Shown: positions 1 to 64,000 of the stretch, piece by piece | How positions within the stretch are numbered: position 1 is the first letter of the stretch | How the letters are laid out: each line of letters begins with the position of its first letter | Position numbers and translations under genes: made by a program | Notes under the pieces: generated by a model | Database searches by the model: none | The model's input: the letters and a program-made list of their open reading frames with translations, nothing else | What the model was told of the DNA's origin: nothing | Source of the DNA: a virus | UHGV virus genome: UHGV-0038496 | Length of the DNA: 64,000 bases | Direction: 5' to 3' (one strand)

Positions 1-498
1 GTGTGGGCAGAAAAAAGCTGCCTGTTTCTGACCAACATTGATAAGGCAGTACTGAGTCATCTTGCTGACCAGAACAGAATCCAGTTCAAGTGCTACCAGA
101 TTCGTAAGCAGACAAGCTACGAAGATATGCACAGGAACAACTGGTGCGGTGATTCCACACATGTGATCGCCATGGAAGCAGGGTTGCCGTACGACAAGAA
201 CCACAACAGGAACCGGAAGGTGGCAGAGAGTATCAAATTCCTAGAGTCAATCGGCCTTGTGATTAGCAAACCACATGCACGGAGATTAGCGACTATTGAT
301 GAAATATCCACACACGAAGACGTGGAATATTTTCTTCTGCACCCTTCTAAAGACAGAACTTTAAGATCTGTTTTCAGCAGCAGAGCAGGTTTCCTGAAAT
401 GGGTAGAAGAAAACAGAGGTTGTGGATACAGCCAGTTACCTTACCAAGAGCATCATATTGACACGGATGTTCTCTTGTGGTATCCTTGTTACGATTAA
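1..498 (+). CDS. hypothetical protein, possibly 5'-truncated at window edge
   Basis: Open frame from position 1 (GTG); no recognisable motif. Confidence 0.3.
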   Translation: MWAEKSCLFLTNIDKAVLSHLADQNRIQFKCYQIRKQTSYEDMHRNNWCGDSTHVIAMEAGLPYDKNHNRNRKVAESIKFLESIGLVISKPHARRLATIDEISTHEDVEYFLLHPSKDRTLRSVFSSRAGFLKWVEENRGCGYSQLPYQEHHIDTDVLLWYPCYD

Positions 499-515
499 AA
501 ACAGGAGATGGGCTT

Positions 516-914
516 ATGACAAATTTAGGGCAGTACCACAAAATCTACTGGGAGATGACAGAGATAAAATACATCAGAAACAAGAAAGATGGTGGAGTAA
601 TCAGAGTAAAATCTGCACACATTTTAATCTACTCATACCTCCGTAGCTGTTTTGAAAAATATCTCAAAGCTATCAAGTTACGCAAAAACCAAGGTATGAA
701 GGTTGTTCGGGCAGAGTTATGTGAGAAAGCAATGGTTGACAAATCTGTAGTCTGCAAAACTCTTAACGACCTTTCAGATGCTGGGTTGATATCTTTAATG
801 AGTAACTCTGGTAAAAGGGGGTACGTATTCAATTTTGTAGCGGATGTTGAGTCTTTCTACAAAGCAGCAGTTGATGAGGATGGAGAGTCTATCTATGCAG
901 TGGATACAGAGTGA
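516..914 (+). CDS. putative winged-helix DNA-binding protein (possible iteron-binding protein)
   Basis: ATG at 516 preceded by AGGAG; helix-turn-helix-like segment KSVVCKTLNDLSDAGLISL; iteron cluster lies immediately downstream. Confidence 0.45.
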   Translation: MTNLGQYHKIYWEMTEIKYIRNKKDGGVIRVKSAHILIYSYLRSCFEKYLKAIKLRKNQGMKVVRAELCEKAMVDKSVVCKTLNDLSDAGLISLMSNSGKRGYVFNFVADVESFYKAAVDEDGESIYAVDTE

Positions 915-954
915 TTATGACTGGTGCATTTTTGGCGGTTATAACCTCTCATCA

Positions 955-1076
955 GTATGGAAACCATACCGTTTATCGGTATGGAAACCATTCATTATCG
1001 GTATGGAAACCGAAGAAAAAAGTGCGGTTTTATTTTTAAGAATATACCGATAAGAGGCGGTTTTCATACCAATAAG
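955..1076. repeat. iteron-like repeats, core GTATGGAAACC (3 direct copies plus 2 inverted, degenerate copies)
   Basis: Direct copies at 955-965, 973-989, 995-1011; inverted degenerate copies at 1043-1053 and 1059-1076. Confidence 0.55.
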
Positions 1077-1129
1077 AGGTGGAAATCGCCTAAAAACTCC
1101 AGAATTATCTTTATAAATCCTAGGGTTAA

Positions 1130-1460
1130 GTGCTGACAGATCAGATCAGATCAGGGATAGTAACTTCGTTAGCATTCCCTCTAACTCGTTACTATGTAGT
1201 ACTAAGCTCGTACTCTCGCTTACTACCGTAAGCTCGGTACTCACTAAGTACTACCATAAGCAATGTCTTGCTTAATTAATTTATCAATTAATTTTATCAG
1301 TACAAAATCAATCAATAAATTAATTAATCAATCCATTGATACCACTAAGTTCGTTCCTCACTAAGTGGTATACATGCTGATAGCATTCCCTCTATCAGAT
1401 GATACTAAGTTCACACTTCGTATCCACTCGTGTTCACTAAGTATCATTGATCCATTATTG
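1130..1460. repeat. short CACTAAGT-type repeats flanking an AT-rich TTAATTAAT tract
   Basis: Multiple ACTAAG(T/C) copies; AGCATTCCCTCTA present twice (about 1170 and 1385); AT-rich palindromic tract 1260-1330. Confidence 0.4.
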
Positions 1461-1827
1461 CTCAAATTTATTTTTTCTTTTCCCACAAATATGGCGCTCC
1501 TTTTACCGCTCGCTCGCGCTCGGCGGGTCGCGCCTGATCATCGTCTGCTATCAACAAGTGGGCCTGTGGCAACAGAGCTGCCTGAGTTGTGTGGGAAGAT
1601 CACCGACCGTAAGGGAGGTGCTAATGTGGGGATGACGGTGAAAAGCGAAGCTGCCGAGAGGAACCGTCGAATTGTCTGCGCCGCCGCTTCAACCATACCC
1701 AGATACCAGAAATCAGTTTTGAGGCCTCTGGTAGCTTCTGTGGTTAGCTAATAGTGCCTGATGGCTACAGTTGCATTACTAAACTATCAACATCGTTACA
1801 GAGCGTTTGAGAGCGTTTAAATTAGTA

Positions 1828-1856
1828 TTGACAGCAGATGAAAATTATGTTATTGT
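1828..1856 (+). promoter_or_regulatory. sigma70-like promoter (TTGACA, 17 bp spacer, TATTGT)
   Basis: TTGACA at 1828-1833, TATTGT at 1851-1856; upstream of CDS 1898. Confidence 0.5.
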
Positions 1857-1897
1857 TCGCCTACTGGTAAAAGTATGCATGAGAAGAGAGGTGCTAC

Positions 1898-2371
1898 ATG
1901 CAAGACGGTCGTAAAATGCGTGAAGAGAAAATGCTGATCGTTCAGCTTATCCCTAAACCGTTGTGGGGAGTAGCAGGACGTGAAGCTATTGGTCGTAGCT
2001 TGTGGGATAAAGCTCGTAAACGCTGCTATAAAGAAGCAGAGTACAGATGCGAAGTCTGCGGTGGTAAAGGGCCTAAACACCCTGTGGAAGCCCATGAGTT
2101 GTATCTGTTTGAAGATCACAAGATCACCTGTGTGGGGCTGATCGCATTATGCCCAGACTGCCATATGAGCGTGCATCCTGGACGCTGCAACTGCCTCGGC
2201 AGAGATGTTTACCTCAAGGCAAGAAAGCATTTTGCTGACGTAAACTGGTTGACAGAACAGCAGGCACAGGAGTATTATGAAGAGTGTTTCGAAGAGTGGA
2301 GAGAACTAAGCAAGATCAAGATCTGGGAAACTGATTTTTCATGGTTGGAGAATTACGCAAAAGGTAACTAA
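1898..2371 (+). CDS. Cys-rich putative zinc-binding protein
   Basis: CEVCGG ... CPDCH cysteine clusters; GAGAGG RBS upstream. Confidence 0.45.
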   Translation: MQDGRKMREEKMLIVQLIPKPLWGVAGREAIGRSLWDKARKRCYKEAEYRCEVCGGKGPKHPVEAHELYLFEDHKITCVGLIALCPDCHMSVHPGRCNCLGRDVYLKARKHFADVNWLTEQQAQEYYEECFEEWRELSKIKIWETDFSWLENYAKGN

Positions 2372-2372
2372 G

Positions 2373-2651
2373 ATGAAACTGAAAGATCTCGAAGGAGACT
2401 TCGTGTTCGGTGGACAATTCGCTGCGCTGAAGGGCATTGTTCAGGATATTGAACACAAGTTTGATGAAAAATTGTACTTTGATACCTGTGTGGTGAATGG
2501 TAGTAACTGGCGTAATGTCTGTGTAGGCCTGCACGGTGATCGTAACTTGATCAACCTTGTGGTGATCCGATTTATCAGCTGGCAACATATGAATGTACGT
2601 TACGATGATTGCCACTTGTTAGTTTACCCTGTTGAGGAGTTACCGGAATGA
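2373..2651 (+). CDS. hypothetical protein
   Basis: ORF directly abutting upstream gene, co-oriented. Confidence 0.4.
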   Translation: MKLKDLEGDFVFGGQFAALKGIVQDIEHKFDEKLYFDTCVVNGSNWRNVCVGLHGDRNLINLVVIRFISWQHMNVRYDDCHLLVYPVEELPE

Positions 2652-2917
2652 AATTTGAACTGATTAAACCGATTGAAGCACACCAGTTTGATGGATCAAG
2701 CACAAGCGTGTCTGAATTGCAACACTGGCATGATACTGAGGTGTTTGTTCGTCATGCTGTACGGACGAGAGATATCCGACCACAAGCCCTCATCTATGAC
2801 GATTTTGGTGGGTATGTCCTCCATCGTGGTGACTGGTTGGTGAATTTCTTCGGGGATTTTTTGGTGATGAGCGATGAATCGATGCACCAGATATTCAAGG
2901 AGGTGGAAGATGCCTAA
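2648..2917 (+). CDS. hypothetical protein
   Basis: ORF with 4-nt overlap to upstream gene. Confidence 0.4.
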   Translation: MKFELIKPIEAHQFDGSSTSVSELQHWHDTEVFVRHAVRTRDIRPQALIYDDFGGYVLHRGDWLVNFFGDFLVMSDESMHQIFKEVEDA

Positions 2918-3203
2918 GGCAAAACAGCCGAAGAAAGCGCCTTTTGATAAAACAGCTTTTGTGTTTGATACCCCGCTCGATGATATTATTGCTGGTATGC
3001 AGAAGCTGTACCGAAAAGCAGAAGAGGAGAAGCTGACAGAGAGTGAGCTGTATTGGCTTGGCTGGTGGGAACTAAATCTTCCGATAGCACAAGCCTACGG
3101 TCTGAAAACAGTCAAAACATGTGCCCAGGAGAACGCTGCTCTCGATATCTACCACAAACGCCGCAGAGCTACGAAGAAAGTGGCAAGGAAATCTGCAAAA
3201 TAG
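2910..3203 (+). CDS. hypothetical basic protein
   Basis: ATG at 2910 preceded by AAGGAGG; Lys-rich termini. Confidence 0.4.
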   Translation: MPKAKQPKKAPFDKTAFVFDTPLDDIIAGMQKLYRKAEEEKLTESELYWLGWWELNLPIAQAYGLKTVKTCAQENAALDIYHKRRRATKKVARKSAK

Positions 3204-3220
3204 GGAGAAGGGGTGTATAG

Positions 3221-3418
3221 ATGTTTGTAAAATGTACGAAAACACCAGCAATAGGTGATTACCTGTTCTCAACAGGTGGTGTTTACTACGCTTACCTCGA
3301 AGGTTGGGACTTAATGGTGGATTCACCCAATGGTGGTCTGGCGATCCGGTTGATAGATCTCGTGGTCGCCGGATACGAGTTCGAGGAAGAAAACGGTGCA
3401 GCTTGCCCGGAGGAGTAA
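3221..3418 (+). CDS. hypothetical protein
   Basis: Small ORF, co-oriented. Confidence 0.35.
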   Translation: MFVKCTKTPAIGDYLFSTGGVYYAYLEGWDLMVDSPNGGLAIRLIDLVVAGYEFEEENGAACPEE

Positions 3419-3437
3419 TCCTCCGGGCTATTTCCAC

Positions 3438-3467
3438 TTGACAATGCATGGATGTTTTGGGTATAAT
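3438..3467 (+). promoter_or_regulatory. sigma70 consensus promoter (TTGACA, 18 bp spacer, TATAAT)
   Basis: TTGACA at 3438-3443 and TATAAT at 3462-3467. Confidence 0.6.
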
Positions 3468-3496
3468 TGATAATCACACAGAATAAGGAGAGTAGC

Positions 3497-3781
3497 ATGT
3501 ACACGTATAGAGTTCACCACCTTGAATCTGATGATATTAAAGAGATTTCTCATGGCCTGAGCACTATGGTAATAGCTCTGAAGCGCAAGAAAGGTCTGCA
3601 TGAGGTTTACATCCAGCCGAACGATGTTCTCCAGCTGGGAGATATGAAAGGGGTTAAAGTGAACCAGGTGGCAGGTGTGGATCAGAAAAGGTTTGTGAAA
3701 GGAAGCAAATGGAACGTAGTCTTCTTGTGTGCAACAAGTGAAGAAGCGTTGTACTACACAGTGACAGAATTTTGGTATTAA
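3497..3781 (+). CDS. hypothetical protein
   Basis: ATG at 3497 preceded by AAGGAG. Confidence 0.45.
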   Translation: MYTYRVHHLESDDIKEISHGLSTMVIALKRKKGLHEVYIQPNDVLQLGDMKGVKVNQVAGVDQKRFVKGSKWNVVFLCATSEEALYYTVTEFWY

Positions 3782-3795
3782 CAGGAGCACCACGC

Positions 3796-5073
3796 ATGAA
3801 TCAAGTAAAAACAACCCTCTATGCACTCAACCGTGACGGAAGCGTACAGCGGTGGAAAGTGTTTACAGAGGGTGAAAAAGTAATAGTTGAGTTCGGTAAG
3901 AAAGACGGTAAAATGCAGTACAAGGAGACGATCTGCAAAGCTAAAAACGTAGGCCGTGCCAATGAGACTACTCCAGAGCAACAGGCCGTTCTGGAAGCAA
4001 CCAGTAAGTGGGAGAAGCAAGTTCGCCTGGGTTATGTTGAAGATGAAAGCAATCTTGTGGTGGAAGAAAATCTGATTCCGATGCTGGTCCATGATTACCT
4101 GAAACGCGGTAAATCACTTATTCTGCCGTGCTGGGGATCACACAAGCTGGATGGTCTGCGGCTGCTGGTAAACTTCGAAGGGGATACTCCTGTGTTTATC
4201 TCACGCGGTAACAAATCGTATCCTATCGAAGGGGACATTATCAAACAACTTAAACAGCTCCGTATCCGCACTGGATTCAGCCGTTTTGACGGTGAGATTT
4301 ACATTCATGGTCTGCCGTTGCAGAAAATAGTGTCTCTGGCGAAACGCTGGCGCACACAGGAAGAAATTCAGGCCGAGATCGATAAAGACTATGCCGCCGA
4401 CATAAAACGCCGTCAGGCAGCGATTAAGGCAGGAAAACCGACGTATCTGAACTTCAACAAAGAAGAGTTTCCTGTTGAAGTCGAACCTGTGCGTGATGAC
4501 ATGCGTTACGGTGGTTACTCAAGCTACGATCTGCAATACCACATCTTCGATATTCCGAGTAACAAAGTATGGTGGGATCCTGAAACAGAGCAAGGGCGTT
4601 GTGCAGATCTTCTTGGCATCAAAGATTTCATTGAAGATCTTGACCACATCTTCACTGCTGAGCCGGAACTGTTCCACACGGTTGAAGAGTGTGAAGAATC
4701 GGTGGGACGCTACATGGCTGAAGGTTATGAAGGTACAGTACTGCGTAATTTCTGTGGTGAATATGAATACGGTCAACGTTCATGTAATGCTTTGAAATGG
4801 AAGAAATTTAACACGGATGAGGCCAAAGTTGTCGGTGCTGAAGAAGATAAAAACGGTGAAGGTGTATTGATTTGCCAGCTGAAAAATGGTAAAGTATTTA
4901 AGTGCAAAATGAAAGGCACACATGGTGAACGGTTGTACTGGAGGATGGCTAATCTGAAAGGTAAATTTATCACGTTTAAGTACCAGGCTCTCACAGAAGA
5001 CGGTCTTCCTAGTTTCCCTACAGGTATAGCGGTACGGGATGTAGACCCAATTACCTGGGAGGTTTTAGAATGA
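3796..5073 (+). CDS. DNA ligase (nucleotidyltransferase motifs I, III, IV, V)
   Basis: Motif I HKLDGLR, FDGEIYIHG, EGYEGTVLRN, ALKWKKF; ATG at 3796 with AGGAGC RBS; ATP- versus NAD-dependence not resolved. Confidence 0.8.
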   Translation: MNQVKTTLYALNRDGSVQRWKVFTEGEKVIVEFGKKDGKMQYKETICKAKNVGRANETTPEQQAVLEATSKWEKQVRLGYVEDESNLVVEENLIPMLVHDYLKRGKSLILPCWGSHKLDGLRLLVNFEGDTPVFISRGNKSYPIEGDIIKQLKQLRIRTGFSRFDGEIYIHGLPLQKIVSLAKRWRTQEEIQAEIDKDYAADIKRRQAAIKAGKPTYLNFNKEEFPVEVEPVRDDMRYGGYSSYDLQYHIFDIPSNKVWWDPETEQGRCADLLGIKDFIEDLDHIFTAEPELFHTVEECEESVGRYMAEGYEGTVLRNFCGEYEYGQRSCNALKWKKFNTDEAKVVGAEEDKNGEGVLICQLKNGKVFKCKMKGTHGERLYWRMANLKGKFITFKYQALTEDGLPSFPTGIAVRDVDPITWEVLE

Positions 5074-5714
5074 AAAAGAGAAATAGAAAACCTGTAGAGT
5101 GGTATTTGTTAGATTTTGACTTTAAATTCAGAGATGGTACATGGTGCAACTGTACTGAAGTTGTTGTAGGTGATAAATCTTACAAAGTTTTAACAAAAGC
5201 AGGTATGATATGGTTTAATATCAAACAGAGAACAAGGTTGGGGTCAGCTTACCAGAAAAATAAGCCCACTTATGCTGGAGTAAAAAATTGTTTTAAGGAT
5301 TTTCAAGATTTTTGTGATTTTTGCCAAACAGCCCCAGGGTATCACATGAAGGATAAGTATGGTAGAAACTATGCTTTAGATAAAGACATTCTTGATAGAA
5401 GTGGTAGAAAAGAGTATAGTAGAGACACCTGTTGCTTTGTTCCTTTGGATGTAAATAATATGTTGTTAACTAGAGGAGGTAAAAAGGCTTCAGACTGTCC
5501 ACCAGGTATATGTATGACTTCTTGTAAAAAATATGTAGTTCGTGATGGTCGTGGTAAAAGCAAAGTCTGTAATACGTTAGAGGAAGCCATAGCTGTTAAA
5601 AATAAGTTAAAAGCCGAGAGAATCTTGAGCAAGGTGGAAAGTGGTTATCTCGATTATGACAAAAGGATAGCTTTGCGTTTAACGGAGATAGCTGAAGATC
5701 TTCTAGGAGGGTAG
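5070..5714 (+). CDS. putative homing endonuclease-like protein (HNH/AP2-like)
   Basis: YALDKDIL ... CCFVPLDVNN segment plus AP2-like C-terminus; overlaps ligase stop. Confidence 0.4.
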   Translation: MKKRNRKPVEWYLLDFDFKFRDGTWCNCTEVVVGDKSYKVLTKAGMIWFNIKQRTRLGSAYQKNKPTYAGVKNCFKDFQDFCDFCQTAPGYHMKDKYGRNYALDKDILDRSGRKEYSRDTCCFVPLDVNNMLLTRGGKKASDCPPGICMTSCKKYVVRDGRGKSKVCNTLEEAIAVKNKLKAERILSKVESGYLDYDKRIALRLTEIAEDLLGG

Positions 5715-5718
5715 TCAA

Positions 5719-6219
5719 ATGGCTATAATAGATCGGATGCCGATGCTGCAAAAAGCATTGCTGTACATACTGATTTTCACGCTGTGTAACATTGCGGTTG
5801 GTGTTTGGGGATGGTTGGTTATCCCGATAACGACTTCTTGCTGTGTTGCTGCAAACATGTTTCTGCGTGACAACGTGATCCACCAGTATGGAGCATTCTG
5901 GTCTATAAGCATGGTGGCAATAGCTGGTATGGTTACAGCAGCTGTATCTCCTGTTGCCACACAGGCCGCGATAGGTTGCTTTGTGGCTGTTGTAGCAAGC
6001 TGCGGCGCTGCTAACATACTTTATAGATTCACAGATAACATAGTGGTTGTTAATATCTGCACTGCTGCTGTAGATGCATTGATATTCAGTCCGGTTGCAT
6101 TCCTGGAGATTATGCCAGGTGTTATGGCTATGCAGTTTGGGGTGAAATGCATTGCGGTTGTGCTGGTTGGGGTACTGATTGCTAAACTTGAACGAAGAGA
6201 GGCTCACAACAATGATTAA
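5719..6219 (+). CDS. multi-pass membrane protein
   Basis: Four to five hydrophobic helices. Confidence 0.45.
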   Translation: MAIIDRMPMLQKALLYILIFTLCNIAVGVWGWLVIPITTSCCVAANMFLRDNVIHQYGAFWSISMVAIAGMVTAAVSPVATQAAIGCFVAVVASCGAANILYRFTDNIVVVNICTAAVDALIFSPVAFLEIMPGVMAMQFGVKCIAVVLVGVLIAKLERREAHNND

Positions 6220-6916
6220 ACTGTACCGTAAGCTGGAAGAACTTTCACTTAGTAATAACTTCGTATGGGCTGCTGACCACGTACGAGACTGGAACCTCAC
6301 TGCTGCACAGGCCAAAGGTGGTAAGTTTACACCTCTGGATCTGCAACTAAGTTTTGTGGAAGAAGAGTTCAACGAGGTGCTGGAAGCAATTGACGAAGGA
6401 AATATTGATCATCTGATGAAAGAGGCTTGTGATCTCTTCGTGGTGACAAGCTATGCCGGATACTTGCTCCGTGAAACATTGGTCTGGAGGGATTTATTCG
6501 AGCGTGACACAGAAAGCAAGTTTGAAATCGGAACGTTTATGCATCTCCTGAGTCGTGCGATGGTTGGTGATCATCAGTCAATGAACGTTGCTAAACTTTG
6601 CCGTATGTCAACTGCTCTGCTGTTCCAGCTCCGTGGCGATACTGAAGGCATGATGAAAAAAGTTCTGGAATCAAACGACAGTAAGTTTGCCACATTACAG
6701 AAACTTCGTGCAGCACACGGTGTTCCTGCTGTGCAGGTAGATATTCCGTCACTGATAGGTTTGGAGCTAAAAGAGTTGACAAACCGCTTCGAAGGGCGTT
6801 ATACTGGTTTCACTTGCTCAGAAGTCGTCTACAAAGGTGAAAAACGCTTCGTCTTCCTTGACGGAAAAGGTAAGATCATGAAGCCTTCGAGCTTTGTAGA
6901 TGTTGATGAACTGTAA
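6212..6916 (+). CDS. MazG-like nucleotide pyrophosphohydrolase domain protein (putative)
   Basis: EEEFNEVLEAIDEGNIDHLMKEACDLF resembles the MazG/HisE EExxE...E..D signature; ATG at 6212. Confidence 0.4.
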   Translation: MIKLYRKLEELSLSNNFVWAADHVRDWNLTAAQAKGGKFTPLDLQLSFVEEEFNEVLEAIDEGNIDHLMKEACDLFVVTSYAGYLLRETLVWRDLFERDTESKFEIGTFMHLLSRAMVGDHQSMNVAKLCRMSTALLFQLRGDTEGMMKKVLESNDSKFATLQKLRAAHGVPAVQVDIPSLIGLELKELTNRFEGRYTGFTCSEVVYKGEKRFVFLDGKGKIMKPSSFVDVDEL

Positions 6917-6975
6917 CAACAATCGCCAGGGCTAGTCCCTGGCTTTGATCGTTGAAACTGCACACGGAGACTACT

Positions 6976-7539
6976 ATGAAAGTGACAGACGATAAAGATC
7001 GTGAAGAACTTGCCAAAAAATACGAAATCCCAGGTAAAACGTTCACATGGACACACGGTTATCAGAGAAACCATTCTGATATTAATGACCGTAAACACCC
7101 TGATTTGTGGTTGAAACCTCCTGTACAAGAGGAGGAGAAGAAACACGAAACAGTTACCCCACGCAAAGATGGTAACTACATTAAGTGTGGTAAATCATCC
7201 ACACAGAAAGAGGGCTATGCCCTTGATGAGGTGTTGCATGATGTAGAAACTGTTGTTGATGAGCGCAAACAGCTGATGCTGCAATGGTATCAGAAAGGTT
7301 TCTTTGATATGCAAGCTATCAGGAAAGTTTGTGATGTTAAGAAATCTCAATACGATGATGACTCATTGCATCGTGCACTAAAACACTACGCAGAGCGCTA
7401 CGGTATGGCTTTGGTTGAACTTGATAAAACAGTACTGTACCCGCTTGAAGCGATTGCTGGCAGGTTTGGTGATGCTTACGGCGAGATGCTTGGCAACGGG
7501 GACGATGTGCTGTTCAATAAAATTTATAGCGGCAAATAA
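6976..7539 (+). CDS. hypothetical protein
   Basis: ATG at 6976 preceded by ACGGAGA. Confidence 0.45.
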   Translation: MKVTDDKDREELAKKYEIPGKTFTWTHGYQRNHSDINDRKHPDLWLKPPVQEEEKKHETVTPRKDGNYIKCGKSSTQKEGYALDEVLHDVETVVDERKQLMLQWYQKGFFDMQAIRKVCDVKKSQYDDDSLHRALKHYAERYGMALVELDKTVLYPLEAIAGRFGDAYGEMLGNGDDVLFNKIYSGK

Positions 7540-7551
7540 CAGGAGGATACT

Positions 7552-8691
7552 TTGAGAGACTACCCATTACTTACCTCTATTGAGGAGTTAAAAGATCTTC
7601 TTGAACCTGATGCTAAAATCTACTACGACTTTGATCAGGTGGCTTATCAGGCTGCTGCAAGCTGTGAGAAACGCACCATCGAGGTCACTCACAAAGCGTC
7701 AGGACACAAGAAAGAGTTCAAGACCAGAACAGAGTTCTGGGGCAGACAGAAAAAAGCTGTAGGTGGTTGGCTGAAAGCTGAGAATGCTAACCGTGAAGCA
7801 CGTTGCAAGAAAGCTGGTAAAGAGTTCGTACCCTGGACCCGCGATGATTTTGATGTGCTGGATATACAGACACCTGAGCCTGTTGAGAATTGCCTCCACA
7901 CACTGAAATGCAAAGCTAACGCAGTGCTCAACCACCTCGGTATCCCAGTTGAAAGATGTGTTGGCGTGCTCGGTGGGGAAGGGAACTTCCGTCTGGATCT
8001 CCCTATGCCGGAACAGTACAAGGCCAACAGGGCTGACATGCTGCGACCCCTGATGCTGCCGGATGCACGTAGATACCTGCGAGAGCACTTCAACGCACAA
8101 GTGATCGACGGTATGGAAGCCGATGACTGGTTGGCAATCCAGCAGTATTCCGGTTGGCTACATTACCAACAGACAGGTAAATTCGACAAACTGGTGATCA
8201 GTATCGATAAAGATCAACGCCAGACTCCTGGCCTGCTGTTTGATCCGATGCGTAATGACAAAGGTGATTTTGTTCGTGAAACACCGATGCTGATCGACGA
8301 TTCCATAGGCCACATCTTCATGAAGCCGAACGGGGATGTTGGTGGCTGGGGCCAGATGTTCTTCCATTACCAAATGTTGTGTGGGGATACCGCTGATAAC
8401 ATCAAACCCTATCAGGGGTTGATTGCTAAAGGCCGTTTTGGTGATGCTTCTGCATTCCAGCTGTTATCCGTATGCGAGAGTGAACTGGAGCTGTGGGAAG
8501 CAACGATCCAGCAGTATAAAGAGTGGTTCCCAGATGGGCGGGTGAAATACACCGACTTCAACGGCATTGATCGGGACATTTCGGTTGGTCAGTGGATGGG
8601 CGTTATTTTCGATGCTGTCTATATGAAGCGTGTTTTCAATGACAAAACTTCTTTATCTTCGACTTTACGTCGAGTGGGGATTATCAAATGA
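7552..8691 (+). CDS. 5'-3' exonuclease / flap endonuclease family protein
   Basis: GMEADDWLA (EADD) and GDTADNIKPYQG (H3TH-like) motifs; TTG start with AGGAGGA RBS. Confidence 0.65.
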   Translation: MRDYPLLTSIEELKDLLEPDAKIYYDFDQVAYQAAASCEKRTIEVTHKASGHKKEFKTRTEFWGRQKKAVGGWLKAENANREARCKKAGKEFVPWTRDDFDVLDIQTPEPVENCLHTLKCKANAVLNHLGIPVERCVGVLGGEGNFRLDLPMPEQYKANRADMLRPLMLPDARRYLREHFNAQVIDGMEADDWLAIQQYSGWLHYQQTGKFDKLVISIDKDQRQTPGLLFDPMRNDKGDFVRETPMLIDDSIGHIFMKPNGDVGGWGQMFFHYQMLCGDTADNIKPYQGLIAKGRFGDASAFQLLSVCESELELWEATIQQYKEWFPDGRVKYTDFNGIDRDISVGQWMGVIFDAVYMKRVFNDKTSLSSTLRRVGIIK

Positions 8692-9020
8692 ATAAAATCG
8701 ATGGCGGTGACTTAGCAATTATGGCAGCAGTGTTCGAAGACGAACATAAAGTTGGTGTAACACAGCTTAAGCCGACGTTCATCGTAGCCACAGGGATGTG
8801 GCGTTTGTACGATGAAAATGACTTTGCTTTCATCCTTTGTACAGATGATTTTGCGAGTGATCGTGTTTTCGCATTGACTCTGAATAAGGATTGTGAGATA
8901 ATTGAGGGTGAAAACTTATGTGTGTTCACCAGTGTGCAGGAAGATGCGACTGGTCCAGCATATTCTCTGGTACTTTTCAAAGAAAAAGCGTGGGATGGTG
9001 AGGAGGTTCCCGAAGAATGA
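8688..9020 (+). CDS. hypothetical protein
   Basis: ORF overlapping neighbours by 4 nt. Confidence 0.4.
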   Translation: MNKIDGGDLAIMAAVFEDEHKVGVTQLKPTFIVATGMWRLYDENDFAFILCTDDFASDRVFALTLNKDCEIIEGENLCVFTSVQEDATGPAYSLVLFKEKAWDGEEVPEE

Positions 9021-9571
9021 AATTCGTAACAGCAGATCTACACCTATTGCATAAAAATATCCTGAATTTTGATTCATCGCAAAAACACAGGGGTATGTAC
9101 AAAGGTAATCTGGACTCCATGCACAGGGGAATTATCACTACGTGGAATGATCAAGTGTCTCCTGATGATACTGTGTTCCTTCTGGGGGACATTTGTTGCG
9201 CTAAGGATAAAGATATCGCACACGATCTGCAATACTTTTTGGATATTATGAACGGTCATATTATTCTTGTCCGTGGGAATCATGATACCGAAACCACAGT
9301 GCGGATCATGAAAGAGTTTGGTCATGAAGTGGTTGACTACTACGAATGCCGGGACTTCGAAGATCTGATCTGCATGAGCCACTACCAGTTTGCTACATGG
9401 AATAAGAAACGCTACGGTGCAAGGCAGCTGTACGGGCATGATCATGGTACGGGGACTGAGTGCTACGGCAGGCAGATGGATTGCGGCTGGGATCTGTGGG
9501 GCAGACTGTTAACGCTGGAGGAGGCCTACAACATGACAGGCGCACTTCCGGTATGGAATAAACATTGTTAA
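9017..9571 (+). CDS. calcineurin-like metallophosphatase (Ser/Thr phosphatase-like)
   Basis: DxH (TADLHL), GD (LLGDI), GNHD (VRGNHDT), GHDHG motifs. Confidence 0.65.
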   Translation: MKFVTADLHLLHKNILNFDSSQKHRGMYKGNLDSMHRGIITTWNDQVSPDDTVFLLGDICCAKDKDIAHDLQYFLDIMNGHIILVRGNHDTETTVRIMKEFGHEVVDYYECRDFEDLICMSHYQFATWNKKRYGARQLYGHDHGTGTECYGRQMDCGWDLWGRLLTLEEAYNMTGALPVWNKHC

Positions 9572-9580
9572 GGAGAACAA

Positions 9581-19269: not shown

Positions 19270-20244
19270 TGTAGAAGTTTCTTGAGTAAATACAACGATC
19301 CTGTAACAGGTGAAGAGAAATATCTCGGTCGTTTCAACTTAGGTGTGGTAAGCCTGAACCTACCTATGATTGCAGCTCGTTCCAAAGCTGAACAGGTAGA
19401 TTTCTTCAAACTGCTTGACGAGTATCTTGAACTGGCGTATGATGCTCATATGGTACGTGTGAACCGTTTGAAAGGCACAAAAGCTGGACAGAACCCGATC
19501 ATGTGGTGTGAAGGTGTTCTGGCTCGTCTTGATCCTAATGAGGAGATTGACAAACTGTTCTACGATGGCTATGCTTCTATAAGCATCGGCTATATTGGTG
19601 TTTATGAAACATGCCAGATCCTTGGCAGAGAAGGCGACAAAAACCTTGCTCTGGGTATCCTCCAGCACATGAAGGATAAATGTGTTGAGTTCAAAGAACG
19701 CAGCAGATTAGGTTTTAGCCTGTACGGCACACCAAGTGAAAATCTCTGCTATAAAGCGGCTACTTGCTTAGACAGGGCGTATCCTGGAGTTCTGGAGCAC
19801 GAAAGGGAATATCTGACTAATTCGTTTCATCAGCCAGTCTGGATCAAGAGCAGTCCTTTCGACAAGTGGGACTATGAAACCGGATTCGCAGCGATCTCCA
19901 ACGGAGGGTTCATAGGTTACGTTGAACTACCTAATTTACGTAACAATCTCGATGCTTTGGAAAAAATTGTTGATTACGGGTACACCCATTTGCCATATTT
20001 CGGCATCAACATGCCTGTTGACCAATGCTTCAAATGTGGCTTCCGTGGGGAATTTTCTGCCACTGCAAAAGGGTTCTGCTGCCCTGAGTGTGGTAACCAT
20101 GACGAAAGTAGCATCAGTGTGATCCGAAGAGTATCAGGCTATCTGTCTGCACCTAATGCTCGCCCATTCAATCGAGGGAAACAATCGGAGGTGTTAGAAA
20201 GGGTTAAACATGTCGGCAACGTAGATTGTTGTAGTATCTGTTAA
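19270..20244 (+). CDS. nrdD: NrdD, exon 3 (glycyl-radical domain)
   Basis: CRSFL ... GRFNLGVVSLNLP ... CFKCGF ... CPECG zinc ribbon and RVSGYL glycyl-radical motif; the three exons total 712 codons. Confidence 0.75.
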   Translation, partial: CRSFLSKYNDPVTGEEKYLGRFNLGVVSLNLPMIAARSKAEQVDFFKLLDEYLELAYDAHMVRVNRLKGTKAGQNPIMWCEGVLARLDPNEEIDKLFYDGYASISIGYIGVYETCQILGREGDKNLALGILQHMKDKCVEFKERSRLGFSLYGTPSENLCYKAATCLDRAYPGVLEHEREYLTNSFHQPVWIKSSPFDKWDYETGFAAISNGGFIGYVELPNLRNNLDALEKIVDYGYTHLPYFGINMPVDQCFKCGFRGEFSATAKGFCCPECGNHDESSISVIRRVSGYLSAPNARPFNRGKQSEVLERVKHVGNVDCCSIC

Positions 20245-20298
20245 CAGAGGTAGGAGCCACCTCTGGTGGGTGGCTCTATACCTTCGTAGGGAGGAGTT

Positions 20299-20808
20299 AT
20301 GAATGGAAGATGTTCTATACCTGTTCCTAAAGGTAGTAACGGAGAAATCTTATGGGATGAAATTTTCATAGCCAAAGATAAAGGTTTAGTGTGGAAATAC
20401 GACAGAAGGATGGTTAAAGCTGGCGAGAAGGCAGGTACAAAACAGAAAAATGGCTACTTTGCTGTCTATGTTTGTGGGAAACAGTATTATGTTCACCGAA
20501 TAGTTTGGGAAATGCATAATGGTCCTATACCGAAAGGTAAAATGATTGACCATGTGGATCACGACAGAGAAAACAATGATATAAGCAATCTTAGGCTTGT
20601 TGATGATAAAGGCAATACGAGAAATGTATCCTTGAGAGCAGACAACAAGTGTGGTTGCCCTGGTGTGTGCTTCGACAACACAAGGCAGAAATGGCTTGTC
20701 ACTATTTGCGGGAAATACATAGGTAGGTTTGATACCTTGTTTGAAGCAATTTGCGCCAGAAAATCTAGAAACGCAGAGCACGGCTTCCACAAGAACCACG
20801 GGAGGTGA
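20299..20808 (+). CDS. HNH homing endonuclease with AP2 domain (free-standing)
   Basis: HRIVWEMHNG ... IDHVDHDRENNDISNLRL; GVCFDNTRQKWLVTI AP2-like; GGGAGGAG RBS. Confidence 0.75.
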   Translation: MNGRCSIPVPKGSNGEILWDEIFIAKDKGLVWKYDRRMVKAGEKAGTKQKNGYFAVYVCGKQYYVHRIVWEMHNGPIPKGKMIDHVDHDRENNDISNLRLVDDKGNTRNVSLRADNKCGCPGVCFDNTRQKWLVTICGKYIGRFDTLFEAICARKSRNAEHGFHKNHGR

Positions 20809-21051
20809 CTATCGTAGCCCATAGAGGCCATTTAAATAAGGATAGCCAAAGAACACAAAGAGGTGCTGTTAAGATAAGCAAATGCTGATTGTTAGGTAAA
20901 GAAGAGGTTTAATTGATTAAAGAAAAGGTTGAGGAAATTGTCGAAAGTCCTGTAGAATGGTGTAAGCGAATGCAGGATGAAGCCGAGACAACAGAAGATG
21001 TGATGAATCACTATAAACTGGCCCAGATGTGGATGGGACGGGAGAAAAAAG

Positions 21052-21537
21052 ATGAACATAGTGGGGTATGACTCTACCTCTTATACAGAGGGTCCAGGTA
21101 TCAGGGTTGCTGTGTGGGTGTCTGGTTGCGTACATCACTGCAAGGGGTGTTTTAACGCTCATTATTTCGATCCGAAGGTAGGTACACCATTTTCAGAAAA
21201 ACATCTTGACAAAATACTTCAAGATCTGGATAATAGCTACATCGACGGAATCAGTTTCCTCGGTGGTGAACCTCTTGCACCTTACAACGTGGAAGGCGTT
21301 CTTTCAGTAATGCGAGAAATCCGCAAAAAATTTGGTGACAAGAAGACAATTTTAGTGTATACTGGCTACGTATTGGAAGAACTACCGATTTGGGTACGTG
21401 CCCAGGTAGAATGCCTTGCTGACATGATTATCGACGGCAGATATGAGAAAGACCTGCCAACAAAGAAACCTTTCCGTGGTTCTGATAATCAGTGCTTTTA
21501 TGTTAAGAAAGACGGCATCTGGCACAAGGTTGATTGA
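21052..21537 (+). CDS. nrdG: anaerobic ribonucleotide reductase activating protein NrdG (radical SAM)
   Basis: GPGIRVAVWVSGCVHHCKGCFN (CxxxCxxC) closely parallels E. coli NrdG. Confidence 0.85.
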   Translation: MNIVGYDSTSYTEGPGIRVAVWVSGCVHHCKGCFNAHYFDPKVGTPFSEKHLDKILQDLDNSYIDGISFLGGEPLAPYNVEGVLSVMREIRKKFGDKKTILVYTGYVLEELPIWVRAQVECLADMIIDGRYEKDLPTKKPFRGSDNQCFYVKKDGIWHKVD

Positions 21538-21574
21538 AAAGCAAGCAAACAATACGTAATACTTAAAAGATTGG

Positions 21575-21604
21575 TTGACAAAGCCCAGTAAACTTTGCTA
21601 TACT
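21575..21604 (+). promoter_or_regulatory. sigma70-like promoter (TTGACA, 18 bp spacer, TATACT)
   Basis: TTGACA at 21575-21580, TATACT at 21599-21604. Confidence 0.5.
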
Positions 21605-21757
21605 TAGTTCAACAAAACAGAGGAGGAGCCTTGAAATGGCTAAGAAAATGCTGAAAAAAGCTCTGAAGAAAGAAATGGCACTAGAGCTTAAACGTAGGCG
21701 TAAACACGAAGAGATTGAAAGGGCAAAACGTAAAGCAAAAGAAGAGGAAGAAGAATA

Positions 21758-22117
21758 ATGCCGATCAATGTAGACAAACGCAGAGCTTTGGCTCAGGAAT
21801 TTGTGGATTTAGTATTTCCACGTATGATGGCAGGCCATGCTGAAAGTATTCAGTTTGAACTGGAAGGTATTCGCCTGTTACTACAGAAATCTACCGATCC
21901 TCGTTTGATGAAAGACCTGGAAGCAAAAGCCAAACAGCTTGAAAAAGCATTGTTAGCTGAAACTCAGGCCAAAGTGCGGGAGATTATGGTGGATGCGATG
22001 GCGAAAGAGTTCTCCGTGAAAGAGTTGGAAGAACTGATCCACACAGAGAAACTTAACATTCGTGTACAAGGTGTAGCAGCCGGACTTGATCAATCTTTAA
22101 CTGAACTCCTGGGATGA
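21758..22117 (+). CDS. hypothetical protein
   Basis: ORF preceded by a small Lys-rich ORF (21636-21757). Confidence 0.45.
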   Translation: MPINVDKRRALAQEFVDLVFPRMMAGHAESIQFELEGIRLLLQKSTDPRLMKDLEAKAKQLEKALLAETQAKVREIMVDAMAKEFSVKELEELIHTEKLNIRVQGVAAGLDQSLTELLG

Positions 22118-22211
22118 TTCAAGAAAACAGCCGTTGATTAGGCCGTGCGGTGCTGAAGTGTAGCGGTCTGAAACAATATTCCCCAATTATCCTCAACTAA
22201 GGAGTCCCAAA

Positions 22212-23021
22212 ATGGGCAGAAGTTTAGAGACTAAAATGCGTCGTCAAGAGGCTCGTGAGGCTCGTAAAGAAAAACGCATGAAACATGCTGTTGAGAAATT
22301 TGCAGAGGAACGTGAAGAGATTCAGAAAGTTGAACCTCTGGTGGGCCTCAATCCTAAGCAAAAAGCTATGCTCCGTGCTCTGCGTGAAAAAACTCTTATT
22401 GTGGTAGACGGTTTAGCAGGGACTGGGAAAACATATCTTGCGGCGGCTTTTGCAGCAGACCTTTTCCGTGAAAACCAGATCGATAAAATCGTTGTTACTC
22501 GCCCTTTAGTATATTGCGGGGGGAAAACAAGCGGTTACAAACCTGGTGGCGTTGTAGAGAAAATGGGGCCGTATGTACGACCAATGCTGGAAGTAATTAT
22601 GTCTCGCCTGGGTAAAGGTGCTTATAAAACTGCACTGGCGAATGGTACTGATGGTCGTATTGAAATTCTTGAGTTTGAAAGTGTGCGTGGTCGTTCTATT
22701 GGTTCAAGCAAGTGCCCGACAATTCTGATTGTTGACGAAGCACAGAACGCAACACCAGAAGAACTTTTCAGTATGATCACTCGTATTGGTGAAGGCTCTA
22801 AAGTTATCTTACTTGGCGACGTATACCAACGTGATACTCGCAATTCTGGTCTGAAATGGTTAACAACTTTCATTGAAAACCATGAAGGTCTTGACGAGTT
22901 TGCTGAGGTTATTCACTTCAACCGTCCAGAAGATATTGTTCGTTCTGGCTTAACTAAAGCTATGATTACTGCTGTTATGGAAGATGCTGATGACGGTCTG
23001 TATGTTCCTATCAGTAAATAA
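22212..23021 (+). CDS. phoH: PhoH-like ATPase
   Basis: Walker A GLAGTGKTYLA, DEAQN and GDVYQRD motifs; AAGGAG RBS. Confidence 0.85.
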   Translation: MGRSLETKMRRQEAREARKEKRMKHAVEKFAEEREEIQKVEPLVGLNPKQKAMLRALREKTLIVVDGLAGTGKTYLAAAFAADLFRENQIDKIVVTRPLVYCGGKTSGYKPGGVVEKMGPYVRPMLEVIMSRLGKGAYKTALANGTDGRIEILEFESVRGRSIGSSKCPTILIVDEAQNATPEELFSMITRIGEGSKVILLGDVYQRDTRNSGLKWLTTFIENHEGLDEFAEVIHFNRPEDIVRSGLTKAMITAVMEDADDGLYVPISK

Positions 23022-23032
23022 TTGACAGGAGG

Positions 23033-23055
23033 GAGGGGTGTCATGCCCCTCTTTT
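23033..23055 (+). terminator. rho-independent terminator
   Basis: GAGGGG-tgtcat-CCCCTC hairpin followed by TTTT. Confidence 0.5.
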
Positions 23056-23061
23056 GCATAA

Positions 23062-23598
23062 ATGTCAAAAGCAAGAGAGATAGAGTTAAAATACGGTCAA
23101 GAAGGCTTCAATAAATTATTCCTTATAGACCAAAAGAACAATTTGGTGTGGAAAGTAAATAGAGGTGGTGGAGCAAGAATCGGGGATGTATCTTGCAACA
23201 GCAAAGACACTTCTGGTTACTTCATTGTTACAGTAGACGGTGTGCATCTGGCAGCTCATAGGGTTATTTGGATTATGAGGCACGGCGATATACCGGATAA
23301 CATGCAGATTAATCATATAGACCTGTGTAAAACCAATAATGCTGACTCTAACCATGAGCTTGTGGCACATGCTACAAATTGCAGGAGGAGAGGTCCCCAG
23401 AGGAAAAGCAAAACGGGTTATGGTGGTGTGCATTACCGTAAAGATCGGGATAAATGGAGAGTTTGCACAAGAAACGAGAAAGGTGAACGTGTAAACCTTG
23501 GGTGCTATGACGATCTCGACATGGCTAATACAGTTGTTACTTTGTACAAGATAACATTAGAAGCATTATTCGGAGAAGATTTTAAATATTTGTGTTGA
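23062..23598 (+). CDS. HNH homing endonuclease with AP2 domain (free-standing)
   Basis: HRVIWIMRHG ... INHIDLCKTNNADSNHEL; GVHYRKDRDKWRV AP2-like. Confidence 0.7.
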   Translation: MSKAREIELKYGQEGFNKLFLIDQKNNLVWKVNRGGGARIGDVSCNSKDTSGYFIVTVDGVHLAAHRVIWIMRHGDIPDNMQINHIDLCKTNNADSNHELVAHATNCRRRGPQRKSKTGYGGVHYRKDRDKWRVCTRNEKGERVNLGCYDDLDMANTVVTLYKITLEALFGEDFKYLC

Positions 23599-23623
23599 CA
23601 ACCATCGTCGTTTCTGTTATAGT
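23595..23623 (+). promoter_or_regulatory. sigma70-like promoter (TTGACA, 17 bp spacer, TATAGT)
   Basis: TTGACA at 23595-23600, TATAGT at 23618-23623. Confidence 0.5.
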
Positions 23624-23649
23624 TAGTCCCATCAAGAGGAGAACGAAGT

Positions 23650-23967
23650 ATGGCAGAAAAGAGATTTCTATCATTGCAAGAAAGACTTAACAAAGTGTAT
23701 TGCCTTGTCCCTAAAGGTGAAGGTTATATCGTAGCCAACAAGGGAACACGTAATGCATGGGTCAAGAATCCTGACGGTTCTGTAGAAAGTGTGGCAATCT
23801 TGACAAATTCGTCTTACAAGATGTTCACAGAGTCTATGGAATATTTCACAAGTGAAGTAAAATTTGTTGGAGAAAAGGTTGACATAGACGGTGTAATCTG
23901 GTACATTGTTGACATTGCAGGAATCCCAGAGAACGACAACACTTACAAATACGTTGTAGCAAGATAA
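23650..23967 (+). CDS. hypothetical protein
   Basis: ORF with AAGAGGAGAA RBS. Confidence 0.45.
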   Translation: MAEKRFLSLQERLNKVYCLVPKGEGYIVANKGTRNAWVKNPDGSVESVAILTNSSYKMFTESMEYFTSEVKFVGEKVDIDGVIWYIVDIAGIPENDNTYKYVVAR

Positions 23968-24021
23968 GGTGGTGATGCAGTAACGCTACAACAAGTCTAC
24001 CCTCACATAAGGATCGCTATC

Positions 24022-25035
24022 ATGAACAAATTTTATAACAATCGTCGTCAGCCTGAACGCAACGAGAAAGCAGTAGAACCGATGCAGAACAAAATGTTTG
24101 GTATGCCTGGTGGCATCATGGAAACATACAGCTATCCTGCTCCGGTTATGGATCACGTCATCTATATTGATGACTTAGAAGACCTTCAGGACCATCTATC
24201 TCGTTTACAACTGATCCGTATGCTGCAACCTGATGATTCTATTCGTATTATCATCAATAGCCCAGGGGGTTGCGTTAACATTGCTATGGCTTATCTCCAG
24301 GCAATGCGTGAATCTCAGGGCCATGTAGTTACTCATGCGGAAGGTATGGTTTGCTCTGCTGGTACTATTTTGTGGTTAGGTGCAAAAGAACGTACTTTGT
24401 CTCCGAACTGTGAGTTCATGTTCCACAACTATCAGGGCGGTACTTTCGGAGACGGTGCTAACATGCACGATCAGGTGACTTTCTTCAAACGTCATTTTGA
24501 TCGCTTGATTGATAAAATGTATACTGGGGTGTTAACTGAAGAAGAGATTGCTAAAATTAAAGGTGGTGGTCAGGTTTGGTTGAACGAAGAAGAGATCGCT
24601 GAACGTACTGGTGCAATCATCCTTGACGAAGAGAATATTGCACGTATTCAGGCTGGTCAGCAGGCTTTACCTTTCAACAAAGACCGTGGCGTGTTAGGTG
24701 AAGAAGGTTTACCGGAAGTTCATCAATGCAGCTCTATGGAAGAACTGGTAAAAGCTATCCATGAAGCGAAAGCAAAAAGCAATGAAGAAGATAAACCGAA
24801 AGATGTTTATCTGAATCTGCTGATGGACGATGGTCGTAACTTTAAACTGAACGTTGCAACGTTAAGTGAAGAAGAGCTGAAAGACTTCACTGTTGCAGAA
24901 CTTCGTGAGATTCTGGTTCAATTACACGGTGCTTTAACTGGTGAAGAAATTGAAGTTAAAGACAACAACCGTGGTCGTCTGGTTAAGAAAATCATCAAAG
25001 CTGGCAAAGATCTTCATGATAAATTGCTGGGCTGA
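24022..25035 (+). CDS. ClpP-like serine protease
   Basis: INSPGG, GMVCSAGTILWLGA, NCEFMFHN parallel ClpP active-site regions. Confidence 0.7.
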   Translation: MNKFYNNRRQPERNEKAVEPMQNKMFGMPGGIMETYSYPAPVMDHVIYIDDLEDLQDHLSRLQLIRMLQPDDSIRIIINSPGGCVNIAMAYLQAMRESQGHVVTHAEGMVCSAGTILWLGAKERTLSPNCEFMFHNYQGGTFGDGANMHDQVTFFKRHFDRLIDKMYTGVLTEEEIAKIKGGGQVWLNEEEIAERTGAIILDEENIARIQAGQQALPFNKDRGVLGEEGLPEVHQCSSMEELVKAIHEAKAKSNEEDKPKDVYLNLLMDDGRNFKLNVATLSEEELKDFTVAELREILVQLHGALTGEEIEVKDNNRGRLVKKIIKAGKDLHDKLLG

Positions 25036-25048
25036 TTAACATAACGCT

Positions 25049-25072
25049 AAGCCCTCTTCGGAGGGCTTTTTT
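25049..25072 (+). terminator. rho-independent terminator
   Basis: AGCCCTC-ttcg-GAGGGCT hairpin followed by TTTTTT. Confidence 0.75.
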
Positions 25073-25089
25073 GATCTGGAGATTTATTT

Positions 25090-25608
25090 ATGACCTGTGC
25101 TCGCAAGCCAGATAGTGAACGTAAACCCTATGATGAGTATGTCACCCCACAATATTTAGCGGATGCACTGTTTGAACTGATTGACTTCCCTGACCACTTC
25201 ACATTCATGGAGCCATGCAGAAACAGTGCAACAGGGCCGTTCTACAGTAATATGCCGTTAGGTTCAGCCTGGGGTGAGATTCAGGAAGGTGTAGACTACC
25301 TTGAAACAGATTATCCACATGTTAACTGCATTGTGACCAACCCGCCATTCTCTAAAGCCAAAGAGTTTATTGAGAAAGGCATGGACGATGCTGATGTGGT
25401 GATCATGTTACTCCGTCTTAACTTCCTTGAGTCAAAGACACGTTATGAGTGGTGGCAAACTCACCAACCCACAACGATAATCACCATTGCCAAGCGTCCA
25501 TCCTTCCAGGAGAACGGCAGAACCGATGGTCAGGCCTATGCCTTCTTTGTGTGGGATAAACAGGACCTGCTGAAACTTCCACCATTTATGTGGATAGGGC
25601 CAGAATAA
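25090..25608 (+). CDS. putative DNA N6-adenine methyltransferase-like protein
   Basis: IVTNPPFS (motif IV NPPF) and FMEPCRNSATGPF (motif I-like); unusually short at 172 aa. Confidence 0.45.
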   Translation: MTCARKPDSERKPYDEYVTPQYLADALFELIDFPDHFTFMEPCRNSATGPFYSNMPLGSAWGEIQEGVDYLETDYPHVNCIVTNPPFSKAKEFIEKGMDDADVVIMLLRLNFLESKTRYEWWQTHQPTTIITIAKRPSFQENGRTDGQAYAFFVWDKQDLLKLPPFMWIGPE

Positions 25609-25886
25609 TGAACGCCAGAGATACGCTACACAACCTAGCCAAAAAAGCTCCTATAACACTCCCAAAAGAGATGAACGAGCTTTATGATGCAGTTGTGGCT
25701 ACAGCCAAAGAAAAGGCGGTTGCAGGCTTCTTTGGCTGCTCATTTACGCTGAAAATACCTGAGCATCTGTCAGATTACATTCCTCACATGATAGCTGACC
25801 TAAGATCTGGCGGCATATCTGTAGATGTGATCGGGATGAATCCAGAAAAAGATGCCGTATTTGTGTTTTTGATGTTGACATGGTAA
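25608..25886 (+). CDS. hypothetical protein
   Basis: ATG overlapping upstream stop (TAATG). Confidence 0.4.
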   Translation: MNARDTLHNLAKKAPITLPKEMNELYDAVVATAKEKAVAGFFGCSFTLKIPEHLSDYIPHMIADLRSGGISVDVIGMNPEKDAVFVFLMLTW

Positions 25887-25923
25887 GAGAGGTGTGCTAC
25901 TATTCACAACATCGGAGGTGCTT

Positions 25924-26154
25924 ATGGCTTACGTTAAATTCAATATCTGGTTCCGCAAAAACAAACACTATACAGAGCTGTTCATCACACAAGGTGAAAA
26001 GCCTGAGGGGAATGGTTGGTGGTGCCGTGAGATGCTGCGTAAGGATGAGCACTTCAAAAGGCTGATTGGCATGATTCCGGCTGATGAAATTTATGATCTG
26101 GATCATGGCAGAGATGTGTTAGATTTAATAAAATACATGAACACTTGGAAATAA
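25924..26154 (+). CDS. hypothetical protein
   Basis: ATG at 25924 with GGAGGTG RBS. Confidence 0.4.
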   Translation: MAYVKFNIWFRKNKHYTELFITQGEKPEGNGWWCREMLRKDEHFKRLIGMIPADEIYDLDHGRDVLDLIKYMNTWK

Positions 26155-26166
26155 CAGGAGTCCACG

Positions 26167-26577
26167 ATGAAAATCGAAATCGTAACAGGTGAGAGCGGTA
26201 AGAAAGAAGTGAACGGTGAATTCGCCACAGTGGTGAAAGACACAATGTTCGAGAAAACTCATTTCGGTGAAAGTGTTGTTGGTGACACTGTTCAGGTGAT
26301 GGGTTTTGTACCTAAAGGTGCAACAATCCTGATCCTTGTAGCAGGTCAGGAACCTATGGAAGGTACTGTTGGCACAGACGGATACATCTGCATGACTGAA
26401 CACCCTCGTATGCAGATGGAAGATAGTGCAGGCAATCGTATCGGTTGCAAATTTGATGAAGTGGCTCTGATTTATGCAGAAGACCCTGAAAACTGCGAAA
26501 AAGAAGATATCATTGTTGGTAACGAACTCTTTGCTATTGAAGAGTTGTCAATGGTAGCTCCGAAAACAGTTCAGTAA
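26167..26577 (+). CDS. hypothetical protein
   Basis: ORF with CAGGAG RBS. Confidence 0.45.
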   Translation: MKIEIVTGESGKKEVNGEFATVVKDTMFEKTHFGESVVGDTVQVMGFVPKGATILILVAGQEPMEGTVGTDGYICMTEHPRMQMEDSAGNRIGCKFDEVALIYAEDPENCEKEDIIVGNELFAIEELSMVAPKTVQ

Positions 26578-26618
26578 GTTTCTTTAGCCTGCCAGGGATG
26601 GCCTTTCAGGAGGTTTAA

Positions 26619-26852
26619 ATGAAAGTTAAATTCCTTACCGACCACGGTTACCCATCCCTTTGTGATTGTGTTGGCAAAATTGTCCCCTGTAAACGCTTGA
26701 CAACCGATCCAACAATTGTTATAATCCGTGGTGTTGACTTACTGGAGGCAGGTGCAAAAGAGGGAAGAATATCTCCCGGATACACCTACTACATGTCCCT
26801 TCTGCCACTCCCAGAGCATGGCGGCTTGGGGTTCGAAATAGTTGAGGAGTGA
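26619..26852 (+). CDS. hypothetical protein
   Basis: ORF with AGGAGG RBS. Confidence 0.45.
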   Translation: MKVKFLTDHGYPSLCDCVGKIVPCKRLTTDPTIVIIRGVDLLEAGAKEGRISPGYTYYMSLLPLPEHGGLGFEIVEE

Positions 26853-26857
26853 CCACT

Positions 26858-27364
26858 ATGAGCAAGCTACTGTACACTTGGAAAGACTTTTACGTATCAC
26901 CGGATAAGATCCACACATATTATTACTATGCTTCAGGAAAACATACTGAAGCAGATGTAAAACGTCATCAAATCATGATGGCTAAAGCTAAATATGCTTA
27001 CTTTATCGCTGGTGTTTCTGAGGCAGTAGCTGCTTTTGTATCTTGCATGGATAAAGCGTTCGATGATAATACGCTTTACTTTGTTGAAGGTGAGGAAACA
27101 GGCCATCCAGAGCGCCGGGTAACACCATTCACTCTCGAAGGTCATGACCTGCCTGTTAAAATTGCTGTGAATTGGTATGATGGCTACAATGAATGTGGTC
27201 TGTATTCTTACAAAACTGTAGAAATAGAAGAGGAAGGACTCCTAACTAAAGCTGAGCGAGATTACATTGCAAGATTTATCTCTGAAGTGTTTGAAGAGTG
27301 TATGCGTGCTCATCACAGAAAAGCTCGTGATCGGATGATCCGCAATATGGCAGAATTTAAATAG
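26858..27364 (+). CDS. hypothetical protein
   Basis: ATG at 26858 with GAGGAG RBS. Confidence 0.45.
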   Translation: MSKLLYTWKDFYVSPDKIHTYYYYASGKHTEADVKRHQIMMAKAKYAYFIAGVSEAVAAFVSCMDKAFDDNTLYFVEGEETGHPERRVTPFTLEGHDLPVKIAVNWYDGYNECGLYSYKTVEIEEEGLLTKAERDYIARFISEVFEECMRAHHRKARDRMIRNMAEFK

Positions 27365-27375
27365 GAGTTGACACA

Positions 27376-27594
27376 ATGGGCATTGTTGAGCTATATTTCG
27401 GGGTAGCAGGATTGCTAATGATTGTTCTGGCAATTCTGTGTCTGAAGACTAAACGTCGGATCGATGGTGATGACGTTCACAATATCCTTGGGTTGGCAGG
27501 ACTGTGGCCTTTCCTGTTCCTGGGTTTACTGATCGGCGTAATCGATTGGGTTAAGAATATGCGTAAGTTGAGAGGAGGTGGTGATGGAAGATAA
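27376..27594 (+). CDS. small two-helix membrane protein
   Basis: Two hydrophobic segments. Confidence 0.4.
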   Translation: MGIVELYFGVAGLLMIVLAILCLKTKRRIDGDDVHNILGLAGLWPFLFLGLLIGVIDWVKNMRKLRGGGDGR

Positions 27595-27825
27595 TATTCA
27601 TGCCCAATTGCTGTGGCAAGTTCTCCACATCATAAAAGACCACAGAAACAATGCTGAAACGTTGGCTGATCAAATGTTGTTGCAAAACTTGCTGCATGAA
27701 GTTGTTGAACTGATCGAAGAGGTTGACCATGGGCCAAGCAATGCTGGTTGAGATGTTGACTGGGGTGTGCCTGTTCTTTGTTATCTTAGCGGGTGCAATT
27801 ATCCTTTATCACAAACTGAAAGAGG

Positions 27826-28038
27826 ATGATGAAGATGATTGACATTTCAAAGATTAATCCTGACAACATGTCTCTTGAACAGGCCAAAGAGTATATGCAC
27901 CAGCTAATAGATGTGTGGGAGATGGACTACCGCGCCCACAACGTTGAGCATGGTGATGAATCTTGGCCTATGATCCGTTCTAATTGGGACTGGATTGATG
28001 ATTTTAACTTCTTTTTGACTTTCGGCAAGGAGGATTAG
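27826..28038 (+). CDS. hypothetical protein
   Basis: Small ORF. Confidence 0.4.
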   Translation: MMKMIDISKINPDNMSLEQAKEYMHQLIDVWEMDYRAHNVEHGDESWPMIRSNWDWIDDFNFFLTFGKED

Positions 28039-28494
28039 ATGTTTGTGAAGTACGTCAGGTCTGGTCTTGAGAATCTGGATAAGAAGCACTGGATGATGCT
28101 CCTTGAGGCTGGTAAGATTGAAACGACAACTGGTGTGATTAAACTTTCACCATCAATTGACCATACCAAAGAGGTTCTTAGCATTTATGATTCTGAGGCG
28201 AATACACATTATTCTGTGTCAATGAATCGACTCATTGTGACTCGTGGTTCTGGAGGTAGCACAAAAGACTACGCTTTCGATGTGGTTACGGAGAAAGACG
28301 AAGGATCTGATAGTTTTAAAATGGCTGTCCATGATATGAATCGCTCAGTTGAGCGTATCCTGAAAGCTCTGCCTGAATCACGTTCTGAAAAGATTCGTAA
28401 AATTGTTAACAATAAGGTCAACTGGGTAGTTCTTGCCATCGTGATAGTGCAATTAATGCTTATTTTACACCACGTAGAGCTACTCTTTGAATAA
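28039..28494 (+). CDS. hypothetical protein with C-terminal membrane anchor
   Basis: ORF; C-terminal hydrophobic helix. Confidence 0.45.
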   Translation: MFVKYVRSGLENLDKKHWMMLLEAGKIETTTGVIKLSPSIDHTKEVLSIYDSEANTHYSVSMNRLIVTRGSGGSTKDYAFDVVTEKDEGSDSFKMAVHDMNRSVERILKALPESRSEKIRKIVNNKVNWVVLAIVIVQLMLILHHVELLFE

Positions 28495-28626
28495 ATGTTA
28501 CACAAGGATGTGTAAGAGGAGATGGTAACATGAAAAATTCATTAAGGAGTTGGCAGAGGGGGTGTACTGGTTTGCGTTCGGTGCAGTGTTAGGTCTTCTG
28601 TTTGTTGAAGCTATGAGGCTCATTGT

Positions 28627-29016
28627 ATGAAAAATTTTCTGTTCAGTGTTGCTTTCGCCAAGTGTATGCTTGCTTTAGGTATCCTTCTGTTTTGCGGATT
28701 AGGCCTAGGATTCATTATTCATACACTGGGTGAAGATTATAAAGATCAGGAGGCTTACGCTTGCCAGGTTGCAACGTACACGCTCCAACAAAGTGGCTAC
28801 GAAGAAGTCTGTGTTGAAGCGACAATTGATGAAAAGTTGACTAAGAACAAAGATTTCTTCCACGGTTATGCTATTCTTTCTTCTGGTGAAGAGATAGAGT
28901 TCTGGCTTTATATGGATGAAGACCAGGCTCAGATGAGAATGGAAGCTCCAGCCGCCAGTGATCCGGTAACGGAACCTGAGCGGTACTCTGGGCCAGCAGA
29001 TGGGGTTCGTATATGA
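28627..29016 (+). CDS. hypothetical protein with N-terminal membrane anchor
   Basis: ORF; N-terminal hydrophobic helix. Confidence 0.45.
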   Translation: MKNFLFSVAFAKCMLALGILLFCGLGLGFIIHTLGEDYKDQEAYACQVATYTLQQSGYEEVCVEATIDEKLTKNKDFFHGYAILSSGEEIEFWLYMDEDQAQMRMEAPAASDPVTEPERYSGPADGVRI

Positions 29017-29216
29017 CAAAAGAGCAATTTGAGGTATTCCAACGCATTTTTGACGAACTGGATCGGGATATCGTAGCTCGTCGCTACAACCCAACAATGG
29101 AGTCTCCTCTGGAAGATATGTTGCGTCAGCAGGGTTTTGACGTTGCATATGATGCCATTATGGATATCTACCACCAGATGTTGAAGGAGGAAGACAATGC
29201 TGTGGATCCATCATAG
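29013..29216 (+). CDS. hypothetical protein
   Basis: Small ORF, stop-start overlap. Confidence 0.4.
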   Translation: MTKEQFEVFQRIFDELDRDIVARRYNPTMESPLEDMLRQQGFDVAYDAIMDIYHQMLKEEDNAVDPS

Positions 29217-29505
29217 TGACGGTACACTTTTCTACACGGCAGGTGTCCGTTATGAGACAGAAGAAAACGGGAAAACAATTATTATAAAAACATTTGACAA
29301 GGACGGTAAACTTCTGTTAGAATTGCCATACAAGGTCGGAGAGGTTGAGTCAGTAGAGATTGACATTGAAGAACATGACAATCCTTTGAAGAAACCTGGC
29401 CTTGGAAAGAACTCTCAGGCACATCTCATGCAGATGTTTAATGCAGATGATGAAGCTGGGGAATCTAAGAAAACAGCAAAAAGAAAAGGTAGAGGTAGAC
29501 GCTGA
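29197..29505 (+). CDS. hypothetical protein
   Basis: ORF with basic C-terminus. Confidence 0.4.
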   Translation: MLWIHHSDGTLFYTAGVRYETEENGKTIIIKTFDKDGKLLLELPYKVGEVESVEIDIEEHDNPLKKPGLGKNSQAHLMQMFNADDEAGESKKTAKRKGRGRR

Positions 29506-29702
29506 TGGCTAACGAATTTAAATATGACACTTATTACTTCAACAAGCAGAACGGCCTGTATTACATCGTGCACTCAGACGCTCCTGGTGTTGTAATGGTG
29601 TGCAGACCTGAAAATATAAGTAAGGGTAAGGCTTCTGCTTTCACGCAGGATCTTATGATAAAAGCTATTCAAATAGGTATTTTTGAAGAGGAGATCTTCT
29701 GA
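29505..29702 (+). CDS. hypothetical protein
   Basis: Small ORF, stop-start overlap. Confidence 0.4.
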   Translation: MANEFKYDTYYFNKQNGLYYIVHSDAPGVVMVCRPENISKGKASAFTQDLMIKAIQIGIFEEEIF

Positions 29703-29896
29703 TGCCTACAGAAACAACTTTCATCATATCTGGTCGTATGTCTGTTGACGAAGACTGGCATTTGGTCAGGGTTCTTGTTTTTAAAGAAGGCACGACTCCT
29801 GAGTACATCCGTGATACTCTTGATGACGCTGGTGCCCTCTATAGCCGGACGTGGCGCTATGTGAAGCTGGAGGAGGTTACAGATGTGGCTCTTTAA
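29702..29896 (+). CDS. hypothetical protein
   Basis: Small ORF, stop-start overlap. Confidence 0.4.
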   Translation: MPTETTFIISGRMSVDEDWHLVRVLVFKEGTTPEYIRDTLDDAGALYSRTWRYVKLEEVTDVAL

Positions 29897-30152
29897 CTGG
29901 TGGCAGAAACGTAAATTCCACACAGTAGCTTATTGCCGCTGGAGTATAGAGTGGCTTGATGAGAGCGGCATGAAAATACCTGGAGATGCTGACACAGGTT
30001 TCTGGCTCTTCCAGGAGAACGGTTATGGTGAACGTCGTTTCTGCACCACAACTAAACCTTGTGGAATATCCCGCATTCCAGGGTATGCTCAGTGCGAGCT
30101 TTGGGTTGAAACAGGTATTTATCCAGCAGGTGCACAGCTGGTGGGAGGGTGA
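29883..30152 (+). CDS. hypothetical protein
   Basis: Small ORF. Confidence 0.4.
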   Translation: MWLFNWWQKRKFHTVAYCRWSIEWLDESGMKIPGDADTGFWLFQENGYGERRFCTTTKPCGISRIPGYAQCELWVETGIYPAGAQLVGG

Positions 30153-30155
30153 CCG

Positions 30156-30419
30156 ATGGAAGTGGAATTTAAAATCTTCTTTGATGGTGTATGGTGGAGA
30201 GCACAGGTGAAGAAAGTTCACTTTGGCTTTATACCAATGTGGCATGATATCTGGCTAAACGGTCAGCGTAAATGGCACGCTGAAGAACAGGCCGTTTGGG
30301 CTGCTGATTGCTACTTGAAAGACAGAGCTTTAACAGAGCAAGGTGCACAGTATTACACTGCTGACCAGATTCATGCTAAAGCTCATATGCCTAAGGCAGC
30401 ACCGCCAAAAAAGCCGTAA
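30156..30419 (+). CDS. hypothetical protein
   Basis: Small ORF. Confidence 0.4.
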   Translation: MEVEFKIFFDGVWWRAQVKKVHFGFIPMWHDIWLNGQRKWHAEEQAVWAADCYLKDRALTEQGAQYYTADQIHAKAHMPKAAPPKKP

Positions 30420-30491
30420 AGGACGATAAACCACGTCCACCTGAACCACCACAACCAATTATCCGCTATGAAGGCTGGTAAGGAGAGAGTT

Positions 30492-30767
30492 ATGCGTCAT
30501 GTTCGTTTACTTGATGGCCTCGATGACGATCCGGTAGTAAACCGGGTAGCTGAATTAGTCAATAAGATGATGGAATACCAATACCGTTTGTCAAACGGCA
30601 CATTCCGCATGTTCCGACGCAAAGATGCACAACGTATGGAAGAGACGGTTGAGAAAATCCGTCGCCATATAGGCATACTGCTGGGTAAAGTTTATCCAGG
30701 TGGTGGCTACTGGGAGGTAACTGGGGTGCCGGATACTCGTATCTTGCTCATGTATGTAGATGAGTAG
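30492..30767 (+). CDS. hypothetical protein
   Basis: ATG at 30492 with AAGGAGAGAG RBS. Confidence 0.4.
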   Translation: MRHVRLLDGLDDDPVVNRVAELVNKMMEYQYRLSNGTFRMFRRKDAQRMEETVEKIRRHIGILLGKVYPGGGYWEVTGVPDTRILLMYVDE

Positions 30768-30776
30768 AGGTGGGTT

Positions 30777-31139
30777 ATGGTTATCGAGACAGTAATCCCT
30801 TCTGACTTCATGTATCAATTTTACATGGAGTACAGGAGCTGGGCATGGGGAGGTGCTAAAGACACTGATCCTGTGTTCCAGGATCATCGCGGTTTATGTG
30901 GTAACCTGGCTGAGTATGCCTCTTATCAAGGTCTTGATACAGAGACGTACCATCAGCTCCAGGAAGAGCTGGAAACTGCTCTGGAAAAAGTTTATGGTGA
31001 CACACAATTTCCGTTTGACAACGGGGATGCATACGTGTATTATAGTCGTAAGAACAAACACCTCAACGTTATGAGGATGTTGTTTGTAGATGCCATGATT
31101 CTGAACTATGAGGAGGCCCACAGAGGTGAATCTCTATAA
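30777..31139 (+). CDS. hypothetical protein
   Basis: ORF with GAGGTGGG RBS. Confidence 0.45.
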   Translation: MVIETVIPSDFMYQFYMEYRSWAWGGAKDTDPVFQDHRGLCGNLAEYASYQGLDTETYHQLQEELETALEKVYGDTQFPFDNGDAYVYYSRKNKHLNVMRMLFVDAMILNYEEAHRGESL

Positions 31140-31512
31140 AATAACTGCGCTGGTGGAAGATGCCTGGGATGTTGAGGATGACCACCAGAAAAGAAAACGT
31201 GTAATTGGCTACGCCATTGCGGGGGATGGTGTCTCTGCTGGCTGGTTAGCCGGATATTTATTTGCAAGATCGAATTTCGACCGTGGATATCAACGTGGTG
31301 GGTTTAATGGTAAAGTCCACGTAGATTTTGAAAAAATTGACTTGACAACAGCACCTGAAGTGTTTATAATCAAACATCCTGATAGCAGATCTCCTTACTA
31401 TTGGGACAATGATAAAAAACAGTGGACACCAGATAAAAACTGTGCTACAATGCTTAAAAATAGCAATCTTGATGACATGCCTCCGTATGGCAAAATTGAG
31501 ATTAAAAAGTAG
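31126..31512 (+). CDS. hypothetical protein
   Basis: GTG at 31126 preceded by AGGAGG. Confidence 0.4.
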   Translation: MNLYKITALVEDAWDVEDDHQKRKRVIGYAIAGDGVSAGWLAGYLFARSNFDRGYQRGGFNGKVHVDFEKIDLTTAPEVFIIKHPDSRSPYYWDNDKKQWTPDKNCATMLKNSNLDDMPPYGKIEIKK

Positions 31513-31513
31513 T

Positions 31514-31542
31514 TGACAACACGATTTGAATCTGGTATAGTT
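31514..31542 (+). promoter_or_regulatory. sigma70-like promoter (TTGACA, 17 bp spacer, TATAGT)
   Basis: TTGACA at 31514-31519, TATAGT at 31537-31542. Confidence 0.5.
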
Positions 31543-31570
31543 ACCACATCAAAACAAAGAGGGTGCCAAG

Positions 31571-31831
31571 ATGAAACAAGAACTCGTTATCGACAACAAC
31601 GGTGCATTCGGCCTTATCGCTGGTGTAGATTACGTTGAAGAAAGTATGGACCAATCTTGTCCTGGGGTACTTCCGGTACGTGGTGAACTCCATGCGGAAG
31701 ATGGTGAGTTGAAAGCAGTACTCGAAGCATTACGCTTCGATCCTCAAGACGGACTTTCTCCTTTGGAACACGCCAAAGCGGTTCGTCAACTGGCCGACGC
31801 GCTCATTAAACTGGCGCAAGGTCACTTTTAA
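31571..31831 (+). CDS. hypothetical acidic protein
   Basis: ORF with AGAGGG RBS. Confidence 0.45.
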   Translation: MKQELVIDNNGAFGLIAGVDYVEESMDQSCPGVLPVRGELHAEDGELKAVLEALRFDPQDGLSPLEHAKAVRQLADALIKLAQGHF

Positions 31832-32205
31832 TTAACTAACTGGAGATTGCACTTATGGCATGTGGCAAAAAAGGTGGTTGTAAAGGAAAAGGTAAAGGGA
31901 AAGGTAAAAAATAATTTACCTCTTTTCCGAATTTTAACTTTACACGAGCAGCAAGATGGTGTAGTATGTACGACATGATTTTGATGTTTCTCATCTATAC
32001 TTTTCTTGTCTGTGGAATCATTGGAGGGCTGGACTTTGTAATCCAGCTCCTCCGTGAACACTACAAACAAGATAAATAACTACCAACTAAGGAGAATATG
32101 TAATGCGTTTAGAGATAGCTTGTCTGTTAATTATGATTTTCTTGATAGCTGTTGTTAACTTCTTAGGCTACGGCTATTAATTCTACCCAAAAAGAGGACC
32201 TTCTG

Positions 32206-32478
32206 ATGAAAATTAAATTACTGAACACTGAAATTGCTGATCCAATCCATGGCCTGACTGAAGGTATGATCGTAGAAGCTAAAATGCCTACACCGGAAGA
32301 TGTTGCTCGTGATGCTCTGGGCGACGAAACATTCGAAGGCATGGGCGAAGCTGAACGTGAAGCTCTGCTCACTATGGTTGAACTGCACCTGCCAGAAGGT
32401 ATGGCTACTTTTGATGCCCCAGGGAGCGGTGAAAACCTGATTGTTTTACCTGAAAACTACGAGGTAGTTGAGGAGTAA
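32206..32478 (+). CDS. small acidic protein, tandem paralog family member 1
   Basis: 90 aa, acidic, MKIKL start, ends YEVVEE; similar to the next three ORFs. Confidence 0.5.
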   Translation: MKIKLLNTEIADPIHGLTEGMIVEAKMPTPEDVARDALGDETFEGMGEAEREALLTMVELHLPEGMATFDAPGSGENLIVLPENYEVVEE

Positions 32479-32651
32479 AGCATGTTAGCGGTCGCTTATC
32501 TCTTAACTGTCGTAACAGCACCTGTAGTTCTTGCTTATGGTGTCTTTATGGTCACTCAAGCTAAAGTTTTGAAAGAGTTTCTCTGATAAACTTGCAGTTA
32601 CCTCACTAACTTAGGCACAGCGGATGTGCCCTTTTACAAAAGGTACTCACA

Positions 32652-32945
32652 ATGCGCCAACCAGATTTTAAAGTAGTGCTTAAAGGTGTAGACGAAGAAA
32701 CAGCAAAAATCTTCGGTATCAAAGACGGCGAAATTCATGATGCATTTGTCCCAAGTCCGGCAGATGTGTTGAAAGAGATCACTTCTCACGGTGATCCTGA
32801 TCCTGGTGAAGATGCATTACAGCAGGTCACTCTGATGATGATCCTCGAAGGTGTTGTTTTCATTTTCCCGAATGGTGATGAAAGTAACGGTCTGGCTATA
32901 CCTGGTGATTTCTGGGATGTTGTTGAAGAAGAGGAGGACGAATAA
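32652..32945 (+). CDS. small acidic protein, tandem paralog family member 2
   Basis: 97 aa, acidic, ends DVVEEEEDE. Confidence 0.5.
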   Translation: MRQPDFKVVLKGVDEETAKIFGIKDGEIHDAFVPSPADVLKEITSHGDPDPGEDALQQVTLMMILEGVVFIFPNGDESNGLAIPGDFWDVVEEEEDE

Positions 32946-33217
32946 TGAAAATTCGCCTGACTAAAGTTGAAGACGGCATGACTCCTGATGACATGAAAGA
33001 AATGGTTGAAGCAACTGGGATGATCAAGGTAGGTGCGGTGCTTGATGCACACTACCCGGATAAAGAAGAACTGCTTCGCTTGGGTGTCGCAGAAGAAGAT
33101 GTTGGTATTCTCCTGGTTATGCTGACTCTCGACCAAGCGATCGTTCTTGAAAATATCCCTGGCTTCGAAGCAGACCCAATGATTGTTTGCGGTGATTGCT
33201 ACGAAGTAATCGAATAA
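32945..33217 (+). CDS. small acidic protein, tandem paralog family member 3
   Basis: 90 aa, acidic, MKIRL start, ends CYEVIE. Confidence 0.5.
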   Translation: MKIRLTKVEDGMTPDDMKEMVEATGMIKVGAVLDAHYPDKEELLRLGVAEEDVGILLVMLTLDQAIVLENIPGFEADPMIVCGDCYEVIE

Positions 33218-33232
33218 CAGGAGGACTCTCCC

Positions 33233-33508
33233 ATGCTGGTTAAAGTTAGATTGATTGGTGTGGGAGATGTTTTAGCAGAGTACGGGGTTCACGAAGGTGA
33301 CAAAGTTGTTGGTGAAACTCCTACTAAAGAATCTGTAGCTAAAGCACTCTCACACGAGGACCTCTCCACTTGTGGATTGACTGAAGATGATATCTTATTC
33401 CACATGGTAAGAGACAATGTAATTATCTGTTACTTCTATCGTAATGGTGCACCAGAAGCCTTCATATTCAAACCTAACCATTATGAACTTTTGGAGATCA
33501 TACCATGA
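33233..33508 (+). CDS. small acidic protein, tandem paralog family member 4
   Basis: 91 aa, MLVKVRL start, ends YELLEIIP. Confidence 0.45.
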   Translation: MLVKVRLIGVGDVLAEYGVHEGDKVVGETPTKESVAKALSHEDLSTCGLTEDDILFHMVRDNVIICYFYRNGAPEAFIFKPNHYELLEIIP

Positions 33509-33597
33509 ATAAAGAGATGCTGAAATTGTTTTTAGGAACAATGGCTATTACAGCGGCAGCAGTTATCGCACTTATCATTCTGATCTAAGGGGACTTT

Positions 33598-33855
33598 ATG
33601 GTGGTCAGTACATTGACCGCCATTCTTCTGGCAATCTTGATCCTGTTTATTATTTGCAGGGTTGCCGTAGAATGGTGTAAGATAGAACTTCGTAAACAGG
33701 GTTTCAGTGAGTTTGATATCAGCCGTCTGGAACTTCGTGGTGAACTGTTTGTAGCCTGCCGCTTGTGTAAAGAATACTACTACACAGCGGAAGAAGTTAT
33801 CCATGCGATTGACGAAGGCTATAAACTTGAAGATATCCTGAAAGGTATTCGATAG
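33598..33855 (+). CDS. membrane-anchored small protein
   Basis: N-terminal hydrophobic helix. Confidence 0.4.
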   Translation: MVVSTLTAILLAILILFIICRVAVEWCKIELRKQGFSEFDISRLELRGELFVACRLCKEYYYTAEEVIHAIDEGYKLEDILKGIR

Positions 33856-33998
33856 GGGGTGGCTTGTGGACGTTTCCATGGTAGATATCTATGTCCTGTT
33901 GTTGATCTTCGGTGTATCCATTGTACTTGGCGGGATACTTGCTGGGGTATCGTATCTGCTGAAAGTGGCTTGTGACCGGATTCGTGAGGAGTTGAAAA

Positions 33999-34217
33999 AT
34001 GACAAACGGTGATTGCTTCGCAGTGAAATGCCTCGGTGATTACTGGGGGTTCACTAAAGGTGGAATCTACGATGGTTACGTTGTCCACCATCCGAATATT
34101 GAAAGTGAGTTAGCTTTCTATACGATTGATGACGATGGGGATAGCCGTTACATCTGCCTGAATGTGATTGAATCGCCAGAGTACTTCAAAATCGTAGATA
34201 TTTTTGATCAGGAGTAG
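33999..34217 (+). CDS. hypothetical protein
   Basis: Small ORF. Confidence 0.4.
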   Translation: MTNGDCFAVKCLGDYWGFTKGGIYDGYVVHHPNIESELAFYTIDDDGDSRYICLNVIESPEYFKIVDIFDQE

Positions 34218-34221
34218 CACT

Positions 34222-34557
34222 ATGCACTGTAAACATTGTGGTCACAAAGTATTAGACGAAGCTGTTATTTGCCCATCTTGTGGGTGCGAATTGAAAGAAA
34301 AGACTCAGGTTGGTAAATCGAAATGGGTTGCATGGATACTCAGCTTTTTCTTTGGTGGCTGGGGTATTCACCGCTTCTACATGGGCAACCCGATGATTGG
34401 TATCATCTATTTGTTAATTAACCTGGCTGGTTGGTTGGTTACTGGTGGTATTCTCAGTATGTTCTTGTACATCTTCTTAATTTTTGAAGGTATCTACATC
34501 ATCACTCGTAACGACGAAGACTTCCAGAACATGTGTGGCAAGAAAGGGGACCTCTAA
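34222..34557 (+). CDS. zinc-ribbon plus TM2-like membrane protein
   Basis: CKHCGH ... CPSCG followed by GGWGIHRFYMGN membrane motif. Confidence 0.5.
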   Translation: MHCKHCGHKVLDEAVICPSCGCELKEKTQVGKSKWVAWILSFFFGGWGIHRFYMGNPMIGIIYLLINLAGWLVTGGILSMFLYIFLIFEGIYIITRNDEDFQNMCGKKGDL

Positions 34558-34558
34558 G

Positions 34559-34864
34559 ATGGCACGTACTAAAGTTGAACTGTTTACTTCTCTTCCGGCT
34601 GATCCAGCAGAACGTGAACGTCTGCGTAAAACAGTTGAAGAACTGGTTGATCTCCAGTTGAAAATTAAAGACATGAAGGAAGCAATGAAGGATATCATCA
34701 AGGTGGAAAAAGAAGACCACCTGATTTCTCCTAAATTCCTGAAGTCACTGGTGGCTACTGAATTTGACCGTCGATTTGAAGCAGAGAAACGTCGTGCAAG
34801 ACTGGAAGCCGAAGTGGATGCTATGGAAGAGACTGATATCCTCTTCAAGCGTTCAGCAGAATAA
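34559..34864 (+). CDS. hypothetical coiled-coil protein
   Basis: ATG at 34559; followed by terminator. Confidence 0.45.
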   Translation: MARTKVELFTSLPADPAERERLRKTVEELVDLQLKIKDMKEAMKDIIKVEKEDHLISPKFLKSLVATEFDRRFEAEKRRARLEAEVDAMEETDILFKRSAE

Positions 34865-34870
34865 CCTGGA

Positions 34871-34892
34871 GGGAGCTTCGGCTCCCTTTTTC
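34871..34892 (+). terminator. rho-independent terminator
   Basis: GGGAGC-ttcg-GCTCCC hairpin followed by TTTTT. Confidence 0.75.
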
Positions 34893-34908
34893 TTTATCTG
34901 AGGTTTAC

Positions 34909-35214
34909 ATGTTCAGTGATCACGAATTGTTACCTGGTGACAGCCCTACACTTGTAGCTGTCTGCACAGGTATTGACAGAACATTCAATATCATTAGCCC
35001 CGATGATAGCACTATCGATGAAATCTTTCCAAACCTTGACAAGAAAGATGCTCTGGATAAGATGCTACCCAGGGACTTCTGTCAGGTTATGATAGATCTG
35101 CACTGGCTGAACACATGCAGAGAATCTTTGTGTACCAGGACTGATGCCGATCTCAATGCTTTGCAGGATTTCACGAAAAACCGCAGGGCCGCTTGTGAAG
35201 CAATCTTTGGATGA
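34909..35214 (+). CDS. hypothetical protein
   Basis: ORF. Confidence 0.45.
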   Translation: MFSDHELLPGDSPTLVAVCTGIDRTFNIISPDDSTIDEIFPNLDKKDALDKMLPRDFCQVMIDLHWLNTCRESLCTRTDADLNALQDFTKNRRAACEAIFG

Positions 35215-35501
35215 TGGAGGACGAGATGAGATACACTATGCGAGAACTGAGCAAATTGACCTGTGAAGAAGGTTTATACCCTCTCATGAGTGTCATGTGC
35301 GTAAAAACAGGCAATATCGAAGGGTTGTACCTCGGTGAGATCTATACGGTGCTCTATGCCCATCAGAGAAATTTTGAATGCATCGTTACAGAAACTGGGC
35401 AGACTATCTTCCTGCAAGGTCTTACTACTGGTGAAGTTGTTGCCCCTGGCCTTGATTGTGAATTTCTCCCCTGGAAAGACTATGACGCTGATCATAAGTG
35501 A
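35211..35501 (+). CDS. hypothetical protein
   Basis: ORF with 4-nt overlap. Confidence 0.45.
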   Translation: MMEDEMRYTMRELSKLTCEEGLYPLMSVMCVKTGNIEGLYLGEIYTVLYAHQRNFECIVTETGQTIFLQGLTTGEVVAPGLDCEFLPWKDYDADHK

Positions 35502-35517
35502 TCGGAGGTAATGCAAA

Positions 35518-35733
35518 ATGGAGTTCAGTGTGCTCTGCTCTGAAGGTGAGGTGCATAATTACCCTTTCGAGAACTCTTATCTAGCCAGTATGCCTCTGGA
35601 CTTCTGGACAACAATAACTGCGGTGCACAATAGAAACACCAGACGTGCACTTGCACAGGATCTTGATATGATCACAGACACTGCCTGGCTTGAAGAGTTC
35701 ACTAAAATACTTCGTGAAAGGGAGGAGTTTTAG
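35518..35733 (+). CDS. hypothetical protein
   Basis: ORF with GGAGG RBS. Confidence 0.4.
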   Translation: MEFSVLCSEGEVHNYPFENSYLASMPLDFWTTITAVHNRNTRRALAQDLDMITDTAWLEEFTKILREREEF

Positions 35734-36016
35734 CGTACCCTAAGACTAAAAACAGGCCCCAGATTTCAAATTTAAGGGGCCTAGACGCAATTCTGACGCA
35801 TTTTTCTCAGGAATGTGAGCAAACGCCTTACCCTAACATAAAAACCCTTCACAGGCCTTCTTATAGCGTTTTAGGAGGTCTGTATACTTTCTCGCCAGCG
35901 GCGAGCTGTCCAAAATTTTTCCCATCTTACCTTCACTGCTCAGAAAATGTACTATTTTCTTCGAGGCTCTGCCGAGATACTGCCAGAAAATGTACTATTT
36001 TCTTCGCGGTTTATGC

Positions 36017-36045
36017 TTGACTCCTTCTCCTGTTTGTGCTATTAT
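36017..36045 (+). promoter_or_regulatory. sigma70-like promoter (TTGACT, 17 bp spacer, TATTAT)
   Basis: TTGACT at 36017-36022, TATTAT at 36040-36045; follows a 23-bp direct repeat CAGAAAATGTACTATTTTCTTCG (two copies). Confidence 0.5.
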
Positions 36046-36070
36046 CAGTTTGCATTTGAAAGGAGGGGCT

Positions 36071-36223
36071 ATGTACAAGCTGATAATCGTTTTACAATCG
36101 GGTGAGCGTATAGAGCTTGGAGATCGCTTCCACACAATTGAAGAAGCAGACAGGGAGGGTTATCGTATCCTGCAAGAATCAAGATATGCAGACTATTTTG
36201 AAGTAGCAAAAGCAATGCAATAG
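36071..36223 (+). CDS. small hypothetical protein (50 aa)
   Basis: ATG with AAAGGAGGGG RBS. Confidence 0.45.
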   Translation: MYKLIIVLQSGERIELGDRFHTIEEADREGYRILQESRYADYFEVAKAMQ

Positions 36224-36232
36224 GAGGAGCGT

Positions 36233-36373
36233 ATGAAATCAAGTGAAGTCACAGACGGAATCATCGTCTATTGTCTGGTTACACTGGCAATCCTGTGTGC
36301 TGTATTGTGTATAGCTGGAGCATATACAATGCTATCTTTGCTACTGGAGTATGTTGCAGGGCTATTGTTCTGA
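36233..36373 (+). CDS. small membrane peptide (46 aa)
   Basis: ATG with AGGAGGAG RBS; hydrophobic. Confidence 0.4.
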   Translation: MKSSEVTDGIIVYCLVTLAILCAVLCIAGAYTMLSLLLEYVAGLLF

Positions 36374-36883
36374 CACGTAACTCCTCTGCCCACACATCCA
36401 CAACAATCGCAAGCTCTGTTGCCTGAAGAGTCAGACAAACTTCAGCGATAAGTGCTTTAGCAAGTAGCTTTTAGCTAATTGTGCTGTTCACACATGCCTA
36501 CCAATTCTGGTAGGTATCTTCCGTATTGCAATTCCTTTCATCTCCTGCTATAATTTAGATCTTCTCTCTCTTTTCCAGAATACGCTTCTGGGTTTCTCTC
36601 TCTTCGGATTGAAGGAGATAGGGGAATATCGACTGAGTGAACAGTGTGAACATCCGAACGAATGGAGTATCGCACGAGCTTGTCGAGGTTGGAGAGCGGG
36701 AGCGGTTATAGCGACCAGCCAACTGCGATGTAATATAGGCAGTAAGGCACAATAACGGTAGAGTTTAAGTACCAGCGTTGTTGGGGAGACTAGAACCGGG
36801 GGTAGGGGGTTAGGCACATATAGATACTTAGCCTGCTAATTATTGCATAACTAAGTGATTATAATGGCTTCCTTGCCTGAAAA

Positions 36884-37594
36884 CTACATTCCATAATCCT
36901 CATCCTGCTTCTGAGCCATTCCATGATAAACTTCCCAGTACTTAGAGGCATACACCATATCCCATTCTTCCTGAGTCACCCATGCAATCATCCCACTGAG
37001 AATGTCTCTCACCTGTTCCCATTCTTCCCTTTGAGCAATAGCCTCTTCCTGTGTTTTGAATGCTTTCGCTATACGTTTTGTAACGGTATGACGAGTGACA
37101 GCAATACTTGCCCTCCAGTAAGTGTACGGGCCATTATGATATTCACTTACCCCACAAATACCAGACTTGTTAGTTTTGTGCATACCACTGTTAGTCATGT
37201 TCTGTAGGCGACTAACCAGTCTGAGATTGTCCAGGTGGTTGTTACCAGGGTCACGATCAATATGGTCAATCTCCATACCTTCCGGGATTGGACCATGATG
37301 CATCACCCAGATAATCCTTGCACCCTGGAGCAGAGTCTGTTTCCCGTCCACCAGCCAGCCTACAACATAGCGACCATCTTTAGCTGCATAGCTACCAGCA
37401 ACAGCCCCCTTCTTCGCATTAGAAGAACGAGTAAATTTATTCCTCAACACACCAAACTCAGCATCATAAACGAAATAGATGCTCCAGTCTGTAGTGTTAT
37501 ACACCTCCTCAAATTTCACCACAACTGTTTTGTTGTGATTGTTCTTCACAGCGTTATCATAATACGCCTGGGCATCAGCCTTGAACTCAAACAT
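36884..37594 (-). CDS. HNH homing endonuclease with AP2-like domain
   Basis: IDHIDRDPGNNHLDNLRLVSRLQN HNH motif; GICGVSEYHNGPYTYWRA AP2-like. Confidence 0.7.
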   Translation of the reverse strand: MFEFKADAQAYYDNAVKNNHNKTVVVKFEEVYNTTDWSIYFVYDAEFGVLRNKFTRSSNAKKGAVAGSYAAKDGRYVVGWLVDGKQTLLQGARIIWVMHHGPIPEGMEIDHIDRDPGNNHLDNLRLVSRLQNMTNSGMHKTNKSGICGVSEYHNGPYTYWRASIAVTRHTVTKRIAKAFKTQEEAIAQREEWEQVRDILSGMIAWVTQEEWDMVYASKYWEVYHGMAQKQDEDYGM

Positions 37595-38357
37595 CCTGAC
37601 CTCCGAAACCTTTTACCAGTATCGAAAATATACCACAAATGGCCTGAAGAGTCAAATCATTTCCCCTCTTTAAGCCTCTTTGATCCGATTAACATGCTAA
37701 TTATTCACAGAAAATACCCACACATAGCCTAAGCACTTGATTTCATTGTGAAATATGGCCTGAAGAGCACCACATATTTTAACATACCTTTAACATAATA
37801 CTTCCCCCGTATATACCTCCCCGCCCTGTCCAGGAGTCCCGTAAATACTGGCTTCCCCACAAATATCAGCACCACAAATATCACAGGCCTGAAGAGGGCC
37901 TCATTTTTTTTTATTCGCACCTCCCCCTCCCCCGTAGGGCGGTACATAGCCTGAAGAGGCATTCATACAATCAGGGGCAAATATCCCAGACTTACATTTG
38001 AGGTATTAGGCAGGCGAAACGCGACTCCTTCTCATAATGCGAATGATTCTCAAATATCACGGCTGCTTTCGTTATTGATAGCCTGGGCCTTGCAGCTATT
38101 GGCCTGGTTATTGCACGGTAGTTACTCACAGCGATTAATAGTTACACACAGAGATTATAGGGTTGACTGTTCACGCCCTCATTGTGTGGGGTTGAATAAT
38201 AACATGCGTTACAGTTTTCCACAGGAGCATTTAAGTTGATGATAAGCCTTCTCATTTGGGAATAATTATTACTTCGTATTGTTCATCATACGTAACACCA
38301 GTTATACGCACTTATGATCATCTGTACAGTAGTTCCACACAAAGGTAGGACACTGGG

Positions 38358-38397
38358 TTATCCACAGGTGGCAGGGTTATCCACAGACTTATCCACA
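38358..38397 (+). promoter_or_regulatory. cluster of three perfect DnaA boxes (TTATCCACA)
   Basis: TTATCCACA at 38358-38366, 38377-38385 and 38389-38397, same orientation. Confidence 0.6.
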
Positions 38398-39410
38398 GCT
38401 CACGTATGACGCTACGCGGAATAATCACAGGTCAAACGACAGGAAACGAAAGGAAACGAAAACAATCGAAAGAAGATTAATTGCGGTTTATTACAGCACG
38501 AAAAGATTAATCATTGCAATAGTTAGCCTGCTATTAATTATATTTACAGGGGTGACAGTTACGTCATGTTACAGATGACTGGGCATCATATTGCACTGGC
38601 ACACTACCATACCAGCTATATAACATGCCCCACAGATGCATCTTATAACTGGTCTGACCACTTACGCATAAAAAATCGTTGACAAAAAGAGCGAAATTTG
38701 TTAGGCATACTTTCCCCATACTTCGGTCATACTCCCCCCACAGTTTACAGTTTGAAAAGCCCATAATCACACCTCAGGCCTCTGGCCTTCGAGGTAACGC
38801 AGTTACGAGACACGCATTGAAATCATAACATCCCATGACTGTTTACACAGCGTAGCACTGAGGCCCCGCCGATTTTACACATCTGACAGTTTACACGCAT
38901 GACAGTTTACGCCTTGATTTACAAGGAAATAGTTGCGACATGTAACTACCGCAAGACGGTATAGTTGCGCCGTGTTATCGTTGCATGTGTAACTTTACCG
39001 TGAAGCCATAGGCTGAATGTGTAACATTACTTCAGCGTTATTGTCACAGATCTGATAGTTTGCACTCTACTCTTAACCAGTGTTATAGTAACACCTGTTA
39101 CTACTACTTTTGACATAATAACGCTGGGAAAACGTAACCGTTTTTGATTATTAACATGTAATAACCCAGCGTTACCATAACAATTTTTATTGTTATTGGA
39201 GGACATAATAACGCTGAGGATTATTACATGATAATTTATGATATAATTTCGCTGGCTATGCCAGGTGGACTACGTCCACCCCGTAGGGCGTTATCATAAA
39301 TTAGCGAGATAATAATGCTGGATAATAACACGGGGGTGTTATTGTCACTCAGCGTTATTATGTCGCTCCCTCCGGTCGCGCCATGTTATCGTTGCATAAT
39401 GTGATTATTG

Positions 39411-39545
39411 CATTCGCAAATTATTATTTATCTTATTTTACTTTATGCAATTTATATATTTTCATTGATTGTAATTTTATTTATTTTATATTTTATTGTA
39501 TCTCATAATCTAATTATATTACTAATATTATACTATATAGATTAT
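39411..39545. other. AT-rich tract (candidate DNA unwinding element)
   Basis: About 130 bp of very high A+T with short ATTTTAT-type repeats. Confidence 0.45.
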
Positions 39546-40092
39546 TGAGATACAGAATAATCACCGCCTGAAAGTATATTAATCCCACAGCAGAATAGTC
39601 ACTGCATGAAATAATGTGGGGTGGGATAGTCACACCTCGGCATGACTGCCTTGCGGAATAATCACCATATTTACCACACCTGCCAGGTTGTTGAGAATAT
39701 TTCTCATATGTTAGCTATGCACTAATATTGCATAATTAAAACATACCTATCAGATGCATCTTATCGTGACGCTACGTGAAAAATAGAATTTTGCGCCTAT
39801 AGTTATACCCGATTTTTCAAAAAATGGACTTTATAACTCACTGTTTTATAAAGATTTATAGTTGTTGACACAGCCATATAAAATGTGCATCAGCCGAAAA
39901 GTGTGAGATACTTCACAAAATGCCCTACATTTGACAGCCGAAAACTGAAAAAACTTAAAAACTATGTATGCAAATACAGCTATTTTACTGTGTGGTTAAT
40001 TTTTAGGCATTTTATTTTATGCATTGTTTGAATACCGGATTCACAGCTTGCCCATGAAGCTACGCTGAATAAATCACTATATTACAGACAAC

Positions 40093-40115
40093 AAAAAGGC
40101 CGCTTATTTGCGGCC
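40093..40115 (-). terminator. rho-independent terminator (minus strand)
   Basis: GGCCGC-ttattt-GCGGCC hairpin with T-run on minus strand; directly after stop of 40137-40556. Confidence 0.6.
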
Positions 40116-40136
40116 CCTTATTATTTCGTTGATAAA

Positions 40137-40556
40137 TTATAGCGCTTCGTATATTTCATAGATTCGATTTGCAAGGTCGTTACGGTAGCGGAATTTTTCG
40201 TCACGCTTGATCATTAAATCTTTATAGCCATACTCCTTAAGCACTTCATTAACTTTATGGCGGCATACCTGCATATTGTCCTGAGCGTCACCAATAAACT
40301 TGTTGCTGTGGTGCATTGCTTTAATTTCTTCTTCCAGGACCAGGGCAACTACCCGGACCGGATCAAGCTGGTAGGCGTTAACATCCATGCGGCACTGTAG
40401 GCGGCTTTTAACATCGTTTACCGGATATACTGCAACCTCTTCCCCGTCCACGTTGACAATAACCAGCTTGTCGCCGATCTCGAATCCTTTAGCCGCTGGA
40501 CCGTGGCAAAAAGCGTTATCAAAACTATATGCGGGATTGTTTGATTCAATGTTCAT
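40137..40556 (-). CDS. hypothetical protein
   Basis: First ORF of the minus-strand array; terminator downstream. Confidence 0.45.
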   Translation of the reverse strand: MNIESNNPAYSFDNAFCHGPAAKGFEIGDKLVIVNVDGEEVAVYPVNDVKSRLQCRMDVNAYQLDPVRVVALVLEEEIKAMHHSNKFIGDAQDNMQVCRHKVNEVLKEYGYKDLMIKRDEKFRYRNDLANRIYEIYEAL

Positions 40557-40613
40557 GGTGTTTTCCTCTTCGTTGTGTCTTAGTTGGGCCTTTCGGCCCT
40601 TGCAATTATCTTA

Positions 40614-40886
40614 TTACTTGATGCGGCAAAATTCAAGCGTTTTTAATTGATAATCTTCTTCGGCTTGCATCACCACGCAATTGATCATGTGGTCGGCGTT
40701 ATCGAATCCACATTTCACAGCGAAATCATCGGCCCCGCCTTTGTGGTCATGTTCTGCGTTCATAGCCTCTACAAAATGGTACTCAAGATTATTCAAGTAA
40801 GGGCTAGATGTGCCGTCTTCTTTTTCAATAAGATCCCAGATAGCATTAAAACGTTTTTCAGTCGCCTTTTTAATCCACCCTTTCAT
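40614..40886 (-). CDS. hypothetical protein
   Basis: ORF in minus-strand array. Confidence 0.4.
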   Translation of the reverse strand: MKGWIKKATEKRFNAIWDLIEKEDGTSSPYLNNLEYHFVEAMNAEHDHKGGADDFAVKCGFDNADHMINCVVMQAEEDYQLKTLEFCRIK

Positions 40887-41165
40887 AATTTTGCCCCTTA
40901 TTGTGTGAGATATTTACTTCTTCCATTTTCATTATAGCCTATTTGTGGATTGATGCAAGATTGTTTTTTAGTTACAACATTCCAACCCCCTCCAACCGGA
41001 CCGGACCGCCGTCACGGCCTGGACCGGACCACAGGAAACGCAACAGGAAGCATTTTAGGGGCATGAAAAAGGAGGCTATGCACTTGCAAGGCCTCCTCCA
41101 GTTTATCCCGCCTGTGTGGCGATTATGTGGGCTATTTTTGATTTGCAGCTTTCGAGTATAGTCGG

Positions 41166-41471
41166 CTATTCTTCAACAGGGAAAACATCGTTCACGAAAG
41201 CGATGATCGCACCCTGGACCAGGTAGCGCGGGAAGATGGCTTGATCCCCTGCCTCCTGGTGACCGTCTTCAAAGAGGCGATAGATCACCAGATAACTTTT
41301 TTCGTCAACCTTTTGGATCTCGACCTCCAGCCATCGATCATGGTCATGGTCATCACGGAATGCCATCACCTGGCCGCCGTTTTTGTTGGCAATCTCAACC
41401 ATTACAGCGGCATTGTCGATCATGCCGTCAAAGAAGAATAAACCGTTTGCAGGGATAAACATAATAATCAC
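41166..41471 (-). CDS. hypothetical protein
   Basis: ORF in minus-strand array. Confidence 0.4.
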   Translation of the reverse strand: MIIMFIPANGLFFFDGMIDNAAVMVEIANKNGGQVMAFRDDHDHDRWLEVEIQKVDEKSYLVIYRLFEDGHQEAGDQAIFPRYLVQGAIIAFVNDVFPVEE

Positions 41472-41521
41472 TCCTTTCGATTTGGTGGATAGCTGGCGGG
41501 GTATCGTCCCCGCCTGGTTGC

Positions 41522-41812
41522 TTATTTGTTTTCTTTAATCATTTTGCCGATATACTCGATCACTGCTTTCAGCTGGCGGCGATCCTTGATCCAGGCTGGG
41601 AGGTCTTCCAGGTAGCTGCATAAGCTGCCACGGAAAAACATTTCTTCACCCTGTAAGTGATACAGTACTAAAGGCTCGCATTCATTTTCAAGATCCCAGA
41701 TCCAGACTACGGGAACGGCCTTTTCTTCCACCTCGTTCCATGCTTCTTCAATCGTTACGTCCACACCGCGATTATTAGCAAAGTTAATTAGTTTTTTATC
41801 GATGATGCTCAT
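41522..41812 (-). CDS. hypothetical protein
   Basis: ORF in minus-strand array. Confidence 0.4.
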   Translation of the reverse strand: MSIIDKKLINFANNRGVDVTIEEAWNEVEEKAVPVVWIWDLENECEPLVLYHLQGEEMFFRGSLCSYLEDLPAWIKDRRQLKAVIEYIGKMIKENK

Positions 41813-41889
41813 TTTATTTTCCTCCCTTCCTGCTCTTTATGATTAGTTTAATACCCTGGGGACTGCATTGCAAGCCCCTATCTTAAAAT

Positions 41890-42054
41890 TTACATAATTA
41901 CCGCCTTTTTGCCTTCGGCTATTGCGATCCGGTAAACTTCCATTGCTCGCATCCAGTCGCCTCCCTCGTACATCAAACGATAATTGCCGTTTTCCAACAC
42001 TTCATAAATGGCATAGGCGGGAGCGCCATAATCTTTTACTAAATCTGCGTTCAT
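41890..42054 (-). CDS. small hypothetical protein (54 aa)
   Basis: Below ORF-track cutoff; ATG preceded by AAGGGGGAA. Confidence 0.4.
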   Translation of the reverse strand: MNADLVKDYGAPAYAIYEVLENGNYRLMYEGGDWMRAMEVYRIAIAEGKKAVIM

Positions 42055-42364
42055 GATGTTTTCCCCCTTAAGCTACCACGATTGCCACAGCTGCCACTAC
42101 ACCTATTACAACTGCCGCCATAGTCAGAGCTAACACACTGCCTACGAATAAAGTTGCCATAATCTTTTCCTCCCCTTCGTGTTACTGTTTACTGCCTTCA
42201 CCTATAGAATACAGTATGGGGGGCAGTAGTCAACACCTTTTGTAAAAAAAAATCCTGGTAGTCGTTGGCATCGGCGGCACTGACTAACCAGGATGGGCAA
42301 ACATCAAAAATAAGGCATCAAACGGGGCGTAGGACGCAAAAAACTTAGTTCCCTTTGTACTTCT

Positions 42365-42718
42365 TCATAGCTGGATAATATAGCCCTTAGAATCGTATAG
42401 ACGGCGTTCCAGCGCTTCATAATAAAAACCCGCAAGGCTAAAAAGGCAGTGATTAGCACGTAAAACTTCCGCTGCATAAGCCGGATCCGCTTCCATTCGT
42501 TTGATTAGAATATTCTGCCACGCCAGGCGACGGATCTCACCGTTAACGTTACGTTTGATCAAAGTGTCTACTTTGTAGAGTCGTGCGGCTTGAGCGGCTT
42601 TTTTCGCTTTTACCCGCAAGGCCTCTTTTTCGTAGGCTATCACCGCGCCGATGGCCTCATCCTGGGCTTTTGCTGCCAATAGGTCGAAAGTTAACAGGCT
42701 AACGCTTGCACGTTTCAT
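42365..42718 (-). CDS. hypothetical protein
   Basis: ORF in minus-strand array. Confidence 0.4.
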   Translation of the reverse strand: MKRASVSLLTFDLLAAKAQDEAIGAVIAYEKEALRVKAKKAAQAARLYKVDTLIKRNVNGEIRRLAWQNILIKRMEADPAYAAEVLRANHCLFSLAGFYYEALERRLYDSKGYIIQL

Positions 42719-42744
42719 AGTAATTTACCTCTTATGCTGTTGCA

Positions 42745-42972
42745 TTATTTATTATCATTCCGGTAAATAACTTTTCCGTTCCGGTCCATCAGCACGCCGA
42801 TTAATCCGTGGCGTTCGTGGTAGTATTTTTCCATTTTGAAGATTAAAAAATCTTCTGCTTTATCATATTCATAGCAAGAAACGATATAATCAGGGCGAAA
42901 ATATATAAAATGGTTAGCATGTGGATTTTTTTCTTTTGCCTGATTAAATGCTTTGCTGTCAACGATAATCAT
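42745..42972 (-). CDS. hypothetical protein
   Basis: ATG at 42972 preceded by GGGGAG. Confidence 0.4.
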   Translation of the reverse strand: MIIVDSKAFNQAKEKNPHANHFIYFRPDYIVSCYEYDKAEDFLIFKMEKYYHERHGLIGVLMDRNGKVIYRNDNK

Positions 42973-42989
42973 GATCTTTACTCCCCTTG

Positions 42990-43238
42990 TCAACCGTGCA
43001 ATGCCTGCACATTGAAAGCGCCATAGATAGGATCAGCCGGAACATCAATTTTGTATTTTTCGCATTTAAAGACGATATAAACATAGTCTTTTTTGTCCTG
43101 CCTGATCGCACGTTCGACCATTTTCCCATTGTGCACAAATACAACGTAACCGCTTGCGATGTACTGGTTAATGGCGACAGGTATCATAGTACGGCGAACG
43201 TTAGTACCCTTGTCGATTAAAGCGCTTAGATTTTTCAT
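42990..43238 (-). CDS. hypothetical protein
   Basis: ORF in minus-strand array. Confidence 0.4.
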   Translation of the reverse strand: MKNLSALIDKGTNVRRTMIPVAINQYIASGYVVFVHNGKMVERAIRQDKKDYVYIVFKCEKYKIDVPADPIYGAFNVQALHG

Positions 43239-43279
43239 TTTGCTTACTCCTCTTTTCTTGTTGGACTTAAGGCCCTGCC

Positions 43280-43459
43280 TTACAGGGCCATTTTTAACAA
43301 TTCATGCATGTCGAAATTTTCAAGGTTTTTAGCCAGGTAGACGGCTTTTTCTGCCACCTCCTCATCGATATCGTCATCGGGGAGAAGGTCCAGAGCATTT
43401 TCACGTTCACGCATTGCAACATTTACCAGGTTGTTAACTTTTTTGATATTCCGTTTCAT
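43280..43459 (-). CDS. small acidic protein (59 aa)
   Basis: Below ORF-track cutoff; ATG preceded by AGAGGAG. Confidence 0.4.
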   Translation of the reverse strand: MKRNIKKVNNLVNVAMRERENALDLLPDDDIDEEVAEKAVYLAKNLENFDMHELLKMAL

Positions 43460-43536
43460 GATTTAGTACTCCTCTTATTTGGTGTGGTACTTCTTTTATT
43501 TACATCTTACAACAACCTGGCAGCTTGTCAACCTTT

Positions 43537-44067
43537 TTATTTCATCATTTTGCGAATTTTGTTAGCCATTGCCGGGTTATCTAGTACAAGGTTGTAGAGG
43601 TCTTTAAAATTCTCGGCGGCATCCTCATAACCATTCAGGCCATAGCCTTTTACCATTTTGTTAAAACCTGCTTTATCTTCCTCTATAACTTCCTCTTTTT
43701 CTTTGAAAATTAATTCGCCGTTATCATCAACCAGGTTGGCCCCATTGTCAAAAACCAGATTCCCTTTTTCCCCTTTATAAACATGGTCACGGATCACGAC
43801 CTCTTTTAAAGCCTCCTGTATAACATATTTTGCATCATTTGCACAATTGCGATCCGCCTTTTTCAACCAGGCCCCTTTTTCCTTGATATCCGCATCAGGA
43901 TTAAAGGCGACCATAGGGGCAACAACTTCCCCGGCGCAATTCATTATAATTTCTTTCACATAGACGGGATTGATATGCTCAGGGGCTTCAACTTTAAAGC
44001 CGCCAGCGTTTACATTCGCACCGATAACCATCGCCAGGGCAGCTAAAACATATTTGAATGCTTTCAT
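43537..44067 (-). CDS. secreted/periplasmic protein (signal peptide)
   Basis: ATG at 44067 with AAGAGGAAAA RBS; MKAFKYVLAALAMVIGANVNA signal-peptide-like. Confidence 0.5.
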   Translation of the reverse strand: MKAFKYVLAALAMVIGANVNAGGFKVEAPEHINPVYVKEIIMNCAGEVVAPMVAFNPDADIKEKGAWLKKADRNCANDAKYVIQEALKEVVIRDHVYKGEKGNLVFDNGANLVDDNGELIFKEKEEVIEEDKAGFNKMVKGYGLNGYEDAAENFKDLYNLVLDNPAMANKIRKMMK

Positions 44068-44147
44068 GATTTTTTCCTCTTTCAAGTGGTTAATACTGCT
44101 TTCAGTTTTATAATATACTATCCTGGCAAGGTGTCAACACTTTTATC

Positions 44148-44333
44148 TTATTTTGCTTCTCTTTCTCTTCGTGCCAGGTACTTACACCGGGCCAGGGCTA
44201 GATCGAAATCTGCGTAAGCGCTATCACAAGTAGAATGTGTTAAACCTTTTACCATCACCTGGTAAACTTCCGGCCTAACCTCAAGGATCCAGTAGTTGCC
44301 CTCTTCGTAAAGTATTTGAGATTCTTTAATCAT
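44148..44333 (-). CDS. hypothetical protein
   Basis: Small ORF in minus-strand array. Confidence 0.35.
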   Translation of the reverse strand: MIKESQILYEEGNYWILEVRPEVYQVMVKGLTHSTCDSAYADFDLALARCKYLARREREAK

Positions 44334-44381
44334 GGTGTTTACTCCTTTTAGTGCTTTATGTTGTGTTTTTATGTTCTGTCG

Positions 44382-44657
44382 TTATTTATGAGCGCCTTTT
44401 ACGCCAACCAGGCGATTATATTCTAAGTGCTCAACAATTAACCAATCTTTGAAATCGCCGTCACGGTTTAACAGCCGCCAATCTTTGTTGATATTGTATT
44501 TATAGCCATAGCCGCAATTTAACTTAGTAGGATGCACCGCTTTCGCGTTGTGTGCTTCCAGGATGCTCAGGGCTTTTTTAAGAACGTTTGCGGGAGTATT
44601 TTTTTGCATTTTAACGTTCTTGATACCTTTAACGTCGATCATTTTCATGATGGTCAC
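44382..44657 (-). CDS. hypothetical protein
   Basis: ORF in minus-strand array. Confidence 0.4.
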   Translation of the reverse strand: MTIMKMIDVKGIKNVKMQKNTPANVLKKALSILEAHNAKAVHPTKLNCGYGYKYNINKDWRLLNRDGDFKDWLIVEHLEYNRLVGVKGAHK

Positions 44658-44744
44658 CTTTTTGTGTTTTGTTAGTCTTAACTACTTCTTTTAATTTAAT
44701 TGTATATCTTTTAGATTCTGTGTCAACTACTTTTTTCTAACTTT

Positions 44745-44954
44745 TTACCCCTCCCTGGCAAGGCGTTCAAGCCGGATAACCATTCTTGCGACCGCCCTCC
44801 AATCCGCATCATTAAATTCATCCATAGGGGCCGGATTGTTCATTACTTCCAGGTTGTTGATATTGACGTGATACGGTACAGCTTTTACAGGTGCGGCCTT
44901 TGCTGCCGCTTTTCTTGCTTTCGCCGCTTTGCGTTTATCTCTACCCATGCCCAT
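44745..44954 (-). CDS. hypothetical basic protein
   Basis: Lys/Ala-rich N-terminus. Confidence 0.4.
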   Translation of the reverse strand: MGMGRDKRKAAKARKAAAKAAPVKAVPYHVNINNLEVMNNPAPMDEFNDADWRAVARMVIRLERLAREG

Positions 44955-45047
44955 GATTTGTTACTCCTCTGGTTGTTGGCCTTACTTCTTTCTTCATCTT
45001 TATAGTAAGAAAAAGGCCTGCACATTGCAAGCCTTTATGAAGATTTT

Positions 45048-45329
45048 TTAAAACAACGCATGTAGCGGGTAACGGTTACCAGGGTAATAAATCACCTTGA
45101 TCATTTCGTCCGGCAGGAAGAAGTTAAACCATTCGCCAGTGTTATCGTCTGGATCTTCGTCCGCATACATGAAGAAGTAGTCTACAGTTTCCTCGCCAGG
45201 GGCCTGGCCTTCGTTGTATTCTACCCTAGTTAATTTCAACGGGCGATCATTACGGATTATAACCATACCAGCCTGTAAATAACGGGCTTCAAAATTGATA
45301 ACCGCGCCAGGTAATAAGTTAGGGAACAT
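45048..45329 (-). CDS. hypothetical protein
   Basis: ATG at 45329 with AGAGGAG RBS; a C10 homopolymer lies in the 5' leader. Confidence 0.45.
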   Translation of the reverse strand: MFPNLLPGAVINFEARYLQAGMVIIRNDRPLKLTRVEYNEGQAPGEETVDYFFMYADEDPDDNTGEWFNFFLPDEMIKVIYYPGNRYPLHALF

Positions 45330-45636
45330 AATTTTAACTCCTCTGTTGTTGGTGGGGGGGGGGTATTCCCCTTTCAAGAATAAGTATACACACAACAGAC
45401 CACATTGCAAGAAAAATTTTATCAGATGATAACTATTCTCATTTTGCAGGAGGCAACACTTTTGAGTCTGGATCGCTTCGAGGTTGGCAATAGTGGAAGC
45501 GTTGAAATCGATTTTTAGGCACCTGGCAGGGCCTGTAACGGCCTGGAATGGTGGGGGCTTTACACTTGCATATCTTGCTGGTAAATCTTGATGGCGGGGC
45601 TTACAGGAAGGATTTAAAACACAGGAGGCAGGGCCA

Positions 45637-45661
45637 TAAAAAAGGCCGCTGATTTGCGGCC
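45637..45661 (-). terminator. rho-independent terminator (minus strand)
   Basis: GGCCGC-tgattt-GCGGCC hairpin with T-run on minus strand; near-identical to the 40093 terminator. Confidence 0.55.
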
Positions 45662-45682
45662 CTTCATAATAGTTTCACATTG

Positions 45683-45799
45683 TTATCTTTTCGCGTCGTG
45701 TTTATCGCCAGCTATACCGAAGACCTTCCAGCCTACACCGATCCCGATGATACAGATAAACCAGACAACCAGGGCACCAAGCCCGATCAAGATGTGCAT
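45683..45799 (-). CDS. small membrane peptide (38 aa)
   Basis: Below ORF-track cutoff; AGAGGG RBS; hydrophobic. Confidence 0.35.
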   Translation of the reverse strand: MHILIGLGALVVWFICIIGIGVGWKVFGIAGDKHDAKR

Positions 45800-45804
45800 T
45801 GTCG

Positions 45805-46155
45805 TTACCCTCTAAAATAATGTTTTACGATTGCAATAATTACAGGCGCAACATAATAGACCACTGCACCCAAGACGGCCCACGGGGCCAGTTTTTTGGC
45901 GACTGGATAAATGTATTCACCGCACACATAGCACACGATCCAGGCCAACATAATTTTAATCGGTGCATTGTAAAAGATGTTATGCACCCAATCAATATAA
46001 GCGTATGCCATACCGAAAAGCACCGCACCGATAGCGGCCCCACGGCATTTAATTTTACGGGCCGCTTTTTCGGCAGCTTCTCGATCAATGGCGTTCATCT
46101 CTGGGGCCATCTCGTTGACGTCCGGCATACGGTTTAACAGGTCGATGATTCTCAT
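45805..46155 (-). CDS. multi-pass membrane protein
   Basis: Three hydrophobic helices. Confidence 0.45.
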   Translation of the reverse strand: MRIIDLLNRMPDVNEMAPEMNAIDREAAEKAARKIKCRGAAIGAVLFGMAYAYIDWVHNIFYNAPIKIMLAWIVCYVCGEYIYPVAKKLAPWAVLGAVVYYVAPVIIAIVKHYFRG

Positions 46156-46369
46156 TGTTTTTCTTCCTCATGGTTGTTTCCTTCTGCGTCAATTATAGAT
46201 CGCTATAAAGTAAATGCCAACCCCCATAAGTGTTTCAATCGCCAGGATCTCACACCACGTTATCAAGTGGCTGATTGTATCATTGCAAGGTCGAGGCTTG
46301 TCTTTCATTTTCTTATTCCCCTTGTTGGTTGATGATAGGGCCGGACTTCCGGCCCTGGTTGAAATTGTG

Positions 46370-46600
46370 TTACATGATAGTAAGTTTACGGCCTTTGATC
46401 ATGATGTAACCGTGTCCAGCATTGCCCCAGATATCAACGTAGACGCGGCGCATCCGGCCCTCGAAGTTGATCATCCAGTTAGTCGGTAATTTTTTACCGT
46501 AACCGCTTGCAGGCATTTTGGCGTTGACTGGTTTTTCAATCATGACTACATCAAAAAAGTTTTTATAGTCAAATGTTGCAACAGCTGGCATAAGGTCCAT
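46370..46600 (-). CDS. hypothetical protein
   Basis: ORF in minus-strand array. Confidence 0.4.
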   Translation of the reverse strand: MDLMPAVATFDYKNFFDVVMIEKPVNAKMPASGYGKKLPTNWMINFEGRMRRVYVDIWGNAGHGYIMIKGRKLTIM

Positions 46601-46681
46601 GATGTTTCCCCTTCTTACTGTGTGGTTGAGTTCTCTTTATTGATGATCCACTTTCTCATCGTGGACCATCTAAAAGCTAAC

Positions 46682-46876
46682 TCATGCGGCTATTGCAATG
46701 ATTCGTTCTGCTGCCTCAACCGCTTCATAGTCCAGATTATTGTGGTGCGCTACATCCAGGAGGAAAGTTAGTGCATCTTTATAATCTTCGTAGTCGCAAC
46801 GATAAGCCTCTACACCTTCAACAAGAATCGCAATTTTACCAGCTTTTTTCAGGTTTACGATGTTAATGTGTTTCAT
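46682..46876 (-). CDS. hypothetical protein
   Basis: Small ORF in minus-strand array. Confidence 0.4.
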   Translation of the reverse strand: MKHINIVNLKKAGKIAILVEGVEAYRCDYEDYKDALTFLLDVAHHNNLDYEAVEAAERIIAIAA

Positions 46877-46951
46877 GATTTGTCACTCCTTTTAAATTGT
46901 TTACTGCTTTCGATTATCAGTATACTTGTTTTTTCTGATTTGTCAACCTTT

Positions 46952-47179
46952 CTAGACTTCTTCCGGTGCCGCTTTAAAGAATCCTCTAATGATCCGGCCT
47001 CCCCTTACACTTCTTGAAAAAATTGCGTCAACCTCGCGCCTGAATGCCTCTACCCAGATATCGCCCTTACTATCGCTATTCCTAACAATCCAGGCCATAC
47101 GGTAGACCTTGTTATCGAAATTAATCACACCTTTAGATGGTTTAACTCGATTCATGGGGAACTTGATAACGTTGCTCAT
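46952..47179 (-). CDS. hypothetical protein
   Basis: ORF in minus-strand array. Confidence 0.4.
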   Translation of the reverse strand: MSNVIKFPMNRVKPSKGVINFDNKVYRMAWIVRNSDSKGDIWVEAFRREVDAIFSRSVRGGRIIRGFFKAAPEEV

Positions 47180-47843
47180 TTTATTTTCCTCGCTTAGTTG
47201 TTTATTTTTGTAGTGGGAGGTTTATAACCTCCCTCCTCTGTGTTTATAATGCTGCCCGTATATGATGTACCAGATGTTTAAAAGCTCGCGCCAGGTAAAT
47301 TTATCATCTTCGGGCTTTTCTTTATCGTTTTTCATACCCAACCTCATTTTTTGTTATTCAGACCTTTTAACATTTCTTTAATGAAATCTTCCACCCTTTC
47401 ATATTCGTTTGCTTTGTAGTAGTCTTTCATTTTATTTTCCTCGTTTTCTTTCAGCTTCCCCCGGTTTATCCGGTCCTTGTTGCCTCCCTGCATCCTTTCC
47501 TTTCAACTTTATTTTACTGCTTTGTGTTACCTTGTCAACCTTTTTTACTTCTTTCTAGTTTTAGGGCTTTTCGGCTCCCTCGGTCCTTCGGTTAGCTATG
47601 CTTCAAGGCTTTTCCTTTACCCTTCTTTTCCCGCTCCCGGAACTTTCCTTTCTGTTCCCTTTCTTCTCCTTTCGACTATAGAATACCAAACCGGGGGGCC
47701 GTGTCAATACCTTTTTCACAACTTTCTTAAAAATTTTTACTTCCGCATGTTGCTTAAGATAAAACCAACAACCAGGCAGCAGATAACCACAAAGGCCAGG
47801 CCCACAGCGATAAACGGATTCATCAGCATTTCAAGTAACATGA

Positions 47844-48053
47844 TCAGGCCTCCAATACCATAATTTCAAAGCGTGCGACGATAGGGCTAACGTCTACGAG
47901 GCACATCGGATCGACTACGCGATGGATAACGACTAGATGATCATCATGCTTATCGATGTAATAATCCTCGTTATCAATTATTTCGCTTAGGTCATAATAA
48001 CGGCCTTTCTCATAGCGGCCCCGTGCATCATTGGCATAATCACAGTAGACCAT
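47844..48053 (-). CDS. hypothetical acidic protein
   Basis: ATG at 48053 with AGGAGGA RBS. Confidence 0.4.
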   Translation of the reverse strand: MVYCDYANDARGRYEKGRYYDLSEIIDNEDYYIDKHDDHLVVIHRVVDPMCLVDVSPIVARFEIMVLEA

Positions 48054-48209
48054 TTTGCTTTCCTCCTGCTGTGTTTCTTCTTTCAATTAAAATAATACGC
48101 AGATCCTACAAGAAGTAAATAAGGTTTTACCTATTGATTTTTGCGTTAGATGTGTTTTACAGGTTGGGGAGTGGCAAACGAAGAAAGGCCCCACCAGGGG
48201 GCCTATCGG

Positions 48210-48431
48210 TTAAATTTCGTCTGCTTTCATGCGTTCACGCCGTGCTGCATATTTCATTTGCTGGCGTTCACGTTCAAGTAACAGGCGGCGTAAATTACGG
48301 TCGTAATAGTTGCGCCACAGTTTACCGAAGCGGCGCGGCTTGTTCAATTTGTTGTTACGCTGGCGGCGTTCCGGCAGTTCATCAGATAAATGATTGCGTT
48401 TAGTGATTTTTTCAAAGTTTACCATGTTCAT
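48210..48431 (-). CDS. Arg-rich basic protein (possible nucleic-acid binding)
   Basis: About 25% Arg/Lys; AGGAG RBS. Confidence 0.4.
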   Translation of the reverse strand: MNMVNFEKITKRNHLSDELPERRQRNNKLNKPRRFGKLWRNYYDRNLRRLLLERERQQMKYAARRERMKADEI

Positions 48432-48445
48432 AATCGGCGCTCCTG

Positions 48446-48784
48446 TTACTCGTTATCGTCGTTTTCTTCTGCTGCAATATTTGCCGCTACTGCTTTAATA
48501 AATTTTTTCGCGTCACCGTTGCGGCCCCACAGGTCAACGATTAAAAATCCTGCCTGCTTTATCTTATTCGTGTACTCCAGCAAGTTGTAAGCCGGGATCG
48601 GCGACGGCGTTACATATTGTTTCCCGTGTCGGTCCTGGTACTTGATAACATAATCAGCACCCGGATCAATATCCCACGGATTCACCCGAAAAGCCTGGCA
48701 CCTGGCGTAATAACTTTGATTTCTTACTTTGTTCCAGACTACCCCGATTGCAATAAATGTAAGTATGCACGTCACTAGATCCAT
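48446..48784 (-). CDS. membrane-anchored protein
   Basis: ATG at 48784 with AAGAGGAAAA RBS; N-terminal helix. Confidence 0.4.
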   Translation of the reverse strand: MDLVTCILTFIAIGVVWNKVRNQSYYARCQAFRVNPWDIDPGADYVIKYQDRHGKQYVTPSPIPAYNLLEYTNKIKQAGFLIVDLWGRNGDAKKFIKAVAANIAAEENDDNE

Positions 48785-48871
48785 AGATTTTTCCTCTTTG
48801 CTATTGTGTGGGCATAATGTCACCTCCTCCTGGTTGGATAGGGGGCCGGACTCCCGGCCCCGCCTGGTATG

Positions 48872-49120
48872 TTATCCTAACATTTTAAAATAGTTGACGT
48901 TCAAAATTTTTTCAATATCGTCAACCGCTTTGATATGCATGAAAGCAATCAATTTACCATCGATGCGGATAACCGGGCGGCCCAGGTGATAACCTTTAAT
49001 CATACGCGCTTTTACTTTTCCACCTGCTCCCCCTTCACGCCACCAAATGGCTTTTCCGTTGCTGTAATACCAATCAGCTTTTACCAGGTCCACCGCTGCA
49101 AAGTTAATTAATTTAGCCAT
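48872..49120 (-). CDS. hypothetical protein
   Basis: ORF in minus-strand array. Confidence 0.4.
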   Translation of the reverse strand: MAKLINFAAVDLVKADWYYSNGKAIWWREGGAGGKVKARMIKGYHLGRPVIRIDGKLIAFMHIKAVDDIEKILNVNYFKMLG

Positions 49121-49197
49121 TGCGTAACTCCTCTCTTATTGTGGTTACACTAAATTATCTTTATGGATGGCCCCGCCAGGGCCATCTAAAAGGCAAC

Positions 49198-49536
49198 TTA
49201 GTTACGTAACGCTTCCTCTACTTCCTGCAATTCTGCTTCAAGGTCGGCCAATTCGTCGCACAAATCACAATAGTTTGCGTCATCGCTTACGTCTACGCTG
49301 TCTACATAGTCATTCAATCCGCAACGATAAGCAATCGGATCCAATTCGCGTAAGATTCTAGACGGTAAAAATTCGCAACCGCCTACCACTACCGCACCGC
49401 CTTCGTCTAGTACTTCATTGTAGTCATCTTCATAATCAGCCGGATCGATTTCAAAATTCTCGATTTTATTGTTCAGTTGTTCGATAGCTGCAACCAGAGC
49501 GGCACGACGTGCAATCATTTCGACGTTAGCGTTCAT
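49198..49536 (-). CDS. hypothetical acidic protein
   Basis: Acidic, Cys-containing. Confidence 0.4.
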   Translation of the reverse strand: MNANVEMIARRAALVAAIEQLNNKIENFEIDPADYEDDYNEVLDEGGAVVVGGCEFLPSRILRELDPIAYRCGLNDYVDSVDVSDDANYCDLCDELADLEAELQEVEEALRN

Positions 49537-49634
49537 AATGTTTTCTCCTCTGTTGTTACTTATTACTGTGGTTAGTTTACTTTATTGATGGCCCCGTGTC
49601 AATACTTTTTGAGGCCATCTAAAAGCAAGCTATT

Positions 49635-49994
49635 TTATTTGTATGCTAGTTCCACATAAAACCGCGCCATCAGTTCAAACCATTCTTCAATGTAACGTTC
49701 TTTAGTATCTTCTTTAGTTTTTTCATCAATGATCCCGAACTCACGCAGGCGGTTTAAAATGTCATCGTTGCAAAAATCGATATCAACACCGCTAGGAAGA
49801 CCAGCCAGCCAGTCAGCCATAGCCTTCACACGATTGCCATTGAAGCGACGGATATAATAGCCGTCGAAATGCTCAGCTTCAAAGCGTGCTTTCAGTTCCT
49901 CAACGTCGTTGTCGTGTTCCATGTCATCAAAGTTCAAGCTATCAACTACATACTCACGAATTGCGTTAGCCATAGCCTTATTGATGCGTTTCAT
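49635..49994 (-). CDS. hypothetical protein
   Basis: ORF in minus-strand array. Confidence 0.4.
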   Translation of the reverse strand: MKRINKAMANAIREYVVDSLNFDDMEHDNDVEELKARFEAEHFDGYYIRRFNGNRVKAMADWLAGLPSGVDIDFCNDDILNRLREFGIIDEKTKEDTKERYIEEWFELMARFYVELAYK

Positions 49995-50261
49995 AATATT
50001 TTCCTCTTTGTGATTTACTAATTACTTCTTTCAGTTTTAAGTTTACTTATTTTTGCTACCGTGTCAACTAATTTTTTGAATTTATTTTACATCATTACAC
50101 GAAAGACCAACATAACCAGGTAGACCAGTACCATAATCATAACATCGCGGCGGATCTGATAGCGAGAATAATTTTTCATGATTGTTTCCCCTTCGTTGTG
50201 TGGATTTTTAGGTTACTTTATAGATGGCCCGGTGTCAATATCCAGGCCATCGAAAAACAAC

Positions 50262-50672
50262 CTATAAGCTCATATAGTCACGATGTGCAATCATCCATGC
50301 AGCGTCTTTGTTTTCACAATAGCCGACGTGGCGAGACTCCCCATCATAACGATAGATAACCTGGTAAACTGCTTCCCCTCTAAGGTCCAGGACGTGGCGC
50401 ACTTCGTAACGTTTGCAACGTTTAACTTGTGCGATACGTGCCCCGAAAATTAGTTTTACCAGTTCTTTCCAATGGCGACGGGCATCAGTTAAAGACACCA
50501 CACTAAACCATGCTTGCCGCTCGCCATCAGCATTAAAAGCGCGAACATGGTAGCAACCGTGGGCCTTAAACAGATCCACCATTTCACGATCCCGCCCCTC
50601 TACCATTTGAACATATCCGCAAGCTAAAGCGAACGCAGTTAAACCATTTGCATTACGGAAAGTAGTTTTCAT
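50262..50672 (-). CDS. hypothetical protein
   Basis: ORF in minus-strand array. Confidence 0.4.
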   Translation of the reverse strand: MKTTFRNANGLTAFALACGYVQMVEGRDREMVDLFKAHGCYHVRAFNADGERQAWFSVVSLTDARRHWKELVKLIFGARIAQVKRCKRYEVRHVLDLRGEAVYQVIYRYDGESRHVGYCENKDAAWMIAHRDYMSL

Positions 50673-50721
50673 GATCCTTTCTCCTGTGTTTTATTAATCT
50701 CGTTTACTGCTTTCATTGTTA

Positions 50722-50749
50722 AGTATACTTGTTTTTTATCGCCTGTCAA
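50722..50749 (-). promoter_or_regulatory. sigma70-like promoter on minus strand (TTGACA, 16 bp spacer, TATACT)
   Basis: rc TTGACA at 50744-50749 and rc TATACT at 50722-50727; drives gene starting at 50672. Confidence 0.5.
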
Positions 50750-50936
50750 CTCTATTTTTCATCTTTTTTAAAGAAATCGATCAGGCCTTTGATAACTGCC
50801 GCCAGGTGCAAGCCCAGCAAAAAGAAGGCATAGCCTACAATGATTGCCGCGATAATGTTCATAATGTTGCCTCCTGTTGTGTGAATAGTAACTTTATTCA
50901 TGGGGCCGTTGCTACAGCCCCAGGGTAAAGCGGCTA

Positions 50937-51182
50937 TTAGTGCGGCATTCCTACCATAGCGGCGCGGATGTTAGTTTTATTGTAAGGCACTCCATCAGGC
51001 GTATGAGTGATCCCCTCTTCTTTCAAGCGGTAAACCATTAAATCAGCTGCCGCGTCTTTATTGCCACACTCATTAATCAGGCCCATCGCTAAAAACCATA
51101 AACCTTCGTCATTGTTGATCCAAAGTGCGACGTTCCATTGATTGTAATTTTTCCAACCGTTATAACCTTTATTGCCTTTCAT
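50937..51182 (-). CDS. hypothetical protein
   Basis: ORF in minus-strand array. Confidence 0.4.
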   Translation of the reverse strand: MKGNKGYNGWKNYNQWNVALWINNDEGLWFLAMGLINECGNKDAAADLMVYRLKEEGITHTPDGVPYNKTNIRAAMVGMPH

Positions 51183-51262
51183 AATTTTATCCTCTTTAGT
51201 TTTTGCCTCTGGGGAAATTTCTTTCCCTTTCGGTTTATATACTACATCTTTATTCTACCGTG

Positions 51263-51496
51263 TCAACATTTTTTAAAGAATTTTTCTACCGTGATATCTT
51301 TCCCAGCAGGTTTAGCCACTTTCAGAATTTTATCATGCACCGGGCGCCCGAAAGAATAAGCGCCATACACAGTAAGCCAATAATCCCCGTTAGGCTGTAC
51401 TATTACCGCTGCATATGGTACGCCTTTCTCGTTATCGTTGACAAAATAGATCACATTGCCATTAATAGCCTCAGCGCGTTTAATTTGTTCCTTCAT
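51263..51496 (-). CDS. hypothetical protein
   Basis: ORF in minus-strand array. Confidence 0.4.
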   Translation of the reverse strand: MKEQIKRAEAINGNVIYFVNDNEKGVPYAAVIVQPNGDYWLTVYGAYSFGRPVHDKILKVAKPAGKDITVEKFFKKC

Positions 51497-51582
51497 GATT
51501 GTACCTCTCTTTTTGACTGTTGTTTGCCTTTCACTTATAGAATAACAGAACGTTCGGGCGTGTCAACTATTTTTTCTCCAGG

Positions 51583-51768
51583 TCATTGATCGCGGTCGCC
51601 AGTATTGTAAACCTCACCGCCGATCTTGTGTTCAACGTAACGATATAACATGCAATACAACCATTTTAAAACTTTTGCTATAATAGCCACCGCCATAATA
51701 ATAGCCTCTTTAAACCAGTATATTACTATCAAGACGGCGGCAATGTTGACTAAAGTATCATTGCTCAT
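51583..51768 (-). CDS. small membrane protein
   Basis: Two hydrophobic helices. Confidence 0.4.
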   Translation of the reverse strand: MSNDTLVNIAAVLIVIYWFKEAIIMAVAIIAKVLKWLYCMLYRYVEHKIGGEVYNTGDRDQ

Positions 51769-51838
51769 AACCGGATCCCCTCTTCGTTGTTTAAACTGCC
51801 TTTATTGATGGCCCCGCCAGGGCCATCTAAAAGGCAGC

Positions 51839-52240
51839 TTAAGCGTGTGCCTCAATCACTTTAGCTTTTTCATAACCGAAGTAGTGAGCAAGCTGAATTA
51901 AGAATTTTTCAGGATAAACATAATCACCAGCTTTTACACCCATTGCCTCGATTGCTTCCCGTAATGCGGCCTCTTCTTTATCGTAACCATAGCCACCAGC
52001 TTTCCCGCCAACAGTAGCATAAAATTCGTGCCCTGCTTCATGTACCCAAACTACACAGTAAACAGTGTTACCGCGCGGCGCCTGGTAGAAACGAATCGTT
52101 GCTACTTCTTCCAGGTCCATTTTGTGGTCCAGTGCCACCAGGTCAAAAGACTTATAAAAACCATTTTCGCGGCGGCAGTTACGAAGATCGCGAACTTCTT
52201 CCAGACCAGAGAAATCGAAATTTGTGTTAAAAGCGTTCAT
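51839..52240 (-). CDS. hypothetical protein with HExxH motif
   Basis: VWVHEAGHEFYA contains HEAGH. Confidence 0.4.
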   Translation of the reverse strand: MNAFNTNFDFSGLEEVRDLRNCRRENGFYKSFDLVALDHKMDLEEVATIRFYQAPRGNTVYCVVWVHEAGHEFYATVGGKAGGYGYDKEEAALREAIEAMGVKAGDYVYPEKFLIQLAHYFGYEKAKVIEAHA

Positions 52241-52289
52241 GATGTTACTCCTTATATTTTGTTAACCTTATGTACTGCTTTCACTATCT

Positions 52290-52318
52290 ATAATACTTTA
52301 TTTCTTTCTGGTGTCAAC
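52290..52318 (-). promoter_or_regulatory. sigma70-like promoter on minus strand (TTGACA, 17 bp spacer, TATTAT)
   Basis: rc TTGACA at 52313-52318 and rc TATTAT at 52290-52295; drives gene starting at 52240. Confidence 0.55.
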
Positions 52319-52323
52319 TCTTT

Positions 52324-52518
52324 TTAAAATTTTTTATCTTTAAACCAGTGTTTGATCTGGCCAGGTGTTAACGCACAACGGTTAAGATACTGGATTGTAT
52401 AGCTATTCCCCCGTTTAAACTTGTAAAGACCTTGCCCGTTGTTGATTGTTACGTCTACCTTTGCCGTTACCTGGTCGGCAACTGTCCGGCGGCGGCCTGG
52501 AAGGTTGTAAGCTAACAT
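52324..52518 (-). CDS. hypothetical protein
   Basis: ATG at 52518 with AGGAGAGG RBS. Confidence 0.4.
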   Translation of the reverse strand: MLAYNLPGRRRTVADQVTAKVDVTINNGQGLYKFKRGNSYTIQYLNRCALTPGQIKHWFKDKKF

Positions 52519-52537
52519 TTTTTGTCCTCTCCTGTGG

Positions 52538-52711
52538 TCATTTGTGGTTAAATTCACCAGCGGCGGCACCTGCTGCCATTACCATCATTTTTTCATAATC
52601 CAACCAGTTGATAAGCGCGTCACGCATTGCTTTACGGCGTTTATCGTCAACTTCACGACCATTAACGATAATTTCTCTTTCTTTTACGTTGTTGTTAACC
52701 ATGCCTTTCAT
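52538..52711 (-). CDS. small hypothetical protein (57 aa)
   Basis: Below ORF-track cutoff; ATG with AGGAGGA RBS. Confidence 0.4.
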   Translation of the reverse strand: MKGMVNNNVKEREIIVNGREVDDKRRKAMRDALINWLDYEKMMVMAAGAAAGEFNHK

Positions 52712-52719
52712 TTTATTTT

Positions 52720-53860
52720 CCTCCTACCTTGCGGCCTGATGTTTTGCTTTCCGTTTCCCCTTTGTTTCCCTTCACCTATAGAATACACCAGGCCATAGCC
52801 TGATCAATAGCTATATGGTAAAAGGTTGACATAGATCACACTACCAACCAGGTTGCAAGCCGGACTCCCCACCGGACCAGGGGAGGCGGCCCAGTGTACC
52901 AGGGCGCGGCCTGTTGGCCCCGCCAGGTTGCAGACTATCGGGGGATCGGTCGTGTGAATGTTGTAACTAATATTTTTCGAAAAAAGCTGTTGACATGGGG
53001 GCCGGATCTGTTATTATATAATCAAGCCGGGGCACCAGGGGCCGGGAGACAAACACCGGGGATGCGCGAAATATATTTTGAGAATGATTATCATTTAAAA
53101 AAATAGTTACTTACGGTGATTGATAGTAACCTAAGCAAATCGAGGTAATAACGCACGGTTAGTAATAGTTTTCTATAGAAATAGTAACTGACCGTGATTT
53201 ATAGTTGCGTGGTGTAATTAAAATAGTAACGCACGGTGATTTATAGTCACAAAGATTTGTAGTAACGGTGATAATCACTCATGAAACTATCTAAAATTTA
53301 GTTAGCAGGCTAATTACGTACCGTGACTATCCACCAAAAATGGTAGGGGGTAAATTTTTTCTATATAGAAATTCAAAATCCACTTTCAAAAATAAAAAAG
53401 TGCTTTCGTGCCTCAGGCGCAGGCCTAGCCAGAACCAGACCGAGATCCAGAATCCAAAATCGAAAATAAAAAACCTATCGAGAACCGAGGAAAAAGGCTG
53501 TCGAGATTTTCAGAATCCGCTTTCGATTTTGAAAAACAGATCGAGTACTTAGGGAAATTGCTGGGAAAGTCTCAGGATAAGTTGACAGGTCAATAGAGTA
53601 CTGTGTGGAAATGTGGGAAAAGATGTGGGGGAATATGTGCAATGCATATGCAAATACATGCATACATAATAGCAATAGGCTAAAATCTATTTGGCTAGTT
53701 TTCTAAAGTGTTGCTTATGCTTCTAAAAAATCCATTTTCGTACTCTCCTAATTGCCTAAGTTTTTTATAATTCCCAAATATCTGTAAGTATCTGATAAAT
53801 AAGGAGAAATCCACTACAGATTTCTCCTTGTAACCTAAAACTTTTATAATTCTCAAATCA
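52720..53860. repeat. second ORF-free repeat region with iteron-like ATAGTAAC...CGGTGAT repeats and 35-bp imperfect direct repeats
   Basis: At least four ATAGTAAC(N)ACGGTGAT(T)TATAGT copies in 53100-53290; three imperfect repeats in 53360-53545; palindromes 53600-53680. Confidence 0.55.
52992..53020 (+). promoter_or_regulatory. strong sigma70-like promoter on plus strand, opposite to flanking genes
   Basis: A-rich upstream tract, TTGACA, 16-17 bp spacer, TATTAT/TATAAT; no downstream plus-strand ORF; coordinates approximate. Confidence 0.5.
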
Positions 53861-54184
53861 CTTTTTCTTAAGCATCCGTTTTGGAGTTACCTCTGTCACC
53901 TCCCATCTGAATAATCCTACCCACCACCAACCATCAGCATGATAACTTTCAATGCAGCTCAAGCGTGCATGATCGAATGTGTAAGATAGTGCAATACTAT
54001 ACAAAGTGAACCAGTCTTTTACAGGTTGTGGGCCATATGCTCTATGCCAGCAATGACACAAGCTGAATGCTTCAAGGAAAGGCAGGAGTGCCATCTTGTA
54101 TCCTACCAGCGCCAGAGCAATAACCAAAGCACCTATAAACGTGATTCCTGCTACGTCTACACAGATTTCCCATACTTCATTCAT
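53858..54184 (-). CDS. membrane protein
   Basis: Hydrophobic helices. Confidence 0.4.
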   Translation of the reverse strand: MNEVWEICVDVAGITFIGALVIALALVGYKMALLPFLEAFSLCHCWHRAYGPQPVKDWFTLYSIALSYTFDHARLSCIESYHADGWWWVGLFRWEVTEVTPKRMLKKK

Positions 54185-54375
54185 TCTTTAGCACCTCTGT
54201 CAATGTACACTTTGCTTCTCATCCGCATGTACACTTGGTATCCATTCTCAAAAGTGAACAGGAGAACACGGTTACCTACAGACTCAATGCTTTTAACCTG
54301 TAGGATTTCGTGACGGCCTGGGATACGGATGCGATCCCCCGGTGCTACGATTGTGCAAGATTTAAGCTCGAACAT
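54181..54375 (-). CDS. hypothetical protein
   Basis: ORF in minus-strand array. Confidence 0.4.
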   Translation of the reverse strand: MFELKSCTIVAPGDRIRIPGRHEILQVKSIESVGNRVLLFTFENGYQVYMRMRSKVYIDRGAKE

Positions 54376-54387
54376 AGTACACTCTCC

Positions 54388-54729
54388 TTATTCCACCAGG
54401 AAACGGCGGCAGCAGAAGCAGAATAAATCGTCCCGTGCCATACCGATATCAGTGCTACCACAATGTGGGCAACGGCGTTTACCATCCTGAATCGGCACAT
54501 AGTCTGGGATAACCATGTATGCTACGATTGGTGGAAATTCAAAATAGAATTGACCATTGATCACGCCAACCTTGTGTGCATACTTGCCCTGACCAGCCAT
54601 AACAACTTCGCATACACCATATTCTTGCAGACCATTAATGTCTCGCATACAGACAAAGTATATACCGATTGGCATGTTCTCCACGCCATCAACATCTATC
54701 CATTGCATTGTTACTGTCTGATTCTTCAT
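54388..54729 (-). CDS. hypothetical protein with C-terminal zinc ribbon
   Basis: CPHCGS ... CFCC. Confidence 0.4.
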   Translation of the reverse strand: MKNQTVTMQWIDVDGVENMPIGIYFVCMRDINGLQEYGVCEVVMAGQGKYAHKVGVINGQFYFEFPPIVAYMVIPDYVPIQDGKRRCPHCGSTDIGMARDDLFCFCCRRFLVE

Positions 54730-54741
54730 TGATCTCTCCTG

Positions 54742-55086
54742 TTATTGTGGAAGCCAGAAAACAATCTCACCTTTCAGGCGAATGTTTTTACCAGTGATGA
54801 TATCGATTCCCCGCATACGTTCATTGTTCAGGCTAACAGGGTTTCTTTCCTCGAACCAGCAGCCCAGTTGATCAGCCCAGACGTAAGATTGTCCGAACTT
54901 ATCCCATGCCCTTTTCACCAAGCCATTCTTAGAGATGGCTACAATCACTGGTGTTGGGAACAGGATTCGTGCTGTCTCCCACATGTTGTGAGTATCGTAT
55001 GGATCTGAAACGTTGAAGATATCGCACAGTACCATAGCAATACTATTACGTTCTCGAAGATAGAGTGGATGTGTACGGTTTTTCAT
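54742..55086 (-). CDS. hypothetical protein
   Basis: ORF in minus-strand array. Confidence 0.4.
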   Translation of the reverse strand: MKNRTHPLYLRERNSIAMVLCDIFNVSDPYDTHNMWETARILFPTPVIVAISKNGLVKRAWDKFGQSYVWADQLGCWFEERNPVSLNNERMRGIDIITGKNIRLKGEIVFWLPQ

Positions 55087-55087
55087 A

Positions 55088-55300
55088 TCAGTCCTCGTTC
55101 ACCAGTAAGTAAATGTATTTGCCAGTTGAAGTACGTGCGAAGTGGTAACCCGGATAATCGCAGCTCTTGTGGAACCACCATGTTTCACCGTCACGGGCTT
55201 TCACCAACAAAGTAAACTCATTTGGCTCACCGATGACCTCGTACTCTTCGAAGAGTTCCCACTTGTCATGCTGTGTAGATACACATGTTGCAGTAGCCAT
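55088..55300 (-). CDS. hypothetical protein
   Basis: ATG at 55300 with GAGGTG RBS. Confidence 0.4.
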   Translation of the reverse strand: MATATCVSTQHDKWELFEEYEVIGEPNEFTLLVKARDGETWWFHKSCDYPGYHFARTSTGKYIYLLVNED

Positions 55301-55308
55301 GATGCACC

Positions 55309-55503
55309 TCACAGGTTGCATTCTACAGGAATAAACCAGCAACCAAGATCTGGCTCTCTTACACGAAATGCTTCGATGTGGTGAATGTCAATCTTGCTGA
55401 AGCTAGTACCTTTGAGGATATACAGGTTGCCGAGTACAGTTTCATAAATTGGGCCATACAAAGTGTTGTGGCATTTAATAGCCATAAGATGTACAGTTGC
55501 CAT
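55309..55503 (-). CDS. hypothetical protein
   Basis: ORF with AAGGAGAGAG RBS. Confidence 0.4.
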   Translation of the reverse strand: MATVHLMAIKCHNTLYGPIYETVLGNLYILKGTSFSKIDIHHIEAFRVREPDLGCWFIPVECNL

Positions 55504-55580
55504 AGCTCTCTCTCCTTCTTCTTAAGATGGGGAAAGTATAACACTCTCCCCTACAGTTGTCAATAGAAAATGAATGAAAA

Positions 55581-56012
55581 TTACTGCCGACGGCTTCTTA
55601 ACACTTCCCTTTCTCTTTCCACAATCTCGAAGAACTCTTCCCAGTCATTAGGGAAGTTAGTCTCACCGAAATGGGTTTCAAAGTAGATAGTCTCACCTGA
55701 AGGTAAGTGGATATCGCAAACGCAATAATCACCGCAGTCCTCGCATTCTCCTTCAGCGAACTCTACATCTTTAGGTTTGATGATACCTGCAACACCTAAC
55801 AGCATTTCTACTTCTTCGAAGTACATCTCCCCGTTTTCATCGAAGTAGACGTTATAATCGTAGCCGTCCCATTCAATAGAGTATTCTTTAAAACGTTCAC
55901 CGTTGAACACGTAGCTATCGATTTTACCAGTGACAAGGATACCTGCAATCATTACCTGAAAGCGAGAATCGTTGTCATATACAGGAATCAGTTTAGGTAC
56001 AGGGTAGATCAT
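55581..56012 (-). CDS. hypothetical acidic Cys-cluster protein
   Basis: CEDCGDYCVCD. Confidence 0.4.
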   Translation of the reverse strand: MIYPVPKLIPVYDNDSRFQVMIAGILVTGKIDSYVFNGERFKEYSIEWDGYDYNVYFDENGEMYFEEVEMLLGVAGIIKPKDVEFAEGECEDCGDYCVCDIHLPSGETIYFETHFGETNFPNDWEEFFEIVEREREVLRSRRQ

Positions 56013-56203
56013 TTTTCAGGCACCTCACGTCCTACATATTTTAAGAAACTGCACAAACCACCCAGCATAATAGCTGAATATGAAGCACGTACCCATGCAG
56101 GGAAGTCTGCATAATGTGCAGCGCTAATAGCTACAAAACCTACTGCCGCAAACATACCGATAAGAAGCAGGACAGTAAATAAGATTTTCTGTAACTCACT
56201 CAT
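56009..56203 (-). CDS. small membrane protein
   Basis: Two hydrophobic helices. Confidence 0.4.
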   Translation of the reverse strand: MSELQKILFTVLLLIGMFAAVGFVAISAAHYADFPAWVRASYSAIMLGGLCSFLKYVGREVPEK

Positions 56204-56214
56204 TGTACGTACTC

Positions 56215-56373
56215 CTAGTGAAAAATGATTCCAGCTTCATACATAGAGCTGATGATAATAAACAGCAGAATCAGCGTAATGAAGAACACTTTGTTAGCTG
56301 TTGACAGCTTCATAAGGCTGATAAGAAACACAACCAAAAGGCAAAGTGTTACAGCTATACCTAAGACTTCCAT
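56215..56373 (-). CDS. small membrane peptide (52 aa)
   Basis: Below ORF-track cutoff; GAGGAGG RBS. Confidence 0.4.
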   Translation of the reverse strand: MEVLGIAVTLCLLVVFLISLMKLSTANKVFFITLILLFIIISSMYEAGIIFH

Positions 56374-56394
56374 CGGAGAACCTCCTCGATCATT

Positions 56395-56613
56395 TTAACT
56401 CTGGTAGCAAAGTGCATCTTCCCAGTCTACAAAATCGTTGCAAGCTGCATCAAATGCACGTTCACCATGCACACCAGAGTAATAAACAGGGTCCTCTACA
56501 ATATTGGCAAAGCGACTGTGAATTTCAATAAGACGCAAGTCCGATGCCATTTGCTGAGGGTAATTCGTTGTGATCATATGACACATATGTGCTGCATGTT
56601 CTTGAATATTCAT
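56395..56613 (-). CDS. hypothetical protein
   Basis: ORF in minus-strand array. Confidence 0.4.
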   Translation of the reverse strand: MNIQEHAAHMCHMITTNYPQQMASDLRLIEIHSRFANIVEDPVYYSGVHGERAFDAACNDFVDWEDALCYQS

Positions 56614-56624
56614 TTTTCGTCCCC

Positions 56625-56852
56625 TCAGTAAGAATAATAACCTGGTATAGAATCGAAAGCTGGCTCGACTTCAAACAAACCTTGCGCTATACCATCTGCA
56701 ATGTAGAGTTCCTCTTCAAGTTCCTCTTCATTGTAGAGGCAAGCATTGTACTTGATATCAGTACAACCCTCCATCGGAGCAAGCAAATACCAGCCTGCCC
56801 ATTCAGCCCACGGACCCTGAACATCCGCTGCTACTCTAATACGATACAGCAT
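56625..56852 (-). CDS. hypothetical protein
   Basis: ORF in minus-strand array. Confidence 0.4.
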   Translation of the reverse strand: MLYRIRVAADVQGPWAEWAGWYLLAPMEGCTDIKYNACLYNEEELEEELYIADGIAQGLFEVEPAFDSIPGYYSY

Positions 56853-56944
56853 AGTGTGTGCTCCTTCTCTTTTGTATGGGATGTACTGTACCAGATTCCA
56901 CGCCTGTTGTCAATCAGTTTTTAACTGGTGTGGGGATCAAATAC

Positions 56945-57136
56945 TTACTTGTTGTTAAGGAGTTCCAAAACTTTCTGTTTTACTTCATCAAGGTTTGTTG
57001 ATTCAAAAACTGTGCGATATTCCCAACTTTGCCCATAGGAATAACTGCAATCCCCGTAACACCATTGCTCGACTTGATAGTATTCAAGGAATTGGTGCTG
57101 TCGGACTATGATACCATCTCGATTAAAAATTACCAT
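56945..57136 (-). CDS. hypothetical protein
   Basis: Small ORF. Confidence 0.35.
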   Translation of the reverse strand: MVIFNRDGIIVRQHQFLEYYQVEQWCYGDCSYSYGQSWEYRTVFESTNLDEVKQKVLELLNNK

Positions 57137-57192
57137 AATGCGTCACTCTCTGTTGGTTTATGTGCTGTATTATACACCATAGTTTCCTGGTG

Positions 57193-57654
57193 TCAACCCT
57201 TTTTGCAGTACTCCACTACGATCACTCTTATATCAGGAGTCGTGAGGTTGATGATATTCTCTACATGCTCCCACATAAGACCTCCTATACCGCACCCAAT
57301 CTTAGGGATGTAGAACGGTAACGACATACCTTCGAATACCTCATTGACTTGCTCAAAACCTTTCATGATTGAAGAGTAATCAGCATTAGGTCCCGGTCGG
57401 AATTGAGTATACATATTAATACCGTATACAATCCTGTTCTTGGCAAAATGCTCCCAACAAGAGAGTGTGCCCAGCTTGTCTGGATCACCATAAGCAGTCA
57501 TTTTGTCAGTTTCCAACGCTTGAGGAAACTCCCTGACAATTTGTCTTGCTATACCTGCACCCATTGTGTGGAAGCAGTTGCAACCGTGGATTAGATGACC
57601 AGCCCCGCTCTTAAAGATAGAGATTAAATCTCCATTTACAGTACCGATAATCAT
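57193..57654 (-). CDS. macro-domain-like protein (putative ADP-ribose binding/hydrolase)
   Basis: GDLISIFKSGAGHLIHGCNCFHTMGAGIARQI and IPKIGCGIGGL resemble macro-domain glycine-rich motifs. Confidence 0.5.
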   Translation of the reverse strand: MIIGTVNGDLISIFKSGAGHLIHGCNCFHTMGAGIARQIVREFPQALETDKMTAYGDPDKLGTLSCWEHFAKNRIVYGINMYTQFRPGPNADYSSIMKGFEQVNEVFEGMSLPFYIPKIGCGIGGLMWEHVENIINLTTPDIRVIVVEYCKKG

Positions 57655-57666
57655 AGTGCCCCTCTT

Positions 57667-58122
57667 TTAGCGATCTCCGTACTCTGCTGCGTGTTTGTGC
57701 AGGTAGTCTAACACAACCTTTAACTCGTTTTCAAGGTCTTTTAAAAACTCGATAGAAGTAAAATGATTGATGCGGTAGCAATCAGAGATACAAAACTCTG
57801 GATAGCAAGCCCCTTCCATCCCGACATGCCAGCAACAACGAGCCAGCATCTTGAATGCTTCCTCGCTCCAATCCAGGTCAACTTTACCACAACTTTTCTC
57901 ACCGTTGTCAACTGCTCTCAGAAACTCACACAGGCAGTTTTGCAGTGTCTCGACCTTCATCAGGAAGTGTTCAAAATGGTCGTTGTGCAAACGAACAACA
58001 CGCTCCGCTTTTTTGATGCACAGTTCGAACACGCAAGGCAGCTTTTTGTTCAGTTCTATGTGGTAGCTGATTGCGTAGTAGTCATCACCGTACCATTTGC
58101 CACCGTCACTGCCGAAAATCAT
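57667..58122 (-). CDS. hypothetical Cys-rich protein
   Basis: ORF overlapping downstream stop. Confidence 0.4.
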   Translation of the reverse strand: MIFGSDGGKWYGDDYYAISYHIELNKKLPCVFELCIKKAERVVRLHNDHFEHFLMKVETLQNCLCEFLRAVDNGEKSCGKVDLDWSEEAFKMLARCCWHVGMEGACYPEFCISDCYRINHFTSIEFLKDLENELKVVLDYLHKHAAEYGDR

Positions 58123-58556
58123 AATGCACCCCCATAAACGTCATGAGTTTTGCAATACTGGATTGCTTTAAGGATATTGCAAAGTTCTTTGTGCAGCAAT
58201 TTTATTTGATTCATCTGGTAAGGAGAAAAATACAGCCGTTTCTGACAATCAGCTAAAGTGAAAGTATCATCGCTACGATCACCATCATCGCAGACCTCGA
58301 AAGTGCAATTCCCGTGCATGTGGCCTTTGGCGTGAGAGTTGTCTAACCAGACGCGATCACTGCATTTAATGTTGTTATCTAAAGCAAACATCCAGCGCTC
58401 AATCATATCGCGGATAAGATCGTATTTGGCATACATTTCGTCAGGAGTTACGTCACCATCCCCTGGTGGATAGTGATTCTCGTAGTGTAAATCTGGACAG
58501 ACAGTGTAGCATAAGTCTCTTGCTTGTCCTGATAACCAGTGAACTTCTCTACACAC
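58119..58556 (-). CDS. hypothetical protein (possibly frameshifted continuation of a short upstream ORF)
   Basis: GTG start without good RBS; a 57-codon ORF with good RBS starts at 58623 in another frame. Confidence 0.35.
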   Translation of the reverse strand: MCREVHWLSGQARDLCYTVCPDLHYENHYPPGDGDVTPDEMYAKYDLIRDMIERWMFALDNNIKCSDRVWLDNSHAKGHMHGNCTFEVCDDGDRSDDTFTLADCQKRLYFSPYQMNQIKLLHKELCNILKAIQYCKTHDVYGGAL

Positions 58557-58711
58557 CAGTCAATACCAAAAAGTTCTCTGTCAACAAGACCGCCAAATTC
58601 GTGTTTCAGACAAAGTGCCATGATGTGTATCTCCGAAAATAAAAAAGGCTAACAATTTCTGTTAGCCTTTAATGTACTCTTTTTTGTTGGTGTTGTCAAG
58701 TGGTAAAACTG

Positions 58712-58957
58712 TTAATTTTTTCCCTTCAACCCAACACAGATTCTTGACGGCTCTTTACCGTACCACATCAGGTAAAGTCCGTTAATGCGACCCTGTTTCG
58801 TATATGATTCTTTCCTGAGCTTCTTGTAGTACCGCGTTTCCATAACTGACATTTTAGAATACCTGTCATAAAGGAAGAGGTACAAAGGCCAGCCCTTAGC
58901 GTCCTTAATACACTTACTTAAAAATGCCTTGTTGCGCTTAATTAGTTTTCTTTTCAT
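58712..58957 (-). CDS. hypothetical basic protein
   Basis: Lys/Arg-rich. Confidence 0.4.
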   Translation of the reverse strand: MKRKLIKRNKAFLSKCIKDAKGWPLYLFLYDRYSKMSVMETRYYKKLRKESYTKQGRINGLYLMWYGKEPSRICVGLKGKN

Positions 58958-58977
58958 GAACTTAATACCTTAGCTTA

Positions 58978-59448
58978 TTAGTTGAACACTTTAGTGGCTA
59001 TGTAAAAATCTGGGCCATGAACTTTTGGAGGCTCACTGATACAAAGTATAGCTGAACCTACCTTAATGTAGTAGAACAGACTAAACTCACCTTTGAACTT
59101 ACGCCACTGTGCAACACAAGTTTGCTCATAACGATCAAGAATCTTGAAATAATCATCCAGACAAGCATCTTCTGGGATAATTATTGTAGGCATAAACTTG
59201 TTGTGACCGCAGCAACAGTTCATAGTCTGCAAACCTGCTGCCCACAGACTGACCAGCCGTTTAGCCATACACTTATCAACTGCGATAGTGCGTTGTTCAG
59301 TACCATCCATCCGTTTTGTACGAAGACGTTTAGGAACTTCCAGAATAACATTAGGGTGCTTAGCACCCTTCACTTTCTTGTTGTAAGATTTGCATTTACA
59401 CATGTGGTGTACCTCTGCTTTGTGGGAAGGCATCAGGCTAAAGCCCAT
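58978..59448 (-). CDS. hypothetical Cys/His-rich protein
   Basis: HHMCKCK ... CCCGHNK. Confidence 0.4.
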   Translation of the reverse strand: MGFSLMPSHKAEVHHMCKCKSYNKKVKGAKHPNVILEVPKRLRTKRMDGTEQRTIAVDKCMAKRLVSLWAAGLQTMNCCCGHNKFMPTIIIPEDACLDDYFKILDRYEQTCVAQWRKFKGEFSLFYYIKVGSAILCISEPPKVHGPDFYIATKVFN

Positions 59449-60071
59449 TCAAGGTGCTCTTTCATTTTGTCACCCCAACCGTTGACAACAGCGTCAACAC
59501 GCGTCCAATCCGTGCAACTCTGATCGTAAGGAGTATCCATCAGAATAGTGCTTCCGGTGTGAGAATCTTTCCGAGAAGGAAATGCTTCTATGCGGTCATC
59601 GATGAGCACGTCCCACTCAAAATTTATCTTCTCCTGCATGTCTTTCACACGGATCAGTTCATTCTCGTGCCTGTCCCCGTGGCCTCCCCATTTTATCTCC
59701 AGAAAAGGACACCATCTGTTGATGAAATCAAATTTATTGACATGCTGTTTGTGGCTTAAAGACCCAGTTAAAAACCAGATGATGGCTCCTTCGTCATGTA
59801 GCCACTTAATAGTGTCAACAGCACCAGGCAACGGCTCAAGGTTGTCATAGATGCCGCCTAACTTCCAGAAAAGCCTTAAGTCTCTCTTGTAGCATTCAGG
59901 AAAGTATTTTGTTAGGTCGTAGTAGAAACGCATCTGTGGATTCTGTGGCGGCAGAAAGACGTTAATGGGCAGACCAGTCCTTTTCTGACACCAGTCTAAC
60001 CATGCACGACCAGAATCAACAAAAGTAAGGTCCACATCTACAGCCACCACCTTGCCAATAAACTTTTTCAT
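59433..60071 (-). CDS. HAD-superfamily phosphatase (5'-nucleotidase-like), paralog of 14700-15302
   Basis: VDVDLTF motif I, YDLTKYFPE, VLIDDR; ATG at 60071 with GAGAGG RBS. Confidence 0.5.
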   Translation of the reverse strand: MKKFIGKVVAVDVDLTFVDSGRAWLDWCQKRTGLPINVFLPPQNPQMRFYYDLTKYFPECYKRDLRLFWKLGGIYDNLEPLPGAVDTIKWLHDEGAIIWFLTGSLSHKQHVNKFDFINRWCPFLEIKWGGHGDRHENELIRVKDMQEKINFEWDVLIDDRIEAFPSRKDSHTGSTILMDTPYDQSCTDWTRVDAVVNGWGDKMKEHLEWALA

Positions 60072-60081
60072 GGAATACCTC

Positions 60082-60336
60082 TCACAAACGTTCCAAACGG
60101 AACATGATTTTGAAAGCATAATCACGAACAGTTATGCCTAAACTTTCTAACCTGCAAAGTGTGTACTCAGAAATTTTAATGCTGATATTGTTTTTCATCA
60201 CTTCCCGCTGCCCATTGACCATATCAGTCAGTGCTTCACGGATAGCTTGGTAAGTCCGTGCAAAACGATAACCCCGATCAAGAGCTTCTTCCACTGTCAA
60301 CTGTTTGCGTGCTTTGATAATATCTTGTTTAATCAT
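60082..60336 (-). CDS. hypothetical protein
   Basis: ATG at 60336. Confidence 0.4.
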   Translation of the reverse strand: MIKQDIIKARKQLTVEEALDRGYRFARTYQAIREALTDMVNGQREVMKNNISIKISEYTLCRLESLGITVRDYAFKIMFRLERL

Positions 60337-60398
60337 GATGGTAGTCCTTATCTTTCTCTTAGTGGTCGCATTATATCCTAAAATTTTTCTCTTGTCAA

Positions 60399-60423
60399 TA
60401 AAAAAGGCCACCCGAAGGTGGCC
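60399..60423 (-). terminator. rho-independent terminator (minus strand)
   Basis: GGCCACC-cgaa-GGTGGCC hairpin with T-run on minus strand. Confidence 0.6.
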
Positions 60424-60486
60424 TTGTCGTTACACATCCCAGTTTTCTTCGTTGAACATGGCTAGAATCCTCTGTAAGTCATTGAT

Positions 60487-61740
60487 TTAGAAGGGGATAT
60501 CATCATCAAAGGCCCACTTTGTCGGATTAGGTTCCCCCTCTTCGATAGGTGGAGCATCTACAGTATTCTGCTGAGGCTCCGGTTGTGGTTCTGGTTTCTG
60601 TTCCGGCACAGGTTCCTGTTTGGCTTCCTGTTTAGGAACAGCAGTTGTGCTGCCAGTTTTGATCCACTTATACAAAGGTTCAGCCAGATTTACCAGAACG
60701 TTATTGGCTTCAGCTTTGATATCCTTGAACAGACAATCAAGATTCTGTAGGTTGTTGATGTTAACACGGCGACATGCGTTAAGTACAGCGTTACCTACAG
60801 TTGCCCCAACGGCATCCTCTTCATTCCCTGTTGCCTTAGCATACTCCATTTTGAGGTCAATTGTCAAGGTGTGGAGTTGCATTGCGATACCTAAATCTGT
60901 CGTACTGCCCGGATTCAATCCACGATCCAGAAGGATTTGCATTGCATTAAGAGCATGACCAGTGCTCACACCAATAGGGTCGTAAGTTGATTTACGAGGT
61001 GTTTTGTTTTCCAGTGGTGGATATGCTTTAAAACCACTTAAAACGTTACCTGCTTTATCACATACAGCTGCAACACGACCACCTACAACCAGTTCTTTCA
61101 GCTGATTCGGGTTGTTGACAACCATCACACCGACACCGATCTTCTGGTCATCAACGGTTACCGATTTACCATCGATAGCTGTGATAGTGCCATAGATGCG
61201 TAAAACGTCATTAGCCCCTTTCTGAGCAGGTTTTTGTTGGTTGCCTTGTGGTTGTTTACCCTGACCCTGTTTAGGCTGTTGTTGGCCTTTCTGCTGCGCT
61301 TTAGGAGCACTTGCAGGTACTTCACCAGTCCCTAACACAACAATTTTAGCCAGAGAGCCTTTGTAATAGGTCTTACCGTTGTACTCGTTGGATTTGAGAG
61401 GGATGTTAACAATCCAGCCCGGTACTACAGTTTCCCATTTGTCATTAATCTTAATGCTAACAGAATCCTGATGACCTGGTTTCAGGAGTTTATCACCCAT
61501 GCTAACCCACATCTCTTCACCACCCTGGATCAGTTTGTCGTTCTCATCCAGTTCAGCGATCAGAAGAGCAATCGTATGCGAGGATTCGATTTTCTTACCT
61601 TGCCACGTAGTGGTTTTGATACCAGTTTCAGGATCAGCCCCTTTGATAGGTTTGATACTCACCCGTTTGATGATACCGTGAGCCATGAGGATAGTTTCAC
61701 GAGGATTCATCGGGTTTTTAAATTCTTGTACAACGCTCAT
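60487..61740 (-). CDS. SSB-like protein with host-SSB-type C-terminal tip (DDDIPF)
   Basis: C-terminus FDDDIPF identical to the E. coli SSB tip; Q/P/G-rich linker; AAGGAGA RBS. Confidence 0.55.
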   Translation of the reverse strand: MSVVQEFKNPMNPRETILMAHGIIKRVSIKPIKGADPETGIKTTTWQGKKIESSHTIALLIAELDENDKLIQGGEEMWVSMGDKLLKPGHQDSVSIKINDKWETVVPGWIVNIPLKSNEYNGKTYYKGSLAKIVVLGTGEVPASAPKAQQKGQQQPKQGQGKQPQGNQQKPAQKGANDVLRIYGTITAIDGKSVTVDDQKIGVGVMVVNNPNQLKELVVGGRVAAVCDKAGNVLSGFKAYPPLENKTPRKSTYDPIGVSTGHALNAMQILLDRGLNPGSTTDLGIAMQLHTLTIDLKMEYAKATGNEEDAVGATVGNAVLNACRRVNINNLQNLDCLFKDIKAEANNVLVNLAEPLYKWIKTGSTTAVPKQEAKQEPVPEQKPEPQPEPQQNTVDAPPIEEGEPNPTKWAFDDDIPF

Positions 61741-62132
61741 TATTTGTCTCCTTCGGTTTGTTGTGGTTGCTCTGCTTCTTGTTGCTGATCACCAGCCTGG
61801 AAGCCAACTTTGATTAAGGTATCCTGTACTTTAGCCAGTAAGCCCAGTGCAAAATTGCAGGTTCCTACCAGAGCCAGGATATCATCCCGGTTGCGAGCTA
61901 CCCAACCTAAAGCATAGTCTAAGCGTCTGTAATTTGGTTCTTCAACCAGTGCCTGGAAGAGTCGATCAGCATCTTGTTGCTTCATGACTTCGGTAAGGTT
62001 GGAGAAGAAGGAAGAGAGAACAGCCAGCAAAGCCACCTGATCTCGTGATAACCCTAAGAATACAGCTTCTTGAGGTTGTTCTTCGTTTGGCACGTTCATT
62101 GCCGCCGTTTGTTGATCGTTCATTTGTTCCAT
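61740..62132 (-). CDS. hypothetical protein
   Basis: Gln/Glu-rich termini. Confidence 0.4.
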   Translation of the reverse strand: MEQMNDQQTAAMNVPNEEQPQEAVFLGLSRDQVALLAVLSSFFSNLTEVMKQQDADRLFQALVEEPNYRRLDYALGWVARNRDDILALVGTCNFALGLLAKVQDTLIKVGFQAGDQQQEAEQPQQTEGDK

Positions 62133-62228
62133 TGTAGGAAGTCTCCGATTAGTTGAACAACGTATTAAAGGGAGATACTATTTTAGCACCTCCCTCAGAG
62201 AATAACAATACTGATTGTCTATACAGTG

Positions 62229-62489
62229 TTACACTGGGCGTGCAAAACCCCACAGGCCGTCACCAAGCACACCTACGATCAGATCGCCTTCATCATCACG
62301 GATTTCAAACATACCTGGTAACAGGATTTCAGCATCAATGCCGAACAGTTGTGTGTGTTTGTAAGTAGGAGTTACAACTTTATACTCTTTACCTACTGTC
62401 AGGTTTTCACATGCTTCCGCACCAGGACCTAACTCATCGAATACGATTTTGTCACCTTCACTGAATACATGGTCTGTTAAGCGTTTCAT
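62229..62489 (-). CDS. hypothetical protein
   Basis: ORF in minus-strand array. Confidence 0.4.
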   Translation of the reverse strand: MKRLTDHVFSEGDKIVFDELGPGAEACENLTVGKEYKVVTPTYKHTQLFGIDAEILLPGMFEIRDDEGDLIVGVLGDGLWGFARPV

Positions 62490-62806
62490 ACTGGGTAGCC
62501 TTCGTCAAGTTGATAAAACTCTGCAACCGTTTTATCGAATGCAGGGACCCCGATATTGTTGACCAGGTGCCAGATAATCATATCTTTACCTGTTTCAAGA
62601 ATATCTATCTTGCGCCACAAGGCATACATGCCACCAGGACCCGCATAGATTGGAAGCTCATCACCCGCCTCTTCGAGGTAAGAGGCAAGTAATTCATCTT
62701 CCAAAGTGATCTCGTTTTGCGAGTTCATTACGCGGCGTAAGATTTTCAGAAAGTCTTCAGGATCCATATTTTCGTAATCAATCCTCATCAGCACCTCCAA
62801 TTGCAT
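62486..62806 (-). CDS. hypothetical protein
   Basis: ORF; start may be the internal ATG at 62788. Confidence 0.4.
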   Translation of the reverse strand: MQLEVLMRIDYENMDPEDFLKILRRVMNSQNEITLEDELLASYLEEAGDELPIYAGPGGMYALWRKIDILETGKDMIIWHLVNNIGVPAFDKTVAEFYQLDEGYPV

Positions 62807-63176
62807 TCTTTAAATCTTCCATCGCATCACCCACTTTGAGGATGATAACGTCGTTTTTAGCCCGTGGGTCGTGATCGTTAAGGCTGCACATTTTCTTGAC
62901 TGTGCAGATCACCAGATACGGACCTTGTTGTGTGACCATCACGTTGACCTTACAATCAAGGTCTGCTTTTGCACCTTTACGGAAATTGAACGGCTGTAAA
63001 CGGTCAAACAGATCAGCTTTTGGATTGTCATCTGTACGTACCAAAGCCATATCTTCAAGCAGGAATTGCTGACCGTTAAGGTTAAGCACAGCCACACCGT
63101 CACGGACTGTGATAACACCGAATGAATCGTCAAATCCAGTAAGGTCGAAGAGGTCTAAATCCCAGATTTTTTTCAT
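62778..63176 (-). CDS. hypothetical protein
   Basis: ORF in minus-strand array. Confidence 0.4.
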   Translation of the reverse strand: MKKIWDLDLFDLTGFDDSFGVITVRDGVAVLNLNGQQFLLEDMALVRTDDNPKADLFDRLQPFNFRKGAKADLDCKVNVMVTQQGPYLVICTVKKMCSLNDHDPRAKNDVIILKVGDAMEDLKNAIGGADED

Positions 63177-63188
63177 CTTGTGGCACCT

Positions 63189-63449
63189 TTAAAAGCTACG
63201 GAAGAGTTCTGTGTAAGTAGTTTCGTAGACTTCACCTTCTTCTACGATTTCCAACTCTGTTGTTGTGCAGTAAACATCATCACCATGCCCATCGATCAGG
63301 ATACATTCTTTGCCCAGTTGAGGATCATCTTCGTCATCCAGATTGATAATAGCATCATAGATGACACCTGGTTCACAATCGCAGAATGCACAGTCTTCTT
63401 CAAGGCAGAAACGTTTTACTTTAGCTTTGACACGTTGTGCTTTCATCAT
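63189..63449 (-). CDS. acidic Cys-containing small protein (paralog pair member)
   Basis: ILIDGHGDDVYCTTTELEIVEEG; similar to the next gene. Confidence 0.4.
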   Translation of the reverse strand: MMKAQRVKAKVKRFCLEEDCAFCDCEPGVIYDAIINLDDEDDPQLGKECILIDGHGDDVYCTTTELEIVEEGEVYETTYTELFRSF

Positions 63450-63507
63450 GGCTCTCCTTTTTTGTTAACGGGGCTATTATACATAACCCCGCTGTACTTG
63501 TCAATAG

Positions 63508-63765
63508 TTAATAGTGTTCAGGTTTTACAATAATCACATCTTCGAAAGTGCAATATACATCCTCTCCTTCATCATCTTGGAAGAGGAGACATTGCAGACC
63601 TTCTTCGGCGTAACGAATATCTTCTTCAGTGAGGTGAATACCAAGTTGTTCACAAAGTGCAATTAGCGGATTTTCACACATTTTCGCTTCATAGACTGCA
63701 CCAGCAGTGCAATCACGGAAAGTTTCATCAGAAATCAGTTTGTCTTCTTTGATCATAATTTTCAT
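63508..63765 (-). CDS. acidic Cys-containing small protein (paralog pair member)
   Basis: ATG at 63765 overlapping upstream stop (ATGA); LLFQDDEGEDVYCTFEDVIIVKPE. Confidence 0.4.
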   Translation of the reverse strand: MKIMIKEDKLISDETFRDCTAGAVYEAKMCENPLIALCEQLGIHLTEEDIRYAEEGLQCLLFQDDEGEDVYCTFEDVIIVKPEHY

Positions 63766-64000
63766 TTGGCTTCTCCAACTGGAATTCTTAACTGGAATAT
63801 TGCGTTCTCTACCCAACCACGGAGATAAATATACTCTACAACCTCCTCTGTTGTCAAGTCTTTTATTTTCTCATCAATGCCAACATCGTTGTGGTAGTCC
63901 CAGTCGGCATCAATTTCCCACAATTGGTACACAGATGTACCATCTTCTTCGTAACGCTGCCGTACGCAAAAAGATCCTTCAAAACCTGCAACCCGCTCGT
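63762..64000 (-). CDS. hypothetical acidic protein, 5'-partial (start beyond window end)
   Basis: Open minus-strand frame to window edge; stop at 63762-63764. Confidence 0.35.
   Translation of the reverse strand, partial: ERVAGFEGSFCVRQRYEEDGTSVYQLWEIDADWDYHNDVGIDEKIKDLTTEEVVEYIYLRGWVENAIFQLRIPVGEAK

Follow-up and report, generated by a model that had tools for sequence, protein, structure and literature searches.

Between positions 40137 and 63765 of the 64,000-nucleotide window analysed here, which belongs to a 140.7-kb metagenome contig, the minus strand carries about 64 small leftward ORFs, and the block extends beyond the end of the window. Shine-Dalgarno-guided ORF calling, which matches the public gene calls for the source contig, gave 64 leftward ORFs with a median length of 82 aa (78% coding); 52 of these are shorter than 130 aa, in agreement with the sizes given by the first-pass annotation, although its count of about 55 genes was slightly low. 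GC skew is negative all along 40-64 kb. The features described below are on the minus strand unless stated otherwise. A strong intrinsic terminator at 40094..40119, with a 10-bp stem and a T run, closes the block 18 nt past the last stop codon, and another intrinsic terminator is internal to the block at 48186..48204. A gene-free region of 983 bp (52712..53694, no strand assigned) contains iterons, further repeats and an antisense promoter on the plus strand (52990-53017), and divides two classes of promoter, which we call A and B.

[quoted passage not shown] They include an 88-aa protein with a ParE-like toxin domain (44382..44648; PF24732, 38.8 bits against a cut-off of 24.4), a 153-aa macrodomain protein (57193..57654; Pfam Macro, PHROG 'phosphatase', similar to the DarG macrodomain), a 212-aa NT5C-type 5'-nucleotidase (59433..60071), and a 417-aa protein (60487..61740) for which beta-barrel domains are predicted and whose SSB-type C-terminal tail, DFDDDIPF, is invariant. 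The block had been proposed to hold host-takeover and anti-defence genes, but profile searches recognised no such family in it except for the macrodomain. Orphan antitoxin-like enzymes are known phage counter-defences (PMC11825919), and the DarG-like sequence of the macrodomain is the sole hint of a counter-defence role here. The block also contains the SSB-like protein, the nucleotidase and the origin-like iteron region, and thus looks like a mixed accessory and replication arm, not a pure takeover block.

We counted as strong any site matching TTGACA-N16-18-TATAAT at 10 or more of 12 positions. Between 40137 and 64000 there are 23 such sites on the minus strand versus 4 on the plus strand, and versus 3.85 +/- 1.88 (maximum 12) in 200 dinucleotide-preserving shuffles, confirming the earlier claim of consensus sigma70 promoters in the intergenic gaps; in 40-64 kb the pattern TTGACA-N15-18-TAnnnT has 21 minus-strand matches versus one on the plus strand. 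Start codons follow 20 of the 23 strong sites, the -10 being 18-63 nt (in one case 187 nt) from the ATG, while the sites at 60867, 43751 and 42993 are intragenic and are probably chance matches. Among the 38 intergenic gaps of at least 40 bp, 22 contain a site scoring at least 9/12, and 5 more contain TTGCAA, TTGCAT or TTGATC variants, the first of which the first-pass annotation had also pointed out. At orthologous positions in two relatives the -35 hexamers are 100% and the -10 hexamers 94% conserved, while the surrounding DNA, compared in the same ungapped register, agrees far less. An origin of the sites by chance or from the composition of the A-rich coding strand, to which the three intragenic sites and the modest excess in a loose scan of both strands at 9/12 or better (56 sites vs 40.9 +/- 6.4 in shuffles) might point, is refuted by the enrichment over shuffles and over the opposite strand, by the fixed distance of 20 strong sites from start codons and by the hexamer conservation, and we give it practically no credence. 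With about eight weaker TTGCAA/TTGCAT/TTTACT sites, the total is roughly 30 promoters for about 64 ORFs. This leaves only about half of the genes, not most of them, with an individual promoter, and 53.8-55.5 kb is a single six-gene operon. Gaps without a promoter mostly have stable hairpins, which are likely to be transcript-processing, stabilising or attenuating elements. Copies of a two-tier hairpin family are found at 51795..51838 (-34 kcal/mol, z = -6.3; a homology junction in relatives), 49153..49198 and 46628..46683 (where the inner stem covaries).

Class A consists of 17-18 copies, from 40.9 to 52.8 kb, of a stereotyped cassette of about 60-105 bp. Its order is an A5-6 tract (approximately -44 to -39), NNG, TTGACA, exactly 16 nt, TAnnnT, 5-6 nt, a pyrimidine and a GAAAGnAG(T/A)A box, followed by a 25-45 nt A/C-rich leader, a Shine-Dalgarno site and ATG. 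P52317 (52290..52317), for example, reads TTGACA-16-TATTAT and then T-GAAAGCAGTA. Other members are P51566 (51539..51566), P51266 (51239..51266), P50749 (50722..50749), P50067 (50040..50067), P47707 (47680..47707, followed by a GA-rich untranslated leader), P47538 (47511..47538), P46946 (46919..46946), P44726 (44699..44726), P44137 (44110..44137) and P43531 (43504..43531), together with copies having a -35 of TTTACT (48092..48119), TTGCAA (45383..45410) or TTGACT (42206..42233, driving a 30-aa micro-ORF). Two class A-like promoters are TTGATC-16-TATTCT at 52780..52807, with a hairpin in the spacer and a GAAGG box after it, and TTGCAT-16-TATAAT at 40931..40958, with a GGAAGAAGTA box. The upstream A/T tract noted in the first-pass annotation is present, with A at positions -9 to -4 relative to the -35 in 10-16 of 17 class A promoters, and resembles the proximal subsite at which the alpha C-terminal domain binds an UP element.

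The consensus of the box over 17 class A copies is G15 A16 A17 A15 G17 N A14 G13 T10 A15. A pyrimidine is directly 5' of it in 16 of 17 copies, and in 16 of 17 it starts 6-7 nt past the -10. The beginning of the box falls at the canonical start position, 7-8 nt downstream of the -10 with Y-1/R+1. Seven copies of GAAAGnAGTA are found on the block's minus strand versus about 0.24 expected per strand. In the two relatives the box is 94% conserved, the spacer 89% and the discriminator 84%. Stem-loops are no hallmark of these cassettes (4 of 17, vs 35% of control windows). Class A transcripts would start at the G of GAAAG, and the conserved initial transcribed sequence may help RNA polymerase to escape from these very tight promoters. 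Promoter output is known to depend strongly on the initial transcribed sequence (PMC5961368). The 16-nt spacer is not optimal for sigma70, a point against the overall reading of the block preferred below.

Class B, with 8 copies from 55.5 to 63.9 kb, has a spacer of 17-18 nt and no box, and usually has a GC hairpin across the -10 or a terminator adjoining the promoter. Three sites match at 12/12: 63476..63504, with a CGGGG/CCCCG hairpin across the -10; 60370..60398, a PeSL-like composite with a terminator (60400-60423) directly 5'; and P57196 (57169..57196). The remaining ones are TTGACA-18-TATATT at 63828..63857, a weak 9/12 site with a hairpin across the -10 at 62180..62208, 56885..56913, and 55535..55563, which has a TGn and a GGGGA/TCCCC hairpin across the -10 and heads the six-gene operon. 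At 58644..58699 the promoter TTGACA-17-TACATT (58671-58699) has an intrinsic terminator (58644-58670) directly 3', an arrangement nearly invariant in three phages, with one substitution in the spacer of the relative L003. Several promoters are combined with other elements: TTGACA-17-TAAACT (49574..49602) has its -35 in the loop of a two-tier hairpin (49575-49630), TTGGCA-17-TATAAT (46192..46220) overlaps a 39-aa ORF and is conserved in L003 and a second relative, L002, the composite at 45002..45030 has a TTGCAA -35 within an 11-bp terminator stem (45012-45036) and a GAAAGAAGTA box downstream, and a weak TTGCAA-17-TAAACT site (41845..41873) is within a GGGG/CCCC hairpin. Since few promoters are preceded by terminators, leftward transcripts would be nested and expression would build up along the block.

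The leftward unit of Escherichia phage rV5 (genes 164-238 and 1-10; NC_011041; Kropinski et al. 2013, PMC3606486) is alike in position and orientation; rV5 has 33 such promoters genome-wide, and 'genes 10-1-238-164' are described as one transcription unit (PMC3606486). In the syntenic interval, gp159-gp219, 8 Sigma70-type promoters have been annotated, and the minus strand has 17 strong sites. Both phages have the first gene, the Tk.4-like macrodomain 'phosphatase', the 417-aa protein (gp209 in rV5) and a large number of small hypothetical genes, and both have Sigma70-type promoters, annotated in rV5, with A-rich upstream tracts between genes. A gene-free region is also present in rV5, just outside its block. 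However, an alignment queried with 40137-60000 covers only 7% of it, at about 83% identity, and most of the small genes differ; the promoters of the present phage are more numerous and more uniform, the GAAAGnAGTA box is only weakly recognisable in rV5 and the strict 16-nt spacer is barely visible there. Because the syntenic rV5 block already has annotated "Sigma70-type promoters", this architecture is a known one, and the layout is ordinary apart from one promoter cassette, repeated in uniform copies, which also marks where genes have been swapped.

Promoter-early stem-loop (PeSL) cassettes of the T4-type phages RB49/phi1, PST/T4 and nt-1/KVP40 (Arbiol 2010, PMC2839356; Comeau 2014, PMC4122927) are likewise repeated composites of about 100 bp with an AT-rich tract, a near-consensus sigma70 promoter, a Shine-Dalgarno site and ATG, and they cluster in a hyperplastic region, among small ORFs whose functions are unknown. 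As with PeSLs, two cassette copies here bound insertions, degraded half copies and chimeric cassettes occur, and the G-run/C-run hairpins over or beside class B promoters recall PeSL subclasses. The PeSLs are, however, from another phage subfamily, and class A mostly lacks the defining stem-loop and has a start-site box instead; the likeness is one of sequence, terminator function and mini-circles being features of PeSLs. The early 'uber' promoters of T4, which have UP, -35, TGn and -10 elements with extra consensus regions (Hinton 2010, PMC2988021), are also numerous and near the host consensus, with UP-like A-tracts and conserved positions beyond the hexamers, but the -35 in our block is TTGACA, not GTTTAC, TGn is rare (4 sites), the class A spacer is 16 nt, and Alt, Mod, AsiA or MotA homologues were not seen in the window. 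T4 early promoters drive small nonessential genes immediately after infection. Early promoters of T5 such as P N25 are reportedly strong and of sigma70 type; they have an A-block near -43, and their initial transcribed region is conserved and matters for function. The effect of the N25 initial transcribed sequence is the subject of PMC12464699. By sequence, class A resembles them in these respects, but the downstream sequences differ, and we do not claim common descent.

The sites show all the sequence properties expected of promoters that unmodified host sigma70 RNA polymerase would use. T4-late or rV5-late motifs were not found upstream of any gene in the window, the sole TATAAATA match (44504) being intragenic. 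We consider it probable that this region represents the leftward arm of accessory genes in a Vequintavirinae-type (rV5-like) myovirus of E. coli type, with about 64 ORFs expressed by host sigma70 RNA polymerase from about 30 phage promoters. The suggestion that this architecture is typical of host takeover and anti-defence is partly supported, by the sigma70 properties, the rV5 synteny, the predominance of small products of unknown function, the lack of late motifs and the DarG-like macrodomain, but the rightward nucleotide-metabolism and replication block has the same promoter type at the same density (32 on the plus strand vs 7 on the minus), so that density does not mark the leftward block as 'immediate early'; early timing and anti-defence roles may nevertheless apply to it.

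Class A might instead be regulated by the phage, the box (or the A-tract) being a DNA site for an activator or repressor that switches about 17 promoters together, as delayed-early or middle promoters or through a shut-off operator. The box is as conserved as the -10, is limited to one contiguous sub-block parted from class B by a gene-free regulatory region, and is multi-copy as an exact motif in this small clade only; in rV5, moreover, the adjacent rightward block codes for a candidate Srd-like anti-sigma factor and for a protein annotated as 'transcriptional regulator'. We nonetheless think regulation of this kind improbable, as 11 of the 17 tabulated copies have a perfect TTGACA for their -35 and A2 and T6 are retained in the -10, making an activator unnecessary, while the box is non-palindromic and begins where a start-site or initial-transcribed element should, and no DNA-binding protein was recognised in the block. 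Somewhat less unlikely is that the box acts on RNA, as a shared 5' end of early mRNAs affecting stability or translation or targeted by a phage RNA-binding protein or nuclease, and not as a promoter element. Each class A transcript is predicted to have the box at its 5' end, with related A/C-rich leaders next, whole 5'UTRs are swapped as units, and rV5 often has 5'-proximal GC hairpins at the same position, suggesting selection on mRNA 5' ends; against this, the box is unstructured and purine-rich, a 5' hairpin is present in only 2 of 17 leaders, and no Rfam family matched. An RNA-level role and a role in promoter escape are not mutually exclusive.

Gene presence and absence varies among the window, L002, L003 and a further genome, L026, and in three relatives with about 88% identity, promoter cassettes bound inserted genes and exchanged 5'UTRs. 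At the P50749 site, where L003 has a 5'UTR swap, an inserted 64-aa ORF of L002 lies precisely between two TTGACA promoters; L002 also has a DHFR-like gene after its P57196 orthologue, followed by a degraded second promoter copy. One 5'UTR (L003:12992) is 96% identical to the paralogous P52317 UTR vs 78% to its positional orthologue, and another (L002:18755) matches a paralogue within its own genome at 89% vs 73% for the orthologue. Of 12 events, about 5 have their homology breakpoint at a promoter cassette, which is not above random intergenic expectation because cassettes occupy an estimated 38% or so of intergenic DNA; the case for cassette-mediated recombination thus rests on three or four structurally explicit examples and not on statistics. 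It is possible, if rather doubtful, that the cassettes are alike only through independent selection for strong promoters and have no role in recombination, turnover being ordinary intergenic exchange, illegitimate or driven by homing endonucleases. The absence of breakpoint enrichment, the indels without a promoter at either end (56389/56015, 45818/45664 and 44339/44353) and the HNH genes inserted in relatives would all fit such exchange. Yet the likeness of the cassettes reaches positions with no known promoter role (spacers, discriminators and 45-nt leaders), the closer match to paralogues than to positional orthologues is a signature of gene conversion, and duplicated promoter copies bound two insertions. 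We favour the reading in which the repeated cassettes act as portable homology for exchange, and the block would then be a hyperplastic region, gaining and losing gene cassettes that carry their own means of expression.

Searches of 50,697 phage records with megablast and blastn found similarity only in patches (7-20% of the query, with identities of 75-86%), and nearly all of the matches were to rV5-like (Vequintavirinae) coliphages. Since INPHARED records match at most about 7-20% of the window, at 77-83% identity, the comparisons were made with IMG/VR and Logan contigs; public gene calls were taken from the source contig, a 140.7-kb metagenome contig (ENA ERZ27287477 k141_617802). Nucleotide-metabolism and replication genes run rightward (+) over 1-36 kb, and from 40137 to the window end the genes point leftward, with a change in the sign of the GC skew to match. 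ORF calling guided by Shine-Dalgarno sequences gave 64 leftward ORFs at 40137-63765 (median 82 aa, 52 of them under 130 aa, 78% coding), in agreement with the public gene calls almost gene for gene. Collinear megablast pieces at 83% identity join 40137-57653 to positions 106618-120128 of Escherichia phage rV5, in the synteny with rV5 gp159-gp219, and the landmark genes match. Synteny and promoter type alike place the block with the rV5-type leftward unit. A tRNA scan of the window found no tRNA genes.

Between the two gene sets lies a gene-free stretch of about 2.5 kb (37.6-40.1 kb; 37600-40136) with no credible ORF, a GC content of 38% and many short direct and inverted repeats, among them GACATAATAACGCTG, present as two exact and two diverged direct copies and one exact inverted copy. 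It is the positional counterpart of the "non-coding" box in the rV5 genome map, and an HNH_3 homing endonuclease gene (36884-37594, minus strand) adjoins it.

The first-pass annotation had described abundant sigma70-type promoters on the minus strand of the leftward block, and the counts bear this out. A strict search for TTGACA-N15-18-TAnnnT gives 21 minus-strand hits and a single plus-strand hit, while sites matching TTGACA/TATAAT at 10 or more of 12 positions number 23 and 4, respectively, against 3.85 +/- 1.88 (maximum 12) in 200 dinucleotide-preserving shuffles. Twenty of the 23 strong sites precede a start codon in the same orientation, with 18-63 nt between -10 and ATG (187 nt in one case); the other three are intragenic, as expected by chance. 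Sites with at least 9 of 12 matches are present in 22 of the 38 intergenic gaps of 40 bp or more, and the TTGCAA-type -35 variants also proposed earlier do exist, as TTGCAA, TTGCAT or TTGATC in five further gaps. The block has about 30 promoters in all. Two features of sigma70 promoters in Enterobacteria are thus found, namely TTGACA-like and TAnnnT hexamers at 16-18 bp spacing, and co-oriented placement. The proposal that most genes have their own promoter does not hold, as this is true of about half only; a six-gene operon at 53.8-55.5 kb, for example, sits behind the single promoter P55563 (promoters are named by their window coordinate).

The transcribed strand has few clear intrinsic terminators (40094-40119, at the block end; 45012-45036; 48186-48204; 58644-58670; 60400-60423), so that most promoters would add to read-through from upstream and give nested transcripts. 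A search of the window for the T4 late motif TATAAATA and the rV5 late motif TggTAaAAtA found no gene preceded by either; TATAAATA occurs once, at 44504, within a gene. Together with the host-type promoters, this lends indirect support to transcription in the first minutes of infection, ahead of replication. Dense promoters do not set this block apart: the rightward replication block is equally dense in them, with 32 strong sigma70-like sites on the coding (+) strand of 1-36600 against 7 on the other. The spacers there are mostly 17-18 nt. In rV5, too, such promoters are dense genome-wide (Kropinski et al., PMC3606486).

The promoters between 40.9 and 52.8 kb (class A, 17-18 copies) are highly stereotyped. 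An upstream A/T tract, noted in the first-pass annotation, is confirmed here as A in 10-16 of 17 copies at positions -9 to -4 from the -35 hexamer, and a G stands immediately 5' of the hexamer in 11 of 17. This tract resembles the proximal UP-element subsite, which Estrem and colleagues reportedly gave in 1999 as AAAAAARNR at -46 to -38. There follow TTGACA, a 16-nt spacer (16 of 17), TAnnnT, 5-6 nt, a pyrimidine (16 of 17) and a box, GAAAGnAG(T/A)A, with position-by-position counts of G15 A16 A17 A15 G17 N A14 G13 T10 A15. Because the box begins 7-8 nt after the -10 element, at the canonical start position and in the preferred context of a pyrimidine at -1 and a purine at +1, we infer that class A transcripts begin with GAAAG, for example near 52283, 50715 and 46912. 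Seven copies of GAAAGnAGTA stand on the minus strand of the block, where about 0.24 would be expected per strand, and a looser class A pattern is found 15 times on that strand, never on the plus strand of the block, and once in the rest of the window. None of the rightward-block promoters carries the GAAAG box.

Among the possible roles of the box, we favor that of an initial-transcribed element aiding promoter escape. Contacts as tight as those predicted for class A promoters would tend to make escape rate-limiting, a step that the box would assist, and promoter output is known to depend strongly on the initial transcribed sequence (PMC5961368). The box may instead be selected as a common 5' end of the mRNAs, given that it lies where they are predicted to start, or it may be the site of a phage regulator. 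It is very unlikely to be the site of a dedicated phage factor governing a regulon of some 17 promoters or a site-specific exchange of promoter-plus-ORF units, a reading under which this sub-block of a virulent phage would amount to an integron-like array of gene cassettes. Two further candidates were discarded: a sigma70-dependent pause element, as no -10-like TAnnnT recurs within the box, and an operator formed by the inverted repeat between the -10 element and the box end (TACT/AGTA), which is found in few copies only.

The eight class B promoters, at 55.5-63.9 kb, have spacers of 17-18 nt and no box. A GC hairpin over the -10 element or a terminator beside the promoter accompanies 6 of 8 class B copies, compared with 4 of 17 class A copies and 35% of random control windows. 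The block would behave much as do the hyperplastic, PeSL-bearing regions of T4-type phages, and like them it has many copies of a near-consensus sigma70 early promoter preceded by an AT-rich tract. Class B also fits the stem-loop part of the PeSL definition reasonably well, whereas class A fails it and has the start-site box instead. Class A was not classed as PeSL; we regard it as a variant specific to this lineage and analogous in function. The cassettes described here would be recognized by unmodified host sigma70 holoenzyme, all of the needed elements being present. Such recognition is the hallmark of phage genes that are expressed as soon as the DNA enters, as seen in the early promoters of T4 (PMC2988021) and in the annotation of rV5 (PMC3606486).

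One unit, at 58644-58699 on the minus strand, consists of TTGACA-17-TACATT (P58699) followed directly by an intrinsic terminator with an 11-bp stem. It is almost identical in three phages, the one substitution being in the spacer of contig L003. P58699 is predicted to start within the 5' arm of the terminator, at about 58664, and its own transcripts should therefore escape termination. The class B hairpins and this terminator would fold only in RNA reading through from upstream, so that at P58699 upstream read-through should terminate and locally started transcripts should not. This insulator design is known from PeSL subclasses (PMC2839356).

Most of the promoter-less gaps contain stable hairpins. 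Four copies of a two-tier stem-loop family (46628-46683, 49153-49198, 49575-49630 and 51795-51838), of the form GCyUUUUAGAUGGCCC...GGGCCAUCAAUAAAG, reach -34 kcal/mol (z = -6.3), and one of them encloses the -35 element of P49602. These hairpins have a conserved internal loop, UUUUAGAUGG...CCAUCAAUAAAG, are located in promoter-less gaps, and lie at homology junctions between relatives. Their shape is, we presume, close to that of the RNase III processing sites of T7 early mRNA. Behind the tandem strong promoters P47707 and P47538 is an untranslated leader (47420-47700, minus strand) of 74% A+G, with 15 GGA triplets where about 4 would be expected; it is kept in the relatives, and may act as a noncoding RNA or as a leader that binds a protein. 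No Rfam family matched at gathering thresholds anywhere in the 64 kb, so neither the hairpins nor this GA-rich leader correspond to known RNAs.

Three relatives, the IMG/VR contigs L002 and L003 and the Logan contig L026, align collinearly with the leftward block, with nucleotide identities of about 84-90%, and promoters of both classes are found at orthologous positions. Across 21 orthologous promoter pairs, identity is 100% in the -35 element, 94% in the -10 element, 94% in the box, 89% in the spacer and 84% in the discriminator; flanking DNA in the same ungapped register is much less similar. The exact class A motif is multi-copy in IMG/VR only in contigs of this clade (5, 4 and 1 copies), other contigs giving single matches at chance level. 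The rV5 block has 17 strong minus-strand promoters in our scan, with A-tracts, and 8 sigma70-type promoters are annotated in that stretch of rV5; the box survives there as no more than a faint GAAGG/AAAGG trace.

Although about 88% identical, the relatives already show many whole-gene differences, among them insertions, deletions, replacements and one displacement. At the site of P50749, L002 has an extra 64-aa ORF with its own promoter, flanked precisely by two TTGACA elements: the match to the window breaks off at the first -35 and restarts at the second promoter. At the orthologue of P57196, L002 has a DHFR-like gene followed by a degraded second promoter (-35 lost, -10 CAGAAT). These extra genes occupy L002 12530-12730 and 3180-3700. 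In L003:12992, the positional orthologue of P50749, the 5'UTR after the box is 96% identical to that of the paralogous P52317 and 78% to that of P50749, and the UTR of L002:18755 is 73% identical to its positional orthologue but 89% identical to that of L002:9925, another cassette of this genome. The four cases bear the marks of recombination, or of gene conversion, among the cassettes. Indel junctions as a whole show no statistical enrichment there: about 5 of some 12 lie within cassettes, which fill about 38% of the intergenic DNA, so that the intergenic null is not exceeded. Several indels have no promoter at either end.

Between the class A and class B zones lies a gene-free region of 983 bp (52712-53694), a candidate replication origin or regulatory hub. 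It contains about five iterons, ACTAT(A/C)AATCACCGTnnGTTACTAT, at 53096-53290, three 32-nt repeats at 53368-53536, and GC-rich hairpins; an antisense near-consensus promoter, TTGACA-16-TG-TATTAT (52990-53017, plus strand), points into the iterons. The region is kept at 84-88% in the relatives, which have an insertion of about 0.8 kb at window positions ~52840-52956; in L026 (1620-2309) this is an HNH endonuclease gene within the iteron region, absent from the window. A plus-strand ORF at 53340-53552 was rejected as a gene, being of low complexity, lacking a Shine-Dalgarno sequence and frameshifted in L002.

All but one of the families among about 49 PHROG hits are annotated "unknown function". 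Pfam identified a ParE-like toxin domain (44382-44648), a T7 gene 1.1-like protein (48210-48431), DUF7249 (50937-51182), an NT5C nucleotidase (59433-60071) and a Macro domain in a 153-aa protein (57193-57654). The last also matched the NCBIfam DarG macrodomain NF048014 (E = 9e-11; 41.6 bits, against a full-length cut-off of 250). Since phages are known to counter DarTG with orphan antitoxin-like ADP-ribosylglycohydrolases (PMC11825919), a counter-defence role for this protein is plausible by analogy. Besides this macrodomain, no counter-defence or takeover homology was found in Pfam, PHROGs or NCBIfam. The earlier reading of the block as a host-takeover and anti-defence region is supported in part: an early block would fit the promoters for host polymerase and the small accessory genes, but the hint of counter-defence is a single one.

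A 417-aa protein (60487-61740, minus strand) belongs to the rV5 gp209 family, which is confined to rV5-like, CR3-like and Certrevirus-type phages. The most conserved motif of the family, nearly invariant down to 27% identity, is a C-terminal DFDDDIPF, the sequence found at the C-terminal tip of E. coli SSB. An AlphaFold model (pLDDT 75) shows, besides disordered Q/P-rich linkers, two beta-rich domains and one that is helical; the best PDB matches in Foldseek are all OB-fold proteins, at weak scores (E 0.016 or worse), and a PDB sequence search gave no match. The protein is possibly a phage SSB plugging into the host SSB interaction network. In five sequences (P0014, P0035, P0045, P0048 and P0074; alignment A1, columns 487-507) about 15 residues (APIGLQY..R.IYAL) extend beyond DDDIPF, suggesting that a stop codon was lost or that the C-terminus has a second conserved module. 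Another sequence of the family, P0001, represents 153 members.

As the architecture is already annotated in rV5 and has long been known from T4 and T5, the general picture is unchanged; the block is a real but ordinary feature, of which the class A cassette and the exchange between loci are a modestly interesting variant. It does provide a precise, testable map of about 30 sites with predicted start nucleotides in an uncultured rV5-like phage, and the 17 near-isogenic strong promoters sharing a start-site box are a compact natural series for studying how the initial transcribed sequence aids escape from consensus promoters. The findings also suggest that PeSL-style exchange of regulatory cassettes may reach beyond the T4-like phages, which would help to account for how fast small accessory genes turn over; it is usually in this pool that counter-defence genes occur.

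Follow-up and report, generated by a model that had tools for sequence, protein, structure and literature searches.

The window, that is the whole 64 kb stretch of DNA that was analysed, comes from the genome of an rV5-like / Vequintavirus-like coliphage in which a recurring element separates small early genes. Six copies of this element (E1-E6) lie on the minus strand, the same strand as the leftward genes, and their neighbors are small ORFans (30-136 aa, function unknown). Each copy is a 52-60 nt two-part hairpin whose first bases fall at the stop codon of the upstream gene (Table 1).

Architecture and distribution of the element

The hairpin is built from (I) a variable lower stem, (II) an invariant CUUU/AAAG segment, (III) a 2x3 internal loop, (IV) an upper stem, GAUGGCC/GGCCAUC, and (V) a loop that varies from 3 to 15 nt across copies. 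The invariant core reads CUUU-UA-GAUGG...CCAUC-AAU-AAAG, and the paired region totals ~20-23 bp. Folding gave this arrangement of two stems around a 2x3 internal loop for each of the six copies, with energies of -21.6 to -34.1 kcal/mol and z-scores of -4.1 to -6.3.

Table 1. Positions, types and scores of the six copies in the window
Feature	Coordinates	Strand	Type	Stop codon of upstream gene	Fold energy (kcal/mol)	z	Covariance model (bits)
E1	51791..51842	(-)	short-loop type, without -35; full bipartite hairpin	TAA (51839-51841) of 133-aa gene, in lower stem	-34.1	-6.3	70
E1 upper stem + loop	51807-51827	(-)					
E2	50884..50938	(-)	degenerate sixth copy; from descriptor scan and best sub-threshold covariance-model match	50937-50939, 81-aa gene	-23.9	-4.1	17.1 (sub-threshold)
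E3	50209..50264	(-)	promoter type; 9-nt loop	TAG (50262-50264) of 136-aa gene, is hairpin base	-26.3	-4.3	68-77
E4	49573..49632	(-)	promoter type; 15-nt loop with A tract		-21.6	-5.1	63-71
E5	49149..49202	(-)	short-loop type, without -35	TAA (49198-49200) of 112-aa gene, in lower stem	-28.9	-5.0	66
E6	46627..46684	(-)	9-nt loop, without -35	TGA (46682-46684) of 64-aa gene, in lower stem	-25.5	-6.3	54-64

Searching the window for CCATCNATAAAG with at most one mismatch gave 8 matches where 1.45 were expected, and six of the eight lie on the minus strand between 46.6 and 51.9 kb. Both strands of the 64 kb window were scanned with a structural descriptor, NATAAAG no more than 3 nt beyond a GC-rich stem of 7 bp or longer; it returned exactly six sites, compared with 0.3 on average in shuffles. 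The covariance model recovered five copies at 54-70 bits (E <= 5e-10), the sixth (E2) below threshold, and no further matches. E2 shares the architecture of the others (lower stem, CUUU/AAAG, internal loop, GC-rich upper stem, then GAAUAAAG), while its upper stem differs in sequence (CUGGGGCUG/CGGCCCCAUG); it sits after the stop codon of its upstream gene and before a 36-aa membrane-like ORF that starts at 50862.

The family is restricted to Vequintavirus-like phages, where 4-6 copies each are grouped within ~5 kb. When the 26 family copies, which come from six phages, are aligned, the upstream gene's stop codon occupies columns 2-4 in nearly all of them. The ATG follows 30-43 nt downstream. 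E. coli genomes contain zero copies, and Rfam gave no element match in the region 44000-54500, the sole match being a sub-threshold Trp_leader elsewhere.

The initial annotation had described five near-identical inverted repeats of 21-33 nt. All five repeats exist where it placed them and correspond to the upper stem and loop of the larger hairpin; the one at 46641-46669, within E6, is not near-identical, and its stem is kept via compensatory changes. The lower stem, the embedded stop codon, the role at gene-block-exchange junctions (see below) and the sixth copy, E2, had all gone unnoticed.

Sequence variation points to RNA structure on the sense transcript

RNAalifold independently gives the same structure. 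Across the 26 copies, 92.4% of the cells at paired positions can pair, compared with 83% in shuffles and 33-55% with the partners slid. Double-change cells number 49 against 19.6 expected, and 7 of the 13 lower-stem pairs show compensatory changes. In E6 the upper stem is maintained by compensatory changes (GGUCCAC/GUGGAUC; GAUGGUCCAC/GUGGAUCAUC, one G.U included), and its ortholog in the relative L009 carries an additional double change, from A-U to G-C. G.U combinations outnumber A.C by 69 to 15 on the sense strand, which also folds better than the antisense in five of the six copies. The G.U excess and the compensatory changes speak for an RNA structure formed by the sense transcript.

In addition to pairing, the 5'-UA / 3'-side NAU internal loop is kept in 26/26 copies. 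The sequence around this loop, CUUUUAGAUGG / CCAUCNAUAAAG, is invariant beyond pairing needs, AUAAAG is retained even with an unrelated upper stem, and the family is limited to one 5-kb cluster, as might be expected if a phage or host RNA-binding protein read the internal-loop core. Such a protein could be a translational/stability regulator or an antiterminator, and its binding would coordinate expression of the small gene cluster. However, no candidate protein was identified and the flanking genes are all of unknown function, the hairpin lies 30-45 nt upstream of Shine-Dalgarno sequences, which makes direct occlusion unlikely, and the conservation could stem from gene conversion among copies. 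We regard this reading as distinctly improbable.

Promoters nested in the hairpin and the case for read-through

In two of the window's six copies the hairpin contains a sigma-70 promoter whose -35 falls within the loop and whose -10 belongs to the lower stem; the other four lack a -35. In E3, the -35 TTGACA (50238-50233) is followed, after a 17-nt spacer made up of the 3' arm, the internal loop and AAAG, by the -10 TAACCT (50215-50210) in the 3' strand of the lower stem, and transcription is predicted to start at ~50203. In E4, the promoter scan found TTGACA-17-TAAACT (10/12 matches), with the -35 (49602-49597) in the loop, the -10 (49579-49574) in the lower stem's 3' strand and a predicted start at ~49567, outside the hairpin. 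Family-wide, a promoter of this kind is present in 14/26 copies and the -35 is absent in 12/26; the Murica counterpart of E6, at the same position after a homologous gene, has TTGACT in its loop.

In the promoter-bearing copies the half-sites AGATGGCC/GGCCATCT flank the -35, as they would in a double-stranded DNA operator for a dimeric repressor of the overlapping promoter. However, the half-sites are 3 to 15 nt apart depending on the copy, E6 and E2 alter the half-site sequence and keep the pairing, G.U pairs outnumber A.C by 69 to 15, and a promoter that could be repressed is lacking in four of the six copies of the window, so that this reading is extremely improbable. A palindromic operator was rejected on the spacing, the covarying arms and G.U far above A.C.

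None of the six copies is listed by the terminator scan. A U tract is absent in 26/26 copies, the 3' flank being a conserved AAUAAAG, and no U run follows the lower stem either; a canonical terminator with a U tract is found elsewhere in the phage (48204-48186). The 61-aa gene downstream of E1 (start 51768) and the 76-aa gene downstream of E6 (start 46600) have no promoter of their own, and the genes after E5 (48872-49120, 48446-48784 and 48210-48431) have no strong promoter before that terminator. Because E1, E5 and E6 thus precede conserved genes without their own promoter, these hairpins must allow read-through. An intrinsic (Rho-independent) terminator was rejected on the missing U tract, the AAUAAAG flank and the absence from the terminator scan.

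These results agree with the initial annotation in three respects: the -35 lies in the loop of two copies, a clear U-tract is missing, and the hairpins are not simple terminators. It had also offered several functions, among which a processing site or an attenuator fits the RNA-level evidence (sense-only G.U, compensatory changes, variable loop), while an operator overlapping the promoter found no support.

A leaky hairpin-dependent transcription attenuator has been proposed for the PeSL (promoter-early stem-loop) elements of T4-type phages. Here, such an attenuator would remove part of the read-through polymerases arriving from upstream, insulating the cassettes and creating a downward expression gradient, and the nested promoter, where present, would restart transcription. 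Attenuation has to be taken into account because an RB49 PeSL stem-loop acted like a strong terminator, cutting downstream lacZ to the rrnB T1 level (PMC2839356). It is also in keeping with the GC-rich, stable upper stem, with the PeSL-like layout (stop codon, AT-rich stretch, stem-loop, promoter, Shine-Dalgarno sequence), with the label 'terminator' that the Murica annotators gave to two element copies, and with the existence of terminators whose hairpin provides a coupled promoter with its -35 (2026 preprint, 10.64898/2026.08.19.745784). Set against this are the 0/26 copies with a U tract and the conserved AAUAAAG, and on both strands the arms run U-rich 5' and A-rich 3', the opposite of terminator polarity. 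Furthermore, efficient termination is impossible at the three copies that precede genes without another promoter, and the phage uses canonical U-tract terminators elsewhere. We consider attenuation the main rival to the processing role proposed below, possible but rather unlikely.

Elements at the borders of exchanged gene blocks

The element marks sites of gene-block exchange between related phages, a coincidence of cassette and breakpoint that rests on few independent events. The homology of the window to two relatives, L017 and L018, ends at 51799, within E1, and picks up again with a plain promoter cassette at 51274 or shortly after E2, at 50855. The gene block that follows E1 is a different one in each of three phages, and in L009 and L018 the E1 copy has a 3' half similar to that of E5. 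Compared with Murica the genes stand in a shuffled order, yet elements are still found behind g14 and to either side of g9. Selection on the element is suggested by the comparison with L017, in which orthologous elements reach 93-97% identity and their flanks 85-90%; against L018 the picture is mixed (82-96% vs 85-90% for the flanks), two elements being no better than their flanks.

Homology that stops inside E1, the E5-like 3' half of E1 in two relatives, the shuffled order relative to Murica and the similar behavior of PeSLs (PMC2839356, PMC4122927) would all be accommodated if the elements were mainly recombination linkers or mobile cassette borders. The conserved sequence would then provide homology for swapping ORFan modules, possibly via mini-circles, and the hairpin would be incidental or act at the DNA level only. 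Yet homology alone does not account for compensatory changes, for G.U pairs that are specific to one strand, for a stop codon held in constant register, or for an architecture that survives with an unrelated upper stem (E2; L018:2890-2980). The shuffling is also compatible with the intercistronic RNA role proposed below, and may be a mere consequence of it. A predominantly recombinational role appears improbable.

Relation to known intercistronic elements and proposed function

A close parallel in layout is offered by the PeSLs, mobile cassettes of the T4-like phages RB49/phi1, PST/T4 and nt-1/KVP40 (Arbiol et al. 2010, PMC2839356; Comeau et al. 2014, PMC4122927). Like these, the element is a repeated intergenic cassette between an upstream stop and a downstream Shine-Dalgarno sequence and ATG, combines, in some copies, a sigma-70 early promoter with a stable stem-loop containing G.T pairs, and sits among small ORFan genes of a plastic region, where cassettes are breakpoints of gene-block replacement in close relatives. 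The lineage differs, being Vequintavirus-like and not T4-like. So does the hairpin: the stems of PeSLs are short (GN-loop-CN or A3-4G3-loop-C3T3-4), whereas the element forms a longer, two-part hairpin of ~20 bp with a conserved internal loop and a U-rich 5', A-rich 3' polarity, holds the -35 within its loop and has its -10 region base-paired to the U-rich arm upstream. Moreover, the -35 is missing in 4/6 window and 12/26 family copies, and each genome holds 4-6 copies in ~5 kb, compared with dozens of PeSLs in hyperplastic regions. The description of PeSLs also includes terminator and promoter activity in reporters, and the formation of mini-circles.

Promoter-coupled terminators likewise place stem-loop DNA at the end of a unit so that it supplies the -35 of the next promoter, with the -10 just downstream, but consist of a true intrinsic terminator hairpin with a T tract as spacer (Fletcher et al. 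2026 preprint, 10.64898/2026.08.19.745784). The spacer of the element is CCAUCAAUAAAG, without a T tract. This class was rejected on the same ground, the spacer being (C)GGGGCCAUCAAUAAAG.

In architecture, the element resembles the RNase III sites of T7 (R0.3, R0.5, R1, R1.1, R1.3 and others), which are sequence-related intercistronic hairpins of a coliphage polycistronic transcript, start on the upstream stop codon or right beside it, and span about two helical turns in total. With the same folding tool, R0.3 to R1.3 show a GC-rich upper stem of 9-13 bp, an internal loop and a lower stem, the hairpin following right after the stop codon. T7 sites also adjoin promoters (phi1.1A, R1.1 and phi1.1B; phi1.3 and R1.3). 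However, they have no sequence homology with the element, whose lower stem is much stronger (9-13 bp vs ~5), in which the distal-box consensus is absent, whose promoter lies inside the hairpin and not adjacent to it, and whose cleavage is putative.

RNase III substrates require about two helical turns, and the cut must lie 11 bp or more from the loop. Where an internal loop is present, the enzyme cuts only once and a protective hairpin stays on the 3' end; the box determinants are UA/UG for the distal box and GC, AU/UA, AU, AU/UA for the proximal box (PMC1540722). The element provides a quasi-continuous helix of ~20-22 bp (upper stem 9-10 bp, 2x3 loop, lower stem 9-13 bp) and, as in T7-type substrates, an internal loop that separates upper and lower stems. 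By inspection, the canonical distal box is absent, with C-G/C-G at that position, and a proximal-box-like set fits in one register only, in which pb1 is the G-C pair closing the upper stem and pb2-4 are the internal loop and the first U-A pair.

From the structure, its formation on the sense strand, the lack of terminator features, the RNase III-like geometry, the conservation of orthologous elements and the position at exchange borders, we infer a PeSL-like cassette in which the hairpin is a boundary mark in polycistronic early RNA, probably a processing/stabilising site for RNase III of the T7 type, and give this reading a probability of roughly 0.45. RNA polymerase would not be stopped, the hairpin would form in read-through polycistronic early transcripts and it would act as post-transcriptional intercistronic punctuation. 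In its most likely form, that of a T7-type RNase III site, the internal loop would restrict cutting to one strand, and after cleavage the upstream mRNA would end in a hairpin that protects its 3' side, the downstream cistron being released. Transcripts from the nested promoter are predicted to start just past the hairpin and would lack it.

We note that a general way of processing transcripts would hardly be expected to use only 4-6 copies confined to ~5 kb of a ~30 kb leftward early cluster. That the core is so strictly conserved could alternatively be due to a factor that reads its sequence, or to the element having spread recently by recombination.

It is conceivable, if quite improbable, that the same 60 bp serve in Vequintavirinae as DNA promoter, read-through RNA hairpin and portable border of ORFan modules, with processing gated by translation. 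Ribosomes terminating at the embedded stop would open the lower stem, and translation of the upstream ORF would thereby gate processing, whether RNase III or a phage factor recognising the invariant internal loop carries it out. If so, gated processing would also set the fate of the downstream cistron, and a dual-use genetic switch of such design would be one not yet described.

REP elements (e.g. malE-malF) and T4 intercistronic hairpins can block 3'-to-5' exonucleases and set differential mRNA stability. As repeated GC-rich hairpins between co-transcribed genes, REP elements are similar to the element in placement; they have no sequence relation to it, and its bipartite architecture and nested promoter are foreign to them.

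Stop-codon hairpins in the leftward gene cluster

The window belongs to a divergent coliphage of rV5-like (Vequintavirinae-related) type. Matches to GenBank phages are only patchy (~77-86% identity), and three IMG/VR contigs (~137-141 kb) are ~88% identical over the element region. Rightward genes for replication and nucleotide metabolism occupy ~1-33 kb, and small leftward genes fill ~33-64 kb. In a promoter scan around the elements, most leftward genes are each preceded by a strong sigma-70 promoter (A tract, TTGACA, 16-17 nt, TAnnnT). All proteins flanking the elements are unassigned in function.

The five inverted repeats listed in the initial annotation were all recovered at the positions given there, each within a far bigger element when read on the transcribed (minus) strand. 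A sequence pattern matched the window 8 times against 1.45 expected, and a structural descriptor found 6 sites where shuffled sequence gave 0.3 on average. With filters off over the whole 64 kb, a covariance model returned five matches at 54-70 bits, a sixth, diverged copy (E2) at 17 bits, and none besides. The three methods concur that the family is real, lies on the minus strand only and is confined to 46.6-51.9 kb. A search of Rfam found no known RNA family for the element.

Features of the leftward cluster and the non-coding stretch that interrupts it
Feature	Position	Strand	Detail
E1	51791-51842	minus	loop UGGC, no -35
E2	50884-50938	minus	diverged copy, no -35
E3	50209-50264	minus	TTGACA in loop
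E4	49573-49632	minus	TTGACA in loop
E5	49149-49202	minus	loop UGGC, no -35
E6	46627-46684	minus	no -35
Canonical intrinsic terminator	48186-48204	minus	AGGCCCCCTGGTGGGGCCT then TTCTTCGTTT; closes g9-g12 operon
Plain promoter cassettes	46899-46947, 50020-50068, 50702-50750, 52270-52318		no hairpin
Second GC-rich intergenic hairpin family	46337-46363, 48842-48868; also 52856-52882, 52902-52928		GGGGCCGGACTCCCGGCCCC; between leftward genes
Purine-rich ORF-free transcribed stretch	47430-47707	minus	GAAAGGAGAAGAAAGGGAACAGAAAGGAAAG...
Non-coding stretch	52850-53860		~1 kb, ORF-poor, repeat-rich
Very GC-rich hairpins	52856-52928		in non-coding stretch
Sigma-70 promoter with extended -10, in non-coding stretch	52990-53017	rightward	
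Dyad/iteron-like repeats	53096-53247		ACTATnAATCACCGT..GTTACTAT, 4 copies, in non-coding stretch
Repeats	53368-53536		GAAATTCAAAATCC...AAAATAAAAAA, three, in non-coding stretch
Repeats	53728-53858		AAATCCA...TTATAATTC, two, in non-coding stretch

Structural analysis reveals two helices. The lower stem (9-13 bp) is variable in sequence, and its 5' arm begins at or over the upstream stop codon, and almost all copies have T[AG]A in alignment columns 2-4. Next come the invariant pairs CUUU/AAAG, an asymmetric internal loop that is also conserved (UA or UC opposite NAU), and an upper stem of 9-10 bp, GAUGGCC(C)/(G)GGCCAUC, capped by 3, 4, 9 or 15 loop nucleotides. The copies fold at -21.6 to -34.1 kcal/mol (z-scores -4.1 to -6.3). 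By inspection, the tandem G.A pairs of a K-turn or other named internal-loop motif are absent.

Two loops had been said to contain the -35 hexamer of the downstream promoter, and this is the case for E3 and E4. In both, the 17-nt spacer is made up of the 3' arm and AAUAAAG, and the lower stem's 3' strand serves as the -10 (TAACCT or TAAACT), which places the predicted start site just outside the hairpin. A reading of 'ATAAAG' as a -10 or as a T4-late-like promoter was set aside: the motif stands at the wrong distance from the loop -35, and only in the C/U variants is it TATAAA-like. The 5' UTRs downstream of every element (46592-51768), with or without a promoter, share a C/A-rich motif (AACCACA, CCACACAAC) 5-15 nt past the hairpin, followed by a Shine-Dalgarno of the GAAGGGG or GGAGG type; the motif may represent the region of transcription start or a translation leader free of structure.

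Selection probably acts on an RNA structure

The element is real and selected. In an alignment of 26 copies, 92.4% of cells are paired, compared with 83% in column shuffles and 33-55% with the partners slid. Double-change cells number 49 against 19.6 expected, compensatory change occurs in 7 of the 13 lower-stem pairs, and RNAalifold recovers the same two helices. On the sense strand there are 69 G.U pairs to 15 A.C (the latter would read as G.U on the antisense), and five of the six copies fold better in the sense orientation. Orthologous elements are 93-97% identical to those of the relative L017, against 85-90% for the coding DNA on their flanks; the same comparison with a second relative, L018, is mixed. 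Taken with the variable loop length, these results favour a hairpin at the RNA level, in the mRNA-sense transcript.

An operator overlapping the promoter, as the initial annotation had also considered, does not survive the same data. The covariation, the strand-specific G.U excess and the variable spacing across the loop argue against a duplex-DNA operator or cruciform, and this reading was rejected.

E2 and a copy in L018 (2890-2980) have upper stems unrelated in sequence and keep the architecture and the AUAAAG flank. The L018 copy suggests a broader class set by structure rather than sequence. Its upper stem is AAGCCCCC/GGGGGGCUU, and its loop TTGACA is followed by UAUAAAG and a -10 of TATGAT.

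Read-through and a T7-like processing geometry

No copy has a U tract, as had been noted from the sequence. The conserved 3' flank is AAUAAAG with nothing U-rich past the lower stem, and the polarity of the element (5' U-rich, 3' A-rich) is opposite to that of a terminator on both strands. Genes lacking a promoter of their own follow E1, E5 (three genes) and E6, and polymerase must therefore read through these hairpins. An intrinsic terminator was rejected on the missing U tract and the need for read-through, in agreement with the earlier suggestion that these may not be simple terminators. Ordinary terminators are in use within the same cluster, since a canonical one closes the g9-g12 operon.

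T7 RNase III sites, folded with the same tool, have a geometry like that of the element: a lower stem and a GC-rich upper stem of 9-13 bp with an internal loop between them, directly after a stop codon. Published criteria for E. coli RNase III ask for about two helical turns, with at least 11 bp from loop to cut, and an internal loop confines the enzyme to one bond, leaving a protective 3' hairpin (PMC1540722). The element satisfies these length and internal-loop criteria. The sequence determinants are matched only in part, because the distal box, with the proximal/distal box rules applied by hand, is C-G rather than UA/UG. From this geometry we infer that the hairpin would act as punctuation in early read-through RNA, through RNase III-type processing and protection of 3' ends. 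The chief competing reading is a leaky attenuator, the role claimed on reporter evidence for the stem-loops of PeSL (promoter-early stem-loop) cassettes in T4-like phages (PMC2839356). Possibly, too, a dedicated RNA-binding factor recognises the invariant internal-loop core.

A PeSL-like cassette in rV5-like phages

Conservation in related phages, proposed earlier as a check, is borne out: orthologous positions are occupied in close IMG/VR relatives. Classical Vequintavirus genomes also carry the family, and 54 GenBank records match. Murica has 4 copies within 4.3 kb (74/135 kb of the genome searched), and 'Campylobacter phage A142' has 4 within 4.4 kb on one strand (entire 140.9-kb genome searched). 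MG065662 and its siblings (L014-L016; 'Campylobacter phage A142/A141/A140...') are unverified, unannotated GenBank records of ~141 kb; since they are classed as Vequintavirus and bear the same coliphage element family, the Campylobacter host label looks doubtful. In other phage groups, the 112-aa flanking gene has distant homologs (L019-L025), none of them accompanied by the element. A host-derived repeat was rejected, with no match in 5,426 E. coli genomes. Pattern-scan hits in L001, L003 and L010 are treated as chance matches, not significant under the covariance model (best E ~0.5).

Window homology to L017 and L018 alike ends at 51799, directly after AUAAAG inside E1, and past this point each of the three phages has a gene block unlike the other two. 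The match picks up again at 51274, a plain promoter cassette, or at 50855, just beyond E2. In L018 and a further relative, L009, the 3' half of the E1 copy resembles that of E5. Gene order is shuffled relative to Murica (g3 and g4 moved, g10 transposed); despite this, an element still follows the g14 homolog, and the g9 homolog still has one on either side. The copy after g14 has a -35 in Murica and none in the window, so that the hairpin is the constant part and the promoter optional. The PeSL linkers of T4-like phages behave alike (PMC2839356, PMC4122927), and the element is best filed as a structurally distinct form of PeSL-type composite promoter/stem-loop cassette whose hairpin resembles a T7 RNase III site in shape.

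Our literature search found no relevant Vequintavirus transcriptomes and no PeSL-like elements in rV5-like phages. If confirmed, composite cassettes that regulate and shuffle small early genes would not be restricted to T4-like phages, and a structurally distinct form would exist in rV5-like coliphages, which are widely used for therapy and biocontrol. The element is short (~60 nt) and occurs naturally with and without a promoter, which makes it a compact test case for how U-tract-less hairpins shape phage early transcripts via processing, stabilisation or attenuation. Automated pipelines call the elements 'terminator' (two copies in the Murica annotation) or overlook them (GGCCATC and GATGGCC are absent from the supplementary promoter and terminator tables of the rV5 genome paper).

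Other features of the early cluster

The plain promoter cassettes consist of an A tract, GTTGACA, N16 and TATACT, then a conserved 5' UTR (GAAAGCAGTAAAC); one of the gene-block junctions with L018, at 51274, coincides with a plain promoter of this general type. The second hairpin family likewise has no T tract. The GAAAGGAGAAGAAAGGGAACAGAAAGGAAAG stretch is enclosed by two strong sigma-70 promoters (-35 at 47707 and 47538) and may represent either an unusual leader or an RNA that codes for no protein. The ~1 kb non-coding stretch breaks the leftward small-gene cluster; it is probably the 'non-coding' box of the published rV5 map and could be an origin or regulatory hub.

Follow-up and report, generated by a model that had tools for sequence, protein, structure and literature searches.

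A candidate structured, purine-rich leader RNA found with a small-peptide gene in coliphages and an Escherichia coli prophage

A purine-rich, non-coding segment on the minus strand of a phage genome is very probably a selected, structured leader RNA, and we put the probability of this reading at about 85%. The window, that is, the whole stretch of DNA that was analysed, comprises 64,000 nt of UHGV virus genome UHGV-0038496, and all positions are counted from its first letter. The core of the leader RNA (47559-47673, minus strand) is 115 nt long and 78% purine, and it consists of four short hairpins with purine-only linkers. Covariance model R1 scores 113.7 bits at the core, which is present as a single copy in the window. 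To our knowledge, conserved structured RNAs in the early regions of phages have rarely been described. The function of this RNA is a question of its own. The best explanation as a whole, in which the structured leader acts as a platform for the host protein CsrA, is offered tentatively, with the balance of probability against it.

The genes of the window, which include those for DNA ligase, the exonuclease subunit of DNA polymerase, NrdD, PhoH and HNH endonucleases, point to a large phage. Its likeness to Vequintavirinae is only remote, and the nearest GenBank phage is Escherichia phage MiataMamis, with 60% amino-acid identity in a 69-aa protein encoded near the leader. The host is E. coli, as the module is present in E. 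coli chromosomes and the nearest GenBank phage infects E. coli. Along the minus strand the locus begins with the 69-aa gene (48050-47844), followed by the gene for a 34-aa hydrophobic peptide (47737-47841; translation MLLEMLMNPFIAVGLAFVVICCLVVGFILSNMRK). The latter is kept in the relatives with substitutions and a frame-preserving 3-nt indel, and the non-coding stretch begins at its stop codon. Promoter P1 (47680-47707, minus strand) has TTGACA at 47707-47702, a 16-nt spacer and a TG-extended TATTCT at 47685-47680. It matched in 10/12 positions with the TG present in a promoter scan, and its predicted start is the G at ~47673, ahead of GAAAGG. Promoter P2 (47511-47538, minus strand), with an 11/12 match, has TTGACA at 47538-47533, a 16-nt spacer and TAAAAT at 47516-47511. 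It lies between hairpin C of the core and a further hairpin, D, and has its predicted start at ~47504. P2 is followed by a ~75-nt purine-rich leader and a 28-aa ORF on the same strand (47430-47344; translation MKDYYKANEYERVEDFIKEMLKGLNNKK), the gene that is usually headed by the leader. The Shine-Dalgarno sequence GAGGA (47442-47438, minus strand) stands upstream of its ATG at 47430. An alternative upstream ATG at 47493, which would lengthen the ORF, is lost in two relatives (L001 and L002).

Two minus-strand promoters with GA-rich sequence between them had been proposed in an earlier note on this DNA, and both promoters were found where it had put them. The minus-strand sequence between them starts GAAAGGAGAAGAAAGGGAACAGAAAGGAAAG. 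The purine richness is also borne out. The minus-strand purine fraction of 150-nt windows has a mean of 0.49 (sd 0.07), and 47423-47572 is the top window of this kind (0.787) and 47575-47724 the third-ranked one (0.707). The length of about 150 nt given in that note was too short, since the predicted P1 start (~47673) and the ATG at 47430 are separated by ~245 nt of purine-rich non-coding sequence, in which the P2 leader is included. The C content of the leader is only ~13%.

Both promoters belong to an early-promoter family of the form TTGACA-N16-TAnnnT-N5-(T/C)GAAAG(C/A/G)AGTAA, of which the minus strand carries at least 12 members from ~42 to 52 kb, each 35-50 nt ahead of a small gene. P1 is exceptional among them in having ~245 nt without a gene downstream. 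The P2 spacer was seen to contain the start motif of this family, AAAGCAGTAAAAT. The hexamers and most of the spacer of P1 are identical across the window's clade, and different promoters occupy this position in L017, L024 and L016/L025. P2 is confined to the window's clade, with an altered form in L010; it is absent from L016, L017, L024, L025, L030 and L035-37, in which the leader is continuous. P2 is thus best read, from this comparison, as an insertion peculiar to the window's clade, and the two-promoter layout is not a defining feature of the element. From the promoter match we infer that transcription starts at P1.

It was also claimed that the segment contains no ORF, and this agrees with what was found. 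The minus strand of the core has stops in all three frames in the window; stops interrupt the frame of the core in L002 and L010 as well, and relatives differ from one another by indels of 1, 2 and 4 nt. A coding reading of the core on the minus strand was therefore rejected. In the prophage-type copies one frame is open across the core, and gene callers stretch the ORF into it (P0031). The plus-strand ORF 47477-47863, which had been suspected to be spurious, is indeed so. Both promoters and the conserved 34-aa gene lie antisense to it, its strand is rich in pyrimidines and poor in stop codons, and in the relatives the ORF is broken or shifted, with 70-107 stop-free codons in differing frames as against 132 in the window.

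Relatives of the element were gathered through flanking-protein anchors, scans with conserved DNA patterns and the family of the small ORF. The core is conserved in about 17 distinct sequences. At the syntenic position it is found in about ten uncultured ~140-kb coliphage contigs with 85-95% identity. One of the relatives, L017, has another promoter spacer and no P2, giving one continuous leader of ~200 nt. Contig OLOT01000016.1 carries both a syntenic copy (L027) and a diverged second copy (L024), of which L035 is a further variant. Further copies of the core are those of L016 and L025, which are ~53-kb phage contigs, of contigs L036 and L037, and of the E. coli UMNK88 chromosome, where the prophage cassette lies at NC_017641 1656162-1656497. 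The core scores 73-133 bits in relatives and 72-92 bits where promoters, flanks and 5' parts differ, and it was found behind at least three different promoters.

Its distribution is otherwise narrow. Searches of GenBank phages with megablast and blastn gave chance matches only and no copy of the core, a scan of one genome per species with the core pattern gave 0 matches, and 6 of the 10 matches of an 18-nt pattern in viral contigs were due to chance. In MiataMamis both the element and the small ORF are absent from the first 70 kb, the part searched, which is about half of the 136.6-kb genome and includes the position syntenic with the element of the window. UMNK88 is the only one among 35 E. 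coli genomes with a match to have the long leader. In five other copies that were read, of which L031-34 are from E. coli genomes and L038 is from a metagenome contig, the leader is GA-rich and ~75 nt long and has hairpin D but lacks the core. In L010, on the other hand, the core is kept and still pairs though the ORF behind it has been deleted, apparently by recombination between promoter cassettes. The core is thus separable from the proximal leader, as the core-less prophage copies and the ORF-less L010 indicate, and it is dispensable for expression of the ORF, because most prophage copies of the cassette use the short leader without it.

The four hairpins of the core lie on the minus strand in the order A, A2, B and C. 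Hairpin A (47639-47658), GGAAC[AGAAAGGAAA]GUUCC, has GGA in its loop, and a G-C pair of its stem is A-U in L001, L006, L007 and L027. Its stem differs in the second-copy lineage (L024, L035), being GGUUA[AGGAAC]UA(A/G)CC around the aligned GGA, and the hairpin is missing from the prophage-type copies. Hairpin A2 (47605-47623), AGGGU[AAAGGAAAAG]CCUU, also has GGA in its loop; 100% of its cells pair, and two-sided change is seen in 2/5 pairs (U-A to G-C; U.G, C-G and G-C). Hairpin B (47594-47602), AGC[AUA]GCU, has a 3-bp stem and a 3-nt loop. Its outer pair is G-C in 11 sequences, A-U in four and U-A in two, and 100% of its cells pair. Hairpin C (47563-47579), GGG-A-GC[CGAAAA]GC-CCU, has a bulged A; 100% of its cells pair and 4/7 pairs show two-sided change, which includes G-C to A-U, C-G to G-C and one pair seen as G-C, G.U and U.G. 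Between B and C runs a single-stranded 15-nt linker, AACCGAAGGAnCGAG (47579-47593, minus strand), which contains GGA. With the form AACCGAAGGA it is conserved more strongly than any other part of the element, being invariant in the 17 sequences except at n and at one change in UMNK88, a substitution of AAGGA to AUGGA that leaves the GGA intact. Outside the core, hairpin D (47460-47474, minus strand), ACCGG[AUAAA]CCGGG, lies in the proximal leader ~20 nt upstream of the Shine-Dalgarno. Judged by eye, its position carries CCUGG/CCGGG in L017, GGAC[GGAU]GUCC in L034 and CACC[AUCCA]GGUG in L035, and it is deleted in L024.

The earlier note had proposed conservation and covariation analysis as a check, and the relatives answer it with compensatory changes in the four hairpins. 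Covariation was scored on hairpins A, A2, B and C in a MAFFT alignment of the 17 distinct cores. Standard pairs were found in 97.6% of cells as compared to 86.6% in column shuffles, the structure having been derived from the same sequences that were scored. Both sides change in 9/20 pairs and in 28 cells as against 7.0 in shuffles, and these cells are not independent events, since the relatives are few and many are close kin. The observed covariation was attained in 0/500 shuffles. In slid controls, in which the 3' partners were moved by 1-3 columns, pairing fell to 20-57% and two-sided changes to 0-1. The result was unchanged in a 14-sequence alignment, and RNAalifold recovered hairpins A2, B and C unaided. 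The pair counts rest on the MAFFT alignments labelled A2 and A7, because the model-fitted alignment, A4, misplaced L025 into the promoter and left L024 unregistered. For the core the minimum free energy has a z-score of +0.3, and for the leader as a whole it has one of +0.1, so that stability is no better than in shuffled sequence and the hairpins are weak. The case for structure is therefore the covariation. The first ~15 nt of the transcript are single-stranded, with no 5'-terminal stem.

These data also bear on the possibility that the segment is a decaying gene remnant or a by-product of cassette recombination, without function and conserved through close kinship. The 85-95% identity of most relatives, the lack of the core in most prophage cassettes and the open frame in the prophage-type copies (P0031) would all fit it. 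However, the core still scores 72-92 bits in lineages with different promoters, flanks and 5' parts, the linker is invariant while the adjacent stems change by paired substitutions, and the supposed frame is interrupted by stops, which occur in the window and in L002 and L010, as well as by the indels of 1, 2 and 4 nt. A functionless remnant is thus very improbable.

The element could not be assigned to a known family. A search of the whole window against Rfam 15 at gathering thresholds gave no match, and at E <= 10 the region 47380-47760 gave only a chance RT-6 match on the other strand; no known riboswitch or cis-regulatory RNA family and no Csr/Rsm model of Rfam 15 was matched. A tRNA/tmRNA scan found nothing. 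TRF reported only two marginal arrays of 8 and 10 nt with scores of 30-35, so a tandem-repeat RNA, of which the type III antitoxin arrays are an example, was rejected for want of head-to-tail units. The core is, as far as these comparisons go, a new RNA motif without a counterpart in Rfam 15 or among GenBank phages.

Two kinds of RNA had been suggested for the segment, a small non-coding RNA or a leader that binds ribosomes or proteins. Of the two, the evidence favours a leader over a discrete small RNA, with any protein partner of the leader being putative. A terminator scan of the minus strand from 48186 to 45036 found no site; hairpin C is followed by UAAAA and no U run. An intrinsically terminated trans-acting sRNA was accordingly rejected, as the promoter is there and the terminator is absent. 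In L016, L017, L024, L025, L035-37 and UMNK88 no promoter interrupts the passage from the core into the proximal purine-rich stretch, the Shine-Dalgarno and the ATG of the small ORF, and hairpin D is usually present in that stretch, ~20 nt before the Shine-Dalgarno. The missing terminator and the read-through into the ORF in relatives without P2 make a 5' leader module of an mRNA more likely than a discrete sRNA.

A trans-acting RNA could nevertheless be released by processing. The core might be cut, for example at the A/U-rich UAAAACUAG after hairpin C, to give an RNA of ~115-120 nt that would pair through the linker AACCGAAGGAnCGAG or bind Hfq (by A-R-N repeats), ProQ or a phage protein. That the presence of the core does not depend on that of the proximal leader, that a promoter stands between core and ORF in the window's clade and that L010 has a core without an ORF are in keeping with this possibility. 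The invariant single-stranded 15-mer between hairpins resembles an sRNA seed, and the start motif GAAAG(C/A)AGUAA recurs right after hairpin C, which is compatible with processing to a standard mRNA 5' end. But there is no terminator, A-R-N runs are to be expected wherever an RNA is purine-rich, and L010 is a single case that can be explained by recombination between promoter cassettes. Release of a processed RNA is distinctly unlikely on balance, and the mRNA leader remains the preferred form of the element.

The 28-aa ORF behind the leader belongs to a family of small ORFs with the consensus ..NE(H/Y)ERYADFIEEMLKALKNKN, which is found in 41 protein clusters and is in some cases tandemly duplicated. 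The leader stands ahead of members of this family in the early region of the ~140-kb coliphages, again in the diverged second copy and also in the prophage cassette. Searches of Pfam, PHROGs and PDB with the small ORF and its neighbours gave no informative match. In the unit of UMNK88 and similar contigs a promoter and the leader are followed by a 29-aa ORF, then by genes for small membrane proteins or secreted ones, and finally by a terminator. The cassette occupies the strand opposite to its neighbours, which are the tape-measure gene on one side and the genes for DUF6246 and the tail tube on the other. Phage morons are cassettes with their own transcript in the late operons of prophages, for example HK97 gene 15, lambda bor and lom. 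The cassettes of UMNK88 and related contigs are like morons in having their own promoter and terminator, in being inserted among tail genes and in encoding small membrane or secreted proteins. The UMNK88 cassette is on this evidence a moron, a separately transcribed insert in a prophage operon. Unlike prophage morons, the cassette of the window is part of the early genes of a large phage of virulent type, and we know of no conserved structured leader RNA described so far for a moron. The leader is, on its distribution, a portable 5' cassette common to coliphages of virulent type and a prophage, and it travels with the peptide gene.

The prophage context also bears on a role at the level of DNA or transcription, either as an R-loop that primes a promoter-dependent origin or as a put-like antitermination RNA. 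Purine-rich, G-clustered transcripts favour RNA:DNA hybrids, and here a strong promoter is followed by a 78% purine transcript with G clusters; the tandem promoters of the window's clade likewise recall promoter-dependent phage origins. The same element, however, lies between prophage tail genes, which makes no sense for an origin, and the only terminator there is the end of the cassette. The stretch 48186-45036 has no terminator for an antiterminator to overcome, the compensatory changes indicate a folded single strand, the GC-skew turn of the window is at ~35 kb, away from the leader, and P2 is absent in most lineages. Both the replication origin and the put-like antiterminator were rejected because the prophage copy sits among tail genes and no terminators follow downstream, and we hold a role of this kind to be extremely improbable. 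With these set aside on that ground and neutral junk set aside by covariation, a function at the RNA level remains.

What this function could be is suggested by the GGA motifs. There are 15 of them in the 243 nt of the leader (one per 16.2 nt) and eight in the 115 nt of the core; a count by the same script gave 22 in the 369 nt of E. coli CsrB (one per 16.8 nt). Proteins of the CsrA/RsmA family recognise A(N)GGA and prefer it in hairpin loops. The GGA is retained in loop A in 12/12 of the sequences having this hairpin (out of 14), and in loop A2 and in the linker in 14/14. It stays in the loop even where the stems of A and A2 have been replaced in L024/L035 (GGUUA[AGGAAC]UAACC; GUGC[AAGGAAA]GCAC), and a replaced stem with the loop GGA retained is found in L010 too. 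No such consistency is seen for GGA in the loops of B, C and D. One GGA is overlapped by the Shine-Dalgarno GAGGA, and 14 further ones lie upstream. At least two GGA sites with one of them at the Shine-Dalgarno mark a CsrA-controlled leader, and this arrangement was found here, but it is a weak criterion for purine-rich sequence.

It should be noted here that purine richness alone predicts about 11 GGAs. The enrichment over composition is weak in the leader, at z = 1.6 (p about 0.08) as compared to z = 3.4 (p = 0.0005) in CsrB. In other lineages p ranges from 0.0025 to 0.36 with mononucleotide shuffles, the value of 0.36 being that of L024, and from 0.04 to 0.47 with dinucleotide shuffles. Weak sites of the AAGGA type are above shuffles and strong Shine-Dalgarno-like sites are not, and GAG and AGA are depleted; both observations speak for a motif of the A(N)GGA type and not for GGAGG. 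The dominant site context is AAGGAA in the leader and CAGGAUG in CsrB. A reading of the leader as a binding platform for host CsrA is supported by the placement and retention of GGA, which fit A(N)GGA recognition, and by E. coli being the host. It is nonetheless rather doubtful, as the GGA density is largely explained by base composition. A CsrA homologue was found neither in the window nor in the loci of relatives that were examined, and a search of the literature on CsrA sponges or GGA-rich leaders in phages and prophages gave nothing relevant.

The same composition could serve a generic leader for high expression with no specific regulator, in which a C-poor and G-rich untranslated region resists loading of Rho, an open region around the Shine-Dalgarno with weak anti-Shine-Dalgarno matches offers ribosome standby, and the hairpins merely slow RNase. 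The element is almost always ahead of a strong Shine-Dalgarno and a small ORF, and its short versions are GA-rich too. Weak sites complementary to the anti-Shine-Dalgarno (<= -4 kcal/mol) are above shuffles in most lineages (p 0.0 to 0.1), and the ~13% C and the weak folding energy fit an open leader. Such a leader would, however, leave the invariant 15-nt linker and the compensatory changes in four hairpins unexplained. Strong Shine-Dalgarno-like sites are not enriched (p 0.4-0.9), L010 retains a pairing core despite the deletion of its ORF, and the single-stranded first ~15 nt provide no protective 5'-terminal stem. A purely generic leader is unlikely, and slightly more so than the CsrA platform.

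Comparison with known Csr systems gives the putative CsrA platform both likeness and difference. The sRNAs CsrB/CsrC of E. coli and RsmX/Y/Z of Pseudomonas sequester CsrA/RsmA. The leader resembles them in GGA density and in having weak short hairpins with GGA in loops and further GGAs in linkers; CsrB, with a purine fraction of 0.64, is like the leader purine-rich, and Rsm sRNAs are roughly 115 nt in size, like the core. Unlike these sRNAs, the leader has no sequence or model similarity to them and no Rho-independent terminator, and it is phage-borne and fused to an mRNA. It also differs from CsrB in its weak GGA enrichment and in AAGGAA in place of CAGGAUG, and CsrA binding is putative. Among mRNAs, the glgC and pgaA leaders are repressed by CsrA at the Shine-Dalgarno through several GGA sites, and the 5' UTR of Salmonella fimAICDHF is reportedly a CsrA sponge. 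With CsrA-bound mRNA leaders the element shares a long UTR and many GGAs, one at the Shine-Dalgarno and others in upstream hairpin loops, with a spacing compatible with bridging by a CsrA dimer. Unlike the known ones, it has far more sites (12-15) and a more extreme purine bias and is a mobile cassette across unrelated phages. The element thus has the look of a Csr/Rsm decoy, or of a leader controlled by CsrA at several sites, and is not a member of those RNA families.

On the CsrA reading, host sigma-70 RNA polymerase would initiate at P1 (~47673), and the first 115 nt of the transcript would fold into hairpins A, A2, B and C with purine-only linkers. With no terminator in the way, transcription would continue through P2 and the hairpin D stretch into the 28-aa ORF. 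Once on the GGA sites, CsrA would govern how the cassette is translated or how stable it is, and an abundant early transcript could titrate CsrA off its host targets. It is from the sequence that we infer CsrA binding and its consequence. The larger claim, that this is the first virus-borne Csr-type RNA, a mobile GGA-rich leader that captures CsrA and is transcribed in virulent coliphages from a strong early promoter and in a prophage from an inserted cassette of its own, is unlikely as matters stand.

If the CsrA reading is true, control of host carbon metabolism, motility and biofilm would be rewired during infection or lysogeny, and expression of the small-protein cassette would be tied to the Csr state of the host. 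Phages would in that case tap the Csr system by means of an RNA decoy. If CsrA does not bind, the element would still be a clean new RNA motif with natural long and short leader variants and a sequenced carrier, UMNK88. As it moves with a widespread peptide gene, the leader is a candidate for a general phage tool that may act on the post-transcriptional control of the host.

The 28-aa ORF on the minus strand of the window (47344-47430) belongs to a family of 28-29-aa ORFs with the pattern ..NE(H/Y)ERYADFIEEMLKALKNKN. This family comprises 41 protein clusters, has members in the window and in the related phage and prophage loci L016, L024, L025 and L030-L041, and has no relative in Pfam or PDB. 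In some cases the ORF is duplicated in tandem, as in P0008 and P0009 and in locus L037. In E. coli prophages the first gene of the moron, a separately transcribed cassette inserted in a prophage operon, is typically a member of this family. A complete moron is present in E. coli UMNK88 (L030; NC_017641 1655735-1656497), flanked by the tape-measure gene and the DUF6246 gene and encoded on the strand opposite to them. Its parts are a promoter, a long GA-rich leader, three ORFs of 29, 35 and 100 aa, the last of them a membrane ORF, and a terminator; the 29-aa and 35-aa ORFs carry no annotation in RefSeq.

Another small gene, encoding a hydrophobic peptide of 34 aa, is present at 47737-47841 on the minus strand, and its ATG shares bases with the 69-aa gene's stop codon (TGATCATG). 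This gene is below the 40-aa cut-off of the ORF listing and is kept in all the relatives and in the Escherichia phage MiataMamis. Immediately upstream of the 69-aa gene, only L012 among the relatives contains an inserted gene of 211 aa (2379-3014), whose product carries T5orf172, DUF723 and MUG113 domains and resembles a homing endonuclease.

The stop codon that ends the 41-aa ORF lies within a strong hairpin, GGGAGGUU[AUAA]ACCUCCC (47215-47233, minus strand); this hairpin is without a U tail and is kept in relatives. Another early leader at 51201-51266 on the minus strand begins with CGAAAGGGAAAGAAAUUUCCCC, a GGGAAA/UUUCCC hairpin near the 5' end which is similar to hairpin A of the purine-rich leader.

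At least 12 early promoters on the minus strand between 42233 and 52317 have the common form TTGACA-N16-TAnnnT-N5-(T/C)GAAAG(C/A/G)AGTAA. In this family the first bases to be transcribed are conserved, and their sequence, GAAAGCAGUAAAC, occurs again directly 3' of hairpin C of the leader (47555-47540) and also within the spacer of P2, the predicted promoter preceding the 28-aa ORF. This recurrence may reflect a signal that acts in the RNA, for example a processing site, or the footprint of promoter-cassette recombination. In L010 (3126-3260) the stretch from P2 to the next promoter, including the 28-, 41- and 75-aa genes, is absent, and thus the leader core runs directly into the promoter of the 64-aa gene. 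This loss looks like a deletion through promoter-cassette recombination.

Follow-up and report, generated by a model that had tools for sequence, protein, structure and literature searches.

A gene-free locus of rV5-like phages with a near-consensus promoter, conserved non-coding elements and a candidate Fur box

Gene content and conservation of the locus

The window analysed here is a stretch of 64,000 nucleotides of the virus genome UHGV-0038496. Within it, the leftward genes 52538-52711 and 53858-54184 bound a gap of 1146 bp (52712-53857) that holds no gene and reads rightward, opposite to its flanking genes. An equivalent non-coding locus, almost never annotated, is common to the rV5-like myoviruses (156-399 phage records), and the synteny of the gap is kept in V18, JES2013, phiTE and others. 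The features of the locus are as follows.

52780-52807, minus strand: weak candidate leftward promoter (TTGATC, 16 nt, TATTCT; 8/12, below the scan threshold)
52780-52807, minus strand: hairpin just 5′ of the RBS/ATG of gene 52538-52711, flagged as terminator-like on this strand
52838-52962, plus strand: GC-rich segment resembling element A (nhmmer with the Seunavirus A+B unit)
52957-52989, plus strand: motif TGTTGTAACTAAT, then an A/T tract, a putative UP element
52990-53017, plus strand: promoter P_B, TTGACA (52990-52995), 16-nt spacer, TGtTATTAT (TATTAT at 53012-53017); 11/12
53024-53076, plus strand: element B, with predicted +1 at about 53024; the best-conserved piece in blastn (nhmmer E = 4e-20)
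53027-53030 with 53042-53045, plus strand: hairpin P1 at the 5′ end of element B, CCGG with CCGG (covariation)
53046-53058, plus strand: invariant 13-mer core of B, GAGACAAACACCG (as RNA, GAGACAAWCACCG) (conservation)
53077-53095, no strand assigned: candidate Fur box TTTGAGAATGATTATCATT, with 7-1-7 core TGAGAAT-G-ATTATCA (weight matrix and published sites)
53096-53290, plus strand: array of units of about 20-21 bp, ATAGTWAC-N3-4-CGGTGATT (repeat families D1, D5 and D6; motif counts)
53302-53330, plus strand: palindrome TTAGCAGGCTAA (conserved position)
53302-53330, plus strand: weak candidate third rightward promoter overlapping TTAGCAGGCTAA (TTAGCA, 17 nt, GACTAT; 8/12)
53368-53548, plus strand: three long imperfect repeats, the last ending in TTTCGATTTTGAAAAACAGATCGAGTAC (repeat families D2 and D3)
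53549-53800, no strand assigned: non-coding tail; AAATCCAYT at 53376, 53728 and 53807 (motif search)
53801-53829, minus strand: hairpin with 11-nt perfect arms, then UUAUUUAU

No conserved ORF lies in the gap, since its translated matches to relatives fall in all six frames, with the frame changing from relative to relative; indels across the gap are not multiples of three. The best-conserved piece, running from P_B through the Fur box (about 53000-53100 in the window), is present in Vequintavirinae, Stephanstirmvirinae, Mydovirus, Certrevirus, Henunavirus and one Aeromonas phage, across which the flanking proteins are merely 45-50% identical. No known RNA family was recognized in Rfam: nothing in the window reached the gathering score (only noise appeared at E up to 5), and a search of six relatives returned nothing at E up to 1. 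ARAGORN found no tRNAs in the locus and did not reproduce the tRNA-Ile/Met that OY978796.1 places over the element, and a tRNA or tRNA-like identity was rejected. A metagenome scan with a relaxed pattern gave mostly chance matches, with at least about 5 true homologues among the matches listed. The searched literature yielded nothing relevant on an rV5 origin or an rV5 non-coding RNA.

Promoter P_B and transcribed elements

P_B is a near-consensus σ70 promoter with a TG-extended −10 element and is the sole strong site that the promoter scan detected in 2 kb. All relatives examined carry a promoter at the equivalent position, and Seunavirus has three tandem rightward promoters in the locus. The segment immediately upstream (52957-52989) is conserved in the relatives L010, L015 and L080 and includes GTAACTAAT, which forms an inverted repeat (I5, 86% complementary) with the first ATAGTTAC unit.

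The roughly 55 nt transcribed from P_B are conserved across subfamilies, as is the promoter. Hairpin P1 occurs in seven stem variants among relatives, with compensatory changes, and its own-pair energy (−108.7) exceeds in strength the permuted mean (−74.6, sd 7.6), none of 5000 permutations being as good, in helices that are short and in phylogenetically related sequences with few independent compensatory events. The fold energy of B in the window is not below that of shuffled sequence (z = +0.76) and the prediction of RNAalifold itself contained no covariation. A long-range helix in B, P0 (AUGGCG with CGYYAU), was rejected, its own pairing being no better than cross pairing (4622/5000). There is no intrinsic plus-strand terminator in 52300-54300, hence none after B in the window; ESCO13 alone has a weak terminator-like hairpin, which is located within its first Fur box. 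From these sequence features, the locus is likely to yield small RNAs, transcribed from a strong promoter of host type; DNA sites for protein binding would account equally well for invariant blocks such as GAGACAAWCACCG.

A second element lies upstream of P_B. The segment 52838-52962 contains two copies of CCAGGTTGCA (repeat D15) together with GTACCAGGGCGCGG, GCCAGGT and GGATCG, and a search by nhmmer with the Seunavirus A+B unit aligned 52884-53107 of the window (E = 1.3e-9), by which similarity the segment is taken as a diverged homologue of the element A of other genera. There, element A possesses a promoter of its own and a pseudoknot that covaries: in the pseudoknot/hairpin alignment paired cells make up 83.8%, covariation scores 0.114 vs 0.042 in shuffles (0/500 as high), and in some sequences CCCC/GGGG in the stem is swapped for CCAA/UUGG; here too the helices are short and independent events few. 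The scan found no σ70 promoter upstream of the window's element A, and fold energy is not below that of shuffled sequence for either the window segment (z = +0.03) or the Seunavirus A (z = +1.16). The element A hairpin is loosely like the type I-E CRISPR repeat. Host mimicry or a CRISPR-repeat decoy was considered and rejected, as blastn against 5,426 E. coli genomes gave no match even with the E cutoff raised to 1.

Candidate Fur box

Directly after element B, at +53 to +71 relative to P_B, lies a sequence that scores 25.1 bits on a position weight matrix (PWM) built from a published table of A. baumannii Fur sites, which themselves score 16.7-26.5; the null maximum has a mean of 13.9, and real background DNA has one site of at least 20 bits in 661 kb. 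It matches 14 of 15 positions of TGAGAATGATTCTCA, the Fur box of the Fur-repressed E. faecalis operon EF3082-3085, and the exact 15-mer occurs in relatives. By identity with published sites, 53077-53095 is a canonical candidate Fur box, at which Fur would be expected to bind. Like the Fur operators of E. faecalis and A. baumannii, the site has the expected sequence, dyad symmetry (the half-sites agree at 6 of 7 positions), AAAT/ATTT flanks and a PWM score within the published range. Unlike those operators, the phage sites belong to a virulent phage and lie some 50-140 bp downstream of a promoter instead of overlapping it, and in relatives they are arrayed three to four together (four in ESCO13) at an exact spacing of 29 bp, vs one box in the window's 53-kb region. 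No good promoter overlaps the Fur box on either strand in any clade, the promoter-like matches there being 8-9/12 only and inconsistent among clades; the idea of an antisense promoter repressed by Fur, whose spacer would hold the box, was rejected, as the match is 9/12 in the window but about 8/12 elsewhere and was not picked up by the promoter scans. The searched literature contained nothing relevant on Fur boxes in T5 or lytic phages.

Repeats and the leftward terminator

The first-pass annotation had described an ORF-free region in which a consensus plus-strand promoter (about 52992-53020) has no ORF downstream, with four or more iteron-like units (53100-53290), three imperfect 35-bp repeats (53360-53545) and an inverted repeat near 53800. 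Each of these features is present and non-random, with the promoter placed at 52990-53017. The iteron-like units are recovered both by motif counts and as repeat families: ATAGT[ATC]AC occurs six times in 53103-53330 (17 in the whole window vs 6.1 expected), C[GC]GTGAT has four copies in the region, and a 74-nt family with two copies and a 16-nt family with four copies are found. The units are spaced at 20, 42 and 58 bp and contain CGGTGATTG, whose reverse complement is the B core CAATCACCG. L010 and L080 carry the array and L015 a reduced form of it, while Vequintavirus, Seunavirus and Phapecoctavirus lack it; the number of units differs among close relatives.

The long imperfect repeats are about 32 nt (starts at 53368, 53442 and 53505; 72-78% identity) and are conserved across genera, their unit end being near-identical in L010, V18, GEC and K45; PhiTE has six GATCGAGACC units. 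The first-pass annotation had named loss of repeat conservation as evidence against its reading, and conservation across genera holds for these long repeats but not for the short units, which are limited to the window's clade. Between the two arrays, the palindrome TTAGCAGGCTAA occupies the same position in Vequintavirus as in the window's clade, and stronger promoters stand at the equivalent site in Seunavirus and Mydovirus. Further rightward, AAATCCAYT is confined within the window to this gap, a 52-nt repeat (D4) has two copies (53728-53779 and 53807-53858), and 53725-53857 is 77% conserved with Vequintavirus. The arms of the inverted repeat AAGGAGAAATC/GATTTCTCCTT (53801-53811/53819-53829) are 100% complementary, and the minus-strand fold has an energy of −16.1 kcal/mol (z = −3.48); this hairpin, which is retained in L010 and L015 and not in V18, is the probable terminator of the leftward gene 53858-54184.

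Motifs shared with the 39.5-kb region and a T5-like phage

The first-pass annotation had linked the locus to a repeat region at 39.5 kb through a shared motif, ATAGTNAC. The link is real; that motif is only weakly shared (3 matches in 38.6-40.1 kb), and the link rests mainly on others: a Fur-type palindrome, GA[GT]AA-N3-TT[CA]TC (5 sites vs about 0.3 expected), GCCAGGT[TG]G (5 vs 0.8 expected) and TTAGCNNGCTAA (6 vs 1.9 expected). The 38-39.7 kb junction carries three perfect DnaA boxes TTATCCACA (at 38.4 kb), an extreme AT-rich core (39400-39550) and repeats of its own, and the GC skew switches at about 37 kb, away from the 53-kb region. The latter contains no extreme AT block of that kind (GC 0.27-0.37), and DnaA boxes are not enriched in 52712-53857 (3 one-mismatch matches vs about 3.8 expected).

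The same Fur-type palindrome family recurs in the untranslated terminal-repeat region of the T5-like phage AKFV33 (4 sites of 21-26 bits), which also has two copies of TTAGCCTGCTAA and of the palindrome TTAGCAGGCTAA, and direct-repeat arrays. The injection-stop-signal region of T5, Repeat Region 3, is untranslated, highly conserved and of unexplained function. Like it, the present locus is untranslated, more conserved than the neighboring genes and dense in palindromes and direct repeats, and the two have in common the Fur-type palindrome family and the TTAGCNNGCTAA palindrome. They differ in that DnaA boxes occur in pairs in the T5 region, which is placed where the terminal repeat ends, whereas the window's 53-kb region is without DnaA boxes and has elements A and B with a dedicated strong promoter; the two phages are not related.

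Discussion

The gap is read here, tentatively and at slightly less than even confidence, as an early, host-transcribed, Fur-gated non-coding RNA and regulatory locus, the phage's copy of a locus conserved among rV5-like phages. Among the interpretations offered in the first-pass annotation, those of a non-coding RNA locus and of a regulatory site are supported by the conserved promoter with its ~55 nt, the covarying 5′ hairpin and the canonical Fur operator sequence right after it, while that of a transcription-activated origin fares poorly at 53 kb, where DnaA boxes are at background and the ~20-bp units occur in the phage's own clade only.

In the mechanism that we infer, host σ70 RNA polymerase would start at P_B, against the flanking leftward early genes, and the first ~55 nt would constitute element B, a stable RNA in which the 5′ hairpin, probably stabilizing, precedes the invariant, single-stranded 13-mer and through which a target might be contacted. 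Host Fur would bind the box that follows, and bound Fur-Fe2+ would gate downstream events, possibly as a roadblock. In iron-replete cells mostly short B RNA would be made; at low iron, transcription would read through into the ~20-bp units, each carrying an inverted copy of the B core, and then into the three conserved long repeats. The diverged element A upstream may represent a second RNA. Such an arrangement suggests that rV5-like phages respond to or exploit the iron status of the cell. Some trans-acting small RNAs of bacteria and phages combine a stem-loop at the 5′ end with a conserved seed that is unpaired. The locus resembles them in its own strong promoter, conservation from +1, 5′ hairpin and invariant 13-nt unpaired segment; it differs in being without a Rho-independent terminator, excess folding energy, an Rfam family or an identified target.

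Two rival readings assign the locus a role at the level of DNA. A secondary origin activated or primed by transcription, of the T4 oriE, T7 or ColE1 type, would have RNA from the early promoter open or prime the AT-rich repeats, with the ~20-bp units or the long repeats binding an initiator. Examples of transcription-primed origins are T4 oriE, which combines an early RNA with iterons, and ColE1, with RNA II, and several origins are frequent in large phages. The parallel with these extends to an early promoter, a non-coding and partly structured RNA, short direct repeats and AT-rich DNA; gene-free DNA of 27-37% GC lies downstream of a strong promoter, direct repeats lie at multiples of about 20-21 bp, triple long repeats are conserved across genera and relatives have tandem promoters. 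Unlike at T4 oriE and ColE1, no initiator gene or DnaA boxes are recognized at 53 kb and the short repeats are clade-specific, whereas replication genes are family-wide; as an origin candidate the 38-39.7 kb junction is far superior, and the skew switch lies at about 37 kb rather than at 53 kb. Because DnaA boxes are lacking and the short repeats are clade-specific, an origin appears less likely here than a regulatory or non-coding RNA locus, and we consider it improbable, if worth keeping in view. A purely DNA-level hub, the equivalent of T5 Repeat Region 3, would instead assemble host factors and phage proteins on the Fur boxes, TTAGCNNGCTAA palindromes and repeat arrays into a nucleoprotein complex that could serve genome entry, packaging, insulation or Fur titration, transcripts being incidental. 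The motifs and arrays shared with AKFV33 and the high conservation of the T5-type region speak for it, as do the 29-bp phasing, which suggests ordered protein arrays, and the palindrome halves, which vary independently as protein sites do, unlike RNA hairpins. It leaves unexplained, however, the near-consensus promoter at a fixed upstream distance in all clades and the compensatory pairing of a hairpin right after +1, and the window's 53-kb region has a single Fur box; this hub is unlikely, though by no means a negligible prospect.

Two further explanations concern what the locus might encode. phiTE, of the same phage group, evolves a repeat non-coding RNA (pseudo-ToxI) to escape ToxIN (PMC3475682), and the locus could by analogy be an anti-defense decoy whose repeat RNAs mimic a host antitoxin RNA or CRISPR repeat. 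The likeness lies in non-coding repeats, presumed expression during infection and variable repeat number (short-unit number varies between close relatives), and the array is directly downstream of a strong promoter. The phiTE array is, however, at another locus and of another sequence, and a ToxI query found no similarity in the window, in a different phiTE locus or in the true phiTE counterpart of the gap, where ToxI-like repeats are absent; a type III antitoxin mimic was rejected. TRF detected no tandem 34-40-nt array of ToxI type, unit lengths of 20-21 and 63-74 nt are unsuited to type III antitoxins, and nothing similar was found in 5,426 E. coli genomes, which leaves the decoy very unlikely. 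Least probable of all, to the point of being hardly credible, are unrecognized small protein genes such as those annotated in some relatives (JES2013 ORF185 and ORF186). ORFs of 39-70 codons exist in the gap and several GenBank records call small CDS there, but these run over the promoter and element B on the other strand and vary by record, and no frame survives the frame switches and indels among relatives.

If the Fur-gated reading is extended to T5, 29-bp-phased Fur-box arrays combined with strongly expressed small RNAs might be a device shared by unrelated virulent enterobacterial phages, rV5-like and T5-like, for recruiting or titrating host Fur. The T5 boxes sit where genome injection pauses, so Fur on the incoming DNA could belong to the injection stop signal, and in rV5-like phages the boxes could form an iron-status checkpoint for the early program. 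This extension is speculative and we regard it as quite improbable.

Implications

Among sequenced rV5-like phages, several hundred have this locus, and many of these phages are candidates for therapy. It is more conserved than the surrounding genes, yet is unannotated or hidden under spurious small ORFs, and annotators now have clear grounds against calling ORFs in the gap. If the reading of the locus as a Fur-gated non-coding RNA locus is true, A and B would stand as two new families of phage RNA, and the palindromes in T5's injection-stop region, unexplained for decades, would gain a testable candidate ligand in Fur. Virulent phages would then be seen to embed high-affinity sites for a global regulator of the host, tying infection to iron availability.

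Genomic setting and conservation

PHROG scans and tblastn assign the window to a phage distantly related to the rV5-like myoviruses: it encodes DNA ligase, exonuclease, NrdD and prohead protease, and its proteins share 45–63% identity with Vequintavirus proteins. No deposited phage gave a megablast match to it, and its closest relatives are the uncultured contigs L010, L015 and L080. Genes run rightward to ~36 kb and leftward from ~37 kb, and the gene-free locus (52712–53857) lies within the leftward block, between two genes:

53858–54184, leftward, phrog_2531
52538–52711, leftward, phrog_21957, with a strong RBS

The same two flanking genes are also ~1.5–1.6 kb apart in Vequintaviruses, and in phage V18 the equivalent place is a 1-kb gap without annotation. 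The gap matched 156 phage records by blastn, the best-conserved segment (window ~53000–53100) reaching Phapecoctavirus, in another subfamily. With the Seunavirus copy as query, a 235–260-nt unit, nearly always unannotated, was found at 70–85% identity in 399 records, which include Seunavirus, Certrevirus, Mydovirus, Henunavirus, Phapecoctavirus, Justusliebigvirus and phage W70.

ORFs in the gap span 39–70 codons. In a six-frame comparison with seven relatives, similarity appeared in every frame and switched between frames, and one 85-codon window frame matched L015 in three different frames. Conserved DNA with indels behaves in this way and a protein gene does not, and the search for hidden protein genes failed. 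Because no frame is kept across relatives, the small CDS in the gap of some GenBank records are probably spurious. Such 'hypothetical protein' CDS over the promoter and elements A and B (L001 1656–1934 and 2270–2431; L144 817–989; L146 634–1265; L150 760–873) vary from record to record. In OY978796.1 (L141), tRNA-Ile and tRNA-Met are annotated across the two elements on the opposite strand (1627–1780); ARAGORN did not find them, and they are probably an annotation artefact. The window gap contains no tRNA and no Rfam family, and readings as a tRNA locus, a pseudo-ToxI element, or host or CRISPR mimicry all failed. The locus is real, conserved and non-coding, and every feature named in the first-pass annotation is present.

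Anatomy of the locus

Comparison of relatives resolved three rightward features:

Element A, + strand, ~115 conserved nt 3′ of promoter P_A in most genera
Promoter P_B, + strand, with a duplicated TGTAAAGA motif just 5′
Element B, + strand, a short hairpin from +1, the invariant core GAGACAAWCACCG, ~20 nt, and the palindrome AAATGAGAAT-N-ATTCTCATT

The plus-strand promoter reported earlier in the window comprises TTGACA (52990) and, 16 nt further on, a TG-extended TATTAT (end 53017), scores 11/12 and is the sole strong site in 2 kb. The conserved nucleotides of element A include CGCC-ACCCCAC-GGCG-AAAAGGC-GGGG-CUAAC, followed by ACC(N)GG...CC(N)GGU and, after that, GGAAGGUGGAUCGCCGGUAG. Its diverged window homologue is the GC-rich stretch 52838–52962 (nhmmer with the Seunavirus unit aligns 52884–53107, E = 1.3e-9), for which a promoter scan recognised no promoter of its own. 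In relative L003, the P_A spacer (1323–1351) holds a GC-rich hairpin and then a T-run, called by the scan as the terminator of a small plus-strand ORF lying 5′; this is a compact terminator-within-promoter layout, and other genera have similar spacer hairpins of different sequence. A small plus-strand ORF of ~60 codons (L006 ~936–1118), unannotated in GEC_vB_MG, lies 5′ of element A in Seunavirus and Mydovirus; its place is taken by an unrelated small plus-strand gene in Phapecoctavirus and by none in the window.

Promoter-plus-B units occur once in each member of the window clade except L015, which has two; Vequintaviruses carry two in tandem (u1 and u2 in V18, L002 1646–1900), with a Fur-type box 3′ of each. 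At ~620–760, Aeromonas phage PhAER-3 (L151; unclassified, 117 kb) combines a promoter and a Fur-type box with a B element whose hairpin is CCGG/CCGG and whose core is GAGACAAACACC, so the element reaches beyond enterobacterial rV5-like phages. The DNA 3′ of B differs among lineages: further palindromes in Phapecoctavirus and Certrevirus, a third rightward promoter, P_C (10/12), in Seunavirus and Mydovirus, and ATAGTWAC/CGGTGAT units in the window clade. Next come three long repeats ending in TCGATTTTGAAAAACNGATCGAGWAC, which are nearly the same in the window clade as in Seunavirus and Mydovirus; in phiTE, six GATCGAGACC units were counted. In the window the three repeats were recovered as ~32 nt each at 53368, 53442 and 53505, and the inverted repeat described near 53800 has perfect arms (53801–53811/53819–53829).

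RNA structure

Because MAFFT fails to keep the element B hairpin, P1, in one register, it was assessed by duplex energy, each copy's 5′ segment being paired with its own partner or with the partners of other copies. Own pairing gave −108.7 vs −74.6 (sd 7.6), with none of 5000 permutations as good, and seven stems were seen (GCGA/UCGC, GUGA/UCAC, GCGC/GCGC, CGCA/UGCG, CGGG/CCCG, CCGG/CCGG and CCAG/CUGG). A long-range helix proposed by eye, P0, failed the same test (4622/5000) and was dropped. The element A model (helix S1, pseudoknot S2, hairpin P3) has 83.8% paired cells, with three pairs changed on both sides, including CCCC/GGGG to CCAA/UUGG; its covariation score was 0.114 vs 0.042 for shuffles (0/500 as high), above all slid controls, the helices of both elements being short and the independent events few. 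The structure and covariation check suggested earlier gave compensatory changes in P1 and element A; RNAalifold alone found no covariation, and thermodynamic support failed, A and B folding no better than shuffled sequence. The A and B RNAs are probably real, with small structured elements.

A Fur-type box 3′ of the B core

The pattern GA[GT]AA-N3-TT[CA]TC occurs at five window sites (~0.3 expected). The exact string TGAGAATGATTCTCA was found by literal text search as the published Fur box of an Enterococcus faecalis iron transporter operon, EF3082-3085, that a fur deletion derepresses 12–18-fold, and a published Acinetobacter baumannii Fur-box table holds near-identical 25-mers. On a PWM built from that table (training sites 16.7–26.5 bits, maximum possible 27.2), window 53077–53095 scores 25.1 bits; the null maximum averages 13.9 bits per 64 kb, and a scan of unrelated real DNA, 661 kb in all, gave a single site that reaches 20 bits. 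Judged by its sequence, the palindrome 3′ of the B core is a Fur box. The top site of the window, AATGAAAATTATTATCAAT (11454–11472, 26.0 bits), lies elsewhere, 53 bp upstream of a RuvC-like resolvase gene (11507–12124); further sites score at least 18 bits at 63748 and 38036 and less at 45425, 38255 and 42961.

Relatives have two to four boxes, mostly at exact 29-bp spacing (ESCO13, tuntematon, phiTE, POP15, KP13-16); exact arrays occur in Phapecoctavirus, Certrevirus (including phiTE) and Klebsiella phage KP13-16. Centre-to-centre 29-bp arrays in the relatives' DNA lie at:

L003, 1581–1686
L140, 1719–1824
L152, 3012–3088
L147, 913–989
L019, 670–746

Within single boxes, each half changes independently of the other, a pattern that fits protein-binding sites and not RNA hairpins. 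Boxes lie +50 to +140 from P_B and 45–90 bp upstream of P_C, and none overlaps a good promoter in the clades scanned; a minus-strand promoter with a box in its spacer (9/12 in the window) is not consistent in relatives.

Clade-specific units

The iteron-like units of the first-pass annotation were recovered as six ATAGT[ATC]AC (53103–53330) and four C[GC]GTGAT, covered by repeat families of 74 nt (two copies) and 16 nt (four copies); ATAGT[ATC]AC occurs 17 times in the whole 64 kb vs 6.1 expected. The unit form is ATAGTWAC-N3-4-CGGTGATT. A[AT]CACCG[GT] occurs four times in the gap (~0.1 expected there). In L010, CGGTGATTG matches the B core CAATCACCG perfectly as its reverse complement, and in the window it does so at all but one position. 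ATAGTTAC forms an inverted pair with the GTAACTAAT motif directly upstream of P_B. When the window is compared with L010, the unit motifs are retained and the spacers diverge. This suggests that the motif sequence is specifically recognised, either by a protein that binds the B core as well or by the B core itself pairing with a read-through transcript.

Origin, binding hub or regulatory RNA locus

A secondary replication origin in the 53-kb region, as the proposed transcription-activated origin would have it, is unlikely: DnaA boxes are not in excess there, the ~20-bp units are limited to the window clade (full in L010 and L080, reduced in L015, absent from the other relatives compared), and a better candidate exists at the divergent junction of the two gene blocks (38–39.7 kb), which would be the site of a host-type origin, if the window has one, and is the best candidate in it. 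Besides a TTAGCCTGCTA palindrome, the junction contains:

38358–38389, three perfect direct DnaA boxes TTATCCACA within 32 bp
38036, 38238, 38255 and 39690, Fur-type boxes
39115–39365, ATAATAACGCTGG-type repeats in both orientations
39400–39550, an extreme AT-rich block

An HNH endonuclease gene (36884–37594, −) adjoins the 37–40 kb region. The motif link drawn earlier to 39.5 kb held as sharing, with a different emphasis: mainly common to the two regions are the Fur-type palindrome, GCCAGGTTG and TTAGCNNGCTAA, and less so ATAGTCAC, the shared motif named earlier.

The junction's motif content also resembles the T5 iss region, to which the Seunavirus query led by matching T5-like phages within their terminal repeat. 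The untranslated stretch matched in AKFV33 is "Repeat Region 3" of T5, which has been proposed as the injection-stop-signal region. Published descriptions call that region extremely conserved, give it no known function and leave its palindromes PalD–PalJ unexplained. The AKFV33 stretch carries TTAGCCTGCTAA twice, DnaA-type boxes, a fivefold GTGCAAATCCGACA repeat and, besides two weaker boxes, four Fur-type palindromes of 21–26 bits (L142, NC_017969.1 ~8.6–9.2 kb, at 1216, 1573, 1677 and 1712); the literature searched holds no paper tying PalD–PalJ to Fur. Such palindromes being common to T5 and the window locus, the latter might be a purely DNA-level protein-binding hub like the iss region, which we consider improbable. 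As the phages are unrelated yet share hosts, a host protein would be the simplest ligand.

The components are of known kinds; what seems not to have been described before is the locus itself, with its two RNA elements, and the presence of phased Fur-box arrays in virulent phages. Our tentative reading, held at somewhat below even odds, is a Fur-gated RNA model, in which the locus would be an early, host-transcribed unit for small RNAs and regulation that carries a canonical Fur operator and, beyond it, repeat arrays of which some are lineage-specific and others family-wide.

Follow-up and report, generated by a model that had tools for sequence, protein, structure and literature searches.

A putative anti-DarTG2 macrodomain protein of the Tk.4/AdfM family in the small-gene block of a Vequintavirinae-like phage

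A macrodomain gene in a block of small minus-strand genes

In the window (the whole 64-kb stretch of DNA analysed, which is part of the phage genome), an ATG-initiated ORF of 153 aa was found at 57193..57654 on the minus strand, with its stop codon within these coordinates. Its description as the CDS of a single-domain macrodomain protein homologous to T4 Tk.4/AdfM draws on the ORF itself, Pfam, PHROG, AlphaFold2 (AF2) and Foldseek results, invariant alignment columns and dN/dS. The first-pass annotation had placed a macro-domain-like protein at exactly these coordinates, with the strand not given, on the basis of glycine-rich motifs, every one of which is present in the translation: SGAGH (aa 16-20), IHGCNC (22-27), MGAGIA (31-36) and IGCGIGG (119-125). 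The key residues are H23, N26, the G32-A33-G34 loop, N80, Q84 and the G120-C-G122-I-G-G125 loop. A Shine-Dalgarno-like sequence, AAGAGGGG (57659..57666, minus), was read 4 nt 5' of the macro ATG, right behind the TAA of the upstream gene (57669-57667).

Two Cys-rich ORFs lie upstream on the same strand, one of 145 aa (58119-58556) and one of 151 aa (57667-58122), which overlap each other by 4 nt and are separated from the macro gene by 12 nt. Neither had a Pfam or PHROG match, and no tblastn match was found for the 151-aa ORF in 50,697 phage records. The possibility that the two are paralogs was not supported, as BLASTP revealed no detectable similarity between them (E = 0.2). In a metagenomic relative (L003), whose macro protein is 84% identical, the genes are arranged alike, the macro gene following ORFs of 167 aa and then 151 aa. 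The two Cys-rich ORFs are probably on one transcript with the macro gene, and they may have a functional connection with the macrodomain or be orphans unrelated to it.

Ten neighbouring ORFs match either no family or a PHROG without assigned function. The one neighbour with an annotation, located 1.8 kb from the macro gene on its upstream side, encodes an NT5C-like nucleotidase (59433-60125, minus; Pfam E = 9.5e-8); a second NT5C-like (5'-deoxynucleotidase) ORF was found elsewhere in the window in the bulk scan (E = 2.2e-6). In this Pfam bulk scan, which covered the ORFs of at least 100 aa (69 in the window), ART, NADAR/AdfN, sirtuin, Tpt1 and DarT were all absent from the families listed (25 of the 26 matched).

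A perfect sigma-70 consensus (TTGACA-16-TATAAT, 12/12) was found at 57169..57196 on the minus strand, with the stop codon (TGA) of the macro gene falling within its -35 hexamer, and is likely the promoter of the next small gene (57136-56945). Upstream, the consensus scan gave a promoter-like site at 58699-58671 (10/12, minus) overlapping a terminator-like hairpin at 58670-58644. The segment 58644..58699 is a possible, weak candidate for the boundary and start of a three-gene unit ending with the macro gene, weak because such sites are no more numerous than expected from shuffling. Another perfect 12/12 consensus (TTGACA and TATAAT, the spacers of the two perfect sites being 16 or 17 nt) is located at 60370-60398 (minus), directly behind a strong terminator-like hairpin at 60425-60404. 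The arrangement fits an early, host-polymerase-transcribed minus-strand region punctuated by sigma-70 sites and hairpins. Despite these single perfect sites, however, overall site counts in the promoter/terminator scan did not exceed those of shuffled sequences, so we infer, rather than observe, the operon and the early, host-polymerase transcription of this block.

The window also showed several features away from this locus. The coding strand switches at ~36000-36500, from plus (~1-36000, with DNA ligase, NrdD/NrdG-like, PhoH and ClpP-like genes) to minus (~36500-64000, with the small-gene block). The anaerobic ribonucleotide reductase gene nrdD is apparently split over 16363-20244 (plus): three ORFs match Pfam NRDD, the C-terminal piece (19192-20244) extends over profile positions 263-562 and also includes the glycyl-radical domain, and an HNH_3 endonuclease ORF (17069-17689) sits among the pieces, which suggests that a homing endonuclease, intron or intein has interrupted the gene. 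HNH_3 homing-endonuclease domains were detected in six ORFs of at least 100 aa, including those at 9581-10315 (plus), 17069-17689 (plus) and 36884-37594 (minus), which is dense for 64 kb. A tRNA scan of the whole window found none.

The protein is a member of the macro domain superfamily

The 153-aa protein matched Pfam PF01661 (Macro) over the entire profile (positions 1-118 of 118) with 25.7 bits and E = 1.2e-5. This score is above the gathering cut-off of 22, indicating that the match to the macro motifs did not arise by chance. It also matched PHROG 335 with E = 1.3e-59. Searched as a single sequence against PDB sequences, the protein hit Poa1p, DarG macrodomains, BT1257, SCO6735 and TARG1/OARD1. 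A family profile was then built from an alignment of 74 sequences (A1), which also served as the basis of the AlphaFold2 model. This profile retrieved from the PDB BT1257 (1.7e-16), SCO6735 (1.1e-15), TARG1 (5.6e-13), Mycobacterium tuberculosis (Mtb) DarG (1.2e-12) and Poa1p (2e-12).

The AlphaFold2 model was confident (pLDDT 91.7, pTM 0.88). In a Foldseek search against the PDB, the model was most similar to TARG1 (E = 1.9e-9, TM 0.77), followed by Poa1p, the Thermus aquaticus and M. tuberculosis DarG macrodomains, BT1257 and SCO6735. There were 179 PDB matches at E <= 1e-3, and those listed were all macrodomains or engineered hydrolases (OSH55 series). Both the model and its Foldseek matches display the three-layer alpha/beta/alpha macro fold, which supports a predicted fold of the TARG1/DarG/SCO6735 class. 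Furthermore, G32-A-G34 and G120-C-G122-I-G-G125 align with the diphosphate-binding loops of TARG1, DarG and SCO6735, and G32, G34, P117 and G120 are invariant in the alignment with solved relatives (A3).

Together, the profile matches, the fold and the glycine loops show that the protein is a member of the macro domain superfamily. The fold proposed in the first-pass annotation was therefore borne out by Pfam Macro, PHROG 335, the family profile, the AF2 model and Foldseek alike, the search against macro-domain HMM profiles being positive above its cut-off. We are almost certain that the gene encodes some type of macrodomain ADP-ribose hydrolase.

A homolog of T4 Tk.4 under purifying selection

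BLASTP aligned the protein with T4 Tk.4 over its full length, with 39% identity over 152 aa and E = 1e-44. Both are single-domain proteins of ~153-155 aa assigned to PHROG 335, and they have in common the motifs HGCNCFHTMG-G, N-x-YTQF-PGPN and P-IG-GIG. Each gene sits among small non-structural genes, but the T4 gene lies between vs and tk, whereas the gene studied here follows two orphan genes in a small-gene block of the Vequintavirinae-like kind. By homology, we assign the protein to the Tk.4/AdfM family (PHROG 335). A tblastn search found homologs in 2739 phage records, T4 Tk.4 included, spread over T4-like, rV5-like, Felix-O1-like, Pseudomonas, Vibrio, Acinetobacter and other phages, and several GenBank records of close relatives already label the gene 'macro domain protein'.

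In T4, tk.4 was the single hit of a transposon screen (HIDEN-SEQ) conditionally required on a DarTG2-expressing host, and a clean tk.4 knockout was sensitised to DarTG2, as reported in a 2025 preprint (bioRxiv 10.1101/2025.11.20.689424). The gene was renamed adfM (anti-DarT factor Macrodomain), and enzymatic removal of ADP-ribose from DNA was proposed by the authors as its function (bioRxiv 10.1101/2025.11.20.689424). The phenotype, which is genetic, has been reported for the T4 protein only.

The macro gene is under purifying selection, dN/dS being 0.14 in the comparison with its Vequintavirus A51.2 counterpart and 0.11 in that with a metagenomic relative. The small-gene block is syntenic with that of Vequintavirus A51.2 at the protein level. 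Within it, the macro protein is 79% identical to its A51.2 counterpart, compared to 38-65% for most neighbours. A 63-aa ORF at 56945-57136 (minus; PHROG 6957, function unassigned) is 87% identical to its A51.2 counterpart and is the only protein of the block to exceed the macrodomain in this comparison. The macro gene thus ranks second for conservation in a fast-evolving, probably early block of small genes. At the nucleotide level, megablast of 56000-59500 showed that the macro gene alone matches known phages (~80% identity), and only 4% of a 20-kb stretch elsewhere in the window was matched; the phage is only distant kin of known Vequintavirinae (rV5-like) at this level. Given the protein-level synteny of the block with Vequintavirus, we take the lone megablast match to reflect tighter constraint on the macro gene rather than to prove a recent transfer.

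A glutamine-type active site shared with SCO6735

The active site was compared using the alignment with solved relatives together with HMMER alignments. Two types of macrodomain were distinguished. In the Lys type, represented by DarG (FPTKK), PhiKZ gp104 (FPTKD) and TARG1 (ITKK), the catalytic lysine corresponds to DarG K80 and TARG1 K84. In the Gln type, this position is held by glutamine, Q84 in the protein studied here, and the type also comprises Vequintavirus A51.2, T4 Tk.4, BT1257 and SCO6735, with an H-x-C-N first loop common to all. Twelve columns are invariant in the 74 homologs: H23, G24, N26, C27, G34, A36, N80, Y82, Q84, P117, G120 and G122. The family thus displays a single-domain architecture of ~150 aa with an invariant H-G-C-N...N-x-Y-T-Q...P-x-I-G-x-G core. 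Human TARG1/OARD1 (4J5S), although the best structural match, differs in its Lys84/Asp125 dyad, the equivalents of which are Q84 and G124.

SCO6735 from Streptomyces coelicolor (5E3B) and BT1257 from Bacteroides (2FG1/2AFC) were the PDB sequences that the family profile matched best (1e-15 to 1e-16). Both resemble the phage protein in their H-x-C-N first loop, their Gln at the catalytic position and their GCG-x-GG loop, are ALC1/TARG1-like, and stand alone with no DarT partner. They differ in being cellular rather than viral and only ~22% identical to the phage protein. SCO6735 removes ADP-ribose linked to thymidine in DNA, at high turnover, and gives protection from DarT toxicity (PMC9411070). 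H23, N26 and Q84 align with its H24, N27 and Q85, and the SCO6735 Q85A mutant is inactive and the N27S mutant almost inactive (PMC9411070). A mechanism independent of lysine has been proposed for SCO6735, in which the protein backbone and an activated water take part (PMC9411070). Given the shared Gln-type active site, the phage protein most likely works like SCO6735.

One difference from SCO6735 lies in the loop after the Gln. SCO6735 has an extended mobile loop bearing Lys89 and Lys94, which has been proposed as the reason for its high processivity on DNA. After Q84-F85, this loop is 5 residues shorter in the phage protein than in SCO6735 and BT1257, and the Lys89/Lys94 pair is missing.

The protein is not a DarG and appears distinct from the PhiKZ-type AdfM

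DarG, the DarTG2 antitoxin (5M31/5M3E/5M3I), was the sole PADLOC and NCBIfam match of the protein, and the match is restricted to the macro part. It aligned with positions 4-138 of 338 of the NCBIfam profile NF048014 (antitoxin_DarG), scoring 46.6 bits against an equivalog cut-off of 250, and with positions 9-140 of 329 of the PADLOC DarG model; the C-terminal DarT-binding domain is absent. In addition, Q84 replaces the catalytic Lys80 of Mtb DarG ('FPTKK'), and no darT gene is adjacent: neither flanking gene had a Pfam match, and no DarT/ART family was among those listed for the window. The two proteins are alike in fold (Foldseek E ~1e-7 to 1e-8, TM ~0.74) and in their predicted substrate, but the phage protein has no DarT-binding domain, no catalytic Lys and no darT neighbour, and is not a DarG. 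A phage-borne DarTG-like toxin-antitoxin pair was likewise rejected, as neither Pfam nor PHROG gives the flanking genes a function.

PhiKZ gp104, the 'AdfM' of a chimallivirus, removes DarT2-added ADP-ribose from DNA in vitro and in vivo and is needed on DarTG2 hosts (PMC13309987). It is imported into the phage nucleus, and an N23A mutant shows the importance of this Asn (PMC13309987), which is equivalent to N26. Both proteins are orphan macrodomains of phages. However, gp104 is only ~22% identical in the multiple alignment, is of the Lys type (FPTKDNW), has V-N-V in the first loop compared with H-G-C-N, and carries an insertion ahead of the Gly loop. Judging from these alignments, PhiKZ gp104 looks like a separate lineage from the Tk.4-type AdfM, bearing the same name by chance.

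Proposed function and alternatives

Our best explanation, which we consider probable on the strength of homology, is that the protein is an orphan antitoxin-like DNA ADP-ribosyl glycohydrolase countering DarT2. The gene would probably be expressed from an early, host-polymerase-driven small-gene block. When host DarT2-type toxins put ADP-ribose on thymidine of single-stranded phage DNA, the protein would bind the ADP-ribose and hydrolyse the base-ribose bond, restoring replicable DNA and releasing free ADP-ribose. In the predicted active site, H23 and N26 would sit on the first loop, with Q84 at the position of DarG K80/TARG1 K84 and residues 119-125 as the diphosphate loop. With a Gln-type site as in SCO6735 and BT1257, lysine-independent catalysis is expected, which would proceed through substrate positioning and an activated water and not through a lysine Schiff base. 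The proposal agrees with the published function of the homologs, and the suggestion in the first-pass annotation that the protein counters DarTG-type defence thus gained support from homology, the DarTG2-sensitive T4 knockout affecting a protein of the same family. We count against it that the identity to the T4 protein is only 39% and that the mobile loop is shorter than that of SCO6735. While the ORF, its macro fold, its homology to Tk.4 and SCO6735, the conservation of its active-site residues and the selection on it are observed, we infer its substrate (T-ADPr DNA), its anti-DarTG2 role in this phage and its early expression.

An enzyme of broad specificity, or one acting mainly on RNA (e.g. 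uracil-linked) or protein Glu/Asp ADP-ribose with DNA as a side substrate or no substrate, appears unlikely but is the strongest of the alternatives. It would erase modifications made by toxins of the host or by ADP-ribosyltransferases of the phage itself; T4, which carries an ortholog, also encodes the ADP-ribosyltransferases Alt, ModA and ModB. TARG1, which heads the structural matches, also hydrolyses T-ADPr and U-ADPr (PMC13036486). SCO6735, the closest characterised enzyme, hydrolyses PARP1 Glu/Asp-linked protein ADPr (PMC9411070) and removes U-ADPr from ssRNA (PMC13036486). TARG1-class macrodomains are thus promiscuous, so the physiological substrate of the phage protein could differ from thymidine-linked ADP-ribose. 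However, DarTG2 sensitivity is the only reported phenotype of tk.4 loss in T4 (bioRxiv 10.1101/2025.11.20.689424), and neither ART nor NADAR was among the Pfam families listed for those ORFs in the window, itself part of the genome, that reach 100 aa. Moreover, the spread of homologs over many phage groups suggests that the function is not tied to T4-type Alt/Mod enzymes. A related and similarly improbable idea extends to the whole Tk.4/AdfM family, which could be a lysine-independent, SCO6735-like phage eraser of wider reach than DarG (thymine-DNA, uracil-RNA and proteins), protecting against several ADP-ribosylating toxins, here perhaps with the two Cys-rich orphans at 57667-58556.

It is considerably less probable that the protein is a small-molecule enzyme of the Poa1p/YmdB type, i.e. 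an ADP-ribose-1''-phosphate phosphatase or O-acetyl-ADP-ribose deacetylase acting on NAD-derived metabolites or defence signals. Yeast Poa1p was the best single-sequence PDB match (E = 1.3e-5) and shares an (L)IH-x-CNC motif, but this match is confined to two short stretches (aa 7-48 and 115-143), and Poa1p fell behind BT1257, SCO6735, TARG1 and DarG once the family profile was used, with BT1257 and SCO6735 ahead by four orders of magnitude. Database labels also point this way, PHROG 335 being named 'phosphatase' and the JGI homologs 'O-acetyl-ADP-ribose deacetylase', but these are generic transfers and not tests. Furthermore, there is no evident Tpt1-type source of Appr1p, neither sirtuin nor Tpt1 being among the Pfam families listed for the window, and the T4 phenotype points to DarTG2. 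The processing of NAD-derived signals, the other idea of the first-pass annotation, found no support.

Least probable, and very improbable indeed, is that the protein binds ADP-ribose without catalysis or inhibits DarT stoichiometrically, as a sponge or decoy: the canonical catalytic Lys is replaced by Gln, and catalytically dead SCO6735 still inhibits DarT through interaction (PMC9411070), but this Gln is essential for catalysis in SCO6735, the set of H, N, Q and Gly-loop residues is complete and invariant in the 74 homologs, and DarG's DarT-binding C-terminal domain is missing.

Significance

Read as a DNA ADP-ribosyl glycohydrolase countering DarT2, the gene product acquires a well-supported functional label, that of a likely anti-DarTG2 DNA de-ADP-ribosylase. 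The probably early block around the gene otherwise lacks annotation, and the Vequintavirinae-like phage that carries it is poorly sampled. The gene belongs to a known and very common phage family, and its annotation is sound but ordinary, with nothing that would surprise a specialist. The point to carry forward concerns the family: the very widespread Tk.4/AdfM proteins have the Gln-type site of SCO6735, which separates Tk.4-type AdfM from the Lys type of DarG and the PhiKZ 'AdfM', so that one name appears to cover two mechanistically different lineages of phage macrodomains.
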